The notes beneath the pieces were generated by a model that did no database searches, had not been told where the DNA came from, and was given only the letters and a program-made list of their open reading frames with translations. From Eledone cirrhosa (lineage: Eukaryota): a stretch of 64,000 nucleotides of DNA. The stretch is from assembly GCA_964016885.1 (NCBI GenBank), contig OZ024743.1, forward strand, positions 357,988,001 through 358,052,000, read 5' to 3'. A program made the translations under genes and the position numbers. This document shows positions 1 through 64,000 of this stretch, one piece after another; position 1 is the first letter of the stretch, and each line of letters begins with the position of its first letter.

Positions 1-1
1 A

Positions 2-1369
2 ACGCACATCACCCGAGGCAAAAAATATGCCACCGTAGACGTACTTTTTGCCACACCCCAGGAGGCAAAGGCCCAATCAGTAGTGACCCTAAGGAGCGAG
101 GAAATGGTGTTGGTGCCCTCCTACTGTGGGCAAAAAATTGTGAGGGTCAAACTGACCCACGTCCCCCCCGGAATGACCCCTTCTTGGCTGGCCGCGTCTG
201 TCCTCGTCGGAATCGAGGACAAAACAACTGTACTGCAAGTACAGAAAAAAGTAAGAGAAGATTGGGTCGGCTCCTCCATTGAGATGCTAATCCAAACCAA
301 CCAGGAGTGCATCGAAGCTATCCCGGATGTGATAGACTTCGATAACGGCACTCAACTGCCCATAAGTGTTGAGGGCAAACGCCCGAAATGCTTTCGCTGT
401 GGATCGAAGACTCACCTCAGGGCCTTCTGCAACGAGAAGACCCTGAGAAAGGAGAAAACCCCCCTCCTTCCGAATCCGGCTCCACGGCTACCAGCAACAG
501 GACAAGCGGCAACCAGGAACGATAGGCCCGTGGCACCCATACCCACTCCACGGAAATCAAAAACAGCAGCAGCAGTGGAAATACTAACAACAACAACAGC
601 AATACCAAATGCAGCTGCAACAGAGACTCCAGTGCAAACATCACCAACAACAACAAGTGAAAGAGTGGAGTTGGTACCCCTCCCCGACCTCACAGAATCA
701 GACATGGAGTGTGAGGTGGGAGAGAGATGGCAAAAGGTCGTAAGAAGGCACAAACGCAGAAGCAGCGCATCGTCGCCTTTGAAAAGTGAGGAAAGAAATG
801 AGAAAAGGGTAAAGTCTACTGCAAAGAGACCCACAGCAGCAACACCACCAACACCATCACCACCCACACCAGCACCACCATCACCACCGGCGACAACCCC
901 ACCGCCAACAACACCTTCAACACCACCACCACAAGCACCAACATCGCAAACACAACAACAAAACACACACACCCAGCAACAACGACAAGAAAATAGCAGA
1001 ACCACACCCCACCCCCAGAAAAACAAATGCACGGCAATAAACACACACAACAAGAAACTAATGACTTACATAATTGAACACACAGACATTTCACAACAGG
1101 ACTACATAATACCAGCACCAATCAAAACGCCAACTAACATAAGACTGCTAAAAATAGCACAGAAACAATACACAAACATTAAAACGAAATTCCCCAACGC
1201 AGTTGGTGATTTCAGGGACCTAGGAGGAACCATTAATCGAAGAGTATATTCAGACATTCTCTTAGAAGAGCCGACGACCAGCCGAAGGGACGATTCAACG
1301 GTCCCTTCACCAGACGATCAAGTGAAAAGGGATGTAAAAACCATCCCTCCTCTACCAAAAATACGGTAA
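2..1369 (+). CDS. ORF1 nucleic-acid-binding (gag-like) protein, 5'-partial
   Basis: Open from the window start in the frame of the 83..1369 ORF. Contains the CX2CX4HX4C knuckle CFRCGSKTHLRAFC. Confidence 0.9.
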   Translation, partial: THITRGKKYATVDVLFATPQEAKAQSVVTLRSEEMVLVPSYCGQKIVRVKLTHVPPGMTPSWLAASVLVGIEDKTTVLQVQKKVREDWVGSSIEMLIQTNQECIEAIPDVIDFDNGTQLPISVEGKRPKCFRCGSKTHLRAFCNEKTLRKEKTPLLPNPAPRLPATGQAATRNDRPVAPIPTPRKSKTAAAVEILTTTTAIPNAAATETPVQTSPTTTSERVELVPLPDLTESDMECEVGERWQKVVRRHKRRSSASSPLKSEERNEKRVKSTAKRPTAATPPTPSPPTPAPPSPPATTPPPTTPSTPPPQAPTSQTQQQNTHTQQQRQENSRTTPHPQKNKCTAINTHNKKLMTYIIEHTDISQQDYIIPAPIKTPTNIRLLKIAQKQYTNIKTKFPNAVGDFRDLGGTINRRVYSDILLEEPTTSRRDDSTVPSPDDQVKRDVKTIPPLPKIR

Positions 1370-1404
1370 GTGGTCTTTCCCATCTTTTCCACTCTATTTT
1401 AAAC

Positions 1405-4400
1405 ATGACCTCACTCAGAATAGGCAGCATAAATGCGCGTGGCTTGGGGTCGTCATGGAAGCAGGGTCACCTGCTCAACGACCTCAGGTCACTAAACATA
1501 GATGTAGTGGCCATCAGCGAGACCAGAATCTCCGAAGCACGGGCCTTCGCACCGATCTTCGGCGGCTACGATGTGTACGCATCTCCCAGCCGTCCTGGAT
1601 CGGGTGGAGGAGTTGCTGTGCTTTTTCGGAGAGGTTTGGATCTCGCCATACGGGCCATCTTCCTGGACCCAGAGGGTAAGCTGGTGGTGCTGGACGTGAC
1701 CAGCGGAGACGGGCAAGCTTTCAGGCTAGTGGCCGTCTATGCCCCGACAGGAGCAGGGCGGCCTGATTTCTTCCGGCGTCTGGAGACCTTTCTTGGAACG
1801 TCGCGCTCTTTAGTGTTAGTGGGCGACTGGAACGGGATCTTAGATGCACGCTGGGACTGTGTGGGATTAGCGGATAGGGGTGGAGGGTGCAAGAGCCTCA
1901 CCAACCTGCTCAGGCGTTTTGAACTGTCTGACAGGTACCGATTGGATTTCCCGAATGTGCCAATGTGGACTTGGACAAACCGCATAGGGTCATCCAGATC
2001 ATATCTAGATAGAGTATTTTGTAGGGAAATAGATAGGTCTAGCATAGGCTGTCCACAATTCAAGATAGTCAGCTACACGGACCACAAATTCGTGATCTGT
2101 GTGCTTGACTTAGATAGGCTTCATAGACGAGGACCCGGCTACTGGAAGCTAAACGCGTCCTTACCAGCGCGCAAGGCCTACAGAGACCGGATTAGCGAAC
2201 TAGTTAAGCGGGCGTTGACGGGGGCCATCGTCAACAACAAGTGGTGGTTTGCTCTGAAAAGAGCGATTAGAATAGAATCGATTAGGTTTAGTAAGGCTTT
2301 AGCAATAGAGAAAAATAGAGCAGAGGGAGAACTAGTTAGAAAATTAGACGAGGCGCTTAGCAAAGGCATTGCGACCGACGTGCTTGCGGCGAAATTGGCC
2401 CTTGACCAATTCTTCAATGCAAAGCACGAAGGCTGCGTTGTCAGAGCTAGGGTGCGTGCTCTCAGACACGAGGGGACGAAAGCCGTTCAATGGGCCCGAG
2501 TGGCGGAGGCGCGTCGTGGCAACAAAGCCACGATCCGGTCTTTGGTGGACCACGACGGGCGCATGCTACTCGATCCCGGGCAAATGTGTGAAGCTTTTCA
2601 GCGACACTTCGCTCAGCTGTTCGGGGGCAGCGGGGGGCCGGGTAGAGGGATGGACTTTAGTGTCTACCTCGACGGGCTGCCGCGGCTCTCGGCCACTGAG
2701 GCGAGGTGTTGCGAAAAGCCGATAACAGCCGCTGAAGTACGGGAGGCAATGACTGGCTGCACAAGGGGTAAATCGCCTGGTTTGGATGGTCTGCCCTATG
2801 AACTTTACGTACAGATGCCAGACTTGTTCGGAGGCCTCTTGGCGGACGTCTACTGCAACTGGCAACAGAACGGGAGAATTCCCAGTTCTGTGAGCCGAGG
2901 AGCGGTGGCACTGCTGAGAAAGGATCCGAACAAGGGGGATAACATAGACAATTTCCGGCCCATAACTCTGCTAAACACAGAGTTTAAGATTTTGGCCAAG
3001 GTGCTAGCAAAGAGGTTGGCGCTTGTCGTTGGTGGTCTGGTGGGAGAGGCGCAGACATGCGCCATTCCCGACAGATCCATCCACGACAACCTCCACCTCA
3101 TGCGATACATCGTAGAGAGGGTAGCTAGGGAACCTGGCACGGGTGGGTCCTTGATCAATTTAGATCAGTCGAAAGCTTTCGATAGGGTCGACCATCGTTA
3201 CCTAGCGGCAGTCCTGAGGGCGGCTGGCTTTGGGCCCGTCTTCAGAGGCTGGATCGCTGCCATGCACAGCGACATCTGCTCTGTGGTGAGAGTGAACGGT
3301 CACCTGTCGGAACCGTTCAACATCATGCGCTCGGTCCGCCAAGGATGTCCCCTCTCGTCCCTCTTGTACGTATTGACTCTCGAGCCATTACTGCACAAAC
3401 TGGAGACGTTGAGGGGAGTCCCGCGCGAACTAGGATGCGGAAGATCCGTGTCAGCATATGCGGACGATGTCACCGTAGTGGTGTCGAACGCCAAACACAT
3501 CGAGGCGATCGGCACTACACTAAGAGAATACGAAGCGGTGACAGGAGCAATGATCAACCAGGAAAAGTCAGTGGGCCTGCAGCTCGGCACCTGGAGAGGC
3601 AGGTCCATGCCGTCCAACAGCGTCGTCGGGCGCTGGACGGACGGACCGGTTAAATTGCTAGGGGTCTGGTTCGGTCCGGACCTCCAGACGGACAAAAACT
3701 GGGACGAGGTGACGAGCAGGGTGGCTTCTCTCACCCAGAAATGGGCGGAGAGGAAGCTATCCCTGAAAGGTCGAGCGGAGGTGGCTAACGCGTACATCGC
3801 GTCTGTCATCTGCTACCGCCTAACCGTCGTACCTTGTCCTAAGCCTCGCCTGACTGCGCTGGAGCGTTTGCTCTTTCGCTTTTTGTGGAAGGGACGTGCT
3901 CCGATGGTCAGGCGGTCCATCTGTTGTCAACACCCGCTACGTGGAGGGCTGGGCATGCCGTGGCTGATGATGCGCAGGCACGCGCTCAGGCTACGACATC
4001 TCCACCTCTTCCTCGACGGTGATCAGGTGTGGTCGCCGTTTGCTAGACGCGTTTTTCCCCAGCTCGTTTCCTTGACGGAGCTGCAGTCCTGGGTCAAGCG
4101 AAGACCGAGAGGGAGCGCCTGGAGACTGGAATGTCTTCAGGCGCTCACAGCCCTCGACCAATCGGGCAATGTGATCGGTGGAAACTCCACCTCGGCGTTC
4201 TATAGAGGATTAGTGGAGGGGAAGAGCGACGACGTACTTGGGGAAACTCTAGGCGTCGACGAAAATCAACTAGCCAATCTCTTCGGAAGAACTTTCGGGC
4301 CGGGGCCTATGGACAACTTCCAGAAATCTCTGGCCTGGCAGTGCTACCGAGGAGCCTTGCCAGTTCGGGATAAACTCTACAGGCATGGAGGTGCCGTCAG

Positions 4401-4824
4401 CCGGGCATGTCCGAGATGCGCGCAGGGCGACGAAACCGTCCTGCACGCACTCGTCCAGTGTCCGAAAATTGCTGACTTGTGGGTTTATGTCGAACACCTG
4501 CTGTCGCGTTTAGGACGGATCCAGCTATCATCTGAGTCTATCGTGAGGATTGCCCCGCCCTCCTCCTTTAGCCGGGAAGGGCAGGCAGTTTTTATCTGTC
4601 TGGTGGCCATGGCGAAAGAGATAGTATGGTGGACACGTTTGAAAGGGCTGAAGACGAGCACTTACCTCTTCGGTGATGCTCTGATTGACTTTTTCAAATT
4701 TCATTTGAAAAGGAAAATCAGAGTAGAAAAGGAAGTGCTCTCTTCCCAGCATTTTGTTGAAAGATGGGTGAGAGAAGCAAGAATGGCCCGAGTGAATGGG
4801 CCGACTCTGAGTATATATCTGTAA
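1405..4824 (+). CDS. ORF2: APE endonuclease + reverse transcriptase + C-terminal CCHC zinc finger (1139 aa)
   Basis: APE motifs INARG, ISETR, VYAP, GDWN, YLDRVF, YTDH. Linker GPGYWKLN. RT motifs KSPGLDG, NFRPITLLN, LDQSKAFDRVDH, VRQGCPLS, YADD. GGLGMP motif and the CX2CX8HX4C finger CPRCAQGDETVLHALVQC. Confidence 0.98.
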   Translation: MTSLRIGSINARGLGSSWKQGHLLNDLRSLNIDVVAISETRISEARAFAPIFGGYDVYASPSRPGSGGGVAVLFRRGLDLAIRAIFLDPEGKLVVLDVTSGDGQAFRLVAVYAPTGAGRPDFFRRLETFLGTSRSLVLVGDWNGILDARWDCVGLADRGGGCKSLTNLLRRFELSDRYRLDFPNVPMWTWTNRIGSSRSYLDRVFCREIDRSSIGCPQFKIVSYTDHKFVICVLDLDRLHRRGPGYWKLNASLPARKAYRDRISELVKRALTGAIVNNKWWFALKRAIRIESIRFSKALAIEKNRAEGELVRKLDEALSKGIATDVLAAKLALDQFFNAKHEGCVVRARVRALRHEGTKAVQWARVAEARRGNKATIRSLVDHDGRMLLDPGQMCEAFQRHFAQLFGGSGGPGRGMDFSVYLDGLPRLSATEARCCEKPITAAEVREAMTGCTRGKSPGLDGLPYELYVQMPDLFGGLLADVYCNWQQNGRIPSSVSRGAVALLRKDPNKGDNIDNFRPITLLNTEFKILAKVLAKRLALVVGGLVGEAQTCAIPDRSIHDNLHLMRYIVERVAREPGTGGSLINLDQSKAFDRVDHRYLAAVLRAAGFGPVFRGWIAAMHSDICSVVRVNGHLSEPFNIMRSVRQGCPLSSLLYVLTLEPLLHKLETLRGVPRELGCGRSVSAYADDVTVVVSNAKHIEAIGTTLREYEAVTGAMINQEKSVGLQLGTWRGRSMPSNSVVGRWTDGPVKLLGVWFGPDLQTDKNWDEVTSRVASLTQKWAERKLSLKGRAEVANAYIASVICYRLTVVPCPKPRLTALERLLFRFLWKGRAPMVRRSICCQHPLRGGLGMPWLMMRRHALRLRHLHLFLDGDQVWSPFARRVFPQLVSLTELQSWVKRRPRGSAWRLECLQALTALDQSGNVIGGNSTSAFYRGLVEGKSDDVLGETLGVDENQLANLFGRTFGPGPMDNFQKSLAWQCYRGALPVRDKLYRHGGAVSRACPRCAQGDETVLHALVQCPKIADLWVYVEHLLSRLGRIQLSSESIVRIAPPSSFSREGQAVFICLVAMAKEIVWWTRLKGLKTSTYLFGDALIDFFKFHLKRKIRVEKEVLSSQHFVERWVREARMARVNGPTLSIYL

Positions 4825-5073
4825 ACTAAAGGTGGAAAACTGGGAGAGGGCACTTGCCTTGGTGGTCAGGGTCATTGTGGCTTTTTACTGGGCTTTCTCC
4901 ACAAATGTCCCTCCGAAGTCTCCCCCCTATTGGGGAATTTTTCATTGTTATTTTCATTGTTATTTTTGTTACATCCTCTGTTTTTGTTTTTTACACGCAG
5001 AAATGCCCATTTGTACCGTCCTGCATTGTCCTGCACTGTCCTTAATGTCTACTTTATGTAAACCCTTGTGGTT

Positions 5074-5079
5074 AATAAA
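5074..5079 (+). terminator. AATAAA polyadenylation-signal-like hexamer (present in every copy)
   Basis: GGTTAATAAAGAAATC immediately before each ATT tract; a typical position for an L1/Tx1 3' end. Confidence 0.65.
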
Positions 5080-5085
5080 GAAATC

Positions 5086-5118
5086 ATTATTATTATTGTT
5101 ATTATTATTATTATTATT
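5086..5118 (+). repeat. Junction 1 tract (ATT)4 GTT (ATT)6
   Basis: Read directly; starts 6 nt after AATAAA. Confidence 0.95.
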
Positions 5119-5331
5119 GAATGCCATGGTTGACGGAGGCTCGGCTCTGTAAGGTATAGTAATTTTTAACCGTTAAAACAATTGTAAATTGTTTAAAACT
5201 TGAACCAAATTGTTGATAAAGACACCCTCCTCCTCGTGAGAGGGGTCTTTCTGTCCGTTATTTGGCCCTTCGGGGTTAAATAACCAGTTATTGGGGTTTT
5301 GTACCCAAAATTTCATTTTAAACAAAAAAAC
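5119..5331 (+). promoter_or_regulatory. 5' UTR/leader with serial stem-loops (putative internal promoter and/or structured RNA); repeated in every copy
   Basis: Hairpins at 5176-5194, 5218-5250 (GTGA loop), 5257-5284 (C-TTCG-G loop) and 5291-5308. Short uORF at 5126-5152. Confidence 0.6.
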
Positions 5332-7428
5332 ATGGCTACCAAAAAGAAATTTCATACGTCACTCCCACTCATTCCGTCTTCTTCTTCCTCAATCATCACT
5401 ACAGCAGAGAGAAGATTGTCTCTCTCCCTCCCTTCTTTAAATGTGTCTCTCTCCCTCCCTTCTCTTTCGCAAGCGACGAAAGAAAAGAAAAGTCTCGTGC
5501 AAAGCGTGCAAGGTTTCTCCACGACGACGACGACAGCGACGAAACAGGTGCGCGGGAAATACGAAAACCCAGTTCATTCGTCTGACGTCAGGAATAATAG
5601 CAGTAGCAGCCGTAATAACAACAGCAACAGTGACAATGAAAACAACAGTAGCAGCCGCAACAGCATCACCAGCAGCATAAACAACAACAGCATTAGCAGC
5701 AGCAACACCAACAACAACCACAGCAACAGCGGCGGAGGCAGTAGTCGTAGTACCTGCAGCAACAACAAAAGTACCAGCAGCTCTGACGACAACAACAACA
5801 GCAGAGAAAAACCAATCTCATTTGCAGGTATTGCGAAAAACCTGGAAACAATCCTCATAACAAATGAGGAATTAGAGGAAGCGAAGAAGATGGTGACAAA
5901 GAACGGACACCGAGCAATCTGCAAGGCAGCGAAAAATTTTTTCGAAACCCAAGAGCACTGTACGGTCACGTACCGTACAGTAAGTACAAAATCCCGTAGG
6001 GTGGAAAGAGCCACAGAGGCCCAAATACAAAAAGCCTTGGGGTCTGTGTGGCAGAGGAAAACGCACATCACCCGAGGCAAAAAATACGCCACCGTAGACG
6101 TACTTTTTGCCACACCCCAGGAGGCAAAGGCCCAATCAGTAGTGACCCTAAGGAGCGAGGAAATGGTGTTGGTGCCCTCCTACTGCGGGCAAAAAATTGT
6201 GAGGGTCAAACTGACCCACGTCCCCCCCGGAATGACCCCTTCTTGGCTGGCCGCGTCTGTCCTCGTCGGAATCGAGGACAAAACAACTGTACTGCAAGTA
6301 CAGAAAAAAGTAAGAGAAGATTGGGTCGGCTCCTCCATTGAGATGCTAATCCAAACCAACCAGGAGTGCATCGAAGCTATCCCGGATGTGATAGACTTCG
6401 ATAACGGCACTCAACTGCCCATAAGTGTTGAGGGCAAACGCCCGAAATGCTTTCGCTGTGGATCGAAGACTCACCTCAGGGCCTTCTGCAACGAGAAGAC
6501 CCTGAGAAAGGAGAAAACCCCCCTCCTCCCGAATCCGGTTCCACGGCTACCAGCAACAGGACAAGCGGCAACCAGGAACGATAGGTCCGTGGCACCCATA
6601 CCCACTCCACGGAAATCAAAGACAGCAGCAGCAGTGGAAATATTAACAACAACAACAGCAATACCAAATGCAGCTGCAACAGAGACTCCAGTGCAAACAT
6701 CACCAACAACAACAAGTGAAAGAGTGGAGCTGGTACCCCTCCCCGACCTTACAGAATCAGACATGGAGTGTGAGGTGGGAGAGGGATGGCAAAAGGTCTC
6801 AAGAAGGCACAAACGCAGAAGCAGCGCATCGTCGCCTTTGAAAAGGGAGGAAAGAAATGAGAAAAGGGTAAAGTCTACTGCAAAGAGACCCACAGCAGCA
6901 ACACCACCAACACCATCACCACCCACACCAGCACCACCATCACCACCGGCGACAACCCCACCGCCAACAACACCTTCAACACCACCACCACAAGCACCAA
7001 CATCGCAAACACAACAACAAAACACACACACCCAGCAACAACGACAAGAAAATAGCAGAACCACACCCCACCCCCAGAAAAACAAATGCACGGCAATAAA
7101 CACACACAACAAGAAACTAATGACTTACATAATTGAACACACAGACATTTCACAACAGGACTACATAATACCAGCACCAATCAAAACGCCAACTAACATA
7201 AGACTGCTAAAAATAGCACAGAAACAATACACAAACATTAAAACGAAATTCCCCAACGCAGTTGGTGATTTCAGGGACCTAGGAGGAACCATTAATCGAA
7301 GAGTATATTCAGACATTCTCTTAGAAGAGCCGACGACCAGCCGAAGGGACGATTCAACGGTCCCTTCACCAGACGATCAAGTGAAAAGGGATGTAAAAAC
7401 CATCCCTCCTCTACCAAAAATACGGTAA
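5332..7428 (+). CDS. ORF1 (698 aa from AAACATGG; the ORF track starts it at upstream TTG 5299)
   Basis: First in-frame ATG in good context. Ser/Asn-rich N-terminus, RRM-like core, CCHC knuckle at 6448-6489, basic NLS-like KVSRRHKRR, Pro/Thr-rich tract. Confidence 0.9.
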   Translation: MATKKKFHTSLPLIPSSSSSIITTAERRLSLSLPSLNVSLSLPSLSQATKEKKSLVQSVQGFSTTTTTATKQVRGKYENPVHSSDVRNNSSSSRNNNSNSDNENNSSSRNSITSSINNNSISSSNTNNNHSNSGGGSSRSTCSNNKSTSSSDDNNNSREKPISFAGIAKNLETILITNEELEEAKKMVTKNGHRAICKAAKNFFETQEHCTVTYRTVSTKSRRVERATEAQIQKALGSVWQRKTHITRGKKYATVDVLFATPQEAKAQSVVTLRSEEMVLVPSYCGQKIVRVKLTHVPPGMTPSWLAASVLVGIEDKTTVLQVQKKVREDWVGSSIEMLIQTNQECIEAIPDVIDFDNGTQLPISVEGKRPKCFRCGSKTHLRAFCNEKTLRKEKTPLLPNPVPRLPATGQAATRNDRSVAPIPTPRKSKTAAAVEILTTTTAIPNAAATETPVQTSPTTTSERVELVPLPDLTESDMECEVGEGWQKVSRRHKRRSSASSPLKREERNEKRVKSTAKRPTAATPPTPSPPTPAPPSPPATTPPPTTPSTPPPQAPTSQTQQQNTHTQQQRQENSRTTPHPQKNKCTAINTHNKKLMTYIIEHTDISQQDYIIPAPIKTPTNIRLLKIAQKQYTNIKTKFPNAVGDFRDLGGTINRRVYSDILLEEPTTSRRDDSTVPSPDDQVKRDVKTIPPLPKIR

Positions 7429-7463
7429 GTGGTCTTTCCCATCTTTTCCACTCTATTTTAAAC

Positions 7464-10400
7464 ATGACCTCACTCAGAATAGGCAGCATAAATGCGCGTG
7501 GCTTGGGGTCGTCATGGAAGCAGGGTCACCTGCTCAACGACCTCAGGTCACTAAACATAGATGTAGTGGCCATCAGCGAGACCAGAATCTCCGAAGCACG
7601 GGCCTTCGCACCGATCTTCGGCGGCTACGATGTGTACGCATCTCCCAGCCGTCCTGGATCGGGTGGAGGAGTTGCTGTGCTTTTTCGGAGAGGTTTGGAT
7701 CTCGCCATACGGGCCATCTTCCTGGACCCAGAGGGTAAGCTGGTGGTGCTGGACGTGACCAGCGGAGACGGGCAAGCTTTCAGGCTAGTGGCCGTCTATG
7801 CCCCGACAGGAGCAGGGCGGCCTGATTTCTTCCGGCGTCTGGAGACCTTTCTTGGAACGTCGCGCTCTTTAGTGTTAGTGGGCGACTGGAACGGGATCTT
7901 AGATGCACGCTGGGACTGTGTGGGATTAGCGGATAGGGGTGGAGGGTGCAAGAGCCTCACCAACCTGCTCAGGCGTTTTGAACTGTCTGACAGGTACCGA
8001 TTGGATTTCCCGAATGTGCCAATGTGGACTTGGACAAACCGCATAGGGTCATCCAGATCATATCTAGATAGAGTATTTTGTAGGGAAATAGATAGGTCTA
8101 GCATAGGCTGTCCACAATTCAAGATAGTCAGCTACACGGACCACAAATTCGTGATCTGTGTGCTTGACTTAGATAGGCTTCATAGACGAGGACCCGGCTA
8201 CTGGAAGCTAAACGCGTCCTTACCAGCGCGCAAGGCCTACAGAGACCGGATTAGCGAACTAGTTAAGCGGGCGTTGACGGGGGCCATCGTCAACAACAAG
8301 TGGTGGTTTGCTCTGAAAAGAGCGATTAGAATAGAATCGATTAGGTTTAGTAAGGCTTTAGCAATAGAGAAAAATAGAGCAGAGGGAGAACTAGTTAGAA
8401 AATTAGACGAGGCGCTTAGCAAAGGCATTGCGACCGACGTGCTTGCGGCGAAATTGGCCCTTGACCAATTCTTCAATGCAAAGCACGAAGGCTGCGTTGT
8501 CAGAGCTAGGGTGCGTGCTCTCAGACACGAGGGGACGAAAGCCGTTCAATGGGCCCGAGTGGCGGAGGCGCGTCGTGGCAACAAAGCCACGATCCGGTCT
8601 TTGGTGGACCACGACGGGCGCATGCTACTCGATCCCGGGCAAATGTGTGAAGCTTTTCAGCGACACTTCGCTCAGCTGTTCGGGGGCAGCGGGGGGCCGG
8701 GTAGAGGGATGGACTTTAGTGTCTACCTCGACGGACTGCCGCGGCTCTCGGCCACTGAGGCGAAGTGTTGCGAAAAGCCGATAACAGCCGCTGAAGTAAG
8801 GGAGGCAATGACTGGCTGCACAAGGGGTAAATCGCCTGGTTTGGATGGTCTGCCCTATGAACTTTACGTACAGATGCCAGACTTGTTCGGAGGCCTCTTG
8901 GCGGACGTCTACTGCAACTGGCAACAGAACGGGAGAATTCCCAGTTCTGTGAGCCGAGGAGCGGTGGCACTGCTGAGAAAGGATCCGAACAAGGGGGATA
9001 ACATAGACAATTTCCGGCCCATAACTCTGCTAAACACAGAGTTTAAGATTTTGGCCAAGGTGCTAGCAAAGAGGTTGGCGCTTGTCGTTGGTGGTCTGGT
9101 GGGAGAGGCGCAGACATGCGCCATTCCCGACAGATCCATCCACGACAACCTCCACCTCATGCGATACATCGTAGAGAGGGTAGCTAGGGAACCTGGCACG
9201 GGTGGGTCCTTGATCAATTTAGATCAGTCGAAAGCTTTCGATAGGGTCGACCATCGTTACCTAGCGGCAGTCCTGAGGGCGGCTGGCTTTGGGCCCGTCT
9301 TCAGAGGCTGGATCGCTGCCATGCACAGCGACATCTGCTCTGTGGTGAGAGTGAACGGTCACCTGTCGGAACCGTTCAACATCATGCGCTCGGTCCGCCA
9401 AGGATGTCCCCTCTCGTCCCTCTTGTACGTATTGACTCTCGAGCCATTACTGCACAAACTGGAGACGTTGAGGGGAGTCCCGCGCGAACTAGGATGCGGA
9501 AGATCCGTGTCAGCATATGCGGACGATGTCACCGTAGTGGTGTCGAACGCCAAACACATCGAGGCGATCGGCACTACACTAAGAGAATACGAAGCGGTGA
9601 CAGGAGCAATGATCAACCAGGAAAAGTCAGTGGGCCTGCAGCTCGGCACCTGGAGAGGCAGGTCCATGCCGTCCAACAGCGTCGTCGGGCGCTGGACGGA
9701 CGGACCGGTTAAATTGCTAGGGGTCTGGTTCGGTCCGGACCTCCAGACGGACAAAAACTGGGACGAGGTGACGAGCAGGGTGGCTTCTCTCACCCAGAAA
9801 TGGGCGGAGAGGAAGCTATCCCTGAAAGGTCGAGCGGAGGTGGCTAACGCGTACATCGCGTCTGTCATCTGCTACCGCCTAACCGTCGTACCTTGTCCTA
9901 AGCCTCGCCTGACTGCGCTGGAGCGTTTGCTCTTTCGCTTTTTGTGGAAGGGACGTGCTCCGATGGTCAGGCGGTCCATCTGTTGTCAACACCCGCTACG
10001 TGGAGGGCTGGGCATGCCGTGGCTGATGATGCGCAGGCACGCGCTCAGGCTACGACATCTCCACCTCTTCCTCGACGGTGATCAGGTGTGGTCGCCGTTT
10101 GCTAGACGCGTTTTTCCCCAGCTCGTTTCCTTGACGGAGCTGCAGTCCTGGGTCAAGCGAAGACCGAGAGGGAGCGCCTGGAGACTGGAATGTCTTCAGG
10201 CGCTCACAGCCCTCGACCAATCGGGCAATGTGATCGGTGGAAACTCCACCTCGGCGTTCTATAGAGGATTAGTGGAGGGGAAGAGCGACGACGTACTTGG
10301 GGAAACTCTAGGCGTCGACGAAAATCAACTAGCCAATCTCTTCGGAAGAACCTTCGGGCCAGGGCCTATGGACAACTTCCAGAAATCTCTGGCCTGGCAG

Positions 10401-10883
10401 TGCTACCGAGGAGCCTTGCCAGTTCGGGATAAACTCTACAGGCATGGAGGTGCCGTCAGCCGGGCATGTCCGAGATGCGCGCAGGGCGACGAAACCGTCC
10501 TGCACGCACTCGTCCAGTGTCCGAAAATTGCTGACTTGTGGGTTTATGTCGAACACCTGCTGTCGCGTTTAGGACGGATCCAGCTATCATCTGAGTCTAT
10601 CGTGAGGATTGCCCCGCCCTCCTCCTTTAGCCGGGAAGGGCAGGCAGTTTTTATCTGTCTGGTGGCCATGGCGAAAGAGATAGTATGGTGGACACGTTTG
10701 AAAGGGCTGAAGACGAGCACTTACCTCTTCGGTGATGCTCTGATTGACTTTTTCAAATTTCATTTGAAAAGGAAAATCAGAGTAGAGAAGGAAGTGCTCT
10801 CTTCCCAGCATTTTGTTGAAAGATGGGTGAGAGAAGCAAGAATGGCCCGAGTGAATGGGCCGACTCTGAGTATATATCTGTAA
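7464..10883 (+). CDS. ORF2 APE-RT-zinc finger (1139 aa)
   Basis: Motifs as in copy 1; zinc finger at 10467-10520. Confidence 0.98.
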   Translation: MTSLRIGSINARGLGSSWKQGHLLNDLRSLNIDVVAISETRISEARAFAPIFGGYDVYASPSRPGSGGGVAVLFRRGLDLAIRAIFLDPEGKLVVLDVTSGDGQAFRLVAVYAPTGAGRPDFFRRLETFLGTSRSLVLVGDWNGILDARWDCVGLADRGGGCKSLTNLLRRFELSDRYRLDFPNVPMWTWTNRIGSSRSYLDRVFCREIDRSSIGCPQFKIVSYTDHKFVICVLDLDRLHRRGPGYWKLNASLPARKAYRDRISELVKRALTGAIVNNKWWFALKRAIRIESIRFSKALAIEKNRAEGELVRKLDEALSKGIATDVLAAKLALDQFFNAKHEGCVVRARVRALRHEGTKAVQWARVAEARRGNKATIRSLVDHDGRMLLDPGQMCEAFQRHFAQLFGGSGGPGRGMDFSVYLDGLPRLSATEAKCCEKPITAAEVREAMTGCTRGKSPGLDGLPYELYVQMPDLFGGLLADVYCNWQQNGRIPSSVSRGAVALLRKDPNKGDNIDNFRPITLLNTEFKILAKVLAKRLALVVGGLVGEAQTCAIPDRSIHDNLHLMRYIVERVAREPGTGGSLINLDQSKAFDRVDHRYLAAVLRAAGFGPVFRGWIAAMHSDICSVVRVNGHLSEPFNIMRSVRQGCPLSSLLYVLTLEPLLHKLETLRGVPRELGCGRSVSAYADDVTVVVSNAKHIEAIGTTLREYEAVTGAMINQEKSVGLQLGTWRGRSMPSNSVVGRWTDGPVKLLGVWFGPDLQTDKNWDEVTSRVASLTQKWAERKLSLKGRAEVANAYIASVICYRLTVVPCPKPRLTALERLLFRFLWKGRAPMVRRSICCQHPLRGGLGMPWLMMRRHALRLRHLHLFLDGDQVWSPFARRVFPQLVSLTELQSWVKRRPRGSAWRLECLQALTALDQSGNVIGGNSTSAFYRGLVEGKSDDVLGETLGVDENQLANLFGRTFGPGPMDNFQKSLAWQCYRGALPVRDKLYRHGGAVSRACPRCAQGDETVLHALVQCPKIADLWVYVEHLLSRLGRIQLSSESIVRIAPPSSFSREGQAVFICLVAMAKEIVWWTRLKGLKTSTYLFGDALIDFFKFHLKRKIRVEKEVLSSQHFVERWVREARMARVNGPTLSIYL

Positions 10884-11146
10884 ACTAAAGGTGGAAAACT
10901 GGGAGAGGGCACTTGCCTTGGTGGTCAGGGTCATTGTGGCTTTTTACTGGGCTTTCTCCACAAATGTCCCTCCGAAGTCTCCCCCCTATTGGGGAATTTT
11001 TCATTGTTATTTTCATTGTTATTTTTGTTACATCCTCTATTTTTGTTTTTTTTACACGCAGAAATGCCCATTTGTACCGTCCTGCATTGTCCTGCACTGT
11101 CCTTAATGTCTACTTTATGTAAACCCTTGTGGTTAATAAAGAAATC

Positions 11147-11170
11147 ATTATTATTATTATTATTATTATT
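11147..11170 (+). repeat. Junction 2 tract (ATT)8
   Basis: Read directly. Confidence 0.95.
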
Positions 11171-11383
11171 GAATGCCATGGTTGACGGAGGCTCGGCTCT
11201 GTAAGGTATAGTAATTTTTAACCGTTAAAACAATTGTAAATTGTTTAAAACTTGAACCAAATTGTTGATAAAGACACCCTCCTCCTCGTGAGAGGGGTCT
11301 TTCTGTCCGTTATTTGGCCCTTCGGGGTTAAATAGCCAGTTATTGGGGTTTTGTACCCAAAATTTCATTTTAAACAAAAAAAC

Positions 11384-13483
11384 ATGGCTACCAAAAAAAA
11401 AAAATTTCACACGTCACTCCCACTCATTCCGTCTTCTTCTTCCTCAATCATCACTACAGGAGAGAGAAGATTGTCTCTCTCCCTCCCTTCTTTAAATGTG
11501 TCTCTCTCCCTACCTTCTCTTTCGCAAGCGACGAAAGAAAAGAAAAGTCTCGTGCAAAGCGTGCAAGGTTTCTCCACGACGACGACGACAGCGACGAAAC
11601 AGGTGTGCGGGAAATACGAAAACCCAGTTCATTCGTCTGACGTCAGGAATAATAGCAGTAGCAGCCGTAATAACAACAGCAACAGTGACAATGAAAACAA
11701 CAGTAGCAGCCGCAACAGCATCACCAGCAGCATAAACAACAACAGCATTAGCAGCAGCAACACCAACAACAACCACAGCAACAGCGGCGGAGGCAGTAGT
11801 CGTAGTACCTGCAGCAACAACAAAAGTACCAGCAGCTCTGACGACAACAACAACAGCAGAGAAAAACCAATCTCATTTGCAGGTATTGCGAAAAACCTGG
11901 AAACAATCCTCATAACAAATGAGGAATTAGAGGAAGCGAAGAAGATGGTGACAAAGAACGGACACCGAGCAATCTGCAAGGCAGCGAAAAATTTTTTCGA
12001 AACCCAAGAGCACTGTACGGTCACGTACCGTACAGTAAGTACAAAATCCCGTAGGGTGGAAAGAGCCACAGAGGCCCAAATACAAAAAGCCTTGGGGTCT
12101 GTGTGGCAGAGGAAAACGCACATCACCCGAGGCAAAAAATACGCCACCGTAGACGTACTTTTTGCCACACCCCAGGAGGCAAAGGCCCAATCAGTAGTGA
12201 CCCTAAGGAGCGAGGAAATGGTGTTGGTGCCCTCCTACTGCGGGCAAAAAATTGTGAGGGTCAAACTGACCCACGTCCCCCCCGGAATGACCCCTTCTTG
12301 GCTGGCCGCGTCTGTCCTCGTCGGAATCGAGGACAAAACAACTGTACTGCAAGTACAGAAAAAAGTAAGAGAAGATTGGGTCGGCTCCTCCATTGAGATG
12401 CTAATCCAAACCAACCAGGAGTGCATCGAAGCTATCCCGGATGTGATAGACTTCGATAACGGCACTCAACTGCCCATAAGTGTTGAGGGCAAACGCCCGA
12501 AATGCTTTCGCTGTGGATCGAAGACTCACCTCAGGGCCTTCTGCAACGAGAAGACCCTGAGAAAGGAGAAAACCCCCCTCCTCCCGAATCCGGTTCCACG
12601 GCTACCAGCAACAGGACAAGCGGCAACCAGGAACGATAGGTCCGTGGCACCCATACCCACTCCACGGAAATCAAAGACAGCAGCAGCAGTGGAAATATTA
12701 ACAACAACAACAGCAATACCAAATGCAGCTGCAACAGAGACTCCAGTGCAAACATCACCAACAACAACAAGTGAAAGAGTGGAGCTGGTACCCCTCCCCG
12801 ACCTTACAGAATCAGACATGGAGTGTGAGGTGGGAGAGGGATGGCAAAAGGTCTCAAGAAGGCACAAACGCAGAAGCAGCGCATCGTCGCCTTTGAAAAG
12901 GGAGGAAAGAAATGAGAAAAGGGTAAAGTCTACTGCAAAGAGACCCACAGCAGCAACACCACCAACACCATCACCACCCACACCAGCACCACCATCACCA
13001 CCGGCGACAACCCCACCGCCAACAACACCTTCAACACCACCACCACAAGCACCAACATCGCAAACACAACAACAAAACACACACACCCAGCAACAACGAC
13101 AAGAAAATAGCAGAACCACACCCCACCCCCAGAAAAACAAATGCACGGCAATAAACACACACAACAAGAAACTAATGACTTACATAATTGAACACACAGA
13201 CATTTCACAACAGGACTACATAATACCAGCACCAATCAAAACGCCAACTAACATAAGACTGCTAAAAATAGCACAGAAACAATACACAAACATTAAAACG
13301 AAATTCCCCAACGCAGTTGGTGATTTCAGGGACCTAGGAGGAACCATTAATCGAAGAGTATATTCAGACATTCTCTTAGAAGAGCCGACGACCAGCCGAA
13401 GGGACGATTCAACGGTCCCTTCACCAGACGATCAAGTGAAAAGGGATGTAAAAACCATCCCTCCTCTACCAAAAATACGGTAA
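11384..13483 (+). CDS. ORF1 (699 aa)
   Basis: Near-identical to copy 2 ORF1. Confidence 0.9.
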   Translation: MATKKKKFHTSLPLIPSSSSSIITTGERRLSLSLPSLNVSLSLPSLSQATKEKKSLVQSVQGFSTTTTTATKQVCGKYENPVHSSDVRNNSSSSRNNNSNSDNENNSSSRNSITSSINNNSISSSNTNNNHSNSGGGSSRSTCSNNKSTSSSDDNNNSREKPISFAGIAKNLETILITNEELEEAKKMVTKNGHRAICKAAKNFFETQEHCTVTYRTVSTKSRRVERATEAQIQKALGSVWQRKTHITRGKKYATVDVLFATPQEAKAQSVVTLRSEEMVLVPSYCGQKIVRVKLTHVPPGMTPSWLAASVLVGIEDKTTVLQVQKKVREDWVGSSIEMLIQTNQECIEAIPDVIDFDNGTQLPISVEGKRPKCFRCGSKTHLRAFCNEKTLRKEKTPLLPNPVPRLPATGQAATRNDRSVAPIPTPRKSKTAAAVEILTTTTAIPNAAATETPVQTSPTTTSERVELVPLPDLTESDMECEVGEGWQKVSRRHKRRSSASSPLKREERNEKRVKSTAKRPTAATPPTPSPPTPAPPSPPATTPPPTTPSTPPPQAPTSQTQQQNTHTQQQRQENSRTTPHPQKNKCTAINTHNKKLMTYIIEHTDISQQDYIIPAPIKTPTNIRLLKIAQKQYTNIKTKFPNAVGDFRDLGGTINRRVYSDILLEEPTTSRRDDSTVPSPDDQVKRDVKTIPPLPKIR

Positions 13484-13518
13484 GTGGTCTTTCCCATCTT
13501 TTCCACTCTATTTTAAAC

Positions 13519-16500
13519 ATGACCTCACTCAGAATAGGCAGCATAAATGCGCGTGGCTTGGGGTCGTCATGGAAGCAGGGTCACCTGCTCAACGACCTCA
13601 GGTCACTAAACATAGATGTAGTGGCCATCAGCGAGACCAGAATCTCCGAAGCACGGGCCTTCGCACCGATCTTCGGCGGCTACGATGTGTACGCATCTCC
13701 CAGCCGTCCTGGATCGGGTGGAGGAGTTGCTGTGCTTTTTCGGAGAGGTTTGGATCTCGCCATACGGGCCATCTTCCTGGACCCAGAGGGTAAGCTGGTG
13801 GTGCTGGACGTGACCAGCGGAGACGGGCAAGCTTTCAGGCTAGTGGCCGTCTATGCCCCGACAGGAGCAGGGCGGCCTGATTTCTTCCGGCGTCTGGAGA
13901 CCTTTCTTGGAACGTCGCGCTCTTTAGTGTTAGTGGGCGACTGGAACGGGATCTTAGATGCACGCTGGGACTGTGTGGGATTAGCGGATAGGGGTGGAGG
14001 GTGCAAGAGCCTCACCAACCTGCTCAGGCGTTTTGAACTGTCTGACAGGTACCGATTGGATTTCCCGAATGTGCCAATGTGGACTTGGACAAACCGCATA
14101 GGGTCATCCAGATCATATCTAGATAGAGTATTTTGTAGGGAAATAGATAGGTCTAGCATAGGCTGTCCACAATTCAAGATAGTCAGCTACACGGACCACA
14201 AATTCGTGATCTGTGTGCTTGACTTAGATAGGCTTCATAGACGAGGACCCGGCTACTGGAAGCTAAACGCGTCCTTACCAGCGCGCAAGGCCTACAGAGA
14301 CCGGATTAGCGAACTAGTTAAGCGGGCGTTGACGGGGGCCATCGTCAACAACAAGTGGTGGTTTGCTCTGAAAAGAGCGATTAGAATAGAATCGATTAGG
14401 TTTAGTAAGGCTTTAGCAATAGAGAAAAATAGAGCAGAGGGAGAACTAGTTAGAAAATTAGACGAGGCGCTTAGCAAAGGCATTGCGACCGACGTGCTTG
14501 CGGCGAAATTGGCCCTTGACCAATTCTTCAATGCAAAGCACGAAGGCTGCGTTGTCAGAGCTAGGGTGCGTGCTCTCAGACACGAGGGGACGAAAGCCGT
14601 TCAATGGGCCCGAGTGGCGGAGGCGCGTCGTGGCAACAAAGCCACGATCCGGTCTTTGGTGGACCACGACGGGCGCATGCTACTCGATCCCGGGCAAATG
14701 TGTGAAGCTTTTCAGCGACACTTCGCTCAGCTGTTCGGGGGCAGCGGGGGGCCGGGTAGAGGGATGGACTTTAGTGTCTACCTCGACGGGCTGCCGCGGC
14801 TCTCGGCCACTGAGGCGAGGTGTTGCGAAAAGCCGATAACAGCCGCTGAAGTACGGGAGGCAATGACTGGCTGCACAAGGGGTAAATCGCCTGGTTTGGA
14901 TGGTCTGCCCTATGAACTTTACGTACAGATGCCAGACTTGTTCGGAGGCCTCTTGGCGGACGTCTACTGCAACTGGCAACAGAACGGGAGAATTCCCAGT
15001 TCTGTGAGCCGAGGAGCGGTGGCACTGCTGAGAAAGGATCCGAACAAGGGGGATAACATAGACAATTTCCGGCCCATAACTCTGCTAAACACAGAGTTTA
15101 AGATTTTGGCCAAGGTGCTAGCAAAGAGGTTGGCGCTTGTCGTTGGTGGTCTGGTGGGAGAGGCGCAGACATGCGCCATTCCCGACAGATCCATCCACGA
15201 CAACCTCCACCTCATGCGATACATCGTAGAGAGGGTAGCTAGGGAACCTGGCACGGGTGGGTCCTTGATCAATTTAGATCAGTCGAAAGCTTTCGATAGG
15301 GTCGACCATCGTTACCTAGCGGCAGTCCTGAGGGCGGCTGGCTTTGGGCCCGTCTTCAGAGGCTGGATCGCTGCCATGCACAGCGACATCTGCTCTGTGG
15401 TGAGAGTGAACGGTCACCTGTCGGAACCGTTCAACATCATGCGCTCGGTCCGCCAAGGATGTCCCCTCTCGTCCCTCTTGTACGTATTGACTCTCGAGCC
15501 ATTACTGCACAAACTGGAGACGTTGAGGGGAGTCCCGCGCGAACTAGGATGCGGAAGATCCGTGTCAGCATATGCGGACGATGTCACCGTAGTGGTGTCG
15601 AACGCCAAACACATCGAGGCGATCGGCACTACACTAAGAGAATACGAAGCGGTGACAGGAGCAATGATCAACCAGGAAAAGTCAGTGGGCCTGCAGCTCG
15701 GCACCTGGAGAGGCAGGTCCATGCCGTCCAACAGCGTCGTCGGGCGCTGGACGGACGGACCGGTTAAATTGCTAGGGGTCTGGTTCGGTCCGGACCTCCA
15801 GACGGACAAAAACTGGGACGAGGTGACGAGCAGGGTGGCTTCTCTCACCCAGAAATGGGCGGAGAGGAAGCTATCCCTGAAAGGTCGAGCGGAGGTGGCT
15901 AACGCGTACATCGCGTCTGTCATCTGCTACCGCCTAACCGTCGTACCTTGTCCTAAGCCTCGCCTGACTGCGCTGGAGCGTTTGCTCTTTCGCTTTTTGT
16001 GGAAGGGACGTGCTCCGATGGTCAGGCGGTCCATCTGTTGTCAACACCCGCTACGTGGAGGGCTGGGCATGCCGTGGCTGATGATGCGCAGGCACGCGCT
16101 CAGGCTACGACATCTCCACCTCTTCCTCGACGGTGATCAGGTGTGGTCGCCGTTTGCTAGACGCGTTTTTCCCCAGCTCGTTTCCTTGACGGAGCTGCAG
16201 TCCTGGGTCAAGCAAAGACCGAGAGGGAGCGCCTGGAGACTGGAATGTCTTCAGGCGCTCACAGCCCTCGACCAATCGGGCAATGTGATCGGTGGAAACT
16301 CCACCTCGGCGTTCTATAGAGGATTAGTGGAGGGGAAGAGCGACGACGTACTTGGGGAAACTCTAGGCGTCGACGAAAATCAACTAGCCAATCTCTTCGG
16401 AAGAACTTTCGGGCCAGGGCCTATGGACAACTTCCAGAAATCTCTGGCCTGGCAGTGCTACCGAGGAGCCTTGCCAGTTCGGGATAAACTCTACAGGCAT

Positions 16501-16938
16501 GGAGGTGCCGTCAGCCGGGCATGTCCGAGATGCGCGCAGGGCGACGAAACCGTCCTGCACGCACTCGTCCAGTGTCCGAAAATTGCTGACTTGTGGGTTT
16601 ATGTCGAACACCTGCTGTCGCGTTTAGGACGGATCCAGCTATCATCTGAGTCTATCGTGAGGATTGCCCCGCCCTCCTCCTTTAGCCGGGAAGGGCAGGC
16701 AGTTTTTATCTGTCTGGTGGCCATGGCGAAAGAGATAGTATGGTGGACACGTTTGAAAGGGCTGAAGACGAGCACTTACCTCTTCGGTGATGCTCTGATT
16801 GACTTTTTCAAATTTCATTTGAAAAGGAAAATCAGAGTAGAAAAGGAAGTGCTCTCTTCCCAGCATTTTGTTGAAAGATGGGTGAGAGAAGCAAGAATGG
16901 CCCGAGTGAATGGGCCGACTCTGAGTATATATCTGTAA
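13519..16938 (+). CDS. ORF2 APE-RT-zinc finger (1139 aa)
   Basis: Motifs as in copy 1. Confidence 0.98.
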   Translation: MTSLRIGSINARGLGSSWKQGHLLNDLRSLNIDVVAISETRISEARAFAPIFGGYDVYASPSRPGSGGGVAVLFRRGLDLAIRAIFLDPEGKLVVLDVTSGDGQAFRLVAVYAPTGAGRPDFFRRLETFLGTSRSLVLVGDWNGILDARWDCVGLADRGGGCKSLTNLLRRFELSDRYRLDFPNVPMWTWTNRIGSSRSYLDRVFCREIDRSSIGCPQFKIVSYTDHKFVICVLDLDRLHRRGPGYWKLNASLPARKAYRDRISELVKRALTGAIVNNKWWFALKRAIRIESIRFSKALAIEKNRAEGELVRKLDEALSKGIATDVLAAKLALDQFFNAKHEGCVVRARVRALRHEGTKAVQWARVAEARRGNKATIRSLVDHDGRMLLDPGQMCEAFQRHFAQLFGGSGGPGRGMDFSVYLDGLPRLSATEARCCEKPITAAEVREAMTGCTRGKSPGLDGLPYELYVQMPDLFGGLLADVYCNWQQNGRIPSSVSRGAVALLRKDPNKGDNIDNFRPITLLNTEFKILAKVLAKRLALVVGGLVGEAQTCAIPDRSIHDNLHLMRYIVERVAREPGTGGSLINLDQSKAFDRVDHRYLAAVLRAAGFGPVFRGWIAAMHSDICSVVRVNGHLSEPFNIMRSVRQGCPLSSLLYVLTLEPLLHKLETLRGVPRELGCGRSVSAYADDVTVVVSNAKHIEAIGTTLREYEAVTGAMINQEKSVGLQLGTWRGRSMPSNSVVGRWTDGPVKLLGVWFGPDLQTDKNWDEVTSRVASLTQKWAERKLSLKGRAEVANAYIASVICYRLTVVPCPKPRLTALERLLFRFLWKGRAPMVRRSICCQHPLRGGLGMPWLMMRRHALRLRHLHLFLDGDQVWSPFARRVFPQLVSLTELQSWVKQRPRGSAWRLECLQALTALDQSGNVIGGNSTSAFYRGLVEGKSDDVLGETLGVDENQLANLFGRTFGPGPMDNFQKSLAWQCYRGALPVRDKLYRHGGAVSRACPRCAQGDETVLHALVQCPKIADLWVYVEHLLSRLGRIQLSSESIVRIAPPSSFSREGQAVFICLVAMAKEIVWWTRLKGLKTSTYLFGDALIDFFKFHLKRKIRVEKEVLSSQHFVERWVREARMARVNGPTLSIYL

Positions 16939-17201
16939 ACTAAAGGTGGAAAACTGGGAGAGGGCACTTGCCTTGGTGGTCAGGGTCATTGTGGCTTTTT
17001 ACTGGGCTTTCTCCACAAATGTCCCTCCGAAGTCTCCCCCCTATTGGGGAATTTTTCATTGTTATTTTCATTGTTATTTTAGTTACATCCTCTGTTTTTG
17101 TTTTTTTTACACGCAGAAATGCCCATTTGTACCGTCCTGCATTGTCCTGCACTGTCCTTAATGTCTACTTTATGTAAACCCTTGTGGTTAATAAAGAAAT
17201 C

Positions 17202-17240
17202 ATTATTATTATTATTATTGTTATTATTATTATTATTATT
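17202..17240 (+). repeat. Junction 3 tract (ATT)6 GTT (ATT)6
   Basis: Read directly. Confidence 0.95.
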
Positions 17241-17453
17241 GAATGCCATGGTTGACGGAGGCTCGGCTCTGTAAGGTATAGTAATTTTTAACCGTTAAAA
17301 CAATTGTAAATTGTTTAAAACTTGAACCAAATTGTTGATAAAGACACCCTCCTCCTCGTGAGAGGGGTCTTTCTGTCCGTTATTTGGCCCTTCGGGGTTA
17401 AATAGCCAGTTATTGGGGTTTTGTACCCAAAATTTCATTTTAAACAAAAAAAC

Positions 17454-19553
17454 ATGGCTACCAAAAAAAAAAAATTTCATACGTCACTCCCACTCATTCC
17501 GTCTTCTTCTTCCTCAATCATCACTACAGGAGAGAGAAGATTGTCTCTCTCCCTCCCTTCTTTAAATGTGTCTCTCTCCCTACCTTCTCTTTCGCAAGCG
17601 ACGAAAGAAAAGAAAAGTCTCGTGCAAAGCGTGCAAGGTTTCTCCACGACGACGACGACAGCGACGAAACAGGTGTGCGGGAAATACGAAAACCCAGTTC
17701 ATTCGTCTGACGTCAGGAATAATAGCAGTAGCAGCCGTAATAACAACAGCAACAGTGACAATGAAAACAACAGTAGCAGCCGCAACAGCATCACCAGCAG
17801 CATAAACAACAACAGCATTAGCAGCAGCAACACCAACAACAACCACAGCAACAGCGGCGGAGGCAGTAGTCGTAGTACCTGCAGCAACAACAAAAGTACC
17901 AGCAGCTCTGACGACAACAACAACAGCAGAGAAAAACCAATCTCATTTGCAGGTATTGCGAAAAACCTGGAAACAATCCTCATAACAAATGAGGAATTAG
18001 AGGAAGCGAAGAAGATGGTGACAAAGAACGGACACCGAGCAATCTGCAAGGCAGCGAAAAATTTTTTCGAAACCCAAGAGCACTGTACGGTCACGTACCG
18101 TACAGTAAGTACAAAATCCCGTAGGGTGGAAAGAGCCACAGAGGCCCAAATACAAAAAGCCTTGGGGTCTGTGTGGCAGAGGAAAACGCACATCACCCGA
18201 GGCAAAAAATACGCCACCGTAGACGTACTTTTTGCCACACCCCAGGAGGCAAAGGCCCAATCAGTAGTGACCCTAAGGAGCGAGGAAATGGTGTTGGTGC
18301 CCTCCTACTGCGGGCAAAAAATTGTGAGGGTCAAACTGACCCACGTCCCCCCCGGAATGACCCCTTCTTGGCTGGCCGCGTCTGTCCTCGTCGGAATCGA
18401 GGACAAAACAACTGTACTGCAAGTACAGAAAAAAGTAAGAGAAGATTGGGTCGGCTCCTCCATTGAGATGCTAATCCAAACCAACCAGGAGTGCATCGAA
18501 GCTATCCCGGATGTGATAGACTTCGATAACGGCACTCAACTGCCCATAAGTGTTGAGGGCAAACGCCCGAAATGCTTTCGCTGTGGATCGAAGACTCACC
18601 TCAGGGCCTTCTGCAACGAGAAGACCCTGAGAAAGGAGAAAACCCCCCTCCTCCCGAATCCGGTTCCACGGCTACCAGCAACAGGACAAGCGGCAACCAG
18701 GAACGATAGGTCCGTGGCACCCATACCCACTCCACGGAAATCAAAGACAGCAGCAGCAGTGGAAATATTAACAACAACAACAGCAATACCAAATGCAGCT
18801 GCAACAGAGACTCCAGTGCAAACATCACCAACAACAACAAGTGAAAGAGTGGAGCTGGTACCCCTCCCCGACCTTACAGAATCAGACATGGAGTGTGAGG
18901 TGGGAGAGGGATGGCAAAAGGTCTCAAGAAGGCACAAACGCAGAAGCAGCGCATCGTCGCCTTTGAAAAGGGAGGAAAGAAATGAGAAAAGGGTAAAGTC
19001 TACTGCAAAGAGACCCACAGCAGCAACACCACCAACACCATCACCACCCACACCAGCACCACCATCACCACCGGCGACAACCCCACCGCCAACAACACCT
19101 TCAACACCACCACCACAAGCACCAACATCGCAAACACAACAACAAAACACACACACCCAGCAACAACGACAAGAAAATAGCAGAACCACACCCCACCCCC
19201 AGAAAAACAAATGCACGGCAATAAACACACACAACAAGAAACTAATGACTTACATAATTGAACACACAGACATTTCACAACAGGACTACATAATACCAGC
19301 ACCAATCAAAACGCCAACTAACATAAGACTGCTAAAAATAGCACAGAAACAATACACAAACATTAAAACGAAATTCCCCAACGCAGTTGGTGATTTCAGG
19401 GACCTAGGAGGAACCATTAATCGAAGAGTATATTCAGACATTCTCTTAGAAGAGCCGACGACCAGCCGAAGGGACGATTCAACGGTCCCTTCACCAGACG
19501 ATCAAGTGAAAAGGGATGTAAAAACCATCCCTCCTCTACCAAAAATACGGTAA
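17454..19553 (+). CDS. ORF1 (699 aa)
   Basis: Near-identical to copy 2 ORF1. Confidence 0.9.
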   Translation: MATKKKKFHTSLPLIPSSSSSIITTGERRLSLSLPSLNVSLSLPSLSQATKEKKSLVQSVQGFSTTTTTATKQVCGKYENPVHSSDVRNNSSSSRNNNSNSDNENNSSSRNSITSSINNNSISSSNTNNNHSNSGGGSSRSTCSNNKSTSSSDDNNNSREKPISFAGIAKNLETILITNEELEEAKKMVTKNGHRAICKAAKNFFETQEHCTVTYRTVSTKSRRVERATEAQIQKALGSVWQRKTHITRGKKYATVDVLFATPQEAKAQSVVTLRSEEMVLVPSYCGQKIVRVKLTHVPPGMTPSWLAASVLVGIEDKTTVLQVQKKVREDWVGSSIEMLIQTNQECIEAIPDVIDFDNGTQLPISVEGKRPKCFRCGSKTHLRAFCNEKTLRKEKTPLLPNPVPRLPATGQAATRNDRSVAPIPTPRKSKTAAAVEILTTTTAIPNAAATETPVQTSPTTTSERVELVPLPDLTESDMECEVGEGWQKVSRRHKRRSSASSPLKREERNEKRVKSTAKRPTAATPPTPSPPTPAPPSPPATTPPPTTPSTPPPQAPTSQTQQQNTHTQQQRQENSRTTPHPQKNKCTAINTHNKKLMTYIIEHTDISQQDYIIPAPIKTPTNIRLLKIAQKQYTNIKTKFPNAVGDFRDLGGTINRRVYSDILLEEPTTSRRDDSTVPSPDDQVKRDVKTIPPLPKIR

Positions 19554-19588
19554 GTGGTCTTTCCCATCTTTTCCACTCTATTTTAAAC

Positions 19589-22500
19589 ATGACCTCACTC
19601 AGAATAGGCAGCATAAATGCGCGTGGCTTGGGGTCGTCATGGAAGCAGGGTCACCTGCTCAACGACCTCAGGTCACTAAACATAGATGTAGTGGCCATCA
19701 GCGAGACCAGAATCTCCGAAGCACGGGCCTTCGCACCGATCTTCGGCGGCTACGATGTGTACGCATCTCCCAGCCGTCCTGGATCGGGTGGAGGAGTTGC
19801 TGTGCTTTTTCGGAGAGGTTTGGATCTCGCCATACGGGCCATCTTCCTGGACCCAGAGGGTAAGCTGGTGGTGCTGGACGTGACCAGCGGAGACGGGCAA
19901 GCTTTCAGGCTAGTGGCCGTCTATGCCCCGACAGGAGCAGGGCGGCCTGATTTCTTCCGGCGTCTGGAGACCTTTCTTGGAACGTCGCGCTCTTTAGTGT
20001 TAGTGGGCGACTGGAACGGGATCTTAGATGCACGCTGGGACTGTGTGGGATTAGCGGATAGGGGTGGAGGGTGCAAGAGCCTCACCAACCTGCTCAGGCG
20101 TTTTGAACTGTCTGACAGGTACCGATTGGATTTCCCGAATGTGCCAATGTGGACTTGGACAAACCGCATAGGGTCATCCAGATCATATCTAGATAGAGTA
20201 TTTTGTAGGGAAATAGATAGGTCTAGCATAGGCTGTCCACAATTCAAGATAGTCAGCTACACGGACCACAAATTCGTGATCTGTGTGCTTGACTTAGATA
20301 GGCTTCATAGACGAGGACCCGGCTACTGGAAGCTAAACGCGTCCTTACCAGCGCGCAAGGCCTACAGAGACCGGATTAGCGAACTAGTTAAGCGGGCGTT
20401 GACGGGGGCCATCGTCAACAACAAGTGGTGGTTTGCTCTGAAAAGAGCGATTAGAATAGAATCGATTAGGTTTAGTAAGGCTTTAGCAATAGAGAAAAAT
20501 AGAGCAGAGGGAGAACTAGTTAGAAAATTAGACGAGGCGCTTAGCAAAGGCATTGCGACCGACGTGCTTGCGGCGAAATTGGCCCTTGACCAATTCTTCA
20601 ATGCAAAGCACGAAGGCTGCGTTGTCAGAGCTAGGGTGCGTGCTCTCAGACACGAGGGGACGAAAGCCGTTCAATGGGCCCGAGTGGCGGAGGCGCGTCG
20701 TGGCAACAAAGCCACGATCCGGTCTTTGGTGGACCACGACGGGCGCATGCTACTCGATCCCGGGCAAATGTGTGAAGCTTTTCAGCGACACTTCGCTCAG
20801 CTGTTCGGGGGCAGCGGGGGGCCGGGTAGAGGGATGGACTTTAGTGTCTACCTCGACGGGCTGCCGCGGCTCTCGGCCACTGAGGCGAGGTGTTGCGAAA
20901 AGCCGATAACAGCCGCTGAAGTACGGGAGGCAATGACTGGCTGCACAAGGGGTAAATCGCCTGGTTTGGATGGTCTGCCCTATGAACTTTACGTACAGAT
21001 GCCAGACTTGTTCGGAGGCCTCTTGGCGGACGTCTACTGCAACTGGCAACAGAACGGGAGAATTCCCAGTTCTGTGAGCCGAGGAGCGGTGGCACTGCTG
21101 AGAAAGGATCCGAACAAGGGGGATAACATAGACAATTTCCGGCCCATAACTCTGCTAAACACAGAGTTTAAGATTTTGGCCAAGGTGCTAGCAAAGAGGT
21201 TGGCGCTTGTCGTTGGTGGTCTGGTGGGAGAGGCGCAGACATGCGCCATTCCCGACAGATCCATCCACGACAACCTCCACCTCATGCGATACATCGTAGA
21301 GAGGGTAGCTAGGGAACCTGGCACGGGTGGGTCCTTGATCAATTTAGATCAGTCGAAAGCTTTCGATAGGGTCGACCATCGTTACCTAGCGGCAGTCCTG
21401 AGGGCGGCTGGCTTTGGGCCCGTCTTCAGAGGCTGGATCGCTGCCATGCACAGCGACATCTGCTCTGTGGTGAGAGTGAACGGTCACCTGTCGGAACCGT
21501 TCAACATCATGCGCTCGGTCCGCCAAGGATGTCCCCTCTCGTCCCTCTTGTACGTATTGACTCTCGAGCCATTACTGCACAAACTGGAGACGTTGAGGGG
21601 AGTCCCGCGCGAACTAGGATGCGGAAGATCCGTGTCAGCATATGCGGACGATGTCACCGTAGTGGTGTCGAACGCCAAACACATCGAGGCGATCGGCACT
21701 ACACTAAGAGAATACGAAGCGGTGACAGGAGCAATGATCAACCAGGAAAAGTCAGTGGGCCTGCAGCTCGGCACCTGGAGAGGCAGGTCCATGCCGTCCA
21801 ACAGCGTCGTCGGGCGCTGGACGGACGGACCGGTTAAATTGCTAGGGGTCTGGTTCGGTCCGGACCTCCAGACGGACAAAAACTGGGACGAGGTGACGAG
21901 CAGGGTGGCTTCTCTCACCCAGAAATGGGCGGAGAGGAAGCTATCCCTGAAAGGTCGAGCGGAGGTGGCTAACGCGTACATCGCGTCTGTCATCTGCTAC
22001 CGCCTAACCGTCGTACCTTGTCCTAAGCCTCGCCTGACTGCGCTGGAGCGTTTGCTCTTTCGCTTTTTGTGGAAGGGACGTGCTCCGATGGTCAGGCGGT
22101 CCATCTGTTGTCAACACCCGCTACGTGGAGGGCTGGGCATGCCGTGGCTGATGATGCGCAGGCACGCGCTCAGGCTACGACATCTCCACCTCTTCCTCGA
22201 CGGTGATCAGGTGTGGTCGCCGTTTGCTAGACGCGTTTTTCCCCAGCTCGTTTCCTTGACGGAGCTGCAGTCCTGGGTCAAGCGAAGACCGAGAGGGAGC
22301 GCCTGGAGACTGGAATGTCTTCAGGCGCTCACAGCCCTCGACCAATCGGGCAATGTGATCGGTGGAAACTCCACCTCGGCGTTCTATAGAGGATTAGTGG
22401 AGGGGAAGAGCGACGACGTACTTGGGGAAACTCTAGGCGTCGACGAAAATCAACTAGCCAATCTCTTCGGAAGAACTTTCGGGCCAGGGCCTATGGACAA

Positions 22501-23008
22501 CTTCCAGAAATCTCTGGCCTGGCAGTGCTACCGAGGAGCCTTGCCAGTTCGGGATAAACTCTACAGGCATGGAGGTGCCGTCAGCCGGGCATGTCCGAGA
22601 TGCGCGCAGGGCGACGAAACCGTCCTGCACGCACTCGTCCAGTGTCCGAAAATTGCTGACTTGTGGGTTTATGTCGAACACCTGCTGTCGCGTTTAGGAC
22701 GGATCCAGCTATCATCTGAGTCTATCGTGAGGATTGCCCCGCCCTCCTCCTTTAGCCGGGAAGGGCAGGCAGTTTTTATCTGTCTGGTGGCCATGGCGAA
22801 AGAGATAGTATGGTGGACACGTTTGAAAGGGCTGAAGACGAGCACTTACCTCTTCGGTGATGCTCTGATTGACTTTTTCAAATTTCATTTGAAAAGGAAA
22901 ATCAGAGTAGAGAGGGAAGTGCTCTCTTCCCAGCATTTTGTTGAAAGATGGGTGAGAGAAGCAAGAATGGCCCGAGTGAATGGGCCGACTCTGAGTATAT
23001 ATCTGTAA
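19589..23008 (+). CDS. ORF2 APE-RT-zinc finger (1139 aa)
   Basis: Motifs as in copy 1. Confidence 0.98.
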   Translation: MTSLRIGSINARGLGSSWKQGHLLNDLRSLNIDVVAISETRISEARAFAPIFGGYDVYASPSRPGSGGGVAVLFRRGLDLAIRAIFLDPEGKLVVLDVTSGDGQAFRLVAVYAPTGAGRPDFFRRLETFLGTSRSLVLVGDWNGILDARWDCVGLADRGGGCKSLTNLLRRFELSDRYRLDFPNVPMWTWTNRIGSSRSYLDRVFCREIDRSSIGCPQFKIVSYTDHKFVICVLDLDRLHRRGPGYWKLNASLPARKAYRDRISELVKRALTGAIVNNKWWFALKRAIRIESIRFSKALAIEKNRAEGELVRKLDEALSKGIATDVLAAKLALDQFFNAKHEGCVVRARVRALRHEGTKAVQWARVAEARRGNKATIRSLVDHDGRMLLDPGQMCEAFQRHFAQLFGGSGGPGRGMDFSVYLDGLPRLSATEARCCEKPITAAEVREAMTGCTRGKSPGLDGLPYELYVQMPDLFGGLLADVYCNWQQNGRIPSSVSRGAVALLRKDPNKGDNIDNFRPITLLNTEFKILAKVLAKRLALVVGGLVGEAQTCAIPDRSIHDNLHLMRYIVERVAREPGTGGSLINLDQSKAFDRVDHRYLAAVLRAAGFGPVFRGWIAAMHSDICSVVRVNGHLSEPFNIMRSVRQGCPLSSLLYVLTLEPLLHKLETLRGVPRELGCGRSVSAYADDVTVVVSNAKHIEAIGTTLREYEAVTGAMINQEKSVGLQLGTWRGRSMPSNSVVGRWTDGPVKLLGVWFGPDLQTDKNWDEVTSRVASLTQKWAERKLSLKGRAEVANAYIASVICYRLTVVPCPKPRLTALERLLFRFLWKGRAPMVRRSICCQHPLRGGLGMPWLMMRRHALRLRHLHLFLDGDQVWSPFARRVFPQLVSLTELQSWVKRRPRGSAWRLECLQALTALDQSGNVIGGNSTSAFYRGLVEGKSDDVLGETLGVDENQLANLFGRTFGPGPMDNFQKSLAWQCYRGALPVRDKLYRHGGAVSRACPRCAQGDETVLHALVQCPKIADLWVYVEHLLSRLGRIQLSSESIVRIAPPSSFSREGQAVFICLVAMAKEIVWWTRLKGLKTSTYLFGDALIDFFKFHLKRKIRVEREVLSSQHFVERWVREARMARVNGPTLSIYL

Positions 23009-23270
23009 ACTAAAGGTGGAAAACTGGGAGAGGGCACTTGCCTTGGTGGTCAGGGTCATTGTGGCTTTTTACTGGGCTTTCTCCACAAATGTCCCTCCGA
23101 AGTCTCCCCCCTATTGGGGAATTTTTCATTGTTATTTTCATTGTTATTTTTGTTACATCCTCTGTTTTTGTTTTTTTACACGCAGAAATGCCCATTTGTA
23201 CCGTCCTGCATTGTCCTGCACTGTCCTTAATGTCTACTTTATGTAAACCCTTGTGGTTAATAAAGAAATC

Positions 23271-23309
23271 ATTATTATTATTATTATTGTTATTATTATT
23301 ATTATTATT
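23271..23309 (+). repeat. Junction 4 tract (ATT)6 GTT (ATT)6
   Basis: Read directly. Confidence 0.95.
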
Positions 23310-23522
23310 GAATGCCATGGTTGACGGAGGCTCGGCTCTGTAAGGTATAGTAATTTTTAACCGTTAAAACAATTGTAAATTGTTTAAAACTTGAACCAAA
23401 TTGTTGATAAAGACACCCTCCTCCTCGTGAGAGGGGTCTTTCTGTCCGTTATTTGGCCCTTCGGGGTTAAATAGCCAGTTATTGGGGTTTTGTACCCAAA
23501 ATTTCATTTTAAACAAAAAAAC

Positions 23523-25616
23523 ATGGCTACCAAAAAAAAAAAATTTCATACGTCACTCCCACTCATTCCGTCTTCTTCTTCCTCAATCATCACTACAGGA
23601 GAGAGAAGATTGTCTCTCTCCCTCCCTTCTTTAAATGTGTCTCTCTCCCTACCTTCTCTTTCGCAAGCGACGAAAGAAAAGAAAAGTCTCGTGCAAAGCG
23701 TGCAAGGTTTCTCCACGACGACGACGACAGCGACGAAACAGGTGTGCGGGAAATACGAAAACCCAGTTCATTCGTCTGACGTCAGGAATAATAGCAGTAG
23801 CAGCCGTAATAACAACAGCAACAGTGACAATGAAAACAACAGTAGCAGCCGCAACAGCATCACCAGCAGCATAAACAACAACAGCATTAGCAGCAGCAAC
23901 ACCAACAACAACCACAGCAACAGCGGCGGAGGCAGTAGTCGTAGTACCTGCAGCAACAACAAAAGTACCAGCAGCTCTGACGACAACAACAACAGCAGAG
24001 AAAAACCAATCTCATTTGCAGGTATTGCGAAAAACCTGGAAACAATCCTCATAACAAATGAGGAATTAGAGGAAGCGAAGAAGATGGTGACAAAGAACGG
24101 ACACCGAGCAATCTGCAAGGCAGCGAAAAATTTTTTCGAAACCCAAGAGCACTGTACGGTCACGTACCGTACAGTAAGTACAAAATCCCGTAGGGTGGAA
24201 AGAGCCACAGAGGCCCAAATACAAAAAGCCTTGGGGTCTGTGTGGCAGAGGAAAACGCACATCACCCGAGGCAAAAAATACGCCACCGTAGACGTACTTT
24301 TTGCCACACCCCAGGAGGCAAAGGCCCAATCAGTAGTGACCCTAAGGAGCGAGGAAATGGTGTTGGTGCCCTCCTACTGCGGGCAAAAAATTGTGAGGGT
24401 CAAACTGACCCACGTCCCCCCCGGAATGACCCCTTCTTGGCTGGCCGCGTCTGTCCTCGTCGGAATCGAGGACAAAACAACTGTACTGCAAGTACAGAAA
24501 AAAGTAAGAGAAGATTGGGTCGGCTCCTCCATTGAGATGCTAATACAAACCAACCAGGAGTGCATCGAAGCTATCCCGGATGTGATAGACTTCGATAACG
24601 GCACTCAACTGCCCATAAGTGTTGAGGGCAAACGCCCGAAATGCTTTCGCTGTGGATCGAAGACTCACCTCAGGGCCTTCTGCAACGAGAAGACCATGAG
24701 AAAGGAGAAAACCCCCCTCCTCCCGAATCCGGTTCCACGGCTACCAGCAACAGGACAAGCGGCAACCAGGAACGATAGGTCCGTGGCACCCATACCCACT
24801 CCACGGAAATCAAAGACAGCAGCAGCAGTGGAAATATTAACAACAACAACAGCAATACCAAATGCAGCTGCAACAGAGACTCCAGTGCAAACATCACCAA
24901 CAACAACAAGTGAAAGAGTGGAGCTGGTACCCCTCCCCGACCTTACAGAATCAGACATGGAGTGTGAGGTGGGAGAGGGATGGCAAAAGGTCTCAAGAAG
25001 GCACAAACGCAGAAGCAGCGCATCGTCGCCTTTGAAAAGGGAGGAAAGAAATGAGAAAAGGGTAAAGTCTACTGCAAAGAGACCCACAGCAGCAACACCA
25101 CCAACACCATCACCACCCACACCAGCACCACCATCACCACCGGCGACAACCCCACCGCCAACAACACCTTCAACACCACAAGCACCAACATCGCAAACAC
25201 AACAACAAAACACACACACCCAGCAACAACGACAAGAAAATAGCAGAACCACACCCCACCCCCAGAAAAACAAATGCACGGCAATAAACACACACAACAA
25301 GAAACTAATGACTTACATAATTGAACACACAGACATTTCACAACAGGACTACATAATACCAGCACCAATCAAAACGCCAACTAACATAAGACTGCTAAAA
25401 ATAGCACAGAAACAATACACAAACATTAAAACGAAATTCCCCAACGCAGTTGGTGATTTCAGGGACCTAGGAGGAACCATTAATCGAAGAGTATATTCAG
25501 ACATTCTCTTAGAAGAGCCGACGACCAGCCGAAGGGACGATTCAACGGTCCCTTCACCAGACGATCAAGTGAAAAGGGATGTAAAAACCATCCCTCCTCT
25601 ACCAAAAATACGGTAA
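23523..25616 (+). CDS. ORF1 (697 aa, in-frame 6-bp deletion in Pro tract)
   Basis: Near-identical to copy 2 ORF1. Confidence 0.9.
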   Translation: MATKKKKFHTSLPLIPSSSSSIITTGERRLSLSLPSLNVSLSLPSLSQATKEKKSLVQSVQGFSTTTTTATKQVCGKYENPVHSSDVRNNSSSSRNNNSNSDNENNSSSRNSITSSINNNSISSSNTNNNHSNSGGGSSRSTCSNNKSTSSSDDNNNSREKPISFAGIAKNLETILITNEELEEAKKMVTKNGHRAICKAAKNFFETQEHCTVTYRTVSTKSRRVERATEAQIQKALGSVWQRKTHITRGKKYATVDVLFATPQEAKAQSVVTLRSEEMVLVPSYCGQKIVRVKLTHVPPGMTPSWLAASVLVGIEDKTTVLQVQKKVREDWVGSSIEMLIQTNQECIEAIPDVIDFDNGTQLPISVEGKRPKCFRCGSKTHLRAFCNEKTMRKEKTPLLPNPVPRLPATGQAATRNDRSVAPIPTPRKSKTAAAVEILTTTTAIPNAAATETPVQTSPTTTSERVELVPLPDLTESDMECEVGEGWQKVSRRHKRRSSASSPLKREERNEKRVKSTAKRPTAATPPTPSPPTPAPPSPPATTPPPTTPSTPQAPTSQTQQQNTHTQQQRQENSRTTPHPQKNKCTAINTHNKKLMTYIIEHTDISQQDYIIPAPIKTPTNIRLLKIAQKQYTNIKTKFPNAVGDFRDLGGTINRRVYSDILLEEPTTSRRDDSTVPSPDDQVKRDVKTIPPLPKIR

Positions 25617-25651
25617 GTGGTCTTTCCCATCTTTTCCACTCTATTTTAAAC

Positions 25652-28600
25652 ATGACCTCACTCAGAATAGGCAGCATAAATGCGCGTGGCTTGGGGTCGT
25701 CATGGAAGCAGGGTCACCTGCTCAACGACCTCAGGTCACTAAACATAGATGTAGTGGCCATCAGCGAGACCAGAATCTCCGAAGCACGGGCCTTCGCACC
25801 GATCTTCGGCGGCTACGATGTGTACGCATCTCCCAGCCGTCCTGGATCGGGTGGAGGAGTTGCTGTGCTTTTTCGGAGAGGTTTGGATCTCGCCATACGG
25901 GCCATCTTCCTGGACCCAGAGGGTAAGCTGGTGGTGCTGGACGTGACCAGCGGAGACGGGCAAGCTTTCAGGCTAGTGGCCGTCTATGCCCCGACAGGAG
26001 CAGGGCGGCCTGATTTCTTCCGGCGTCTGGAGACCTTTCTTGGAACGTCGCGCTCTTTAGTGTTAGTGGGCGACTGGAACGGGATCTTAGATGCACGCTG
26101 GGACTGTGTGGGATTAGCGGATAGGGGTGGAGGGTGCAAGAGCCTCACCAACCTGCTCAGGCGTTTTGAACTGTCTGACAGGTACCGATTGGATTTCCCG
26201 AATGTGCCAATGTGGACTTGGACAAACCGCATAGGGTCATCCAGATCATATCTAGATAGAGTATTTTGTAGGGAAATAGATAGGTCTAGCATAGGCTGTC
26301 CACAATTCAAGATAGTCAGCTACACGGACCACAAATTCGTGATCTGTGTGCTTGACTTAGATAGGCTTCATAGACGAGGACCCGGCTACTGGAAGCTAAA
26401 CGCGTCCTTACCAGCGCGCAAGGCCTACAGAGACCGGATTAGCGAACTAGTTAAGCGGGCGTTGACGGGGGCCATCGTCAACAACAAGTGGTGGTTTGCT
26501 CTGAAAAGAGCGATTAGAATAGAATCGATTAGGTTTAGTAAGGCTTTAGCAATAGAGAAAAATAGAGCAGAGGGAGAACTAGTTAGAAAATTAGACGAGG
26601 CGCTTAGCAAAGGCATTGCGACCGACGTGCTTGCGGCGAAATTGGCCCTTGACCAATTCTTCAATGCAAAGCACGAAGGCTGCGTTGTCAGAGCTAGGGT
26701 GCGTGCTCTCAGACACGAGGGGACGAAAGCCGTCCAATGGGCCCGAGTGGCGGAGGCGCGTCGTGGCAACAAAGCCACGATCCGGTCTTTGGTGGACCAC
26801 GACGGGCGCATGCTACTCGATCCCGGGCAAATGTGTGAAGCTTTTCAGCGACACTTCGCTCAGCTGTTCGGGGGCAGCGGGGGGCCGGGTAGAGGGATGG
26901 ACTTTAGTGTCTACCTCGACGGGCTGCCGCGGCTCTCAGCCACTGAGGCGAGGTGTTGCGAAAAGCCGATAACAGCCGCTGAAGTACGGGAGGCAATGAC
27001 TGGCTGCACAAGGGGTAAATCGCCTGGTTTGGATGGTCTGCCCTATGAACTTTACGTACAGATGCCAGACTTGTTCGGAGGCCTCTTGGCGGACGTCTAC
27101 TGCAACTGGCAACAGAACGGGAGAATTCCCAGTTCTGTGAGCCGAGGAGCGGTGGCACTGCTGAGAAAGGATCCGAACAAGGGGGATAACATAGACAATT
27201 TCCGGCCCATAACTCTGCTAAACACAGAGTTTAAGATTTTGGCCAAGGTGCTAGCAAAGAGGTTGGCGCTTGTCGTTGGTGGTCTGGTGGGAGAGGCGCA
27301 GACATGCGCCATTCCCGACAGATCCATCCACGACAACCTCCACCTCATGCGATACATCGTAGAGAGGGTAGCTAGGGAACCTGGCACGGGTGGGTCCTTG
27401 ATCAATTTAGATCAGTCGAAAGCTTTCGATAGGGTCGACCATCGTTACCTAGCGGCAGTCCTGAGGGCGGCTGGCTTTGGGCCCGTCTTCAGAGGCTGGA
27501 TCGCTGCCATGCACAGCGACATCTGCTCTGTGGTGAGAGTGAACGGTCACCTGTCGGAACCGTTCAACATCATGCGCTCGGTCCGCCAAGGATGTCCCCT
27601 CTCGTCCCTCTTGTACGTATTGACTCTCGAGCCATTACTGCACAAACTGGAGACGTTGAGGGGAGTCCCGCGCGAACTAGGATGCGGAAGATCCGTGTCA
27701 GCATATGCGGACGATGTCACCGTAGTGGTGTCGAACGCCAAACACATCGAGGCGATCGGCACTACACTAAGAGAATACGAAGCGGTGACAGGAGCAATGA
27801 TCAACCAGGAAAAGTCAGTGGGCCTGCAGCTCGGCACCTGGAGAGGCAGGTCCATGCCGTCCAACAGCGTCGTCGGGCGCTGGACGGACGGACCGGTTAA
27901 ATTGCTAGGGGTCTGGTTCGGTCCGGACCTCCAGACGGACAAAAACTGGGACGAGGTGACGAGCAGGGTGGCTTCTCTCACCCAGAAATGGGCGGAGAGG
28001 AAGCTATCCCTGAAAGGTCGAGCGGAGGTGGCTAACGCGTACATCGCGTCTGTCATCTGCTACCGCCTAACCGTCGTACCTTGTCCTAAGCCTCGCCTGA
28101 CTGCGCTGGAGCGTTTGCTCTTTCGCTTTTTGTGGAAGGGACGTGCTCCGATGGTCAGGCGGTCCATCTGTTGTCAACACCCGCTACGTGGAGGGCTGGG
28201 CATGCCGTGGCTGATGATGCGCAGGCACGCGCTCAGGCTACGACATCTCCACCTCTTCCTCGACGGTGATCAGGTGTGGTCGCCGTTTGCTAGACGCGTT
28301 TTTCCCCAGCTCGTTTCCTTGACGGAGCTGCAGTCCTGGGTCAAGCGAAGACCGAGAGGGAGCGCCTGGAGACTGGAATGTCTTCAGGCGCTCACAGCCC
28401 TCGACCAATCGGGCAATGTGATCGGTGGAAACTCCACCTCGGCGTTCTATAGAGGATTAGTGGAGGGGAAGAGCGACGACGTACTTGGGGAAACTCTAGG
28501 CGTCGACGAAAATCAACTAGCCAATCTCTTCGGAAGAACTTTCGGGCCAGGGCCTATGGACAACTTCCAGAAATCTCTGGCCTGGCAGTGCTACCGAGGA

Positions 28601-29071
28601 GCCTTGCCAGTTCGGGATAAACTCTACAGGCATGGAGGTGCCGTCAGCCGGGCATGTCCGAGATGCGCGCAGGGCGACGAAACCGTCCTGCACGCACTCG
28701 TCCAGTGTCCGAAAATTGCTGACTTGTGGGTTTATGTCGAACACCTGCTGTCGCGTTTAGGACGGATCCAGCTATCATCTGAGTCCATCGTGAGGATTGC
28801 CCCGCCCTCCTCCTTTAGCCGGGAAGGGCAGGCAGTTTTTATCTGTCTGGTGGCCATGGCGAAAGAGATAGTATGGTGGACACGTTTGAAAGGGCTGAAG
28901 ACGAGCACTTACCTCTTCGGTGATGCTCTGATTGACTTTTTCAAATTTCATTTGAAAAGGAAAATCAGAGTAGAGAGGGAAGTGCTCTCTTCCCAGCATT
29001 TTGTTGAAAGATGGGTGAGAGAAGCAAGAATGGCCCGAGTGAATGGGCCGACTCTGAGTATATATCTGTAA
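25652..29071 (+). CDS. ORF2 APE-RT-zinc finger (1139 aa)
   Basis: Motifs as in copy 1. Confidence 0.98.
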   Translation: MTSLRIGSINARGLGSSWKQGHLLNDLRSLNIDVVAISETRISEARAFAPIFGGYDVYASPSRPGSGGGVAVLFRRGLDLAIRAIFLDPEGKLVVLDVTSGDGQAFRLVAVYAPTGAGRPDFFRRLETFLGTSRSLVLVGDWNGILDARWDCVGLADRGGGCKSLTNLLRRFELSDRYRLDFPNVPMWTWTNRIGSSRSYLDRVFCREIDRSSIGCPQFKIVSYTDHKFVICVLDLDRLHRRGPGYWKLNASLPARKAYRDRISELVKRALTGAIVNNKWWFALKRAIRIESIRFSKALAIEKNRAEGELVRKLDEALSKGIATDVLAAKLALDQFFNAKHEGCVVRARVRALRHEGTKAVQWARVAEARRGNKATIRSLVDHDGRMLLDPGQMCEAFQRHFAQLFGGSGGPGRGMDFSVYLDGLPRLSATEARCCEKPITAAEVREAMTGCTRGKSPGLDGLPYELYVQMPDLFGGLLADVYCNWQQNGRIPSSVSRGAVALLRKDPNKGDNIDNFRPITLLNTEFKILAKVLAKRLALVVGGLVGEAQTCAIPDRSIHDNLHLMRYIVERVAREPGTGGSLINLDQSKAFDRVDHRYLAAVLRAAGFGPVFRGWIAAMHSDICSVVRVNGHLSEPFNIMRSVRQGCPLSSLLYVLTLEPLLHKLETLRGVPRELGCGRSVSAYADDVTVVVSNAKHIEAIGTTLREYEAVTGAMINQEKSVGLQLGTWRGRSMPSNSVVGRWTDGPVKLLGVWFGPDLQTDKNWDEVTSRVASLTQKWAERKLSLKGRAEVANAYIASVICYRLTVVPCPKPRLTALERLLFRFLWKGRAPMVRRSICCQHPLRGGLGMPWLMMRRHALRLRHLHLFLDGDQVWSPFARRVFPQLVSLTELQSWVKRRPRGSAWRLECLQALTALDQSGNVIGGNSTSAFYRGLVEGKSDDVLGETLGVDENQLANLFGRTFGPGPMDNFQKSLAWQCYRGALPVRDKLYRHGGAVSRACPRCAQGDETVLHALVQCPKIADLWVYVEHLLSRLGRIQLSSESIVRIAPPSSFSREGQAVFICLVAMAKEIVWWTRLKGLKTSTYLFGDALIDFFKFHLKRKIRVEREVLSSQHFVERWVREARMARVNGPTLSIYL

Positions 29072-29333
29072 ACTAAAGGTGGAAAACTGGGAGAGGGCAC
29101 TTGCCTTGGTGGTCAGGGTCATTGTGGCTTTTTACTGGGCTTTCTCCACAAATGTCCCTCCGAAGTCTCCCCCCTATTGGGGAATTTTTCATTGTTATTT
29201 TCATTGTTATTTTTGTTACATCCTCTGTTTTTGTTTTTTTACACGCAGAAATGCCCATTTGTACCGTCCTGCATTGTCCTGCACTGTCCTTAATGTCTAC
29301 TTTATGTAAACCCTTGTGGTTAATAAAGAAATC

Positions 29334-29357
29334 ATTATTATTATTATTATTATTATT
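29334..29357 (+). repeat. Junction 5 tract (ATT)8
   Basis: Read directly. Confidence 0.95.
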
Positions 29358-29570
29358 GAATGCCATGGTTGACGGAGGCTCGGCTCTGTAAGGTATAGTA
29401 ATTTTTAACCGTTAAAACAATTGTAAATTGTTTAAAACTTGAACCAAATTGTTGATAAAGACACCCTCCTCCTCGTGAGAGGGGTCTTTCTGTCCGTTAT
29501 TTGGCCCTTCGGGGTTAAATAACCAGTTATTGGGGTTTTGTACCCAAAATTTCATTTTAAACAAAAAAAC

Positions 29571-31667
29571 ATGGCTACCAAAAAAAAAAAATTTCATACG
29601 TCACTCCCACTCATTCCGTCTTCTTCTTCCTCAATCATCACTACAGGAGAGAGAAGATTGTCTCTCTCCCTCCCTTCTTTAAATGTGTCTCTCTCCCTAC
29701 CTTCTCTTTCGCAAGCGACGAAAGAAAAGAAAAGTCTCGTGCACAGCGTGCAAGGTTTCTCCACGACGACGACGACAGCGACGAAACAGGTGTGCGGGAA
29801 ATACGAAAACCCAGTTCATTCGTCTGACGTCAGGAATAATAGCAGTAGCAGCCGTAATAACAACAGCAACAGTGACAATGAAAACAACAGTAGCAGCCGC
29901 AACAGCATCACCAGCAGCATAAACAACAACAGCATTAGCAGCAGCAACACCAACAACAACCACAGCAACAGCGGCGGAGGCAGTAGTCGTAGTACCTGCA
30001 GCAACAACAAAAGTACCAGCAGCTCTGACGACAACAACAACAGCAGAGAAAAACCAATCTCATTTGCAGGTATTGCGAAAAACCTGGAAACAATCCTCAT
30101 AACAAATGAGGAATTAGAGGAAGCGAAGAAGATGGTGACAAAGAACGGACACCGAGCAATCTGCAAGGCAGCGAAAAATTTTTTCGAAACCCAAGAGCAC
30201 TGTACGGTCACGTACCGTACAGTAAGTACAAAATCCCGTAGGGTGGAAAGAGCCACAGAGGCCCAAATACAAAAAGCCTTGGGGTCTGTGTGGCAGAGGA
30301 AAACGCACATCACCCGAGGCAAAAAATACGCCACCGTAGACGTACTTTTTGCCACACCCCAGGAGGCAAAGGCCCAATCAGTAGTGACCCTAAGGAGCGA
30401 GGAAATGGTGTTGGTGCCCTCCTACTGCGGGCAAAAAATTGTGAGGGTCAAACTGACCCACGTCCCCCCCGGAATGACCCCTTCTTGGCTGGCCGCGTCT
30501 GTCCTCGTCGGAATCGAGGACAAAACAACTGTACTGCAAGTACAGAAAAAAGTAAGAGAAGATTGGGTCGGCTCCTCCATTGAGATGCTAATCCAAACCA
30601 ACCAGGAGTGCATCGAAGCTATCCCGGATGTGATAGACTTCGATAACGGCACTCAACTGCCCATAAGTGTTGAGGGCAAACGCCCGAAATGCTTTCGCTG
30701 TGGATCGAAGACTCACCTCAGGGCCTTCTGCAACGAGAAGACCCTGAGAAAGGAGAAAACCCCCCTCCTCCCGAATCCGGTTCCACGGCTACCAGCAACA
30801 GGACAAGCGGCAACCAGGAACGATAGGTCCGTGGCACCCATACCCACTCCACGGAAATCAAAGACAGCAGCAGCAGTGGAAATATTAACAACAACAACAG
30901 CAATACCAAATGCAGCTGCAACAGAGACTCCAGTGCAAACATCACCAACAACAACAAGTGAAAGAGTGGAGCTGGTACCCCTCCCCGACCTTACAGAATC
31001 AGACATGGAGTGTGAGGTGGGAGAGGGATGGCAAAAGGTCTCAAGAAGGCACAAACGCAGAAGCAGCGCATCGTCGCCTTTGAAAAGGGAGGAAAGAAAT
31101 GAGAAAAGGGTAAAGTCTACTGCAAAGAGACCCACAGCAGCAACACCACCAACACCATCACCACCCACACCAGCACCACCATCACCACCGGCGACAACCC
31201 CACCGCCAACAACACCTTCAACACCACCACCACAAGCACCAACATCGCAAACACAACAAAACACACACACCCAGCAACAACGACAAGAAAATAGCAGAAC
31301 CACACCCCACCCCCAGAAAAACAAATGCACGGCAATAAACACACACAACAAGGAACTAATGACTTACATAATTGAACACACAGACATTTCACAACAGGAC
31401 TACATAATACCAGCACCAATCAAAACGCCAACTAACATAAGACTGCTAAAAATAGCACAGAAACAATACACAAACATTAAAACGAAATTCCCCAACGCAG
31501 TTGGTGATTTCAGGGACCTAGGAGGAACCATTAATCGAAGAGTATATTCAGACATTCTCTTAGAAGAGCCGACGACCAGCCGAAGGGACGATTCAACGGT
31601 CCCTTCACCAGACGATCAAGTGAAAAGGGATGTAAAAACCATCCCTCCTCTACCAAAAATACGGTAA
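29571..31667 (+). CDS. ORF1 (698 aa, in-frame 3-bp deletion in Gln tract)
   Basis: Near-identical to copy 2 ORF1. Confidence 0.9.
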   Translation: MATKKKKFHTSLPLIPSSSSSIITTGERRLSLSLPSLNVSLSLPSLSQATKEKKSLVHSVQGFSTTTTTATKQVCGKYENPVHSSDVRNNSSSSRNNNSNSDNENNSSSRNSITSSINNNSISSSNTNNNHSNSGGGSSRSTCSNNKSTSSSDDNNNSREKPISFAGIAKNLETILITNEELEEAKKMVTKNGHRAICKAAKNFFETQEHCTVTYRTVSTKSRRVERATEAQIQKALGSVWQRKTHITRGKKYATVDVLFATPQEAKAQSVVTLRSEEMVLVPSYCGQKIVRVKLTHVPPGMTPSWLAASVLVGIEDKTTVLQVQKKVREDWVGSSIEMLIQTNQECIEAIPDVIDFDNGTQLPISVEGKRPKCFRCGSKTHLRAFCNEKTLRKEKTPLLPNPVPRLPATGQAATRNDRSVAPIPTPRKSKTAAAVEILTTTTAIPNAAATETPVQTSPTTTSERVELVPLPDLTESDMECEVGEGWQKVSRRHKRRSSASSPLKREERNEKRVKSTAKRPTAATPPTPSPPTPAPPSPPATTPPPTTPSTPPPQAPTSQTQQNTHTQQQRQENSRTTPHPQKNKCTAINTHNKELMTYIIEHTDISQQDYIIPAPIKTPTNIRLLKIAQKQYTNIKTKFPNAVGDFRDLGGTINRRVYSDILLEEPTTSRRDDSTVPSPDDQVKRDVKTIPPLPKIR

Positions 31668-31702
31668 GTGGTCTTTCCCATCTTTTCCACTCTATTTTAA
31701 AC

Positions 31703-34700
31703 ATGACCTCACTCAGAATAGGCAGCATAAATGCGCGTGGCCTGGGGTCGTCATGGAAGCAGGGTCACCTGCTCAACGACCTCAGGTCACTAAACATAGA
31801 TGTAGTGGCCATCAGCGAGACCAGAATCTCCGAAGCACGGGCCTTCGCACCGATCTTCGGCGGCTACGATGTGTACGCATCTCCCAGCCGTCCTGGATCG
31901 GGTGGAGGAGTTGCTGTGCTTTTTCGGAGAGGTTTGGATCTCGCCATACGGGCCATCTTCCTGGACCCAGAGGGTAAGCTGGTGGTGCTGGACGTGACCA
32001 GCGGAGACGGGCAAGCTTTCAGGCTAGTGGCCGTCTATGCCCCGACAGGAGCAGGGCGGCCTGATTTCTTCCGGCGTCTGGAGACCTTTCTTGGAACGTC
32101 GCGCTCTTTAGTGTTAGTGGGCGACTGGAACGGGATCTTAGATGCACGCTGGGACTGTGTGGGATTAGCGGATAGGGGTGGAGGGTGCAAGAGCCTCACC
32201 AACCTGCTCAGGCGTTTTGAACTGTCTGACAGGTACCGATTGGATTTCCCGAATGTGCCAATGTGGACTTGGACAAACCGCATAGGGTCATCCAGATCAT
32301 ATCTAGATAGAGTATTTTGTAGGGAAATAGATAGGTCTAGCATAGGCTGTCCACAATTCAAGATAGTCAGCTACACGGACCACAAATTCGTGATCTGTGT
32401 GCTTGACTTAGATAGGCTTCATAGACGAGGACCTGGCTACTGGAAGCTAAACGCGTCCTTACCAGCGCGCAAGGCCTACAGAGACCGGATTAGCGAACTA
32501 GTTAAGCGGGCGTTGACGGGGGCCATCGTCAACAACAAGTGGTGGTTTGCTCTGAAAAGAGCGATTAGAATAGAATCAATTAGGTTTAGTAAGGCTTTAG
32601 CAATAGAGAAAAATAGAGCAGAGGGAGAACTAGTTAGAAAATTAGACGAGGCGCTTAGCAAAGGCATTGCGACCGACGTGCTTGCGGCGAAATTGGCCCT
32701 TGACCAATTCTTCAATGCAAAGCACGAAGGCTGCGTTGTCAGAGCTAGGGTGCGTGCTCTCAGACACGAGGGGACGAAAGCCGTTCAATGGGCCCGAGTG
32801 GCGGAGGCGCGTCGTGGCAACAAAGCCACGATCCGGTCTTTGGTGGACCACGACGGGCGCATGCTACTCGATCCCGGGCAAATGTGTGAAGCTTTTCAGC
32901 GACACTTCGCTCAGCTGTTCGGGGGCAGCGGGGGGCCGGGTAGAGGGATGGACTTTAGTGTCTACCTCGACGGACTGCCGCGGCTCTCGGCCACTGAGGC
33001 AAAGTGTTGCGAAAAGCCGATAACAGCCGCTGAAGTAAGGGAGGCAATGACTGGCTGCACAAGGGGTAAATCGCCTGGTTTGGATGGTCTGCCCTATGAA
33101 CTTTACGTACAGATGCCAGACTTGTTCGGAGGCCTCTTGGCGGACGTCTACTGCAACTGGCAACAGAACGGGAGAATTCCCAGTTCTGTGAGCCGAGGAG
33201 CGGTGGCACTGCTGAGAAAGGATCCGAACAAGGGGGATAACATAGACAATTTCCGGCCCATAACTCTGCTAAACACAGAGTTTAAGATTTTGGCCAAGGT
33301 GCTAGCAAAGAGGTTGGCGCTTGTCGTTGGTGGTCTGGTGGGAGAGGCGCAGACATGCGCCATTCCCGACAGATCCATCCACGACAACCTCCACCTCATG
33401 CGATACATCGTAGAGAGGGTAGCTAGGGAACCTGGCACGGGTGGGTCCTTGATCAATTTAGATCAGTCGAAAGCTTTCGATAGGGTCGACCATCGTTACC
33501 TAGCGGCAGTCCTGAGGGCGGCTGGCTTTGGGCCCGTCTTCAGAGGCTGGATCGCTGCCATGCACAGCGACATCTGCTCTGTGGTGAGAGTGAACGGTCA
33601 CCTGTCGGAACCGTTCAACATCATGCGCTCGGTCCGCCAAGGATGTCCCCTCTCGTCCCTCTTGTACGTATTGACTCTCGAGCCATTACTGCACAAACTG
33701 GAGACGTTGAGGGGAGTCCCGCGCGAACTAGGATGCGGAAGATCCGTGTCAGCATATGCGGACGATGTCACCGTAGTGGTGTCGAACGCCAAACACATCG
33801 AGGCGATCGGCACTACACTAAGAGAATACGAAGCGGTGACAGGAGCAATGATCAACCAGGAAAAGTCAGTGGGCCTGCAGCTCGGCACCTGGAGAGGCAG
33901 GTCCATGCCGTCCAACAGCGTCGTCGGGCGCTGGACGGACGGACCGGTTAAATTGCTAGGGGTCTGGTTCGGTCCGGACCTCCAGACGGACAAAAACTGG
34001 GACGAGGTGACGAGCAGGGTGGCTTCTCTCACCCAGAAATGGGCGGAGAGGAAGCTATCCCTGAAAGGTCGAGCGGAGGTGGCTAACGCGTACATCGCGT
34101 CTGTCATCTGCTACCGCCTAACCGTCGTACCTTGTCCTAAGCCTCGCCTGACTGCGCTGGAGCGTTTGCTCTTTCGCTTTTTGTGGAAGGGACGTGCTCC
34201 GATGGTCAGGCGGTCCATCTGTTGTCAACACCCGCTACGTGGAGGGCTGGGCATGCCGTGGCTGATGATGCGCAGGCACGCGCTCAGGCTACGACATCTC
34301 CACCTCTTCCTCGACGGTGATCAGGTGTGGTCGCCGTTTGCTAGACGCGTTTTTCCCCAGCTCGTTTCCTTGACGGAGCTGCAGTCCTGGGTCAAGCGAA
34401 GACCGAGAGGGAGCGCCTGGAGACTGGAATGTCTTCAGGCGCTCACAGCCCTCGACCAATCGGGCAATGTGATCGGTGGAAACTCCACCTCGGCGTTCTA
34501 TAGAGGATTAGTGGAGGGGAAGAGCGACGACGTACTTGGGGAAACTCTAGGCGTCGACGAAAATCAACTAGCCAATCTCTTCGGAAGAACCTTCGGGCCA
34601 GGGCCTATGGACAACTTCCAGAAATCTCTGGCCTGGCAGTGCTACCGAGGAGCCTTGCCAGTTCGGGATAAACTCTACAGGCATGGAGGTGCCGTCAGCC

Positions 34701-35122
34701 GGGCATGTCCGAGATGCGCGCAGGGCGACGAAACCGTCCTGCACGCACTCGTCCAGTGTCCGAAAATTGCTGACTTGTGGGTTTATGTCGAACACCTGCT
34801 GTCGCGTTTAGGACGGATCCAGCTATCATCTGAGTCTATCGTGAGGATTGCCCCGCCCTCCTCCTTTAGCCGGGAAGGGCAGGCAGTTTTTATCTGTCTG
34901 GTGGCCATGGCGAAAGAGATAGTATGGTGGACACGTTTGAAAGGGCTGAAGACGAGCACTTACCTCTTCGGTGATGCTCTGATTGACTTTTTCAAATTTC
35001 ATTTGAAAAGGAAAATCAGAGTAGAGAAGGAAGTGCTCTCTTCCCAGCATTTTGTTGAAAGATGGGTGAGAGAAGCAAGAATGGCCCGAGTGAATGGGCC
35101 GACTCTGAGTATATATCTGTAA
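31703..35122 (+). CDS. ORF2 APE-RT-zinc finger (1139 aa)
   Basis: Motifs as in copy 1. Confidence 0.98.
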   Translation: MTSLRIGSINARGLGSSWKQGHLLNDLRSLNIDVVAISETRISEARAFAPIFGGYDVYASPSRPGSGGGVAVLFRRGLDLAIRAIFLDPEGKLVVLDVTSGDGQAFRLVAVYAPTGAGRPDFFRRLETFLGTSRSLVLVGDWNGILDARWDCVGLADRGGGCKSLTNLLRRFELSDRYRLDFPNVPMWTWTNRIGSSRSYLDRVFCREIDRSSIGCPQFKIVSYTDHKFVICVLDLDRLHRRGPGYWKLNASLPARKAYRDRISELVKRALTGAIVNNKWWFALKRAIRIESIRFSKALAIEKNRAEGELVRKLDEALSKGIATDVLAAKLALDQFFNAKHEGCVVRARVRALRHEGTKAVQWARVAEARRGNKATIRSLVDHDGRMLLDPGQMCEAFQRHFAQLFGGSGGPGRGMDFSVYLDGLPRLSATEAKCCEKPITAAEVREAMTGCTRGKSPGLDGLPYELYVQMPDLFGGLLADVYCNWQQNGRIPSSVSRGAVALLRKDPNKGDNIDNFRPITLLNTEFKILAKVLAKRLALVVGGLVGEAQTCAIPDRSIHDNLHLMRYIVERVAREPGTGGSLINLDQSKAFDRVDHRYLAAVLRAAGFGPVFRGWIAAMHSDICSVVRVNGHLSEPFNIMRSVRQGCPLSSLLYVLTLEPLLHKLETLRGVPRELGCGRSVSAYADDVTVVVSNAKHIEAIGTTLREYEAVTGAMINQEKSVGLQLGTWRGRSMPSNSVVGRWTDGPVKLLGVWFGPDLQTDKNWDEVTSRVASLTQKWAERKLSLKGRAEVANAYIASVICYRLTVVPCPKPRLTALERLLFRFLWKGRAPMVRRSICCQHPLRGGLGMPWLMMRRHALRLRHLHLFLDGDQVWSPFARRVFPQLVSLTELQSWVKRRPRGSAWRLECLQALTALDQSGNVIGGNSTSAFYRGLVEGKSDDVLGETLGVDENQLANLFGRTFGPGPMDNFQKSLAWQCYRGALPVRDKLYRHGGAVSRACPRCAQGDETVLHALVQCPKIADLWVYVEHLLSRLGRIQLSSESIVRIAPPSSFSREGQAVFICLVAMAKEIVWWTRLKGLKTSTYLFGDALIDFFKFHLKRKIRVEKEVLSSQHFVERWVREARMARVNGPTLSIYL

Positions 35123-35385
35123 ACTAAAGGTGGAAAACTGGGAGAGGGCACTTGCCTTGGTGGTCAGGGTCATTGTGGCTTTTTACTGGGCTTTCTCCAC
35201 AAATGTCCCTCCGAAGTCTCCCCCCTATTGGGGAATTTTTCATTGTTATTTTCATTGTTATTTTTGTTACATCCTCTATTTTTGTTTTTTTTACACGCAG
35301 AAATGCCCATTTGTACCGTCCTGCATTGTCCTGCACTGTCCTTAATGTCTACTTTATGTAAACCCTTGTGGTTAATAAAGAAATC

Positions 35386-35403
35386 ATTATTATTATTATT
35401 ATT
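35386..35403 (+). repeat. Junction 6 tract (ATT)6
   Basis: Read directly. Confidence 0.95.
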
Positions 35404-35616
35404 GAATGCCATGGTTGACGGAGGCTCGGCTCTGTAAGGTATAGTAATTTTTAACCGTTAAAACAATTGTAAATTGTTTAAAACTTGAACCAAATTGTTG
35501 ATAAAGACACCCTCCTCCTCGTGAGAGGGGTCTTTCTGTCCGTTATTTGGCCCTTCGGGGTTAAATAGCCAGTTATTGGGGTTTTGTACCCAAAATTTCA
35601 TTTTAAACAAAAAAAC

Positions 35617-37716
35617 ATGGCTACCAAAAAAAAAAAATTTCATACGTCACTCCCACTCATTCCGTCTTCTTCTTCCTCAATCATCACTACAGGAGAGAGA
35701 AGATTGTCTCTCTCCCTCCCTTCTTTAAATGTGTCTCTCTCCCTACCTTCTCTTTCGCAAGCGACGAAAGAAAAGAAAAGTCTCGTGCAAAGCGTGCAAG
35801 GTTTCTCCACGACGACGACGACAGCGACGAAACAGGTGTGCGGGAAATACGAAAACCCAGTTCATTCGTCTGACGTCAGGAATAATAGCAGTAGCAGCCG
35901 TAATAACAACAGCAACAGTGACAATGAAAACAACAGTAGCAGCCGCAACAGCATCACCAGCAGCATAAACAACAACAGCATTAGCAGCAGCAACACCAAC
36001 AACAACCACAGCAACAGCGGCGGAGGCAGTAGTCGTAGTACCTGCAGCAACAACAAAAGTACCAGCAGCTCTGACGACAACAACAACAGCAGAGAAAAAC
36101 CAATCTCATTTGCAGGTATTGCGAAAAACCTGGAAACAATCCTCATAACAAATGAGGAATTAGAGGAAGCGAAGAAGATGGTGACAAAGAACGGACACCG
36201 AGCAATCTGCAAGGCAGCGAAAAATTTTTTCGAAACCCAAGAGCACTGTACGGTCACGTACCGTACAGTAAGTACAAAATCCCGTAGGGTGGAAAGAGCC
36301 ACAGAGGCCCAAATACAAAAAGCCTTGGGGTCTGTGTGGCAGAGGAAAACGCACATCACCCGAGGCAAAAAATACGCCACCGTAGACGTACTTTTTGCCA
36401 CACCCCAGGAGGCAAAGGCCCAATCAGTAGTGACCCTAAGGAGCGAGGAAATGGTGTTGGTGCCCTCCTACTGCGGGCAAAAAATTGTGAGGGTCAAACT
36501 GACCCACGTCCCCCCCGGAATGACCCCTTCTTGGCTGGCCGCGTCTGTCCTCGTCGGAATCGAGGACAAAACAACTGTACTGCAAGTACAGAAAAAAGTA
36601 AGAGAAGATTGGGTCGGCTCCTCCATTGAGATGCTAATCCAAACCAACCAGGAGTGCATCGAAGCTATCCCGGATGTGATAGACTTCGATAACGGCACTC
36701 AACTGCCCATAAGTGTTGAGGGCAAACGCCCGAAATGCTTTCGCTGTGGATCGAAGACTCACCTCAGGGCCTTCTGCAACGAGAAGACCATGAGAAAGGA
36801 GAAAACCCCCCTCCTCCCGAATCCGGTTCCACGGCTACCAGCAACAGGACAAGCGGCAACCAGGAACGATAGGTCCGTGGCACCCATACCCACTCCACGG
36901 AAATCAAAGACAGCAGCAGCAGTGGAAATATTAACAACAACAACAGCAATACCAAATGCAGCTGCAACAGAGACTCCAGTGCAAACATCACCAACAACAA
37001 CAAGTGAAAGAGTGGAGCTGGTACCCCTCCCCGACCTTACAGAATCAGACATGGAGTGTGAGGTGGGAGAGGGATGGCAAAAGGTCTCAAGAAGGCACAA
37101 ACGCAGAAGCAGCGCATCGTCGCCTTTGAAAAGGGAGGAAAGAAATGAGAAAAGGGTAAAGTCTACTGCAAAGAGACCCACAGCAGCAACACCACCAACA
37201 CCATCACCACCCACACCAGCACCACCATCACCACCGGCGACAACCCCACCGCCAACAACACCTTCAACACCACCACCACAAGCACCAACATCGCAAACAC
37301 AACAACAAAACACACACACCCAGCAACAACGACAAGAAAATAGCAGAACCACACCCCACCCCCAGAAAAACAAATGCACGGCAATAAACACACACAACAA
37401 GAAACTAATGACTTACATAATTGAACACACAGACATTTCACAACAGGACTACATAATACCAGCACCAATCAAAACGCCAACTAACATAAGACTGCTAAAA
37501 ATAGCACAGAAACAATACACAAACATTAAAACGAAATTCCCCAACGCAGTTGGTGATTTCAGGGACCTAGGAGGAACCATTAATCGAAGAGTATATTCAG
37601 ACATTCTCTTAGAAGAGCCGACGACCAGCCGAAGGGACGATTCAACGGTCCCTTCACCAGACGATCAAGTGAAAAGGGATGTAAAAACCATCCCTCCTCT
37701 ACCAAAAGTACGGTAA
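35617..37716 (+). CDS. ORF1 (699 aa)
   Basis: Near-identical to copy 2 ORF1. Confidence 0.9.
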   Translation: MATKKKKFHTSLPLIPSSSSSIITTGERRLSLSLPSLNVSLSLPSLSQATKEKKSLVQSVQGFSTTTTTATKQVCGKYENPVHSSDVRNNSSSSRNNNSNSDNENNSSSRNSITSSINNNSISSSNTNNNHSNSGGGSSRSTCSNNKSTSSSDDNNNSREKPISFAGIAKNLETILITNEELEEAKKMVTKNGHRAICKAAKNFFETQEHCTVTYRTVSTKSRRVERATEAQIQKALGSVWQRKTHITRGKKYATVDVLFATPQEAKAQSVVTLRSEEMVLVPSYCGQKIVRVKLTHVPPGMTPSWLAASVLVGIEDKTTVLQVQKKVREDWVGSSIEMLIQTNQECIEAIPDVIDFDNGTQLPISVEGKRPKCFRCGSKTHLRAFCNEKTMRKEKTPLLPNPVPRLPATGQAATRNDRSVAPIPTPRKSKTAAAVEILTTTTAIPNAAATETPVQTSPTTTSERVELVPLPDLTESDMECEVGEGWQKVSRRHKRRSSASSPLKREERNEKRVKSTAKRPTAATPPTPSPPTPAPPSPPATTPPPTTPSTPPPQAPTSQTQQQNTHTQQQRQENSRTTPHPQKNKCTAINTHNKKLMTYIIEHTDISQQDYIIPAPIKTPTNIRLLKIAQKQYTNIKTKFPNAVGDFRDLGGTINRRVYSDILLEEPTTSRRDDSTVPSPDDQVKRDVKTIPPLPKVR

Positions 37717-37751
37717 GTGGTCTTTCCCATCTTTTCCACTCTATTTTAAAC

Positions 37752-40700
37752 ATGACCTCACTCAGAATAGGCAGCATAAATGCGCGTGGCTTGGGGTCGT
37801 CATGGAAGCAGGGTCACCTGCTCAACGACCTCAGGTCACTAAACATAGATGTAGTGGCCATCAGCGAGACCAGAATCTCCGAAGCACGGGCCTTCGCACC
37901 GATCTTCGGCGGCTACGATGTGTACGCATCTCCCAGCCGTCCTGGATCGGGTGGAGGAGTTGCTGTGCTTTTTCGGAGAGGTTTGGATCTCGCCATACGG
38001 GCCATCTTCCTGGACCCAGAGGGTAAGCTGGTGGTGCTGGACGTGACCAGCGGAGACGGGCAAGCTTTCAGGCTAGTGGCCGTCTATGCCCCGACAGGAG
38101 CAGGGCGGCCTGATTTCTTCCGGCGTCTGGAGACCTTTCTTGGAACGTCCCGCTCTTTAGTGTTAGTGGGCGACTGGAACGGGATCTTAGATGCACGCTG
38201 GGACTGTGTGGGATTAGCGGATAGGGGTGGAGGGTGCAAGAGCCTCACCAACCTGCTCAGGCGTTTTGAACTGTCTGACAGGTACCGATTGGATTTCCCG
38301 AATGTGCCAATGTGGACTTGGACAAACCGCATAGGGTCATCCAGATCATATCTAGATAGAGTATTTTGTAGAGAAATAGATAGGTCTAGCATAGGCTGTC
38401 CACAATTCAAGATAGTCAGCTACACGGACCACAAATTCGTGACCTGTGTGCTTGACTTAGATAGGCTTCATAGACGAGGACCCGGCTACTGGAAGCTAAA
38501 CGCGTCCTTACCAGCGCGCAAGGCCTACAGAGACCGGATTAGCGAACTAGTTAAGCGGGCGTTGACGGGGGCCATCGTCAACAACAAGTGGTGGTTTGCT
38601 CTGAAAAGAGCGATTAGAATAGAATCGATTAGGTTTAGTAAGGCTTTAGCAATAGAGAAAAATAGAGCAGAGGGAGAACTAGTTAGAAAATTAGACGAGG
38701 CGCTTAGCAAAGGCATTGCGACCGACGTGCTTGCGGCGAAATTGGCCCTTGACCAATTCTTCAATGCAAAGCACGAAGGCTGCGTTGTCAGAGCTAGGGT
38801 GCGTGCTCTCAGACACGAGGGGACGAAAGCCGTTCAATGGGCCCGAGTGGCGGAGGCGCGTCGTGGCAACAAAGCCACGATCCGGTCTTTGGTGGACCAC
38901 GACGGGCGCATGCTACTCGATCCCGGGCAAATGTGTGAAGCTTTTCAGCGACACTTCGCTCAGCTGTTCGGGGGCAGCGGGGGGCCGGGTAGAGGGATGG
39001 ACTTTAGTGTCTACCTCGACGGACTGCCGCGGCTCTCGGCCACTGAGGCGAAGTGTTGCGAAAAGCCGATAACAGCCGCTGAAGTACGGGAGGCAATGAC
39101 TGGCTGCACAAGGGGTAAATCGCCTGGTTTGGATGGTCTGCCCTATGAACTTTACGTACAGATGCCAGACTTGTTCGGAGGCCTCTTGGCGGACGTCTAC
39201 TGCAACTGGCAACAGAACGGGAGAATTCCCAGTTCTGTGAGCCGAGGAGCGGTGGCACTGCTGAGAAAGGATCCGAACAAGGGGGATAACATAGACAATT
39301 TCCGGCCCATAACTCTGCTAAACACAGAGTTTAAGATTTTGGCCAAGGTGCTAGCAAAGAGGTTGGCGCTTGTCGTTGGTGGTCTGGTGGGAGAGGCGCA
39401 GACATGCGCCATTCCCGACAGATCCATCCACGACAACCTCCACCTCATGCGATACATCGTAGAGAGGGTAGCTAGGGAACCTGGCACGGGTGGGTCCTTG
39501 ATCAATTTAGATCAGTCGAAAGCTTTCGATAGGGTCGACCATCGTTACCTAGCGGCAGTCCTGAGGGCGGCTGGCTTTGGGCCCGTCTTCAGAGGCTGGA
39601 TCGCTGCCATGCACAGCGACATCTGCTCTGTGGTGAGAGTGAACGGTCACCTGTCGGAACCGTTCAACATCATGCGCTCGGTCCGCCAAGGATGTCCCCT
39701 CTCGTCCCTCTTGTACGTATTGACTCTCGAGCCATTACTGCACAAACTGGAGACGTTGAGGGGAGTCCCGCGCGAACTAGGATGCGGAAGATCCGTGTCA
39801 GCATATGCGGACGATGTCACTGTAGTGGTGTCGAACGCCAAACACATCGAGGCGATCGGCACTACACTAAGAGAATACGAAGCGGTGACAGGAGCAATGA
39901 TCAACCAGGAAAAGTCAGTGGGCCTGCAGCTCGGCACCTGGAGAGGCAGGTCCATGCCGTCCAACAGCGTCGTCGGGCGCTGGACGGACGGACCGGTTAA
40001 ATTGCTAGGGGTCTGGTTCGGTCCGGACCTCCAGACGGACAAAAACTGGGACGAGGTGACGAGCAGGGTGGCTTCTCTCACCCAGAAATGGGCGGAGAGG
40101 AAGCTATCCCTGAAAGGTCGAGCGGAGGTGGCTAACGCGTACATCGCGTCTGTCATCTGCTACCGCCTAACCGTCGTACCTTGTCCTAAGCCTCGCCTGA
40201 CTGCGCTGGAGCGTTTGCTCTTTCGCTTTTTGTGGAAGGGACGTGCTCCGATGGTCAGGCGGTCCATCTGTTGTCAACACCCGCTACGTGGAGGGCTGGG
40301 CATGCCGTGGCTGATGATGCGCAGGCACGCGCTCAGGCTACGACATCTCCACCTCTTCCTCGACGGTGATCAGGTGTGGTCGCCGTTTGCTAGACGCGTT
40401 TTTCCCCAGCTCGTTTCCTTGACGGAGCTGCAGTCCTGGGTCAAGCGAAGACCGAGAGGGAGCGCCTGGAGACTGGAATGTCTTCAGGCGCTCACAGCCC
40501 TCGACCAATCGGGCAATGTGATCGGTGGAAACTCCACCTCGGCGTTCTATAGAGGATTAGTGGAGGGGAAGAGCGACGACGTACTTGGGGAAACTCTAGG
40601 CGTCGACGAAAATCAACTAGCCAATCTCTTCGGAAGAACTTTCGGGCCAGGGCCTATGGACAACTTCCAGAAATCTCTGGCCTGGCAGTGCTACCGAGGA

Positions 40701-41171
40701 GCCTTGCCAGTTCGGGATAAACTCTACAGGCATGGAGGTGCCGTCAGCCGGGCATGTCCGAGATGCGCGCAGGGCGACGAAACCGTCCTGCACGCACTCG
40801 TCCAGTGTCCGAAAATTGCTGACTTGTGGGTTTATGTCGAACACCTGCTGTCGCGTTTAGGACGGATCCAGCTATCATCTGAGTCTATCGTGAGGATTGC
40901 CCCGCCCTCCTCCTTTAGCCGGGAAGGGCAGGCAGTTTTTATCTGTCTGGTGGCCATGGCGAAAGAGATAGTATGGTGGACACGTTTGAAAGGGCTGAAG
41001 ACGAGCACTTACCTCTTCGGTGATGCTCTGATTGACTTTTTCAAATTTCATTTGAAAAGGAAAATCAGAGTAGAGAAGGAAGTGCTCTCTTCCCAGCATT
41101 TTGTTGAAAGATGGGTGAGAGAAGCAAGAATGGCCCGAGTGAATGGGCCGACTCTGAGTATATATCTGTAA
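37752..41171 (+). CDS. ORF2 APE-RT-zinc finger (1139 aa)
   Basis: Motifs as in copy 1. Confidence 0.98.
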   Translation: MTSLRIGSINARGLGSSWKQGHLLNDLRSLNIDVVAISETRISEARAFAPIFGGYDVYASPSRPGSGGGVAVLFRRGLDLAIRAIFLDPEGKLVVLDVTSGDGQAFRLVAVYAPTGAGRPDFFRRLETFLGTSRSLVLVGDWNGILDARWDCVGLADRGGGCKSLTNLLRRFELSDRYRLDFPNVPMWTWTNRIGSSRSYLDRVFCREIDRSSIGCPQFKIVSYTDHKFVTCVLDLDRLHRRGPGYWKLNASLPARKAYRDRISELVKRALTGAIVNNKWWFALKRAIRIESIRFSKALAIEKNRAEGELVRKLDEALSKGIATDVLAAKLALDQFFNAKHEGCVVRARVRALRHEGTKAVQWARVAEARRGNKATIRSLVDHDGRMLLDPGQMCEAFQRHFAQLFGGSGGPGRGMDFSVYLDGLPRLSATEAKCCEKPITAAEVREAMTGCTRGKSPGLDGLPYELYVQMPDLFGGLLADVYCNWQQNGRIPSSVSRGAVALLRKDPNKGDNIDNFRPITLLNTEFKILAKVLAKRLALVVGGLVGEAQTCAIPDRSIHDNLHLMRYIVERVAREPGTGGSLINLDQSKAFDRVDHRYLAAVLRAAGFGPVFRGWIAAMHSDICSVVRVNGHLSEPFNIMRSVRQGCPLSSLLYVLTLEPLLHKLETLRGVPRELGCGRSVSAYADDVTVVVSNAKHIEAIGTTLREYEAVTGAMINQEKSVGLQLGTWRGRSMPSNSVVGRWTDGPVKLLGVWFGPDLQTDKNWDEVTSRVASLTQKWAERKLSLKGRAEVANAYIASVICYRLTVVPCPKPRLTALERLLFRFLWKGRAPMVRRSICCQHPLRGGLGMPWLMMRRHALRLRHLHLFLDGDQVWSPFARRVFPQLVSLTELQSWVKRRPRGSAWRLECLQALTALDQSGNVIGGNSTSAFYRGLVEGKSDDVLGETLGVDENQLANLFGRTFGPGPMDNFQKSLAWQCYRGALPVRDKLYRHGGAVSRACPRCAQGDETVLHALVQCPKIADLWVYVEHLLSRLGRIQLSSESIVRIAPPSSFSREGQAVFICLVAMAKEIVWWTRLKGLKTSTYLFGDALIDFFKFHLKRKIRVEKEVLSSQHFVERWVREARMARVNGPTLSIYL

Positions 41172-41432
41172 ACTAAAGGTGGAAAACTGGGAGAGGGCAC
41201 TTGCCTTGGTGGTCAGGGTCATTGTGGCTTTTTACTGGGCTTTCTCCACAAATGTCCCTCCGAAGTCTCCCCCCTATTGGGGAATTTTTCATTGTTATTT
41301 TCATTGTTATTTTTGTTACATCCTCTGTTTTTGTTTTTTACACGCAGAAATGCCCATTTGTACCGTCCTGCATTGTCCTGCACTGTCCTTAATGTCTACT
41401 TTATGTAAACCCTTGTGGTTAATAAAGAAATC

Positions 41433-41480
41433 ATTATTATTATTATTATTATTATTATTGTTATTATTATTATTATTATT
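41433..41480 (+). repeat. Junction 7 tract (ATT)9 GTT (ATT)6
   Basis: Read directly. Confidence 0.95.
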
Positions 41481-41693
41481 GAATGCCATGGTTGACGGAG
41501 GCTCGGCTCTGTAAGGTATAGTAATTTTTAACCGTTAAAACAATTGTAAATTGTTTAAAACTTGAACCAAATTGTTGATAAAGACACCCTCCTCCTCGTG
41601 AGAGGGGTCTTTCTGTCCGTTATTTGGCCCTTCGGGGTTAAATAGCCAGTTATTGGGGTTTTGTACCCAAAATTTCATTTTAAACAAAAAAAC

Positions 41694-43787
41694 ATGGCTA
41701 CCAAAAAAAAAAAATTTCATACGTCACTCCCACTCATTCCGTCTTCTTCTTCCTCAATCATCACTACAGGAGAGAGAAGATTGTCTCTCTCCCTCCCTTC
41801 TTTAAATGTGTCTCTCTCCCTACCTTCTCTTTCGCAAGCGACGAAAGAAAAGAAAAGTCTCGTGCAAAGCGTGCAAGGTTTCTCCACGACGACGACGACA
41901 GCGACGAAACAGGTGTGCGGGAAATACGAAAACCCAGTTCATTCGTCTGACGTCAGGAATAATAGCAGTAGCAGCCGTAATAACAACAGCAACAGTGACA
42001 ATGAAAACAACAGTAGCAGCCGCAACAGCATCACCAGCAGCATAAACAACAACAGCATTAGCAGCAGCAACACCAACAACAACCACAGCAACAGCGGCGG
42101 AGGCAGTAGTCGTAGTACCTGCAGCAACAACAAAAGTACCAGCAGCTCTGACGACAACAACAACAGCAGAGAAAAACCAATCTCATTTGCAGGTATTGCG
42201 AAAAACCTGGAAACAATCCTCATAACAAATGAGGAATTAGAGGAAGCGAAGAAGATGGTGACAAAGAACGGACACCGAGCAATCTGCAAGGCAGCGAAAA
42301 ATTTTTTCGAAACCCAAGAGCACTGTACGGTCACGTACCGTACAGTAAGTACAAAATCCCGTAGGGTGGAAAGAGCCACAGAGGCCCAAATACAAAAAGC
42401 CTTGGGGTCTGTGTGGCAGAGGAAAACGCACATCACCCGAGGCAAAAAATACGCCACCGTAGACGTACTTTTTGCCACACCCCAGGAGGCAAAGGCCCAA
42501 TCAGTAGTGACCCTAAGGAGCGAGGAAATGGTGTTGGTGCCCTCCTACTGCGGGCAAAAAATTGTGAGGGTCAAACTGACCCACGTCCCCCCCGGAATGA
42601 CCCCTTCTTGGCTGGCCGCGTCTGTCCTCGTCGGAATCGAGGACAAAACAACTGTACTGCAAGTACAGAAAAAAGTAAGAGAAGATTGGGTCGGCTCCTC
42701 CATTGAGATGCTAATACAAACCAACCAGGAGTGCATCGAAGCTATCCCGGATGTGATAGACTTCGATAACGGCACTCAACTGCCCATAAGTGTTGAGGGC
42801 AAACGCCCGAAATGCTTTCGCTGTGGATCGAAGACTCACCTCAGGGCCTTCTGCAACGAGAAGACCATGAGAAAGGAGAAAACCCCCCTCCTCCCGAATC
42901 CGGTTCCACGGCTACCAGCAACAGGACAAGCGGCAACCAGGAACGATAGGTCCGTGGCACCCATACCCACTCCACGGAAATCAAAGACAGCAGCAGCAGT
43001 GGAAATATTAACAACAACAACAGCAATACCAAATGCAGCTGCAACAGAGACTCCAGTGCAAACATCACCAACAACAACAAGTGAAAGAGTGGAGCTGGTA
43101 CCCCTCCCCGACCTTACAGAATCAGACATGGAGTGTGAGGTGGGAGAGGGATGGCAAAAGGTCTCAAGAAGGCACAAACGCAGAAGCAGCGCATCGTCGC
43201 CTTTGAAAAGGGAGGAAAGAAATGAGAAAAGGGTAAAGTCTACTGCAAAGAGACCCACAGCAGCAACACCACCAACACCATCACCACCCACACCAGCACC
43301 ACCATCACCACCGGCGACAACCCCACCGCCAACAACACCTTCAACACCACAAGCACCAACATCGCAAACACAACAACAAAACACACACACCCAGCAACAA
43401 CGACAAGAAAATAGCAGAACCACACCCCACCCCCAGAAAAACAAATGCACGGCAATAAACACACACAACAAGAAACTAATGACTTACATAATTGAACACA
43501 CAGACATTTCACAACAGGACTACATAATACCAGCACCAATCAAAACGCCAACTAACATAAGACTGCTAAAAATAGCACAGAAACAATACACAAACATTAA
43601 AACGAAATTCCCCAACGCAGTTGGTGATTTCAGGGACCTAGGAGGAACCATTAATCGAAGAGTATATTCAGACATTCTCTTAGAAGAGCCGACGACCAGC
43701 CGAAGGGACGATTCAACGGTCCCTTCACCAGACGATCAAGTGAAAAGGGATGTAAAAACCATCCCTCCTCTACCAAAAATACGGTAA
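41694..43787 (+). CDS. ORF1 (697 aa)
   Basis: Near-identical to copy 5 ORF1. Confidence 0.9.
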   Translation: MATKKKKFHTSLPLIPSSSSSIITTGERRLSLSLPSLNVSLSLPSLSQATKEKKSLVQSVQGFSTTTTTATKQVCGKYENPVHSSDVRNNSSSSRNNNSNSDNENNSSSRNSITSSINNNSISSSNTNNNHSNSGGGSSRSTCSNNKSTSSSDDNNNSREKPISFAGIAKNLETILITNEELEEAKKMVTKNGHRAICKAAKNFFETQEHCTVTYRTVSTKSRRVERATEAQIQKALGSVWQRKTHITRGKKYATVDVLFATPQEAKAQSVVTLRSEEMVLVPSYCGQKIVRVKLTHVPPGMTPSWLAASVLVGIEDKTTVLQVQKKVREDWVGSSIEMLIQTNQECIEAIPDVIDFDNGTQLPISVEGKRPKCFRCGSKTHLRAFCNEKTMRKEKTPLLPNPVPRLPATGQAATRNDRSVAPIPTPRKSKTAAAVEILTTTTAIPNAAATETPVQTSPTTTSERVELVPLPDLTESDMECEVGEGWQKVSRRHKRRSSASSPLKREERNEKRVKSTAKRPTAATPPTPSPPTPAPPSPPATTPPPTTPSTPQAPTSQTQQQNTHTQQQRQENSRTTPHPQKNKCTAINTHNKKLMTYIIEHTDISQQDYIIPAPIKTPTNIRLLKIAQKQYTNIKTKFPNAVGDFRDLGGTINRRVYSDILLEEPTTSRRDDSTVPSPDDQVKRDVKTIPPLPKIR

Positions 43788-43822
43788 GTGGTCTTTCCCA
43801 TCTTTTCCACTCTATTTTAAAC

Positions 43823-46800
43823 ATGACCTCACTCAGAATAGGCAGCATAAATGCGCGTGGCTTGGGGTCGTCATGGAAGCAGGGTCACCTGCTCAACGAC
43901 CTCAGGTCACTAAACATAGATGTAGTGGCCATCAGCGAGACCAGAATCTCCGAAGCACGGGCCTTCGCACCGATCTTCGGCGGCTACGATGTGTACGCAT
44001 CTCCCAGCCGTCCTGGATCGGGTGGAGGAGTTGCTGTGCTTTTTCGGAGAGGTTTGGATCTCGCCATACGGGCCATCTTCCTGGACCCAGAGGGTAAGCT
44101 GGTGGTGCTGGACGTGACCAGCGGAGACGGGCAAGCTTTCAGGCTAGTGGCCGTCTATGCCCCGACAGGAGCAGGGCGGCCTGATTTCTTCCGGCGTCTG
44201 GAGACCTTTCTTGGAACGTCGCGCTCTTTAGTGTTAGTGGGCGACTGGAACGGGATCTTAGATGCACGCTGGGACTGTGTGGGATTAGCGGATAGGGGTG
44301 GAGGGTGCAAGAGCCTCACCAACCTGCTCAGGCGTTTTGAACTGTCTGACAGGTACCGATTGGATTTCCCGAATGTGCCAATGTGGACTTGGACAAACCG
44401 CATAGGGTCATCCAGATCATATCTAGATAGAGTATTTTGTAGGGAAATAGATAGGTCTAGCATAGGCTGTCCACAATTCAAGATAGTCAGCTACACGGAC
44501 CACAAATTCGTGATCTGTGTGCTTGACTTAGATAGGCTTCATAGACGAGGACCCGGCTACTGGAAGCTAAACGCGTCCTTACCAGCGCGCAAGGCCTACA
44601 GAGACCGGATTAGCGAACTAGTTAAGCGGGCGTTGACGGGGGCCATCGTCAACAACAAGTGGTGGTTTGCTCTGAAAAGAGCGATTAGAATAGAATCGAT
44701 TAGGTTTAGTAAGGCTTTAGCAATAGAGAAAAATAGAGCAGAGGGAGAACTAGTTAGAAAATTAGACGAGGCGCTTAGCAAAGGCATTGCGACCGACGTG
44801 CTTGCGGCGAAATTGGCCCTTGACCAATTCTTCAATGCAAAGCACGAAGGCTGCGTTGTCAGAGCTAGGGTGCGTGCTCTCAGACACGAGGGGACGAAAG
44901 CCGTTCAATGGGCCCGAGTGGCGGAGGCGCGTCGTGGCAACAAAGCCACGATCCGGTCTTTGGTGGACCACGACGGGCGCATGCTACTCGATCCCGGGCA
45001 AATGTGTGAAGCTTTTCAGCGACACTTCGCTCAGCTGTTCGGGGGCAGCGGGGGGCCGGGTAGAGGGATGGACTTTAGTGTCTACCTCGACGGACTGCCG
45101 CGGCTCTCGGCCACTGAGGCGAAGTGTTGCGAAAAGCCGATAACAGCCGCTGAAGTAAGGGAGGCAATGACTGGCTGCACAAGGGGTAAATCGCCTGGTT
45201 TGGATGGTCTGCCCTATGAACTTTACGTACAGATGCCAGACTTGTTCGGAGGCCTCTTGGCGGACGTCTACTGCAACTGGCAACAGAACGGGAGAATTCC
45301 CAGTTCTGTGAGCCGAGGAGCGGTGGCACTGCTGAGAAAGGATCCGAACAAGGGGGATAACATAGACAATTTCCGGCCCATAACTCTGCTAAACACAGAG
45401 TTTAAGATTTTGGCCAAGGTGCTAGCAAAGAGGTTGGCGCTTGTCGTTGGTGGTCTGGTGGGAGAGGCGCAGACATGCGCCATTCCCGACAGATCCATCC
45501 ACGACAACCTCCACCTCATGCGATACATCGTAGAGAGGGTAGCTAGGGAACCTGGCACGGGTGGGTCCTTGATCAATTTAGATCAGTCGAAAGCTTTCGA
45601 TAGGGTCGACCATCGTTACCTAGCGGCAGTCCTGAGGGCGGCTGGCTTTGGGCCCGTCTTCAGAGGCTGGATCGCTGCCATGCACAGCGACATCTGCTCT
45701 GTGGTGAGAGTGAACGGTCACCTGTCGGAACCGTTCAACATCATGCGCTCGGTCCGCCAAGGATGTCCCCTCTCGTCCCTCTTGTACGTATTGACTCTCG
45801 AGCCATTACTGCACAAACTGGAGACGTTGAGGGGAGTCCCGCGCGAACTAGGATGCGGAAGATCCGTGTCAGCATATGCGGACGATGTCACCGTAGTGGT
45901 GTCGAACGCCAAACACATCGAGGCGATCGGCACTACACTAAGAGAATACGAAGCGGTGACAGGAGCAATGATCAACCAGGAAAAGTCAGTGGGCCTGCAG
46001 CTCGGCACCTGGAGAGGCAGGTCCATGCCGTCCAACAGCGTCGTCGGGCGCTGGACGGACGGACCGGTTAAATTGCTAGGGGTCTGTTTCGGTCCGGACC
46101 TCCAGACGGACAAAAACTGGGACGAGGTGACGAGCAGGGTGGCTTCTCTCACCCAGAAATGGGCGGAGAGGAAGCTATCCCTGAAAGGTCGAGCGGAGGT
46201 GGCTAACGCGTACATCGCGTCTGTCATCTGCTACCGCCTAACCGTCGTACCTTGTCCTAAGCCTCGCCTGACTGCGCTGGAGCGTTTGCTCTTTCGCTTT
46301 TTGTGGAAGGGACGTGCTCCGATGGTCAGGCGGTCCATCTGTTGTCAACACCCGCTACGTGGAGGGCTGGGCATGCCGTGGCTGATGATGCGCAGGCACG
46401 CGCTCAGGCTACGACATCTCCACCTCTTCCTCGACGGTGATCAGGTGTGGTCGCCGTTTGCTAGACGCGTTTTTCCCCAGCTCGTTTCCTTGACGGAGCT
46501 GCAGTCCTGGGTCAAGCGAAGACCGAGAGGGAGCGCCTGGAGACTGGAATGTCTTCAGGCGCTCACAGCCCTCGACCAATCGGGCAATGTGATCGGTGGA
46601 AACTCCACCTCGGCGTTCTATAGAGGATTAGTGGAGGGGAAGAGCGACGACGTACTTGGGGAAACTCTAGGCGTCGACGAAAATCAACTAGCCAATCTCT
46701 TCGGAAGAACCTTCGGGCCAGGGCCTATGGACAACTTCCAGAAATCTCTGGCCTGGCAGTGCTACCGAGGAGCCTTGCCAGTTCGGGATAAACTCTACAG

Positions 46801-47242
46801 GCATGGAGGTGCCGTCAGCCGGGCATGTCCGAGATGCGCGCAGGGCGACGAAACCGTCCTGCACGCACTCGTCCAGTGTCCGAAAATTGCTGACTTGTGG
46901 GTTTATGTCGAACACCTGCTGTCGCGTTTAGGACGGATCCAGCTATCATCTGAGTCTATCGTGAGGATTGCCCCGCCCTCCTCCTTTAGCCGGGAAGGGC
47001 AGGCAGTTTTTATCTGTCTGGTGGCCATGGCGAAAGAGATAGTATGGTGGACACGTTTGAAAGGGCTGAAGACGAGCACTTACCTCTTCGGTGATGCTCT
47101 GATTGACTTTTTCAAATTTCATTTGAAAAGGAAAATCAGAGTAGAGAAGGAAGTGCTCTCTTCCCAGCATTTTGTTGAAAGATGGGTGAGAGAAGCAAGA
47201 ATGGCCCGAGTGAATGGGCCGACTCTGAGTATATATCTGTAA
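43823..47242 (+). CDS. ORF2 APE-RT-zinc finger (1139 aa; private W>C in LLGVWF)
   Basis: Motifs as in copy 1; TGT at 46085-46087. Confidence 0.97.
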   Translation: MTSLRIGSINARGLGSSWKQGHLLNDLRSLNIDVVAISETRISEARAFAPIFGGYDVYASPSRPGSGGGVAVLFRRGLDLAIRAIFLDPEGKLVVLDVTSGDGQAFRLVAVYAPTGAGRPDFFRRLETFLGTSRSLVLVGDWNGILDARWDCVGLADRGGGCKSLTNLLRRFELSDRYRLDFPNVPMWTWTNRIGSSRSYLDRVFCREIDRSSIGCPQFKIVSYTDHKFVICVLDLDRLHRRGPGYWKLNASLPARKAYRDRISELVKRALTGAIVNNKWWFALKRAIRIESIRFSKALAIEKNRAEGELVRKLDEALSKGIATDVLAAKLALDQFFNAKHEGCVVRARVRALRHEGTKAVQWARVAEARRGNKATIRSLVDHDGRMLLDPGQMCEAFQRHFAQLFGGSGGPGRGMDFSVYLDGLPRLSATEAKCCEKPITAAEVREAMTGCTRGKSPGLDGLPYELYVQMPDLFGGLLADVYCNWQQNGRIPSSVSRGAVALLRKDPNKGDNIDNFRPITLLNTEFKILAKVLAKRLALVVGGLVGEAQTCAIPDRSIHDNLHLMRYIVERVAREPGTGGSLINLDQSKAFDRVDHRYLAAVLRAAGFGPVFRGWIAAMHSDICSVVRVNGHLSEPFNIMRSVRQGCPLSSLLYVLTLEPLLHKLETLRGVPRELGCGRSVSAYADDVTVVVSNAKHIEAIGTTLREYEAVTGAMINQEKSVGLQLGTWRGRSMPSNSVVGRWTDGPVKLLGVCFGPDLQTDKNWDEVTSRVASLTQKWAERKLSLKGRAEVANAYIASVICYRLTVVPCPKPRLTALERLLFRFLWKGRAPMVRRSICCQHPLRGGLGMPWLMMRRHALRLRHLHLFLDGDQVWSPFARRVFPQLVSLTELQSWVKRRPRGSAWRLECLQALTALDQSGNVIGGNSTSAFYRGLVEGKSDDVLGETLGVDENQLANLFGRTFGPGPMDNFQKSLAWQCYRGALPVRDKLYRHGGAVSRACPRCAQGDETVLHALVQCPKIADLWVYVEHLLSRLGRIQLSSESIVRIAPPSSFSREGQAVFICLVAMAKEIVWWTRLKGLKTSTYLFGDALIDFFKFHLKRKIRVEKEVLSSQHFVERWVREARMARVNGPTLSIYL

Positions 47243-47504
47243 ACTAAAGGTGGAAAACTGGGAGAGGGCACTTGCCTTGGTGGTCAGGGTCATTGTGGCT
47301 TTTTACTGGGCTTTCTCCACAAATGTTCCTCCGAAGTCTCCCCCCTATTGGGGAATTTTTCATTGTTATTTTCATTGTTATTTTTGTTACATCCTCTATT
47401 TTTGTTTTTTTACACGCAGAAATGCCCATTTGTACCGTCCTGCATTGTCCTGCACTGTCCTTAATGTCTACTTTATGTAAACCCTTGTGGTTAATAAAGA
47501 AATC

Positions 47505-47543
47505 ATTATTATTATTATTATTGTTATTATTATTATTATTATT
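47505..47543 (+). repeat. Junction 8 tract (ATT)6 GTT (ATT)6
   Basis: Read directly. Confidence 0.95.
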
Positions 47544-47756
47544 GAATGCCATGGTTGACGGAGGCTCGGCTCTGTAAGGTATAGTAATTTTTAACCGTTA
47601 AAACAATTGTAAATTGTTTAAAACTTGAACCAAATTGTTGATAAAGACACCCTCCTCCTCGTGAGAGGGGTCTTTCTGTCCGTTATTTGGCCCTTCGGGG
47701 TTAAATAGCCAGTTATTGGGGTTTTGTACCCAAAATTTCATTTTAAACAAAAAAAC

Positions 47757-49850
47757 ATGGCTACCAAAAAAAAAAAATTTCATACGTCACTCCCACTCAT
47801 TCCGTCTTCTTCTTCCTCAATCATCACTACAGGAGAGAGAAGATTGTCTCTCTCCCTCCCTTCTTTAAATGTGTCTCTCTCCCTACCTTCTCTTTCGCAA
47901 GCGACGAAAGAAAAGAAAAGTCTCGTGCAAAGCGTGCAAGGTTTCTCCACGACGACGACGACAGCGACGAAACAGGTGTGCGGGAAATACGAAAACCCAG
48001 TTCATTCGTCTGACGTCAGGAATAATAGCAGTAGCAGCCGTAATAACAACAGCAACAGTGACAATGAAAACAACAGTAGCAGCCGCAACAGCATCACCAG
48101 CAGCATAAACAACAACAGCATTAGCAGCAGCAACACCAACAACAACCACAGCAACAGCGGCGGAGGCAGTAGTCGTAGTACCTGCAGCAACAACAAAAGT
48201 ACCAGCAGCTCTGACGACAACAACAACAGCAGAGAAAAACCAATCTCATTTGCAGGTATTGCGAAAAACCTGGAAACAATCCTCATAACAAATGAGGAAT
48301 TAGAGGAAGCGAAGAAGATGGTGACAAAGAACGGACACCGAGCAATCTGCAAGGCAGCGAAAAATTTTTTCGAAACCCAAGAGCACTGTACGGTCACGTA
48401 CCGTACAGTAAGTACAAAATCCCGTAGGGTGGAAAGAGCCACAGAGGCCCAAATACAAAAAGCCTTGGGGTCTGTGTGGCAGAGGAAAACGCACATCACC
48501 CGAGGCAAAAAATACGCCACCGTAGACGTACTTTTTGCCACACCCCAGGAGGCAAAGGCCCAATCAGTAGTGACCCTAAGGAGCGAGGAAATGGTGTTGG
48601 TGCCCTCCTACTGCGGGCAAAAAATTGTGAGGGTCAAACTGACCCACGTCCCCCCCGGAATGACCCCTTCTTGGCTGGCCGCGTCTGTCCTCGTCGGAAT
48701 CGAGGACAAAACAACTGTACTGCAAGTACAGAAAAAAGTAAGAGAAGATTGGGTCGGCTCCTCCATTGAGATGCTAATCCAAACCAACCAGGAGTGCATC
48801 GAAGCTATCCCGGATGTGATAGACTTCGATAACGGCACTCAACTGCCCATAAGTGTTGAGGGCAAACGCCCGAAATGCTTTCGCTGTGGATCGAAGACTC
48901 ACCTCAGGGCCTTCTGCAACGAGAAGACCCTGAGAAAGGAGAAAACCCCCCTCCTCCCGAATCCGGTTCCACGGCTACCAGCAACAGGACAAGCGGCAAC
49001 CAGGAACGATAGGTCCGTGGCACCCATACCCACTCCACGGAAATCAAAGACAGCAGCAGCAGTGGAAATATTAACAACAACAACAGCAATACCAAATGCA
49101 GCTGCAACAGAGACTCCAGTGCAAACATCACCAACAACAACAAGTGAAAGAGTGGAGCTGGTACCCCTCCCCGACCTTACAGAATCAGACATGGAGTGTG
49201 AGGTGGGAGAGGGATGGCAAAAGGTCTCAAGAAGGCACAAACGCAGAAGCAGCGCATCGTCGCCTTTGAAAAGGGAGGAAAGAAATGAGAAAAGGGTAAA
49301 GTCTACTGCAAAGAGACCCACAGCAGCAACACCACCAACACCATCACCACCCACACCAGCACCACCATCACCACCGGCGACAACCCCACCGCCAACAACA
49401 CCTTCAACACCACAAGCACCAACATCGCAAACACAACAACAAAACACACACACCCAGCAACAACGACAAGAAAATAGCAGAACCACACCCCACCCCCAGA
49501 AAAACAAATGCACGGCAATAAACACACACAACAAGAAACTAATGACTTACATAATTGAACACACAGACATTTCACAACAGGACTACATAATACCAGCACC
49601 AATCAAAACGCCAACTAACATAAGACTGCTAAAAATAGCACAGAAACAATACACAAACATTAAAACGAAATTCCCCAACGCAGTTGGTGATTTCAGGGAC
49701 CTAGGAGGAACCATTAATCGAAGAGTATATTCAGACATTCTCTTAGAAGAGCCGACGACCAGCCGAAGGGACGATTCAACGGTCCCTTCACCAGACGATC
49801 AAGTGAAAAGGGATGTAAAAACCATCCCTCCTCTACCAAAAATACGGTAA
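47757..49850 (+). CDS. ORF1 (697 aa)
   Basis: Near-identical to copy 2 ORF1. Confidence 0.9.
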   Translation: MATKKKKFHTSLPLIPSSSSSIITTGERRLSLSLPSLNVSLSLPSLSQATKEKKSLVQSVQGFSTTTTTATKQVCGKYENPVHSSDVRNNSSSSRNNNSNSDNENNSSSRNSITSSINNNSISSSNTNNNHSNSGGGSSRSTCSNNKSTSSSDDNNNSREKPISFAGIAKNLETILITNEELEEAKKMVTKNGHRAICKAAKNFFETQEHCTVTYRTVSTKSRRVERATEAQIQKALGSVWQRKTHITRGKKYATVDVLFATPQEAKAQSVVTLRSEEMVLVPSYCGQKIVRVKLTHVPPGMTPSWLAASVLVGIEDKTTVLQVQKKVREDWVGSSIEMLIQTNQECIEAIPDVIDFDNGTQLPISVEGKRPKCFRCGSKTHLRAFCNEKTLRKEKTPLLPNPVPRLPATGQAATRNDRSVAPIPTPRKSKTAAAVEILTTTTAIPNAAATETPVQTSPTTTSERVELVPLPDLTESDMECEVGEGWQKVSRRHKRRSSASSPLKREERNEKRVKSTAKRPTAATPPTPSPPTPAPPSPPATTPPPTTPSTPQAPTSQTQQQNTHTQQQRQENSRTTPHPQKNKCTAINTHNKKLMTYIIEHTDISQQDYIIPAPIKTPTNIRLLKIAQKQYTNIKTKFPNAVGDFRDLGGTINRRVYSDILLEEPTTSRRDDSTVPSPDDQVKRDVKTIPPLPKIR

Positions 49851-49885
49851 GTGGTCTCTCCCATCTTTTCCACTCTATTTTAAAC

Positions 49886-52800
49886 ATGACCTCACTCAGA
49901 ATAGGCAGCATAAATGCGCGTGGCTTGGGGTCGTCATGGAAGCAGGGTCACCTGCTCAACGACCTCAGGTCACTAAACATAGATGTAGTGGCCATCAGCG
50001 AGACCAGAATCTCCGAAGCACGGGCCTTCGCACCGATCTTCGGCGGCTACGATGTGTACGCATCTCCCAGCCGTCCTGGATCCGGTGGAGGAGTTGCTGT
50101 ACTTTTTCGGAGAGGTTTGGATCTCGCCATACGGGCCATCTTCCTGGACCCAGAGGGTAAGCTGGTGGTGCTGGACGTGACCAGCGGAGACGGGCAAGCT
50201 TTCAGGCTAGTGGCCGTCTATGCCCCGACAGGAGCAGGGCGGCCTGATTTCTTCCGGCGTCTGGAGACCTTTCTTGGAACGTCCCGCTCTTTAGTGTTAG
50301 TGGGCGACTGGAACGGGATCTTAGATGCACGCTGGGACTGTGTGGGATTAGCGGATAGGGGTGGAGGGTGCAAGAGCCTCACCAACCTGCTCAGGCGTTT
50401 TGAACTGTCTGACAGGTACCGATTGGATTTCCCGAATGTGCCAATGTGGACTTGGACAAACCGCATAGGGTCATCCAGATCATATCTAGATAGAGTATTT
50501 TGTAGGAAATAGATAGGTCTAGCATAGGCTGTCCACAATTCAAGATAGTCAGCTACACGGACCACAAATTCGTGATCTGTGTGCTTGACTTAGATAGGCT
50601 TCATAGACGAGGACCCGGCTACTGGAAGCTAAACGCGTCCTTACCAGCGCGCAAGGCCTACAGAGACCGGATTAGCGAACTAGTTAAGCGGGCGTTGACG
50701 GGGGCCATCGTCAACAACAAGTGGTGGTTTGCTCTGAAAAGAGCGATTAGAATAGAATCGATTAGGTTTAGTAAGGCTTTAGCAATAGAGAAAAATAGAG
50801 CAGAGGGAGAACTAGTTAGAAAATTAGACGAGGCGCTTAGCAAAGGCATTGCGACCGACGTGCTTGCGGCGAATTTGGCCCTTGACCAATTCTTCAATGC
50901 AAAGCACGAAGGCTGCGTTGTCAGAGCAAGGGTGCGTGCTCTCAGACACGAGGGGACGAAAGCCGTTCAATGGGCCCGAGTGGCGGAGGCGCGTCGTGGC
51001 AACAAAGCCACGATCCGGTCTTTGGTGGACCACGACGGGCGCATGCTACTCGATCCCGGGCAAATGTGTGAAGCTTTTCAGCGACACTTCGCTCAGCTGT
51101 TCGGGGGCAGCGGTGGGCCGGGTAGAGGGATGGACTTTAGTGTCTACCTCGACGGACTGCCGCGGCTCTCGGCCACTGAGGCGAGGTGTTGCGAAAAGCC
51201 GATAACAGCCGCTGAAGTAAGGGAGGCAATGACTGGCTGCACAAGGGGTAAATCGCCTGGTTTGGATGGTCTGCCCTATGAACTTTACGTACAGATGCCA
51301 GGCTTGTTCGGAGGCCTCTTGGCGGACGTGTACTGCAACTGGCAACAGAACGGGAGAATTCCCAGTTCTGTGAGCCGAGGAGCGGTGGCACTGCTGAGAA
51401 AGGATCCGAACAAGGGGGATAACATAGACAATTTCCGGCCCATAACTCTGCTAAACACAGAGTTTAAGATTTTGGCCAAGGTGCTAGCAAAGAGGTTGGC
51501 GCTTGTCGTTGGTGGTCTGGTGGGAGAGGCGCAGACATGCGCCATTCCCGACAGATCCATCCACGACAACCTCCACCTCATGCGATACATCGTAGAGAGG
51601 GTAGCTAGGGAACCTGGCACGGGTGGGTCCTTGATCAATTTAGATCAGTCGAAAGCTTTCGATAGGGTCGACCATCGTTACCTAGCGGCAGTCCTGAGGG
51701 CGGCTGGCTTTGGGCCCGTCTTCAGAGGCTGGATCGCTGCCATGCACAGCGACATCTGCTCTGTGGTGAGAGTGAACGGTCACCTGTCGGAACCGTTCAA
51801 CATCATGCGCTCGGTCCGCCAAGGATGTCCCCTCTCGTCCCTCTTGTACGTATTGACGCTCGAGCCATTACTGCACAAACTGGAGACGTTGAGGGGAGTC
51901 CCGCGCGAACTAGGATGCGGAAGATCCGTGTCAGCATATGCGGACGATGTCACCGTAGTGGTGTCGAACGCCAAACACATCGAGGCGATCGGCACTACAC
52001 TAAGAGAATACGAAGCGGTGACAGGAGCAATGATCAACCAGGAAAAGTCAGTGGGCCTGCAGCTCGGCACCTGGAGAGGCAGGTCCATGCCGTCCAACAG
52101 CGTCGTCGGGCGCTGGACGGACGGACCGGTTAAATTGCTAGGGGTCTGGTTCGGTCCGGACCTCCAGACGGACAAAAACTGGGACGAGGTGACGAGCAGG
52201 GTGGCTTCTCTCACCCAGAAATGGGCGGAGAGGAAGCTATCCCTGAAAGGTCGAGCGGAGGTGGCTAACGCGTACATCGCGTCTGTCATCTGCTACCGCC
52301 TAACCGTCGTACCTTGTCCTAAGCCTCGCCTGACTGCGCTGGAGCGTTTGCTCTTTCGCTTTTTGTGGAAGGGACGTGCTCCGATGGTCAGGCGGTCCAT
52401 CTGTTGTCAACACCCGCTACGTGGAGGGCTGGGCATGCCGTGGCTGATGATGCGCAGGCACGCGCTCAGGCTACGACATCTCCACCTCTTCCTCGACGGT
52501 GATCAGGTGTGGTCGCCGTTTGCTAGACGCGTTTTTCCCCAGCTCGTTTCCTTGACGGAGCTGCAGTCCTGGGTCAAGCGAAGACCGAGAGGGAGCGCCT
52601 GGAGACTGGAATGTCTTCAGGCGCTCACAGCCCTCGACCAATCGGGCAATGTGATCGGTGGAAACTCCACCTCGGCGTTCTATAGAGGATTAGTGGAGGG
52701 GAAGAGCGACGACGTACTTGGGGAAACTCTAGGCGTCGACGAAAATCAACTAGCCAATCTCTTCGGAAGAACTTTCGGGCCAGGGCCTATGGACAACTTC

Positions 52801-53304
52801 CAGAAATCTCTGGCCTGGCAGTGCTACCGAGGAGCCTTGCCAGTTCGGGATAAACTCTACAGGCATGGAGGTGCCGTCAGCCGGGCATGTCCGAGATGCG
52901 CGCAGGGCGACGAAACCGTCCTGCACGCACTCGTCCAGTGTCCGAAAATTGCTGACTTGTGGGTTTATGTCGAACACCTGCTGTCGCGTTTAGGACGGAT
53001 CCAGCTATCATCTGAGTCTATCGTGAGGATTGCCCCGCCCTCCTCCTTTAGCCGGGAAGGGCAGGCAGTTTTTATCTGTCTGGTGGCCATGGCGAAAGAG
53101 ATAGTATGGTGGACACGTTTGAAAGGGCTGAAGACGAGCACTTACCTCTTCGGTGATGCTCTGATTGACTTTTTCAAATTTCATTTGAAAAGGAAAATCA
53201 GAGTAGAGAAGGAAGTGCTCTCTTCCCAGCATTTTGTTGAAAGATGGGTGAGAGAAGCAAGAATGGCCCGAGTGAATGGGCCGACTCTGAGTATATATCT
53301 GTAA
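49886..53304 (+). pseudogene. ORF2 with -1 frameshift in the endonuclease domain (or sequencing error)
   Basis: TGTAGGAAATAG at 50501 versus TGTAGGGAAATAG in other copies (TGTAGAGAAATAG in copy 7). Stop at 50510-50512; the remainder is open in another frame to 53304. Confidence 0.75.
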
Positions 53305-53567
53305 ACTAAAGGTGGAAAACTGGGAGAGGGCACTTGCCTTGGTGGTCAGGGTCATTGTGGCTTTTTACTGGGCTTTCTCCACAAATGTCCCTCCGAAGTC
53401 TCCCCCCTATTGGGGAATTTTTTCATTGTTATTTTCATTGTTATTTTTGTTACATCCTCTGTTTTTGTTTTTTTACACGCAGAAATGCCCATTTGTACCG
53501 TCCTGCATTGTCCTGCACTGTCCTTAATGTCTACTTTATGTAAACCCTTGTGGTTAATAAAGAAATC

Positions 53568-53591
53568 ATTATTATTATTATTATTATTATT
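53568..53591 (+). repeat. Junction 9 tract (ATT)8
   Basis: Read directly. Confidence 0.95.
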
Positions 53592-53804
53592 GAATGCCAT
53601 GGTTGACGGAGGCTCGGCTCTGTAAGGTATAGTAATTTTTAACCGTTAAAACAATTGTAAATTGTTTAAAACTTGAACCAAATTGTTGATAAAGACACCC
53701 TCCTCCTCGTGAGAGGGGTCTTTCTGTCCGTTATTTGGCCCTTCGGGGTTAAATAGCCAGTTATTGGGGTTTTGTACCCAAAATTTCATTTTAAACAAAA
53801 AAAC

Positions 53805-55904
53805 ATGGCTACCAAAAAAAAAAAATTTCATACGTCACTCCCACTCATTCCGTCTTCTTCTTCCTCAATCATCACTACAGGAGAGAGAAGATTGTCTCTC
53901 TCCCTCCCTTCTTTAAATGTGTCTCTCTCCCTACCTTCTCTTTCGCAAGCGACGAAAGAAAAGAAAAGTCTCGTGCAAAGCGTGCAAGGTTTCTCCACGA
54001 CGACGACGACAGCGACGAAACAGGTGTGCGGGAAATACGAAAACCCAGTTCATTCGTCTGACGTCAGGAATAATAGCAGTAGCAGCCGTAATAACAACAG
54101 CAACAGTGACAATGAAAACAACAGTAGCAGCCGCAACAGCATCACCAGCAGCATAAACAACAACAGCATTAGCAGCAGCAACACCAACAACAACCACAGC
54201 AACAGCGGCGGAGGCAGTAGTCGTAGTACCTGCAGCAACAACAAAAGTACCAGCAGCTCTGACGACAACAACAACAGCAGAGAAAAACCAATCTCATTTG
54301 CAGGTATTGCGAAAAACCTGGAAACAATCCTCATAACAAATGAGGAATTAGAGGAAGCGAAGAAGATGGTGACAAAGAACGGACACCGAGCAATCTGCAA
54401 GGCAGCGAAAAATTTTTTCGAAACCCAAGAGCACTGTACGGTCACGTACCGTACAGTAAGTACAAAATCCCGTAGGGTGGAAAGAGCCACAGAGGCCCAA
54501 ATACAAAAAGCCTTGGGGTCTGTGTGGCAGAGGAAAACGCACATCACCCGAGGCAAAAAATACGCCACCGTAGACGTACTTTTTGCCACACCCCAGGAGG
54601 CAAAGGCCCAATCAGTAGTGACCCTAAGGAGCGAGGAAATGGTGTTGGTGCCCTCCTACTGCGGGCAAAAAATTGTGAGGGTCAAACTGACCCACGTCCC
54701 TCCCGGAATGACCCCTTCTTGGCTGGCCGCGTCTGTCCTCGTCGGAATCGAGGACAAAACAACTGTACTGCAAGTACAGAAAAAAGTAAGAGAAGATTGG
54801 GTCGGCTCCTCCAGTGAGATGCTAATCCAAACCAACCAGGAGTGCATCGAAGCTATCCCGGATGTGATAGACTTCGATAACGGCACTCAACTGCCCATAA
54901 GTGTTGAGGGCAAACGCCCGAAATGCTTTCGCTGTGGATCGAAGACTCACCTCAGGGCCTTCTGCAACGAGAAGACCATGAGAAAGGAGAAAACCCCCCT
55001 CCTCCCGAATCCGGTTCCACGGCTACCAGCAACAGGACAAGCGGCAACCAGGAATGATAGGTCCGTGGCACCCATACCCACTCCACGGAAATCAAAGACA
55101 GCAGCAGCAGTGGAAATATTAACAACAACAACAGCAATACCAAATGCAGCTGCAACAGAGACTCCAGTGCAAACATCACCAACAACAACAAGTGAAAGAG
55201 TGGAGCTGGTACCCCTCCCCGACCTTACAGAATCAGACATGGAGTGTGAGGTGGGAGAGGGATGGCAAAAGGTCTCAAGAAGGCACAAACGCAGAAGCAG
55301 CGCATCGTCGCCTTTGAAAAGGGAGGAAAGAAATGAGAAAAGGGTAAAGTCTACTGCAAAGAGACCCACAGCAGCAACACCACCAACACCATCACCACCC
55401 ACACCAGCACCACCATCACCACCGGCAACAACCCCACCGCCAACAACACCTTCAACACCACCACCACAAGCACCAACATCGCAAACACAACAACAAAACA
55501 CACACACCCAGCAACAACGACAAGAAAATAGCAGAACCACACCCCACCCCCAGAAAAACAAATGCACGGCAATAAACACACACAACAAGAAACTAATGAC
55601 TTACATAATTGAACACACAGACATTTCACAACAGGACTACATAATACCAGCACCAATCAAAACGCCAACTAACATAAGACTGCTAAAAATAGCACAGAAA
55701 CAATACACAAACATTAAAACGAAATTCCCCAACGCAGTTGGTGATTTCAGGGACCTAGGAGGAACCATTAATCGAAGAGTATATTCAGACATTCTCTTAG
55801 AAGAGCCGACGACCAGCCGAAGGGACGATTCAACGGTCCCTTCACCAGACGATCAAGTGAAAAGGGATGTAAAAACCATCCCTCCTCTACCAAAAGTACG
55901 GTAA
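53805..55904 (+). CDS. ORF1 (699 aa)
   Basis: Near-identical to copy 7 ORF1. Confidence 0.9.
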   Translation: MATKKKKFHTSLPLIPSSSSSIITTGERRLSLSLPSLNVSLSLPSLSQATKEKKSLVQSVQGFSTTTTTATKQVCGKYENPVHSSDVRNNSSSSRNNNSNSDNENNSSSRNSITSSINNNSISSSNTNNNHSNSGGGSSRSTCSNNKSTSSSDDNNNSREKPISFAGIAKNLETILITNEELEEAKKMVTKNGHRAICKAAKNFFETQEHCTVTYRTVSTKSRRVERATEAQIQKALGSVWQRKTHITRGKKYATVDVLFATPQEAKAQSVVTLRSEEMVLVPSYCGQKIVRVKLTHVPPGMTPSWLAASVLVGIEDKTTVLQVQKKVREDWVGSSSEMLIQTNQECIEAIPDVIDFDNGTQLPISVEGKRPKCFRCGSKTHLRAFCNEKTMRKEKTPLLPNPVPRLPATGQAATRNDRSVAPIPTPRKSKTAAAVEILTTTTAIPNAAATETPVQTSPTTTSERVELVPLPDLTESDMECEVGEGWQKVSRRHKRRSSASSPLKREERNEKRVKSTAKRPTAATPPTPSPPTPAPPSPPATTPPPTTPSTPPPQAPTSQTQQQNTHTQQQRQENSRTTPHPQKNKCTAINTHNKKLMTYIIEHTDISQQDYIIPAPIKTPTNIRLLKIAQKQYTNIKTKFPNAVGDFRDLGGTINRRVYSDILLEEPTTSRRDDSTVPSPDDQVKRDVKTIPPLPKVR

Positions 55905-55939
55905 GTGGTCTTTCCCATCTTTTCCACTCTATTTTAAAC

Positions 55940-58900
55940 ATGACCTCACTCAGAATAGGCAGCATAAATGCGCGTGGCTTGGGGTCGTCATGGAAGCAGG
56001 GTCACCTGCTCAACGACCTCAGGTCACTAAACATAGATGTAGTGGCCATCAGCGAGACCAGAATCTCCGAAGCACGGGCCTTCGCACCGATCTTCGGCGG
56101 CTACGATGTGTACGCATCTCCCAGCCGTCCTGGATCCGGTGGAGGAGTTGCTGTGCTTTTTCGGAGAGGTTTGGATCTCGCCATACGGGCCATCTTCCTG
56201 GACCCAGAGGGTAAGCTGGTGGTGCTGGACGTGACCAGCGGAGACGGGCAAGCTTTCAGGCTAGTGGCCGTCTATGCCCCGACAGGAGCAGGGCGGCCTG
56301 ATTTCTTCCGGCGTCTGGAGACCTTTCTTGGAACGTCCCGCTCTTTAGTGTTAGTGGGCGACTGGAACGGGATCTTAGATGCACGCTGGGACTGTGTGGG
56401 ATTAGCGGATAGGGGTGGAGGGTGCAAGAGCCTCACCAACCTGCTCAGGCGTTTTGAACTGTCTGACAGGTACCGATTGGATTTCCCGAATGTGCCAATG
56501 TGGACTTGGACAAACCGCATAGGGTCATCCAGATCATATCTAGATAGAGTATTTTGTAGGGAAATAGATAGGTCTAGCATAGGCTGTCCACAATTCAAGA
56601 TAGTCAGCTACACGGACCACAAATTCGTGACCTGTGTGCTTGACTTAGATAGGCTTCATAGACGAGGACCCGGCTACTGGAAGCTAAACGCGTCCTTACC
56701 AGCGCGCAAGGCCTACAGAGACCGGATTAGCGAACTAGTTAAGCGGGCGTTGACGGGGGCCATCGTCAACAACAAGTGGTGGTTTGCTCTGAAAAGAGCG
56801 ATTAGAATAGAATCGATTAGGTTTAGTAAGGCTTTAGCAATAGAGAAAAATAGAGCAGAGGGAGAACTAGTTAGAAAATTAGACGAGGCGCTTAGCAAAG
56901 GCATTGCGACCGACGTGCTTGCGGCGAAATTGGCCCTTGACCAATTCTTCAATGCAAAGCACGAAGGCTGCGTTGTCAGAGCTAGGGTGCGTGCTCTCAG
57001 ACACGAGGGGACGAAAGCCGTTCAATGGGCCCGAGTGGCGGAGGCGCGTCGTGGCAACAAAGCCACGATCCGGTCTTTGGTGGACCACGACGGGCGCATG
57101 CTACTCGATCCCGGGCAAATGTGTGAAGCTTTTCAGCGACACTTCGCTCAGCTGTTCGGGGGCAGCGGGGGGCCGGGTAGAGGGATGGACTTTAGTGTCT
57201 ACCTCGACGGACTGCCGCGGCTCTCGGCCACTGAGGCGAAGTGTTGCGAAAAGCCGATAACAGCCGCTGAAGTACGGGAGGCAATGACTGGCTGCACAAG
57301 GGGTAAATCGCCTGGTTTGGATGGTCTGCCCTATGAACTTTACGTACAGATGCCAGACTTGTTCGGAGGCCTCTTGGCGGACGTCTACTGCAACTGGCAA
57401 CAGAACGGGAGAATTCCCAGTTCTGTGAGCCGAGGAGCGGTGGCACTGCTGAGAAAGGATCCGAACAAGGGGGATAACATAGACAATTTCCGGCCCATAA
57501 CTCTGCTAAACACAGAGTTTAAGATTTTGGCCAAGGTGCTAGCAAAGAGGTTGGCGCTTGTCGTTGGTGGTCTGGTGGGAGAGGCGCAGACATGCGCCAT
57601 TCCCGACAGATCCATCCACGACAACCTCCACCTCATGCGATACATCGTAGAGAGGGTAGCTAGGGAACCTGGCACGGGTGGGTCCTTGATCAATTTAGAT
57701 CAGTCGAAAGCTTTCGATAGGGTCGACCATCGTTACCTAGCGGCAGTCCTGAGGGCGGCTGGCTTTGGGCCCGTCTTCAGAGGCTGGATCGCTGCCATGC
57801 ACAGCGACATCTGCTCTGTGGTGAGAGTGAACGGTCACCTGTCGGAACCGTTCAACATCATGCGCTCGGTCCGCCAAGGATGTCCCCTCTCGTCCCTCTT
57901 GTACGTATTGACTCTCGAGCCATTACTGCACAAACTGGAGACGTTGAGGGGAGTCCCGCGCGAACTAGGATGCGGAAGATCCGTGTCAGCATATGCGGAC
58001 GATGTCACTGTAGTGGTGTCGAACGCCAAACACATCGAGGCGATCGGCACTACACTAAGAGAATACGAAGCGGTGACAGGAGCAATGATCAACCAGGAAA
58101 AGTCAGTGGGCCTGCAGCTCGGCACCTGGAGAGGCAGGTCCATGCCGTCCAACAGCGTCGTCGGGCGCTGGACGGACGGACCGGTTAAATTGCTAGGGGT
58201 CTGGTTCGGTCCGGACCTCCAGACGGACAAAAACTGGGACGAGGTGACGAGCAGGGTGGCTTCTCTCACCCAGAAATGGGCGGAGAGGAAGCTATCCCTG
58301 AAAGGTCGAGCGGAGGTGGCTAACGCGTACATCGCGTCTGTCATCTGCTACCGCCTAACCGTCGTACCTTGTCCTAAGCCTCGCCTGACTGCGCTGGAGC
58401 GTTTGCTCTTTCGCTTTTTGTGGAAGGGACGTGCTCCGATGGTCAGGCGGTCCATCTGTTGTCAACACCCGCTACGTGGAGGGCTGGGCATGCCGTGGCT
58501 GATGATGCGCAGGCACGCGCTCAGGCTACGACATCTCCACCTCTTCCTCGACGGTGATCAGGTGTGGTCGCCGTTTGCTAGACGCGTTTTTCCCCAGCTC
58601 GTTTCCTTGACGGAGCTGCAGTCCTGGGTCAAGCGAAGACCGAGAGGGAGCGCCTGGAGACTGGAATGTCTTCAGGCGCTCACAGCCCTCGACCAATCGG
58701 GCAATGTGATCGGTGGAAACTCCACCTCGGCGTTCTATAGAGGATTAGTGGAGGGGAAGAGCGACGACGTACTTGGGGAAACTCTAGGCGTCGACGAAAA
58801 TCAACTAGCCAATCTCTTCGGAAGAACCTTCGGGCCAGGGCCTATGGACAACTTCCAGAAATCTCTGGCCTGGCAGTGCTACCGAGGAGCCTTGCCAGTT

Positions 58901-59359
58901 CGGGATAAACTCTACAGGCATGGAGGTGCCGTCAGCCGGGCATGTCCGAGATGCGCGCAGGGCGACGAAACCGTCCTGCACGCACTCGTCCAGTGTCCGA
59001 AAATTGCTGACTTGTGGGTTTATGTCGAACACCTGCTGTCGCGTTTAGGACGGATCCAGCTATCATCTGAGTCTATCGTGAGGATTGCCCCGCCCTCCTC
59101 CTTTAGCCGGGAAGGGCAGGCAGTTTTTATCTGTCTGGTGGCCATGGCGAAAGAGATAGTATGGTGGACACGTTTGAAAGGGCTGAAGACGAGCACTTAC
59201 CTCTTCGGTGATGCTCTGATTGACTTTTTCAAATTTCATTTGAAAAGGAAAATCAGAGTAGAGAAGGAAGTGCTCTCTTCCCAGCATTTTGTTGAAAGAT
59301 GGGTGAGAGAAGCAAGAATGGCCCGAGTGAATGGGCCGACTCTGAGTATATATCTGTAA
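55940..59359 (+). CDS. ORF2 APE-RT-zinc finger (1139 aa)
   Basis: Motifs as in copy 1. Confidence 0.98.
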   Translation: MTSLRIGSINARGLGSSWKQGHLLNDLRSLNIDVVAISETRISEARAFAPIFGGYDVYASPSRPGSGGGVAVLFRRGLDLAIRAIFLDPEGKLVVLDVTSGDGQAFRLVAVYAPTGAGRPDFFRRLETFLGTSRSLVLVGDWNGILDARWDCVGLADRGGGCKSLTNLLRRFELSDRYRLDFPNVPMWTWTNRIGSSRSYLDRVFCREIDRSSIGCPQFKIVSYTDHKFVTCVLDLDRLHRRGPGYWKLNASLPARKAYRDRISELVKRALTGAIVNNKWWFALKRAIRIESIRFSKALAIEKNRAEGELVRKLDEALSKGIATDVLAAKLALDQFFNAKHEGCVVRARVRALRHEGTKAVQWARVAEARRGNKATIRSLVDHDGRMLLDPGQMCEAFQRHFAQLFGGSGGPGRGMDFSVYLDGLPRLSATEAKCCEKPITAAEVREAMTGCTRGKSPGLDGLPYELYVQMPDLFGGLLADVYCNWQQNGRIPSSVSRGAVALLRKDPNKGDNIDNFRPITLLNTEFKILAKVLAKRLALVVGGLVGEAQTCAIPDRSIHDNLHLMRYIVERVAREPGTGGSLINLDQSKAFDRVDHRYLAAVLRAAGFGPVFRGWIAAMHSDICSVVRVNGHLSEPFNIMRSVRQGCPLSSLLYVLTLEPLLHKLETLRGVPRELGCGRSVSAYADDVTVVVSNAKHIEAIGTTLREYEAVTGAMINQEKSVGLQLGTWRGRSMPSNSVVGRWTDGPVKLLGVWFGPDLQTDKNWDEVTSRVASLTQKWAERKLSLKGRAEVANAYIASVICYRLTVVPCPKPRLTALERLLFRFLWKGRAPMVRRSICCQHPLRGGLGMPWLMMRRHALRLRHLHLFLDGDQVWSPFARRVFPQLVSLTELQSWVKRRPRGSAWRLECLQALTALDQSGNVIGGNSTSAFYRGLVEGKSDDVLGETLGVDENQLANLFGRTFGPGPMDNFQKSLAWQCYRGALPVRDKLYRHGGAVSRACPRCAQGDETVLHALVQCPKIADLWVYVEHLLSRLGRIQLSSESIVRIAPPSSFSREGQAVFICLVAMAKEIVWWTRLKGLKTSTYLFGDALIDFFKFHLKRKIRVEKEVLSSQHFVERWVREARMARVNGPTLSIYL

Positions 59360-59622
59360 ACTAAAGGTGGAAAACTGGGAGAGGGCACTTGCCTTGGTGG
59401 TCAGGGTCATTGTGGCTTTTTACTGGGCTTTCTCCACAAATGTCCCTCCGAAGTCTCCCCCCTATTGGGGAATTTTTCATTGTTATTTTCATTGTTATTT
59501 TTGTTACATCCTCTATTTTTGTTTTTTTTACACGCAGAAATGCCCATTTGTACCGTCCTGCATTGTCCTGCACTGTCCTTAATGTCTACTTTATGTAAAC
59601 CCTTGTGGTTAATAAAGAAATC

Positions 59623-59661
59623 ATTATTATTATTATTATTGTTATTATTATTATTATTATT
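59623..59661 (+). repeat. Junction 10 tract (ATT)6 GTT (ATT)6
   Basis: Read directly. Confidence 0.95.
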
Positions 59662-59874
59662 GAATGCCATGGTTGACGGAGGCTCGGCTCTGTAAGGTAT
59701 AGTAATTTTTAACCGTTAAAACAATTGTAAATTGTTTAAAACTTGAACCAAATTGTTGATAAAGACACCCTCCTCCTCGTGAGAGGGGTCTTTCTGTCCG
59801 TTATTTGGCCCTTCGGGGTTAAATAACCAGTTATTGGGGTTTTGTACCCAAAATTTCATTTTAAACAAAAAAAC

Positions 59875-61971
59875 ATGGCTACCAAAAAGAAATTTCATAC
59901 GTCACTCCCACTCATTCCGTCTTCTTCTTCCTCAATCATCACTACAGCAGAGAGAAGATTGTCTCTCTCCCTCCCTTCTTTAAATGTGTCTCTCTCCCTC
60001 CCTTCTCTTTCGCAAGCGACGAAAGAAAAGAAAAGTCTCGTGCAAAGCGTGCAAGGTTTCTCCACGACGACGACGACAGCGACGAAACAGGTGCGCGGGA
60101 AATACGAAAACCCAGTTCATTCGTCTGACGTCAGGAATAATAGCAGTAGCAGCCGTAATAACAACAGCAACAGTGACAATGAAAACAACAGTAGCAGCCG
60201 CAACAGCATCACCAGCAGCATAAACAACAACAGCATTAGCAGCAGCAACACCAACAACAACCACAGCAACAGCGGCGGAGGCAGTAGTCGTAGTACCTGC
60301 AGCAACAACAAAAGTACCAGCAGCTCTGACGACAACAACAACAGCAGAGAAAAACCAATCTCATTTGCAGGTATTGCGAAAAACCTGGAAACAATCCTCA
60401 TAACAAATGAGGAATTAGAGGAAGCGAAGAAGATGGTGACAAAGAACGGACACCGAGCAATCTGCAAGGCAGCGAAAAATTTTTTCGAAACCCAAGAGCA
60501 CTGTACGGTCACGTACCGTACAGTAAGTACAAAATCCCGTAGGGTGGAAAGAGCCACAGAGGCCCAAATACAAAAAGCCTTGGGGTCTGTGTGGCAGAGG
60601 AAAACGCACATCACCCGAGGCAAAAAATACGCCACCGTAGACGTACTTTTTGCCACACCCCAGGAGGCAAAGGCCCAATCAGTAGTGACCCTAAGGAGCG
60701 AGGAAATGGTGTTGGTGCCCTCCTACTGCGGGCAAAAAATTGTGAGGGTCAAACTGACCCACGTCCCCCCCGGAATGACCCCTTCTTGGCTGGCCGCGTC
60801 TGTCCTCGTCGGAATCGAGGACAAAACAACTGTACTGCAAGTACAGAAAAAAGTAAGAGAAGATTGGGTCGGCTCCTCCATTGAGATGCTAATCCAAACC
60901 AACCAGGAGTGCATCGAAGCTATCCCGGATGTGATAGACTTCGATAACGGCACTCAACTGCCCATAAGTGTTGAGGGCAAACGCCCGAAATGCTTTCGCT
61001 GTGGATCGAAGACTCACCTCAGGGCCTTCTGCAACGAGAAGACCCTGAGAAAGGAGAAAACCCCCCTCCTCCCGAATCCGGTTCCACGGCTACCAGCAAC
61101 AGGACAAGCGGCAACCAGGAACGATAGGTCCGTGGCACCCATACCCACTCCACGGAAATCAAAGACAGCAGCAGCAGTGGAAATATTAACAACAACAACA
61201 GCAATACCAAATGCAGCTGCAACAGAGACTCCAGTGCAAACATCACCAACAACAACAAGTGAAAGAGTGGAGCTGGTACCCCTCCCCGACCTTACAGAAT
61301 CAGACATGGAGTGTGAGGTGGGAGAGGGATGGCAAAAGGTCTCAAGAAGGCACAAACGCAGAAGCAGCGCATCGTCGCCTTTGAAAAGGGAGGAAAGAAA
61401 TGAGAAAAGGGTAAAGTCTACTGCAAAGAGACCCACAGCAGCAACACCACCAACACCATCACCACCCACACCAGCACCACCATCACCACCGGCGACAACC
61501 CCACCGCCAACAACACCTTCAACACCACCACCACAAGCACCAACATCGCAAACACAACAACAAAACACACACACCCAGCAACAACGACAAGAAAATAGCA
61601 GAACCACACCCCACCCCCAGAAAAACAAATGCACGGCAATAAACACACACAACAAGAAACTAATGACTTACATAATTGAACACACAGACATTTCACAACA
61701 GGACTACATAATACCAGCACCAATCAAAACGCCAACTAACATAAGACTGCTAAAAATAGCACAGAAACAATACACAAACATTAAAACGAAATTCCCCAAC
61801 GCAGTTGGTGATTTCAGGGACCTAGGAGGAACCATTAATCGAAGAGTATATTCAGACATTCTCTTAGAAGAGCCGACGACCAGCCGAAGGGACGATTCAA
61901 CGGTCCCTTCACCAGACGATCAAGTGAAAAGGGATGTAAAAACCATCCCTCCTCTACCAAAAATACGGTAA
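59875..61971 (+). CDS. ORF1 (698 aa)
   Basis: Same protein as copy 2 ORF1. Confidence 0.9.
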   Translation: MATKKKFHTSLPLIPSSSSSIITTAERRLSLSLPSLNVSLSLPSLSQATKEKKSLVQSVQGFSTTTTTATKQVRGKYENPVHSSDVRNNSSSSRNNNSNSDNENNSSSRNSITSSINNNSISSSNTNNNHSNSGGGSSRSTCSNNKSTSSSDDNNNSREKPISFAGIAKNLETILITNEELEEAKKMVTKNGHRAICKAAKNFFETQEHCTVTYRTVSTKSRRVERATEAQIQKALGSVWQRKTHITRGKKYATVDVLFATPQEAKAQSVVTLRSEEMVLVPSYCGQKIVRVKLTHVPPGMTPSWLAASVLVGIEDKTTVLQVQKKVREDWVGSSIEMLIQTNQECIEAIPDVIDFDNGTQLPISVEGKRPKCFRCGSKTHLRAFCNEKTLRKEKTPLLPNPVPRLPATGQAATRNDRSVAPIPTPRKSKTAAAVEILTTTTAIPNAAATETPVQTSPTTTSERVELVPLPDLTESDMECEVGEGWQKVSRRHKRRSSASSPLKREERNEKRVKSTAKRPTAATPPTPSPPTPAPPSPPATTPPPTTPSTPPPQAPTSQTQQQNTHTQQQRQENSRTTPHPQKNKCTAINTHNKKLMTYIIEHTDISQQDYIIPAPIKTPTNIRLLKIAQKQYTNIKTKFPNAVGDFRDLGGTINRRVYSDILLEEPTTSRRDDSTVPSPDDQVKRDVKTIPPLPKIR

Positions 61972-62006
61972 GTGGTCTTTCCCATCTTTTCCACTCTATT
62001 TTAAAC

Positions 62007-64000
62007 ATGACCTCACTCAGAATAGGCAGCATAAATGCGCGTGGCTTGGGGTCGTCATGGAAGCAGGGTCACCTGCTCAACGACCTCAGGTCACTAAACA
62101 TAGATGTAGTGGCCATCAGCGAGACCAGAATCTCCGAAGCACGGGCCTTCGCACCGATCTTCGGCGGCTACGATGTGTACGCATCTCCCAGCCGTCCTGG
62201 ATCGGGTGGAGGAGTTGCTGTGCTTTTTCGGAGAGGTTTGGATCTCGCCATACGGGCCATCTTCCTGGACCCAGAGGGTAAGCTGGTGGTGCTGGACGTG
62301 ACCAGCGGAGACGGGCAAGCTTTCAGGCTAGTGGCCGTCTATGCCCCGACAGGAGCAGGGCGGCCTGATTTCTTCCGGCGTCTGGAGACCTTTCTTGGAA
62401 CGTCGCGCTCTTTAGTGTTAGTGGGCGACTGGAACGGGATCTTAGATGCACGCTGGGACTGTGTGGGATTAGCGGATAGGGGTGGAGGGTGCAAGAGCCT
62501 CACCAACCTGCTCAGGCGTTTTGAACTGTCTGACAGGTACCGATTGGATTTCCCGAATGTGCCAATGTGGACTTGGACAAACCGCATAGGGTCATCCAGA
62601 TCATATCTAGATAGAGTATTTTGTAGGGAAATAGATAGGTCTAGCATAGGCTGTCCACAATTCAAGATAGTCAGCTACACGGACCACAAATTCGTGATCT
62701 GTGTGCTTGACTTAGATAGGCTTCATAGACGAGGACCCGGCTACTGGAAGCTAAACGCGTCCTTACCAGCGCGCAAGGCCTACAGAGACCGGATTAGCGA
62801 ACTAGTTAAGCGGGCGTTGACGGGGGCCATCGTCAACAACAAGTGGTGGTTTGCTCTGAAAAGAGCGATTAGAATAGAATCGATTAGGTTTAGTAAGGCT
62901 TTAGCAATAGAGAAAAATAGAGCAGAGGGAGAACTAGTTAGAAAATTAGACGAGGCGCTTAGCAAAGGCATTGCGACCGACGTGCTTGCGGCGAAATTGG
63001 CCCTTGACCAATTCTTCAATGCAAAGCACGAAGGCTGCGTTGTCAGAGCTAGGGTGCGTGCTCTCAGACACGAGGGGACGAAAGCCGTTCAATGGGCCCG
63101 AGTGGCGGAGGCGCGTCGTGGCAACAAAGCCACGATCCGGTCTTTGGTGGACCACGACGGGCGCATGCTACTCGATCCCGGGCAAATGTGTGAAGCTTTT
63201 CAGCGACACTTCGCTCAGCTGTTCGGGGGCAGCGGGGGGCCGGGTAGAGGGATGGACTTTAGTGTCTACCTCGACGGACTGCCGCGGCTCTCGGCCACTG
63301 AGGCGAAGTGTTGCGAAAAGCCGATAACAGCCGCTGAAGTAAGGGAGGCAATGACTGGCTGCACAAGGGGTAAATCGCCTGGTTTGGATGGTCTGCCCTA
63401 TGAACTTTACGTACAGATGCCAGACTTGTTCGGAGGCCTCTTGGCGGACGTCTACTGCAACTGGCAACAGAACGGGAGAATTCCCAGTTCTGTGAGCCGA
63501 GGAGCGGTGGCACTGCTGAGAAAGGATCCGAACAAGGGGGATAACATAGACAATTTCCGGCCCATAACTCTGCTAAACACAGAGTTTAAGATTTTGGCCA
63601 AGGTGCTAGCAAAGAGGTTGGCGCTTGTCGTTGGTGGTCTGGTGGGAGAGGCGCAGACATGCGCCATTCCCGACAGATCCATCCACGACAACCTCCACCT
63701 CATGCGATACATCGTAGAGAGGGTAGCTAGGGAACCTGGCACGGGTGGGTCCTTGATCAATTTAGATCAGTCGAAAGCTTTCGATAGGGTCGACCATCGT
63801 TACCTAGCGGCAGTCCTGAGGGCGGCTGGCTTTGGGCCCGTCTTCAGAGGCTGGATCGCTGCCATGCACAGCGACATCTGCTCTGTGGTGAGAGTGAACG
63901 GTCACCTGTCGGAACCGTTCAACATCATGCGCTCGGTCCGCCAAGGATGTCCCCTCTCGTCCCTCTTGTACGTATTGACTCTCGAGCCATTACTGCACAA
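62007..64000 (+). CDS. ORF2 APE-RT, 3'-partial
   Basis: ATG at 62007; open to the window end through the RT QGCPLS motif. Confidence 0.95.
   Translation, partial: MTSLRIGSINARGLGSSWKQGHLLNDLRSLNIDVVAISETRISEARAFAPIFGGYDVYASPSRPGSGGGVAVLFRRGLDLAIRAIFLDPEGKLVVLDVTSGDGQAFRLVAVYAPTGAGRPDFFRRLETFLGTSRSLVLVGDWNGILDARWDCVGLADRGGGCKSLTNLLRRFELSDRYRLDFPNVPMWTWTNRIGSSRSYLDRVFCREIDRSSIGCPQFKIVSYTDHKFVICVLDLDRLHRRGPGYWKLNASLPARKAYRDRISELVKRALTGAIVNNKWWFALKRAIRIESIRFSKALAIEKNRAEGELVRKLDEALSKGIATDVLAAKLALDQFFNAKHEGCVVRARVRALRHEGTKAVQWARVAEARRGNKATIRSLVDHDGRMLLDPGQMCEAFQRHFAQLFGGSGGPGRGMDFSVYLDGLPRLSATEAKCCEKPITAAEVREAMTGCTRGKSPGLDGLPYELYVQMPDLFGGLLADVYCNWQQNGRIPSSVSRGAVALLRKDPNKGDNIDNFRPITLLNTEFKILAKVLAKRLALVVGGLVGEAQTCAIPDRSIHDNLHLMRYIVERVAREPGTGGSLINLDQSKAFDRVDHRYLAAVLRAAGFGPVFRGWIAAMHSDICSVVRVNGHLSEPFNIMRSVRQGCPLSSLLYVLTLEPLLH

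Follow-up and report, generated by a model that had tools for sequence, protein, structure and literature searches.

Several described systems approach the one considered here, and the microsatellite-targeting Tx1 families and the Drosophila R1 array are its known relatives. The former include Kibi in (TC)n, Koshi in (TTC)n and crocodilian families in (TTCC)n/(TTTC)n (PMC4494074). They share with the element described below an APE-type, two-ORF organisation and copies lying in a simple repeat; here, however, the target (ATT)n is also the element's own tail, long pure arrays are not mentioned for those families in the relevant sections of that paper, and the element's own place in the Tx1 clade is probable. 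The Drosophila R1 array reaches 0.5-1.3 Mb, and the main text of PMC5932611 attributes tandem transposable elements to double insertion and their expansion to unequal exchange, most non-LTR tandems in Drosophila joining an intact tail to a 5'-truncated copy; the terms 'template switch', 'gene conversion' and 'microsatellite' do not occur in that main text. Our locus resembles the R1 array, as far as the latter is described there, in its head-to-tail non-LTR copies, in the target-site sequence present in its junctions, and in that dimers are common and few grow long, but unlike the Drosophila tandems its units are full length, with bodies drawn from a genome-wide pool and heads private to the locus. 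In L1/L1 chimeras, reportedly obtained by Gilbert et al. (2005, Mol Cell Biol 25:7780), nascent cDNA is said to have recombined with a resident L1, sporadically and in cultured human cells. What is similar is the joining of new cDNA onto a homologous copy already in place, accompanied by a local duplication or deletion, whereas the process proposed here would recur in the germline, which would follow because the target always directly adjoins a homologous copy.

Arrays of retrotransposons are also known from telomeres, including HeT-A/TART/TAHRE, SART/TRAS, GilM/GilT and Tx1-1_ACar (PMC10088271, in the passages on these elements). As described in those passages, they too consist of non-LTR copies running head to tail in one orientation, but the array on contig C4 is interstitial, opposite in orientation with respect to the near end, and without telomeric repeats. 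Dong/R4 elements, which belong to a restriction-like endonuclease clade, target (TAA)n; the same triplet repeat is used here, but by an APE element. Thirteen recently active L1-Tx1 families, with no arrays listed in the repeat section, are given for Octopus vulgaris (PMC13282606). Searches of the literature outside Repbase Reports and most subscription papers found no such (ATT)n Tx1 array and no arrays with private heads and shared bodies.

The window, a stretch of 64,000 nucleotides of contig C4 of Eledone cirrhosa, behaves in self-BLAST as a single repeat of 6.05-6.08 kb with 99.4-99.6% identity. It holds nine complete and two partial units, all on the + strand and hence parts of 11 copies, in agreement with the initial annotation, which had claimed at least 11 same-orientation copies joined by ATT tracts alone. 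The ten junctions are made of 6-16 ATT triplets and nothing else, with one GTT variant in six of them. The claimed coding capacity was likewise reproduced, the complete ORF1s being open in 10 of 10 cases (697-699 aa) and the complete ORF2s intact in 9 of 10 (1139 aa). The window begins within unit A10, the tenth of 21, whose 3' part covers 1..5118 (+; ORF2 1405-4824) and which is a mosaic with alleles of other subfamilies in its ORF1 region. The junction at 5086..5118 (+), (ATT)4 GTT (ATT)6, combines the A10 tail with the A11 target. Unit A11 (5119..11170, +) is full length, with a 5' UTR at 5119-5331, an ORF1 carrying a CCHC knuckle at 5332-7428, an ORF2 with APE endonuclease, reverse transcriptase and C-terminal Cys-His motif at 7464-10883, and a 3' UTR in which AATAAA is followed by (ATT)8. 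The following full-length units, also on the + strand, are A12 (11171..17240; ORF1 11384-13483, ORF2 13519-16938), A13 (17241..23309; ORF1 17454-19553, ORF2 19589-23008), A14 (23310..29357; ORF1 23523-25616, ORF2 25652-29071), A15 (29358..35403; ORF1 29571-31667, ORF2 31703-35122), A16 (35404..41480; ORF1 35617-37716, ORF2 37752-41171), A17 (41481..47543; ORF1 41694-43787, ORF2 43823-47242), A18 (47544..53591; ORF1 47757-49850 open, ORF2 with a 1-base deletion near 50505 that shifts its frame) and A19 (53592..59661; ORF1 53805-55904, ORF2 55940-59359). The 5' part of A20 (59662..64000, +; ORF1 59875-61971) closes the window, its ORF2, from 62007, remaining intact past the edge; A21 and the array end lie beyond A20, at window position +71,793.

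The array thus outgrows the window, occupying 127 kb at C4:357,932,481-358,059,793 (window -55,519 to +71,793) with 21 full-length units of ~6.03 kb each, head to tail. ORF1 is open in 21/21 and ORF2 in 20/21 of these, both being intact in 20 units. A higher-order repeat was considered and rejected, since A02, A11 and A20 recur every nine units and the other units do not.

The ORF2 product contains the Pfam domains Exo_endo_phos, RVT_1 and zf-RVT and no others (no RNase H), together with the motifs GDWN, TDHK, YADD and CX2CX8HX4C. Its best solved-structure match is human L1 ORF2p (E 3e-52, residues 5-854), R2 following at 1e-21. The element is therefore a non-LTR retrotransposon of the L1 group (L1/Tx1), its ORF2 being nearer L1 than the RLE clades. 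ORF1 of Tx1-clade elements carries RNA-binding domains and a CCHC knuckle; here CX2CX4HX4C is found at residue 373 of ORF1, although not scored by Pfam, and the Atlas leads for this protein are zf-CCHC and ZCCHC3-like RNA-binding clusters (0.91-0.93). The element probably belongs to the Tx1 clade, and no named Tx1 relatives were among the homologues returned.

The family is young and mostly dispersed, along C1 and other contigs, with 1,655 exact heads and 3,638 tails in the genome. Its target is (ATT)n, as are the tail and the 5' flank: (ATT)3 or longer precedes 95 of the 99 comparable heads among those listed and 30/30 heads in a set examined, where the target-preference section of PMC4494074 recognises Tx1 preference at >20% of flanks. 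A strong preference for the element's own tails over other ATT tracts was considered but is not shown. Heads lie within family tails in 11 of 30 cases examined, and the 9,672 counted tails make up at most one fifth of ATT tract ends, of which there are at least 44,770. This is a modest excess, and little beyond microsatellite targeting is required to produce dimers. Truncated or rearranged copies account for 19 of 46 consecutive tails on C1, and within arrays the units are full length (C4 21/21, C11 13/13, C2 6/6, C21 4/4). The initial annotation had set against a specialised array-forming system the case of mostly dispersed, truncated copies with one segmental expansion. The dispersal is borne out, 67 of the first 100 heads on C1 being single; the single expansion is not, as at least five further arrays of 4-13 units occur on C1, C2, C8, C11 and C21, and local duplication does not account for their units.

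Of 33 multi-copy loci examined, 11 repeat their own 5' flank at a junction, the flank marker running right up to the head. All 12 junctions of the C11 array, in four forms, end in ATC(ATT)6 as in its 5' flank, and all nine at C1:441 end in GCT(ATT)6, matching the flank there; the 3' ends of both arrays are without their marker. The C4 array has GTT(ATT)6 in 13 of 20 junctions, with an invariant six ATT after the GTT and 4-9 before it. This pattern has 21 genomic matches, and the idea that the GTT marker is part of the element was rejected because 13 of the 21 fall in the C4 array. The same pattern with five rather than six ATT found the C1:114.8 array instead.

Comparison of neighbouring units separates heads from bodies. 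In 11 of 35 neighbour pairs at other loci the two copies agree completely over their first 0.6-2.9 kb, diverging only from nt >=590 onwards, as against 1.0% of 3,524 unrelated pairs, while the 3' end shows no such excess (5/35 versus 10%). These loci were chosen from the top junction hits and the start of C1, so the sample leans young, and the pair test did not include five two-copy loci in which a unit was split or incomplete. At C1:57.08, units 1 and 2 are identical over nt 1-592, where they carry 41 changes from the nearest C4 unit; beyond nt 592 unit 1 is 10 changes from C4 units and unit 2 is 76. Age gradients among neighbours are seen at this locus and at C1:441, where u08 and u09 differ at 80 positions. 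Between the C4 and C11 arrays Fst is 0.42 in the first 1.2 kb (p=0.0005) and ~0 beyond 2.4 kb. Independent origin of the units is favoured by the polyphyly of the small arrays and by the placement of C11 units among those of C4. Linkage between the 5' haplotype and the preceding junction, present in C4 (p=0.013), was not seen in C11 (p=0.15). In pairs with a junction marker the upstream copy is the younger in 5/6; in pure-ATT pairs with a common head the downstream copy looks younger in 3/4, the opposite of the marker pairs.

These patterns lead us to propose, with moderate confidence, that the stack of this (ATT)n-associated L1-group element was mostly built by repeated retrotransposition into its own junctions, the new cDNA, here and in several similar stacks, likely being completed by pairing with the resident neighbour, with some DNA-level copying in addition. 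The A>G cluster of unit A08 described below speaks for this reading; against it stand the missing link between 5' haplotype and preceding junction in C11, the reversed age order in the pure-ATT pairs, and the occurrence of a clean cluster of this kind in a single unit. The ORF2 endonuclease would nick an ATT tract, usually in front of a resident head, and the AUU tail of the RNA would prime reverse transcription as in standard TPRT. On reaching homologous sequence in the resident copy, the cDNA end would be joined to it or extended on it, anywhere between the first ~200 nt and ~2.9 kb into that copy. Such an event would duplicate both the flank marker and the resident 5' part, yield a full-length unit even where the cDNA was incomplete, and provide a further target. 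The stack is also fed by insertions of the ordinary full-length kind, as for unit A08, and now and then by copying at the DNA level, as for C11 units 3 and 9.

The established model of R1-type growth (main text of PMC5932611) would instead start from a double insertion at the ATT tract, giving a dimer, and let unequal crossing-over and gene conversion enlarge and reshuffle the array as DNA, in part through misaligned exchange with ectopic copies or a single-copy allele. We regard this as somewhat unlikely as the main route, although several observations speak for it: a junction marker private to the C4 array, the identity of A11 and A20, C11 units 3 and 9 (1 base apart, with a common broken ORF2), private SNPs common to array units, linkage in C11 between the 3' end and the junction after it (p=0.014, uncorrected, from a set of 16 tests), and the position of the array in a tandem tRNA cluster, which could raise DNA recombination there. 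Unequal exchange should leave units private to the locus over their full length, and what is found is private heads with bodies that are not, besides some DNA-level copies, differentiation between arrays being limited to the 5' end. Moreover, none of the 35 neighbour pairs is identical (5-221 substitutions), neighbour similarity is absent within the long arrays (C4 p=0.34, C11 p=0.69), and the first units of the dimers at C5:121 and C1:57.08 have foreign bodies with no upstream donor. Flank-duplicated products at 11 loci stand against one clear upstream-insertion intermediate (C21:0.49). Variants in ORF2 of 34 array units are mostly synonymous (35 versus 24 non-synonymous, with 28% expected synonymous) and 31 of the 59 also occur at other loci. 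The same chimeric product could nevertheless arise in two steps, an ordinary insertion and then a misaligned crossover with a single-copy allele, and one assembly does not tell the two routes apart. Insertion of whole concatemers in a single event, made by rolling-circle copying or from multimeric RNA of read-through transcription, would explain why full-length units abut without spacer, and read-through past the single AATAAA is conceivable; it is already largely refuted and very improbable, since the junction markers are those of the recipient locus's own 5' flank rather than a donor's and neighbours differ, with the age gradients noted above. There is similarly little chance that array length is an assembly artefact: C4 unit pairs are 0-42 substitutions apart with only one of 210 identical (A11 and A20), which argues against assembly duplication, SNP haplotype and junction length are specific to each unit, no N occurs within the 264 kb examined, the array passes into the tRNA cluster on either side, and there are independent arrays that carry different markers.

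A dedicated telomeric or centromeric domain kept by the element, in the manner of HeT-A/TART/TAHRE, had been suggested by the initial annotation from the pure, intact, same-strand array, and a telomere-specific Tx1 family is on record in the anole (PMC10088271, in its treatment of such families). Some other arrays are also distal (C1:441 of 442.9 Mb, C21:0.5 Mb, C11:50.0 of 53.9 Mb), and TTAGGG hexamers are absent from the last 10 kb of C4 and of C11, so these contigs may fall short of the true ends and copies there are possible. The C4 array itself, however, lies 20.8 Mb from the contig end, where it interrupts a tRNA-Met gene cluster, with ordinary, non-satellite flanks on both sides, 137 kb of which contain no runs of a telomeric hexamer. 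Its tails point to the nearer contig end, whereas HTT tails point to the centromere (PMC10088271, same treatment). It is just 127 kb long, the family is dispersed, and the C2 array is mid-arm (110 of 416 Mb). An HTT-type array was accordingly rejected on position, tail orientation, flanks and family dispersal, and a role as such a domain is exceedingly improbable. What stands of the original proposal is an L1-group, probably Tx1-type element whose copies land in their own (ATT)n termini; the dedicated domain does not, and no host chromosomal role is needed for retrotransposition into junctions as the best explanation.

These arrays bear on two questions, the way in which a new LINE copy has its 5' end attached to the chromosome and the way in which mobile elements turn into tandem arrays. 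They offer dozens of natural junctions with locus-private markers and divergent neighbours, so that in each event the entry point in the tract, the resident length copied and the identity of the new copy can be read. If growth by insertion and completion on a neighbour is true, transposable element arrays can grow by retrotransposition-coupled recombination and not by unequal exchange alone, and can bring together intact, autonomous copies whose promoters are fixed locally; blocks of active LINEs 100 kb in size can then arise at any position, in this case within a tRNA-Met gene cluster, without a telomeric or centromeric role. A broader version is offered tentatively: with (ATT)n as target, tail and 5' flank, each resident copy would be both landing pad and repair template, and cDNAs completed on the neighbour would let the element escape 5' truncation locally. 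Many interstitial, all-intact arrays would result, exchanging bodies across chromosomes by retrotransposition while promoters stay locus-private, and these arrays would be the family's main source loci.

Unit A08 stands out by 12 A>G changes within nt 34-207, a region otherwise unchanged, the cluster being like that left by RNA editing. Such a clean cluster occurs in 1 of 120 units, with a weak neighbour bias (11/12 after A/T versus 46/62).

Self-comparison resolves the window into copies of one 6.05-6.08-kb repeat that are 99.4-99.6% identical, nine units being complete and two partial, all on the plus strand and joined by ATT triplets only (6-16 per junction). The initial annotation of a pure same-strand array of intact elements without spacer is borne out, with ORF1 open in 10/10 complete copies and ORF2 intact in 9/10. 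Together with the adjoining genome stretches, the whole array (C4:357,932,481-358,059,793, C4 being the contig that holds the window) is gap-free and comprises 21 full-length units (A01 to A21), in which ORF1 is open in 21/21 and ORF2 in 20/21. Units differ pairwise by 0-42 substitutions and a single pair of 210, A11 and A20, is identical. Assembly duplication appears an unlikely source of the array because unit haplotypes and junction lengths are distinct.

On its 5' side the array is flanked by a (CTT)n-ATC-(ATT)8 tract of the host; its 3' end, (ATT)13 and then other repeats, lies 20.8 Mb from the end of the 378.8-Mb contig. It splits a tandem tRNA-Met cluster: the 95 kb scanned upstream hold 34 genes and the 32 kb scanned downstream hold 13, the closest intact genes lying 1.5 kb away on one side and 1.9 kb on the other; it is the only one among the long arrays located in a tRNA cluster. 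Across C4:357,861,000-358,091,000, on both sides of the array, there are at least 47 tRNA-Met (CAT) genes, some of them arranged in a 1.54-kb repeat, with orientation flipping at ~358.076 Mb; one gene of the cluster has initiator-type features. The array tails face the nearer contig end, opposite in orientation relative to the chromosome end to the Drosophila HTT arrays (PMC10088271), and 137 kb of array flank contain no telomeric hexamer runs. Given this position, orientation and tRNA surrounding, the dedicated telomeric or centromeric domain proposed earlier is not supported. The contig itself, judged from its last 300 nt, ends in a ~45-nt satellite and has no TTAGGG in its last 10 kb.

Each unit consists of a 213-nt 5' UTR, which folds into several hairpins, ORF1 (~698 aa, CCHC knuckle at residue 373), ORF2 (1139 aa, with APE endonuclease, RT and C-terminal Cys-His motif, and no RNase H in its domain content) and a 3' UTR with AATAAA leading into an (ATT)n tail. 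The top solved-structure match is human L1 ORF2p (E 3e-52) and the element is of the L1 group; Tx1-clade membership is likely from target preference and from the ORF1 type. The host may be an octopod, to which a short 64% match within an Octopus sinensis predicted protein is the sole, and weak, pointer.

Genome-wide there are 1,655 exact heads (5' ends) and 3,638 exact tails (3' ends), and at least (ATT)3 directly precedes the head in 95 of 99 comparable cases. The first 46 tails on contig C1 include 19 with the same head, 7 of a sister type whose 5' UTR and ORF1 differ, 19 truncated or rearranged and 1 unclassified, while the first 100 heads there comprise 67 singles and 33 in 13 clusters of 2-5, against a chance expectation of 0.1 pair. 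The suggestion of a specialised array former stood in part: dispersed single heads are in the majority (67/100), yet further long arrays were found, at C11:49.97 Mb (13 units), C1:441.1 (9 units and a 5' stub), C2:110.3 (6), C8:8.3 (at least 6) and C21:0.5 (4). Since family tails make up as much as one fifth of long ATT tracts in the genome and 11/30 heads are located in a family tail, microsatellite targeting accounts for dimers; for runs of 9-21 units something beyond it would be needed.

Junctions repeat the 5' flank of the locus in which they lie. A private interruption of the ATT tract before the first head recurs at a junction, at the same head distance, in 11 of 33 multi-copy loci, most of the rest having pure, hence uninformative, tracts. 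ATC(ATT)6 ends 12/12 junctions of the C11 array, as in its 5' flank (9 are flank suffixes and 3 a shortened form), and GCT(ATT)6 ends 9/9 at C1:441; neither array has its marker at the 3' end. At C1:118.95, 200 nt are repeated at the junction, and at C1:55.44 ~850 nt of non-element DNA recur without mismatch between full-length copies that differ at 33-58 sites. A ~850-nt non-element repeat between full-length copies is also seen at C1:76.07 Mb, where the comparison covered the last 60 nt. In the C4 array GTT(ATT)6 occurs in 13/20 junctions, the six ATT being invariant and 4-9 ATT preceding GTT (p=0.04); the marker is at neither array end and therefore arose within, and 13 of its 21 genomic matches lie inside this array. 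The C1 array at C1:441,143,085 starts with a 2.1-kb 5' stub directly followed by a marker junction, resembling an aborted event, and a tRNA-Ser gene lies ~450 nt upstream.

Neighbouring units seem to be independent products. The 35 adjacent pairs compared at loci other than the C4 and C11 arrays include no identical one (5-221 substitutions); this set omits 5 further loci in which a unit is split or incomplete, and leans young because loci were taken from junction hits and C1 clusters. Small arrays are polyphyletic, C11 units are placed among C4 units, and within either of these two long arrays a unit resembles its neighbours no more than it does units taken at random (p=0.34 for C4 and 0.69 for C11). 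Their 34 units carry 35 synonymous and 24 non-synonymous ORF2 variants (28% synonymous expected), 31 of the 59 also found at other loci, a pattern that agrees better with import from working donors than with mutations arising locally. A-to-I editing of an RNA that is then reverse-transcribed leaves clusters of A>G changes; unit A08 (C4:357,974,927, window -13,073) has 12 A>G and no other change type in nt 34-207 and looks like ADAR-edited RNA fixed as DNA, although such a cluster occurs in 1/120 units and shows a weak neighbour bias.

Sharing between neighbours reaches into the element and is polar. The first difference lies at nt 590 or beyond in 11/35 pairs (up to 2,924) versus 1.0% of 3,524 unrelated pairs, with no like excess at the 3' end (5/35 versus 10% of unrelated pairs). 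At C1:57.08 units 1 and 2 are equal over nt 1-592, where the closest C4 unit differs from both by 41 changes, and beyond nt 592 lie 10 and 76 changes, respectively, from C4 units; unit 2 is in turn identical to the old unit 3 across nt 1-1291. In the C1:441 array the first 2 kb are common to blocks of units and the oldest body (the part beyond the head) is 3'-most. Over the initial 1.2 kb, Fst between the C4 and C11 arrays is 0.42 (p=0.0005), whereas past 2.4 kb it is ~0: heads are private and bodies shared.

The simplest single account of array growth, and probably the correct one, is completion of cDNA on a resident copy, its steps being inferred from end products. TPRT would be primed within the ATT tract adjoining a resident copy, and the cDNA end would, through homology, either join that copy or be extended with it as template, giving the order flank marker, resident 5' part, new body, tail, marker, resident. 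Each event would add a new target, and even a short cDNA would yield a full-length unit, which would explain all-full-length arrays despite many truncated family copies. Nascent L1 cDNA was reportedly found by Gilbert et al. in 2005 to recombine with resident L1s. Counted against cDNA completion are a head-junction link that C4 shows (p=0.013) and C11 does not (p=0.15), and the position of the younger copy, upstream in 5/6 marker pairs but downstream in 3/4 pure-tract pairs. A further point against it is that ordinary upstream insertion, then misaligned crossover with a single-copy allele, gives the same product, although 11 product loci stand against one clear intermediate. DNA-level copying also counts against it and does occur in the arrays: C11 units 3 and 9 have a broken ORF2 in common, A11 and A20 are identical, and in C11 a unit's tail is linked to the junction after it (p=0.014, uncorrected among 16 tests). 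Growth by unequal exchange is nonetheless rather unlikely.

No description of such an array pattern was found in the literature, Repbase Reports and most subscription journals lying outside the scope of the search. Drosophila double-insertion tandems and the R1 array also have target sequence in their junctions (PMC5932611), and Kibi, Koshi and crocodilian Tx1 families share the microsatellite preference (PMC4494074). The array element differs from these: the repeat it targets is also the repeat of its tail, its arrays are numerous, interstitial and intact, and its bodies are exchanged across the genome.

Other elements recur alongside. The sister subfamily, also at C4:357,921,425, has ORF2 and tail in common with a switch near nt 2265, and its head too follows ATT tracts, often directly after array-family tails, forming mixed tandems. 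A ~230-nt ATT-tailed repeat, probably a SINE, recurs beside the element (including from window +71,794 onward), as do reverse-oriented ends of other LINEs at many loci. This suggests that several elements form a community that both uses and supplies a common set of ATT tracts. Downstream of the array by 54 kb (C4:358,114,003-358,120,070), a single full-length copy lies on the other strand; it is 1.3% diverged, has a broken ORF2 and carries alleles also present in the ORF1 region of A10.

Follow-up and report, generated by a model that had tools for sequence, protein, structure and literature searches.

An array of R1 elements in Drosophila melanogaster has been traced to a double insertion that was subsequently expanded by unequal exchange (McGurk and Barbash 2018, PMC5932611). 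Tandems of SINEU-3, as presented by Kojima, sandwich a TSD and are put down to sequential insertion, and Keno-type Tx1 elements adjoin snRNA genes (Kojima 2015, PMC4494074). Pairing of the RNA 3' end with the target has been reported to aid priming by SART1Bm and R1Bm, and for SART1Bm a target-like RNA 3' end is given as raising accurate priming from 36% to 76% (PMC7265360). Among cephalopods, recently active L1-Tx1 copies have been counted in Octopus vulgaris in a study whose treatment of them describes no arrays (PMC13282606). A search of the literature for Tx1 elements that target (ATT)n, or for Tx1 arrays in cephalopods, returned nothing, and Repbase or supplementary files such as the O. 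vulgaris repeat library may hold the family.

The stretch of DNA analysed here (the window, 64,000 nt) is in its entirety a head-to-tail array of one L1/Tx1-type LINE (1..64000, + strand) with mosaic haplotypes, comprising nine whole units and two partial ones, and both ends of the array lie outside it. Whole units are 6024-6031 bp long (~6.03 kb), and the mean divergence among them is 0.23%. In unit 1, which like the rest of the array reads on the + strand, a 5' UTR (5119..5331) leads into ORF1 (5332..7428; 698 aa counted from the first ATG), whose translation has one CCHC knuckle and low-complexity arms; ORF2 follows (7464..10883; 1139 aa), and a 3' UTR (10884..11146) closes with AATAAA and a 6-nt linker. 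Both frames are open in 8/9 whole units. Unit 8 (49718-53304), in which a one-base deletion and frameshift splits ORF2, carries the most private substitutions among whole units, and unit 0 has 12 private substitutions within the visible part of its ORF1 (945-1731) but resembles the other units downstream; it is a mosaic whose ORF1 part is more divergent. No 5'-truncated unit occurs in the window, where the 5' end of each of the 10 downstream units is intact. A telomeric array was considered and rejected (0 telomeric repeats among 82 tandem-repeat rows), as was a higher-order period of nine units, since 29 sites distinguish units 0 and 9. Of the 24 public runs listed, 20 contain the stretch in whole or in part, and 11 of these include at least half the words.

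ORF2 encodes a predicted APE endonuclease, a reverse transcriptase and a C-terminal CCHC finger, with Pfam matches to Exo_endo_phos (3e-14), RVT_1 (1e-28) and zf-RVT (8e-8) and no Pfam match to RNase H; its catalytic motifs are intact. Among solved structures in the PDB the best relative is L1 ORF2p (E 3e-52 over about 850 aa), and R2 matches at E 1e-21 in the RT only. Judged from its predicted sequence, ORF2 is nearer L1 than R2, and the order APE, RT and C-terminal CCHC is the architecture of the L1 group/Tx1 clade type. A CCHC zinc knuckle in ORF1 is a feature of the Tx1 clade; the Atlas look-alikes of ORF1, zf-CCHC and RBD_ZCCHC3 at 0.90-0.93, are a lead only. In an RT tree of 59 rows, from which loci with short RT matches were omitted and which has no named Tx1 reference among its rows, the window groups with a sister lineage (G001) as one clade with support 100/99, and relatives flanked by U2 or U1 (27-31% identical) fall on other branches whose links are unstarred. 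The label Tx1-type would accordingly describe an architecture and snRNA-flanked neighbours in a tree without named Tx1 sequences. The named relatives are an Argonauta hians protein (58%) and a 61-aa piece of an Octopus sinensis gene model (64%), which makes an octopod the probable host. Distant relatives adjoin U2 or U1 snRNA genes, with 5 Rfam matches in 4 of the 20 loci scanned, from a total of 123 (L117 3036-3199 and 9961-10137; L028 9202-9356; L008 5815-5977; L005 4675-4885). At L117, whose contig is labelled as part of a bacterial MAG, element-like sequence continues without a break into a 5'-truncated U1, and an intact U1 lies upstream.

Exactly ten ATT runs were located by regular expression over the whole window, all on the + strand, and their order and make-up agree exactly with the ten junction strings of the original prediction. 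Junction 1 (5086..5118) reads (ATT)4 GTT (ATT)6, with GTT at 5098-5100, and is likely a target-site copy. It is preceded by an AATAAA (5074..5079) that is likely the 3' end of the upstream element, as judged from the sister lineage, where host target comes directly after AATAAA, and by a 6-nt linker (5080..5085) that is either the element end or the first bases of the founder target. The form 6+GTT+6 is found at junctions 3 (17202..17240), 4 (23271..23309), 8 (47505..47543) and 10 (59623..59661), and 9+GTT+6 at junction 7 (41433..41480); (ATT)8 stands at junctions 2 (11147..11170), 5 (29334..29357) and 9 (53568..53591), and the shortest run, (ATT)6 or 18 bp, at junction 6 (35386..35403). GTT is present at 6/10 junctions and missing at 4/10. 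The gap from AATAAA to the run is 6 nt at 10/10 junctions, the linker is invariant at all of them, and the 40-nt flanks on either side of the run are likewise identical at 10/10. An Rfam search for an snRNA, a spliced-leader or another RNA gene at the junction gave nothing better than E 0.24. The exact 3'-end pattern had 0 matches in metagenome and viral contigs, and 0/77 candidates in viral contigs proved to be ORF2 relatives.

It had been proposed that these junctions carry a code, in which a variable upstream run is followed by a fixed GTT-(ATT)6 that serves as a 5' tag of the downstream copy. The left halves of the GTT junctions have 4, 6, 6, 9, 6 and 6 repeats and the right halves all have 6, such that 2/6 left and 0/6 right halves differ from six, an asymmetry within chance (Fisher one-sided 0.23, two-sided 0.45; paired label swap 0.25). 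Moreover, only three alleles underlie the six GTT junctions, which are non-independent. In a toy model of symmetric slippage and junction copying, run over 12 settings, left-only variation arose in 7-25% of comparable samples (those with three GTT alleles) and one-sided variation, on either side, in 17-50%. GTT showed no linkage to the SNPs of either neighbouring unit (51 column-by-side tests, lowest P 0.13), and with the nearest variable sites all four allele combinations occur on both sides; for the downstream unit this null comes from n = 10, and recombination would erase such linkage.

The 5' UTR (5119-5335) folds better than 200/200 shuffles (z -3.0); one of its stems is capped by UUCG, and it belongs to no Rfam family. 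In neither the 5' UTR nor the junction was there an Rfam ribozyme among 10 weak matches (best E 0.24, unrelated). HDV-like or hammerhead patterns, as roughly drawn by us, had 0 matches near the junction, and a loose match to a hammerhead core within low-complexity sequence of ORF1 was disregarded. No ribozyme was thus recovered that could set a 5' end of the tag type. On these ten junctions the junction code is not supported, and neither is the fixed 5' tag, since the asymmetry is within chance and GTT shows no link to the units on either side. Most likely GTT is no tag but a one-off A>G interruption that descends from a single ancestral junction. Interruptions of microsatellites are described as originating mainly by base substitution and as stabilising the tract (PMC4102424).

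The units recombine, which shuffles both the units and the junctions between them. In a four-gamete test 54/120 informative site pairs were incompatible (Rm at least 6), so that exchange among units after array formation, a feature of R1-type arrays, is seen here as well. Between whole units there are 5-20 substitutions, arranged in mosaic patterns that the units share. Although different junctions precede them, units 1 and 10 match perfectly across 4.3 kb, and the units just upstream of them, with 29 differences, diverge from each other more than any other pair. Among the units of the window, neighbours are no more similar than distant units (P 0.37), which argues against simple unequal exchange, since that would predict the contrary. 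No two junctions share an identical combination of upstream haplotype, run and downstream haplotype, and this, taken with the P of 0.37, indicates that junctions are reshuffled faster than plain block duplication explains. One 5' haplotype (alignment columns 223-436) is common to eight consecutive units, 2-9, while units 1 and 10 have, at the sites compared, the alleles that dominate in public runs X2 and X5, a pattern suggestive of one variant having expanded locally.

A search of genome contigs returned 43 loci, 38 of which come from one assembly labelled a bacterial MAG (G001). The contigs of this assembly hold 86 ORF2 matches, about 57 of them near full length, at 41-44% identity and in head-to-tail arrays. 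We infer that these LINE contigs are animal DNA; within a bacterial MAG they are evidently eukaryotic contamination. The LINE tandem arrays on contigs C3-C19 (L124-L158) add up to ~600 kb, and their flanks bear microsatellites. A survey of 35 stretches (615 kb) yielded 67 3' ends, 0/67 with poly(A) and 0/67 with an ATT run; instead, each closes with AATAAA, after which comes a spacer of 16-19 bp that is particular to one of nine subfamilies. The original prediction had noted the lack of poly(A) at the window's junctions. The observation holds (0/10 junctions with poly(A)), and since the lack is lineage-wide it does not point to an ATT-specific mechanism.

Sister elements terminate at AATAAA, and the spacer that follows is host target duplicated over 16-19 bp. 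This was demonstrated at C18, where an empty copy of a host repeat, with no AATAAA upstream, is identical to the occupied site over 19 nt from the insertion point and to the junction over 16 nt. The 346-bp host segment is itself duplicated there, with empty and occupied sites adjoining (L158, 13825-12900). The spacer is kept at 4/4 array ends before non-element DNA (15/17, 16/17, 17/18 and 13/17), where the next 17 nt give 11, 2, 4 and 6 matches; at C5 the match extends beyond 17 nt (control 11/17), so spacer length varies. It is also kept before 3/3 5'-truncated copies, and at array starts it is found in full at 3/6, in part at one (C19) and weakly at two (C3 and C4), so that target duplication occurs at both ends of the element in this lineage. 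At C19 the two flanks cannot be read as a single duplication, for which mis-assembly or exchange may be responsible. On another contig (C9; L125, 26746-20466) two adjoining 3.1-kb 5'-truncated copies have a common breakpoint and are 99.2% identical, which indicates that these arrays also duplicate internally.

By analogy with the sister lineage, at an ORF2 identity of 43% that limits how far the analogy reaches, the window is probably (roughly 55%) a LINE array in which each ATT run is a copy of an (ATT)n landing site, duplicated upon insertion beside an older copy. The run is read as a target copy because the sister spacer after AATAAA is duplicated host target, and (ATT)6, at 18 bp, fits the sister duplication length of 16-19 bp. 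We infer that priming takes place on a read-through RNA, that new copies enter the regenerated site and that GTT goes back to one A>G change. The element would end at about AATAAA, with a transcript that reads a few repeats into the run and primes there without poly(A). With nicks offset by about 16-19 bp, some six ATT would be duplicated, giving the 18-bp minimum; the best-matching free site would adjoin an existing copy, and copies would stack. Recombination between units, which is shown above, would then reshuffle units and junctions, and GTT would be a single ancestral A>G interruption that was afterwards copied, resized or lost. An 18-bp duplication alone cannot spread GTT to 6/10 junctions, so that DNA-level copying, a longer duplication or carry-over in the RNA would be needed. 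Of what was originally proposed, the regeneration of a target copy between units, by which each insertion supplies a site for the next, is probably right by analogy with the sister lineage, and the fixed GTT-(ATT)6 tag is without support.

Two further observations bear on ATT as a target. Kojima's criterion for a target-specific family is that more than 20% of independent flanks share a sequence; here an ATT run is found at 10/10 junctions, all within one array and non-independent. Contigs of run X5 (organism B) extend 29 nt past the last unique base of the element on both sides and end there. Simulated contig ends reached 25-30 nt with ATT flanks and 0 or 300 nt with unique flanks; the window's own mix of junctions gave 12 and 18 nt, not 29, so that the junctions of organism B differ from those of the window. 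The contig ends of X5, given as lengths and not as letters, are suggestive of ATT on both sides of the element.

How a target comes to be chosen in this clade may be approached through the nine sister subfamilies. Eight of them have ORF2 proteins 91-98% identical and endonucleases 90-96% identical (the ninth, C13, stands at 49%), and the spacers of these eight match one another at chance level (4-9 of 18; random 6.5). Within-subfamily spacer variation exceeds that of the 700 nt upstream in 6 of the 7 subfamilies measured (0.03-0.31 versus 0.0004-0.016), C13 being invariant and two single-junction subfamilies lying outside the comparison, and part of the excess was traced to array ends and to an insertion in C8. 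It is possible, and we put it forward tentatively, that target choice in the clade is inherited through the RNA and not the enzyme, the transcript carrying the last duplicated target and pairing with similar sites. Such a memory is suggested by the unrelated and variable spacers of subfamilies whose endonucleases are nearly alike, by two sister 5' junctions that seem to hold an older spacer (C17 and C18, below) and by the 3' pairing known to aid priming in SART1Bm and R1Bm. The target at the 3' end of the transcript, and sometimes at the 5' end, would in that event 'remember' the landing site of the founder; near-identical proteins would found separate self-stacking arrays at unrelated targets, and the family of the window would have captured (ATT)n and thereby every ATT microsatellite in the genome. 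Against such a memory, 39/250 EN columns vary among the eight sister subfamilies, with clusters of change at alignment columns 68-71 and 162-164, and the flanks of C19 do not form a single duplication. A 9x9 swap test for pairing of the spacer with its own 5' end was not significant at any of three cut points (P 0.10, 0.14 and 0.31), and one of its three control windows gave 0.03. In subfamilies A, C and H, spacer and first bases of the next unit form hairpins, down to -14 kcal/mol. The sister subfamilies are a natural experiment on the shares of protein and RNA pairing in site choice by APE-type LINEs, and a positive outcome for RNA guidance, if true, would matter for programmable retrotransposon insertion.

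The alternative that survives best, though we consider it doubtful, is a 5' carry like that of R2, in which the RNA starts upstream in the junction and a cDNA ending in GTT-(ATT)6 anneals to the target and rebuilds the block. At 6/6 GTT junctions the identical 5' start is preceded by exactly six ATT, and the intact 5' ends of all 10 downstream units accord with it, as does the precedent of R2 RNAs, which are described as bearing 9-36 nt of upstream target and as propagating junction variants (PMC3774820). Two sister 5' junctions appear to carry an older spacer: the start of C17 matches the C14 spacer at 17/18 and its own array end at 16/18, and in the first C18 unit, 61 nt into the site, lie 13 nt of the C10 spacer. 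The 5' end of that C18 unit has a 26-nt direct repeat around these 13 nt. The sister evidence amounts to these two cases, however, and in the window the asymmetry on which the idea depends has a P of 0.23-0.25, the SNPs of the downstream unit are unlinked, 4/10 junctions have no GTT, and the searches by Rfam and by rough pattern described above recovered no ribozyme, HDV-like or hammerhead, at the junction.

It is also unlikely that the endonuclease itself recognises (ATT/AAT)n, as is assumed for Kibi and Koshi, with no part played by RNA pairing. Tx1 families are given as targeting (TC)n, (TTC)n, (TTCC)n and (TTTC)n, a choice ascribed mainly to the endonuclease (PMC4494074), and the hairpin loop of the window element is unlike that of the sister families; the 39/250 variable EN columns likewise leave room for protein-coded switching. 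An L1 hairpin loop changes specificity when grafted, and nicking by L1-EN is reported as less specific than integration (PMC1950540). In 7/8 sister subfamilies, however, the loop at the L1 hairpin-loop position is identical, and yet their spacers are alike only at chance. The ATT-specific endonuclease of the original prediction is hence doubtful as a sole cause, since sister enzymes 90-96% identical sit at unrelated targets.

Less probable again is an ATT run that is an element-encoded 3' tail, with no preference for an ATT target and with an array grown at the DNA level from a dimer or circle. Element-encoded 3' tails are known in I-factor, CR1 and L2. The constant 6-nt distance from AATAAA to the run would suit such a tail, as would the recombination among units and the absence of any 5'-truncated unit in spite of a contig depth in run X2 about 7-fold higher at the 3' than at the 5' end, a ratio that is weak evidence, with the kind of run unrecorded and summed depth being no copy number. 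Against a tail, the sequence after AATAAA in the sister lineage is host target, and in X5 the 29-nt limit applies to the 5' side as well as the 3' side. The 4.3-kb identity of units 1 and 10 next to the most divergent upstream neighbours further indicates that copying is unit-sized. An assembly artefact, with one unit over-expanded and junction lengths reduced to consensus noise, is very improbable, for although repeat lengths are error-prone and the junctions have no read coverage, units are separated by 5-20 substitutions in shared mosaic patterns, 8/9 whole units keep both frames and similar arrays occur in an independent assembly (G001).

The reading of the window as a target-copy array may be set beside the systems named at the outset. 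The R1 array, as described, is likewise composed of head-to-tail full-length APE-type LINEs with a copy of the target site between units; it differs in belonging to the R1 clade and in a 33-nt rDNA duplication that is identical throughout, whereas the window has an L1/Tx1-type element and an ATT run of variable length (PMC5932611). The run lies between all 10 unit pairs of the window, and its identity as target is drawn from the sister lineage. SINEU-3 offers a similar case of sequential insertion, with tandems that hold the target between them, and Kibi at (TC)n, Koshi at (TTC)n and the crocodilian families at (TTCC)n/(TTTC)n share both the class of protein architecture and a simple-repeat target; ATT is not among the targets given in that account, and the tandems it presents are not 60-kb arrays (PMC4494074). 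The run in the window is (ATT)n, and not of the (TC)n or (TTC)n type of Kibi and Koshi.

R2 provides the precedent for RNA that bears target at its 5' end, for uniform 5' junctions and for the propagation of junction variants, and it differs in an RLE-type enzyme, a 28S target and an HDV-like ribozyme, no ribozyme having been found for the window element (Eickbush et al. 2013, PMC3774820). Dong, of the R4 clade, is flanked by TAA repeats and so by the same class of microsatellite, but it is RLE-type, has a ribozyme and carries TAA on the sense strand, in the opposite orientation to the ATT here (PMC3774820). In SART1Bm and R1Bm the endonuclease is described as fixing the site and poly(A) is used (PMC7265360), whereas the window has no poly(A) and annealing there would be the presumed step. 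On this reading the array in the window follows the known pattern of R1 and SINEU, repeat insertion and then unequal exchange, and to the known target-repeating Tx1-type LINEs it adds a satellite-like array associated with (ATT)n.
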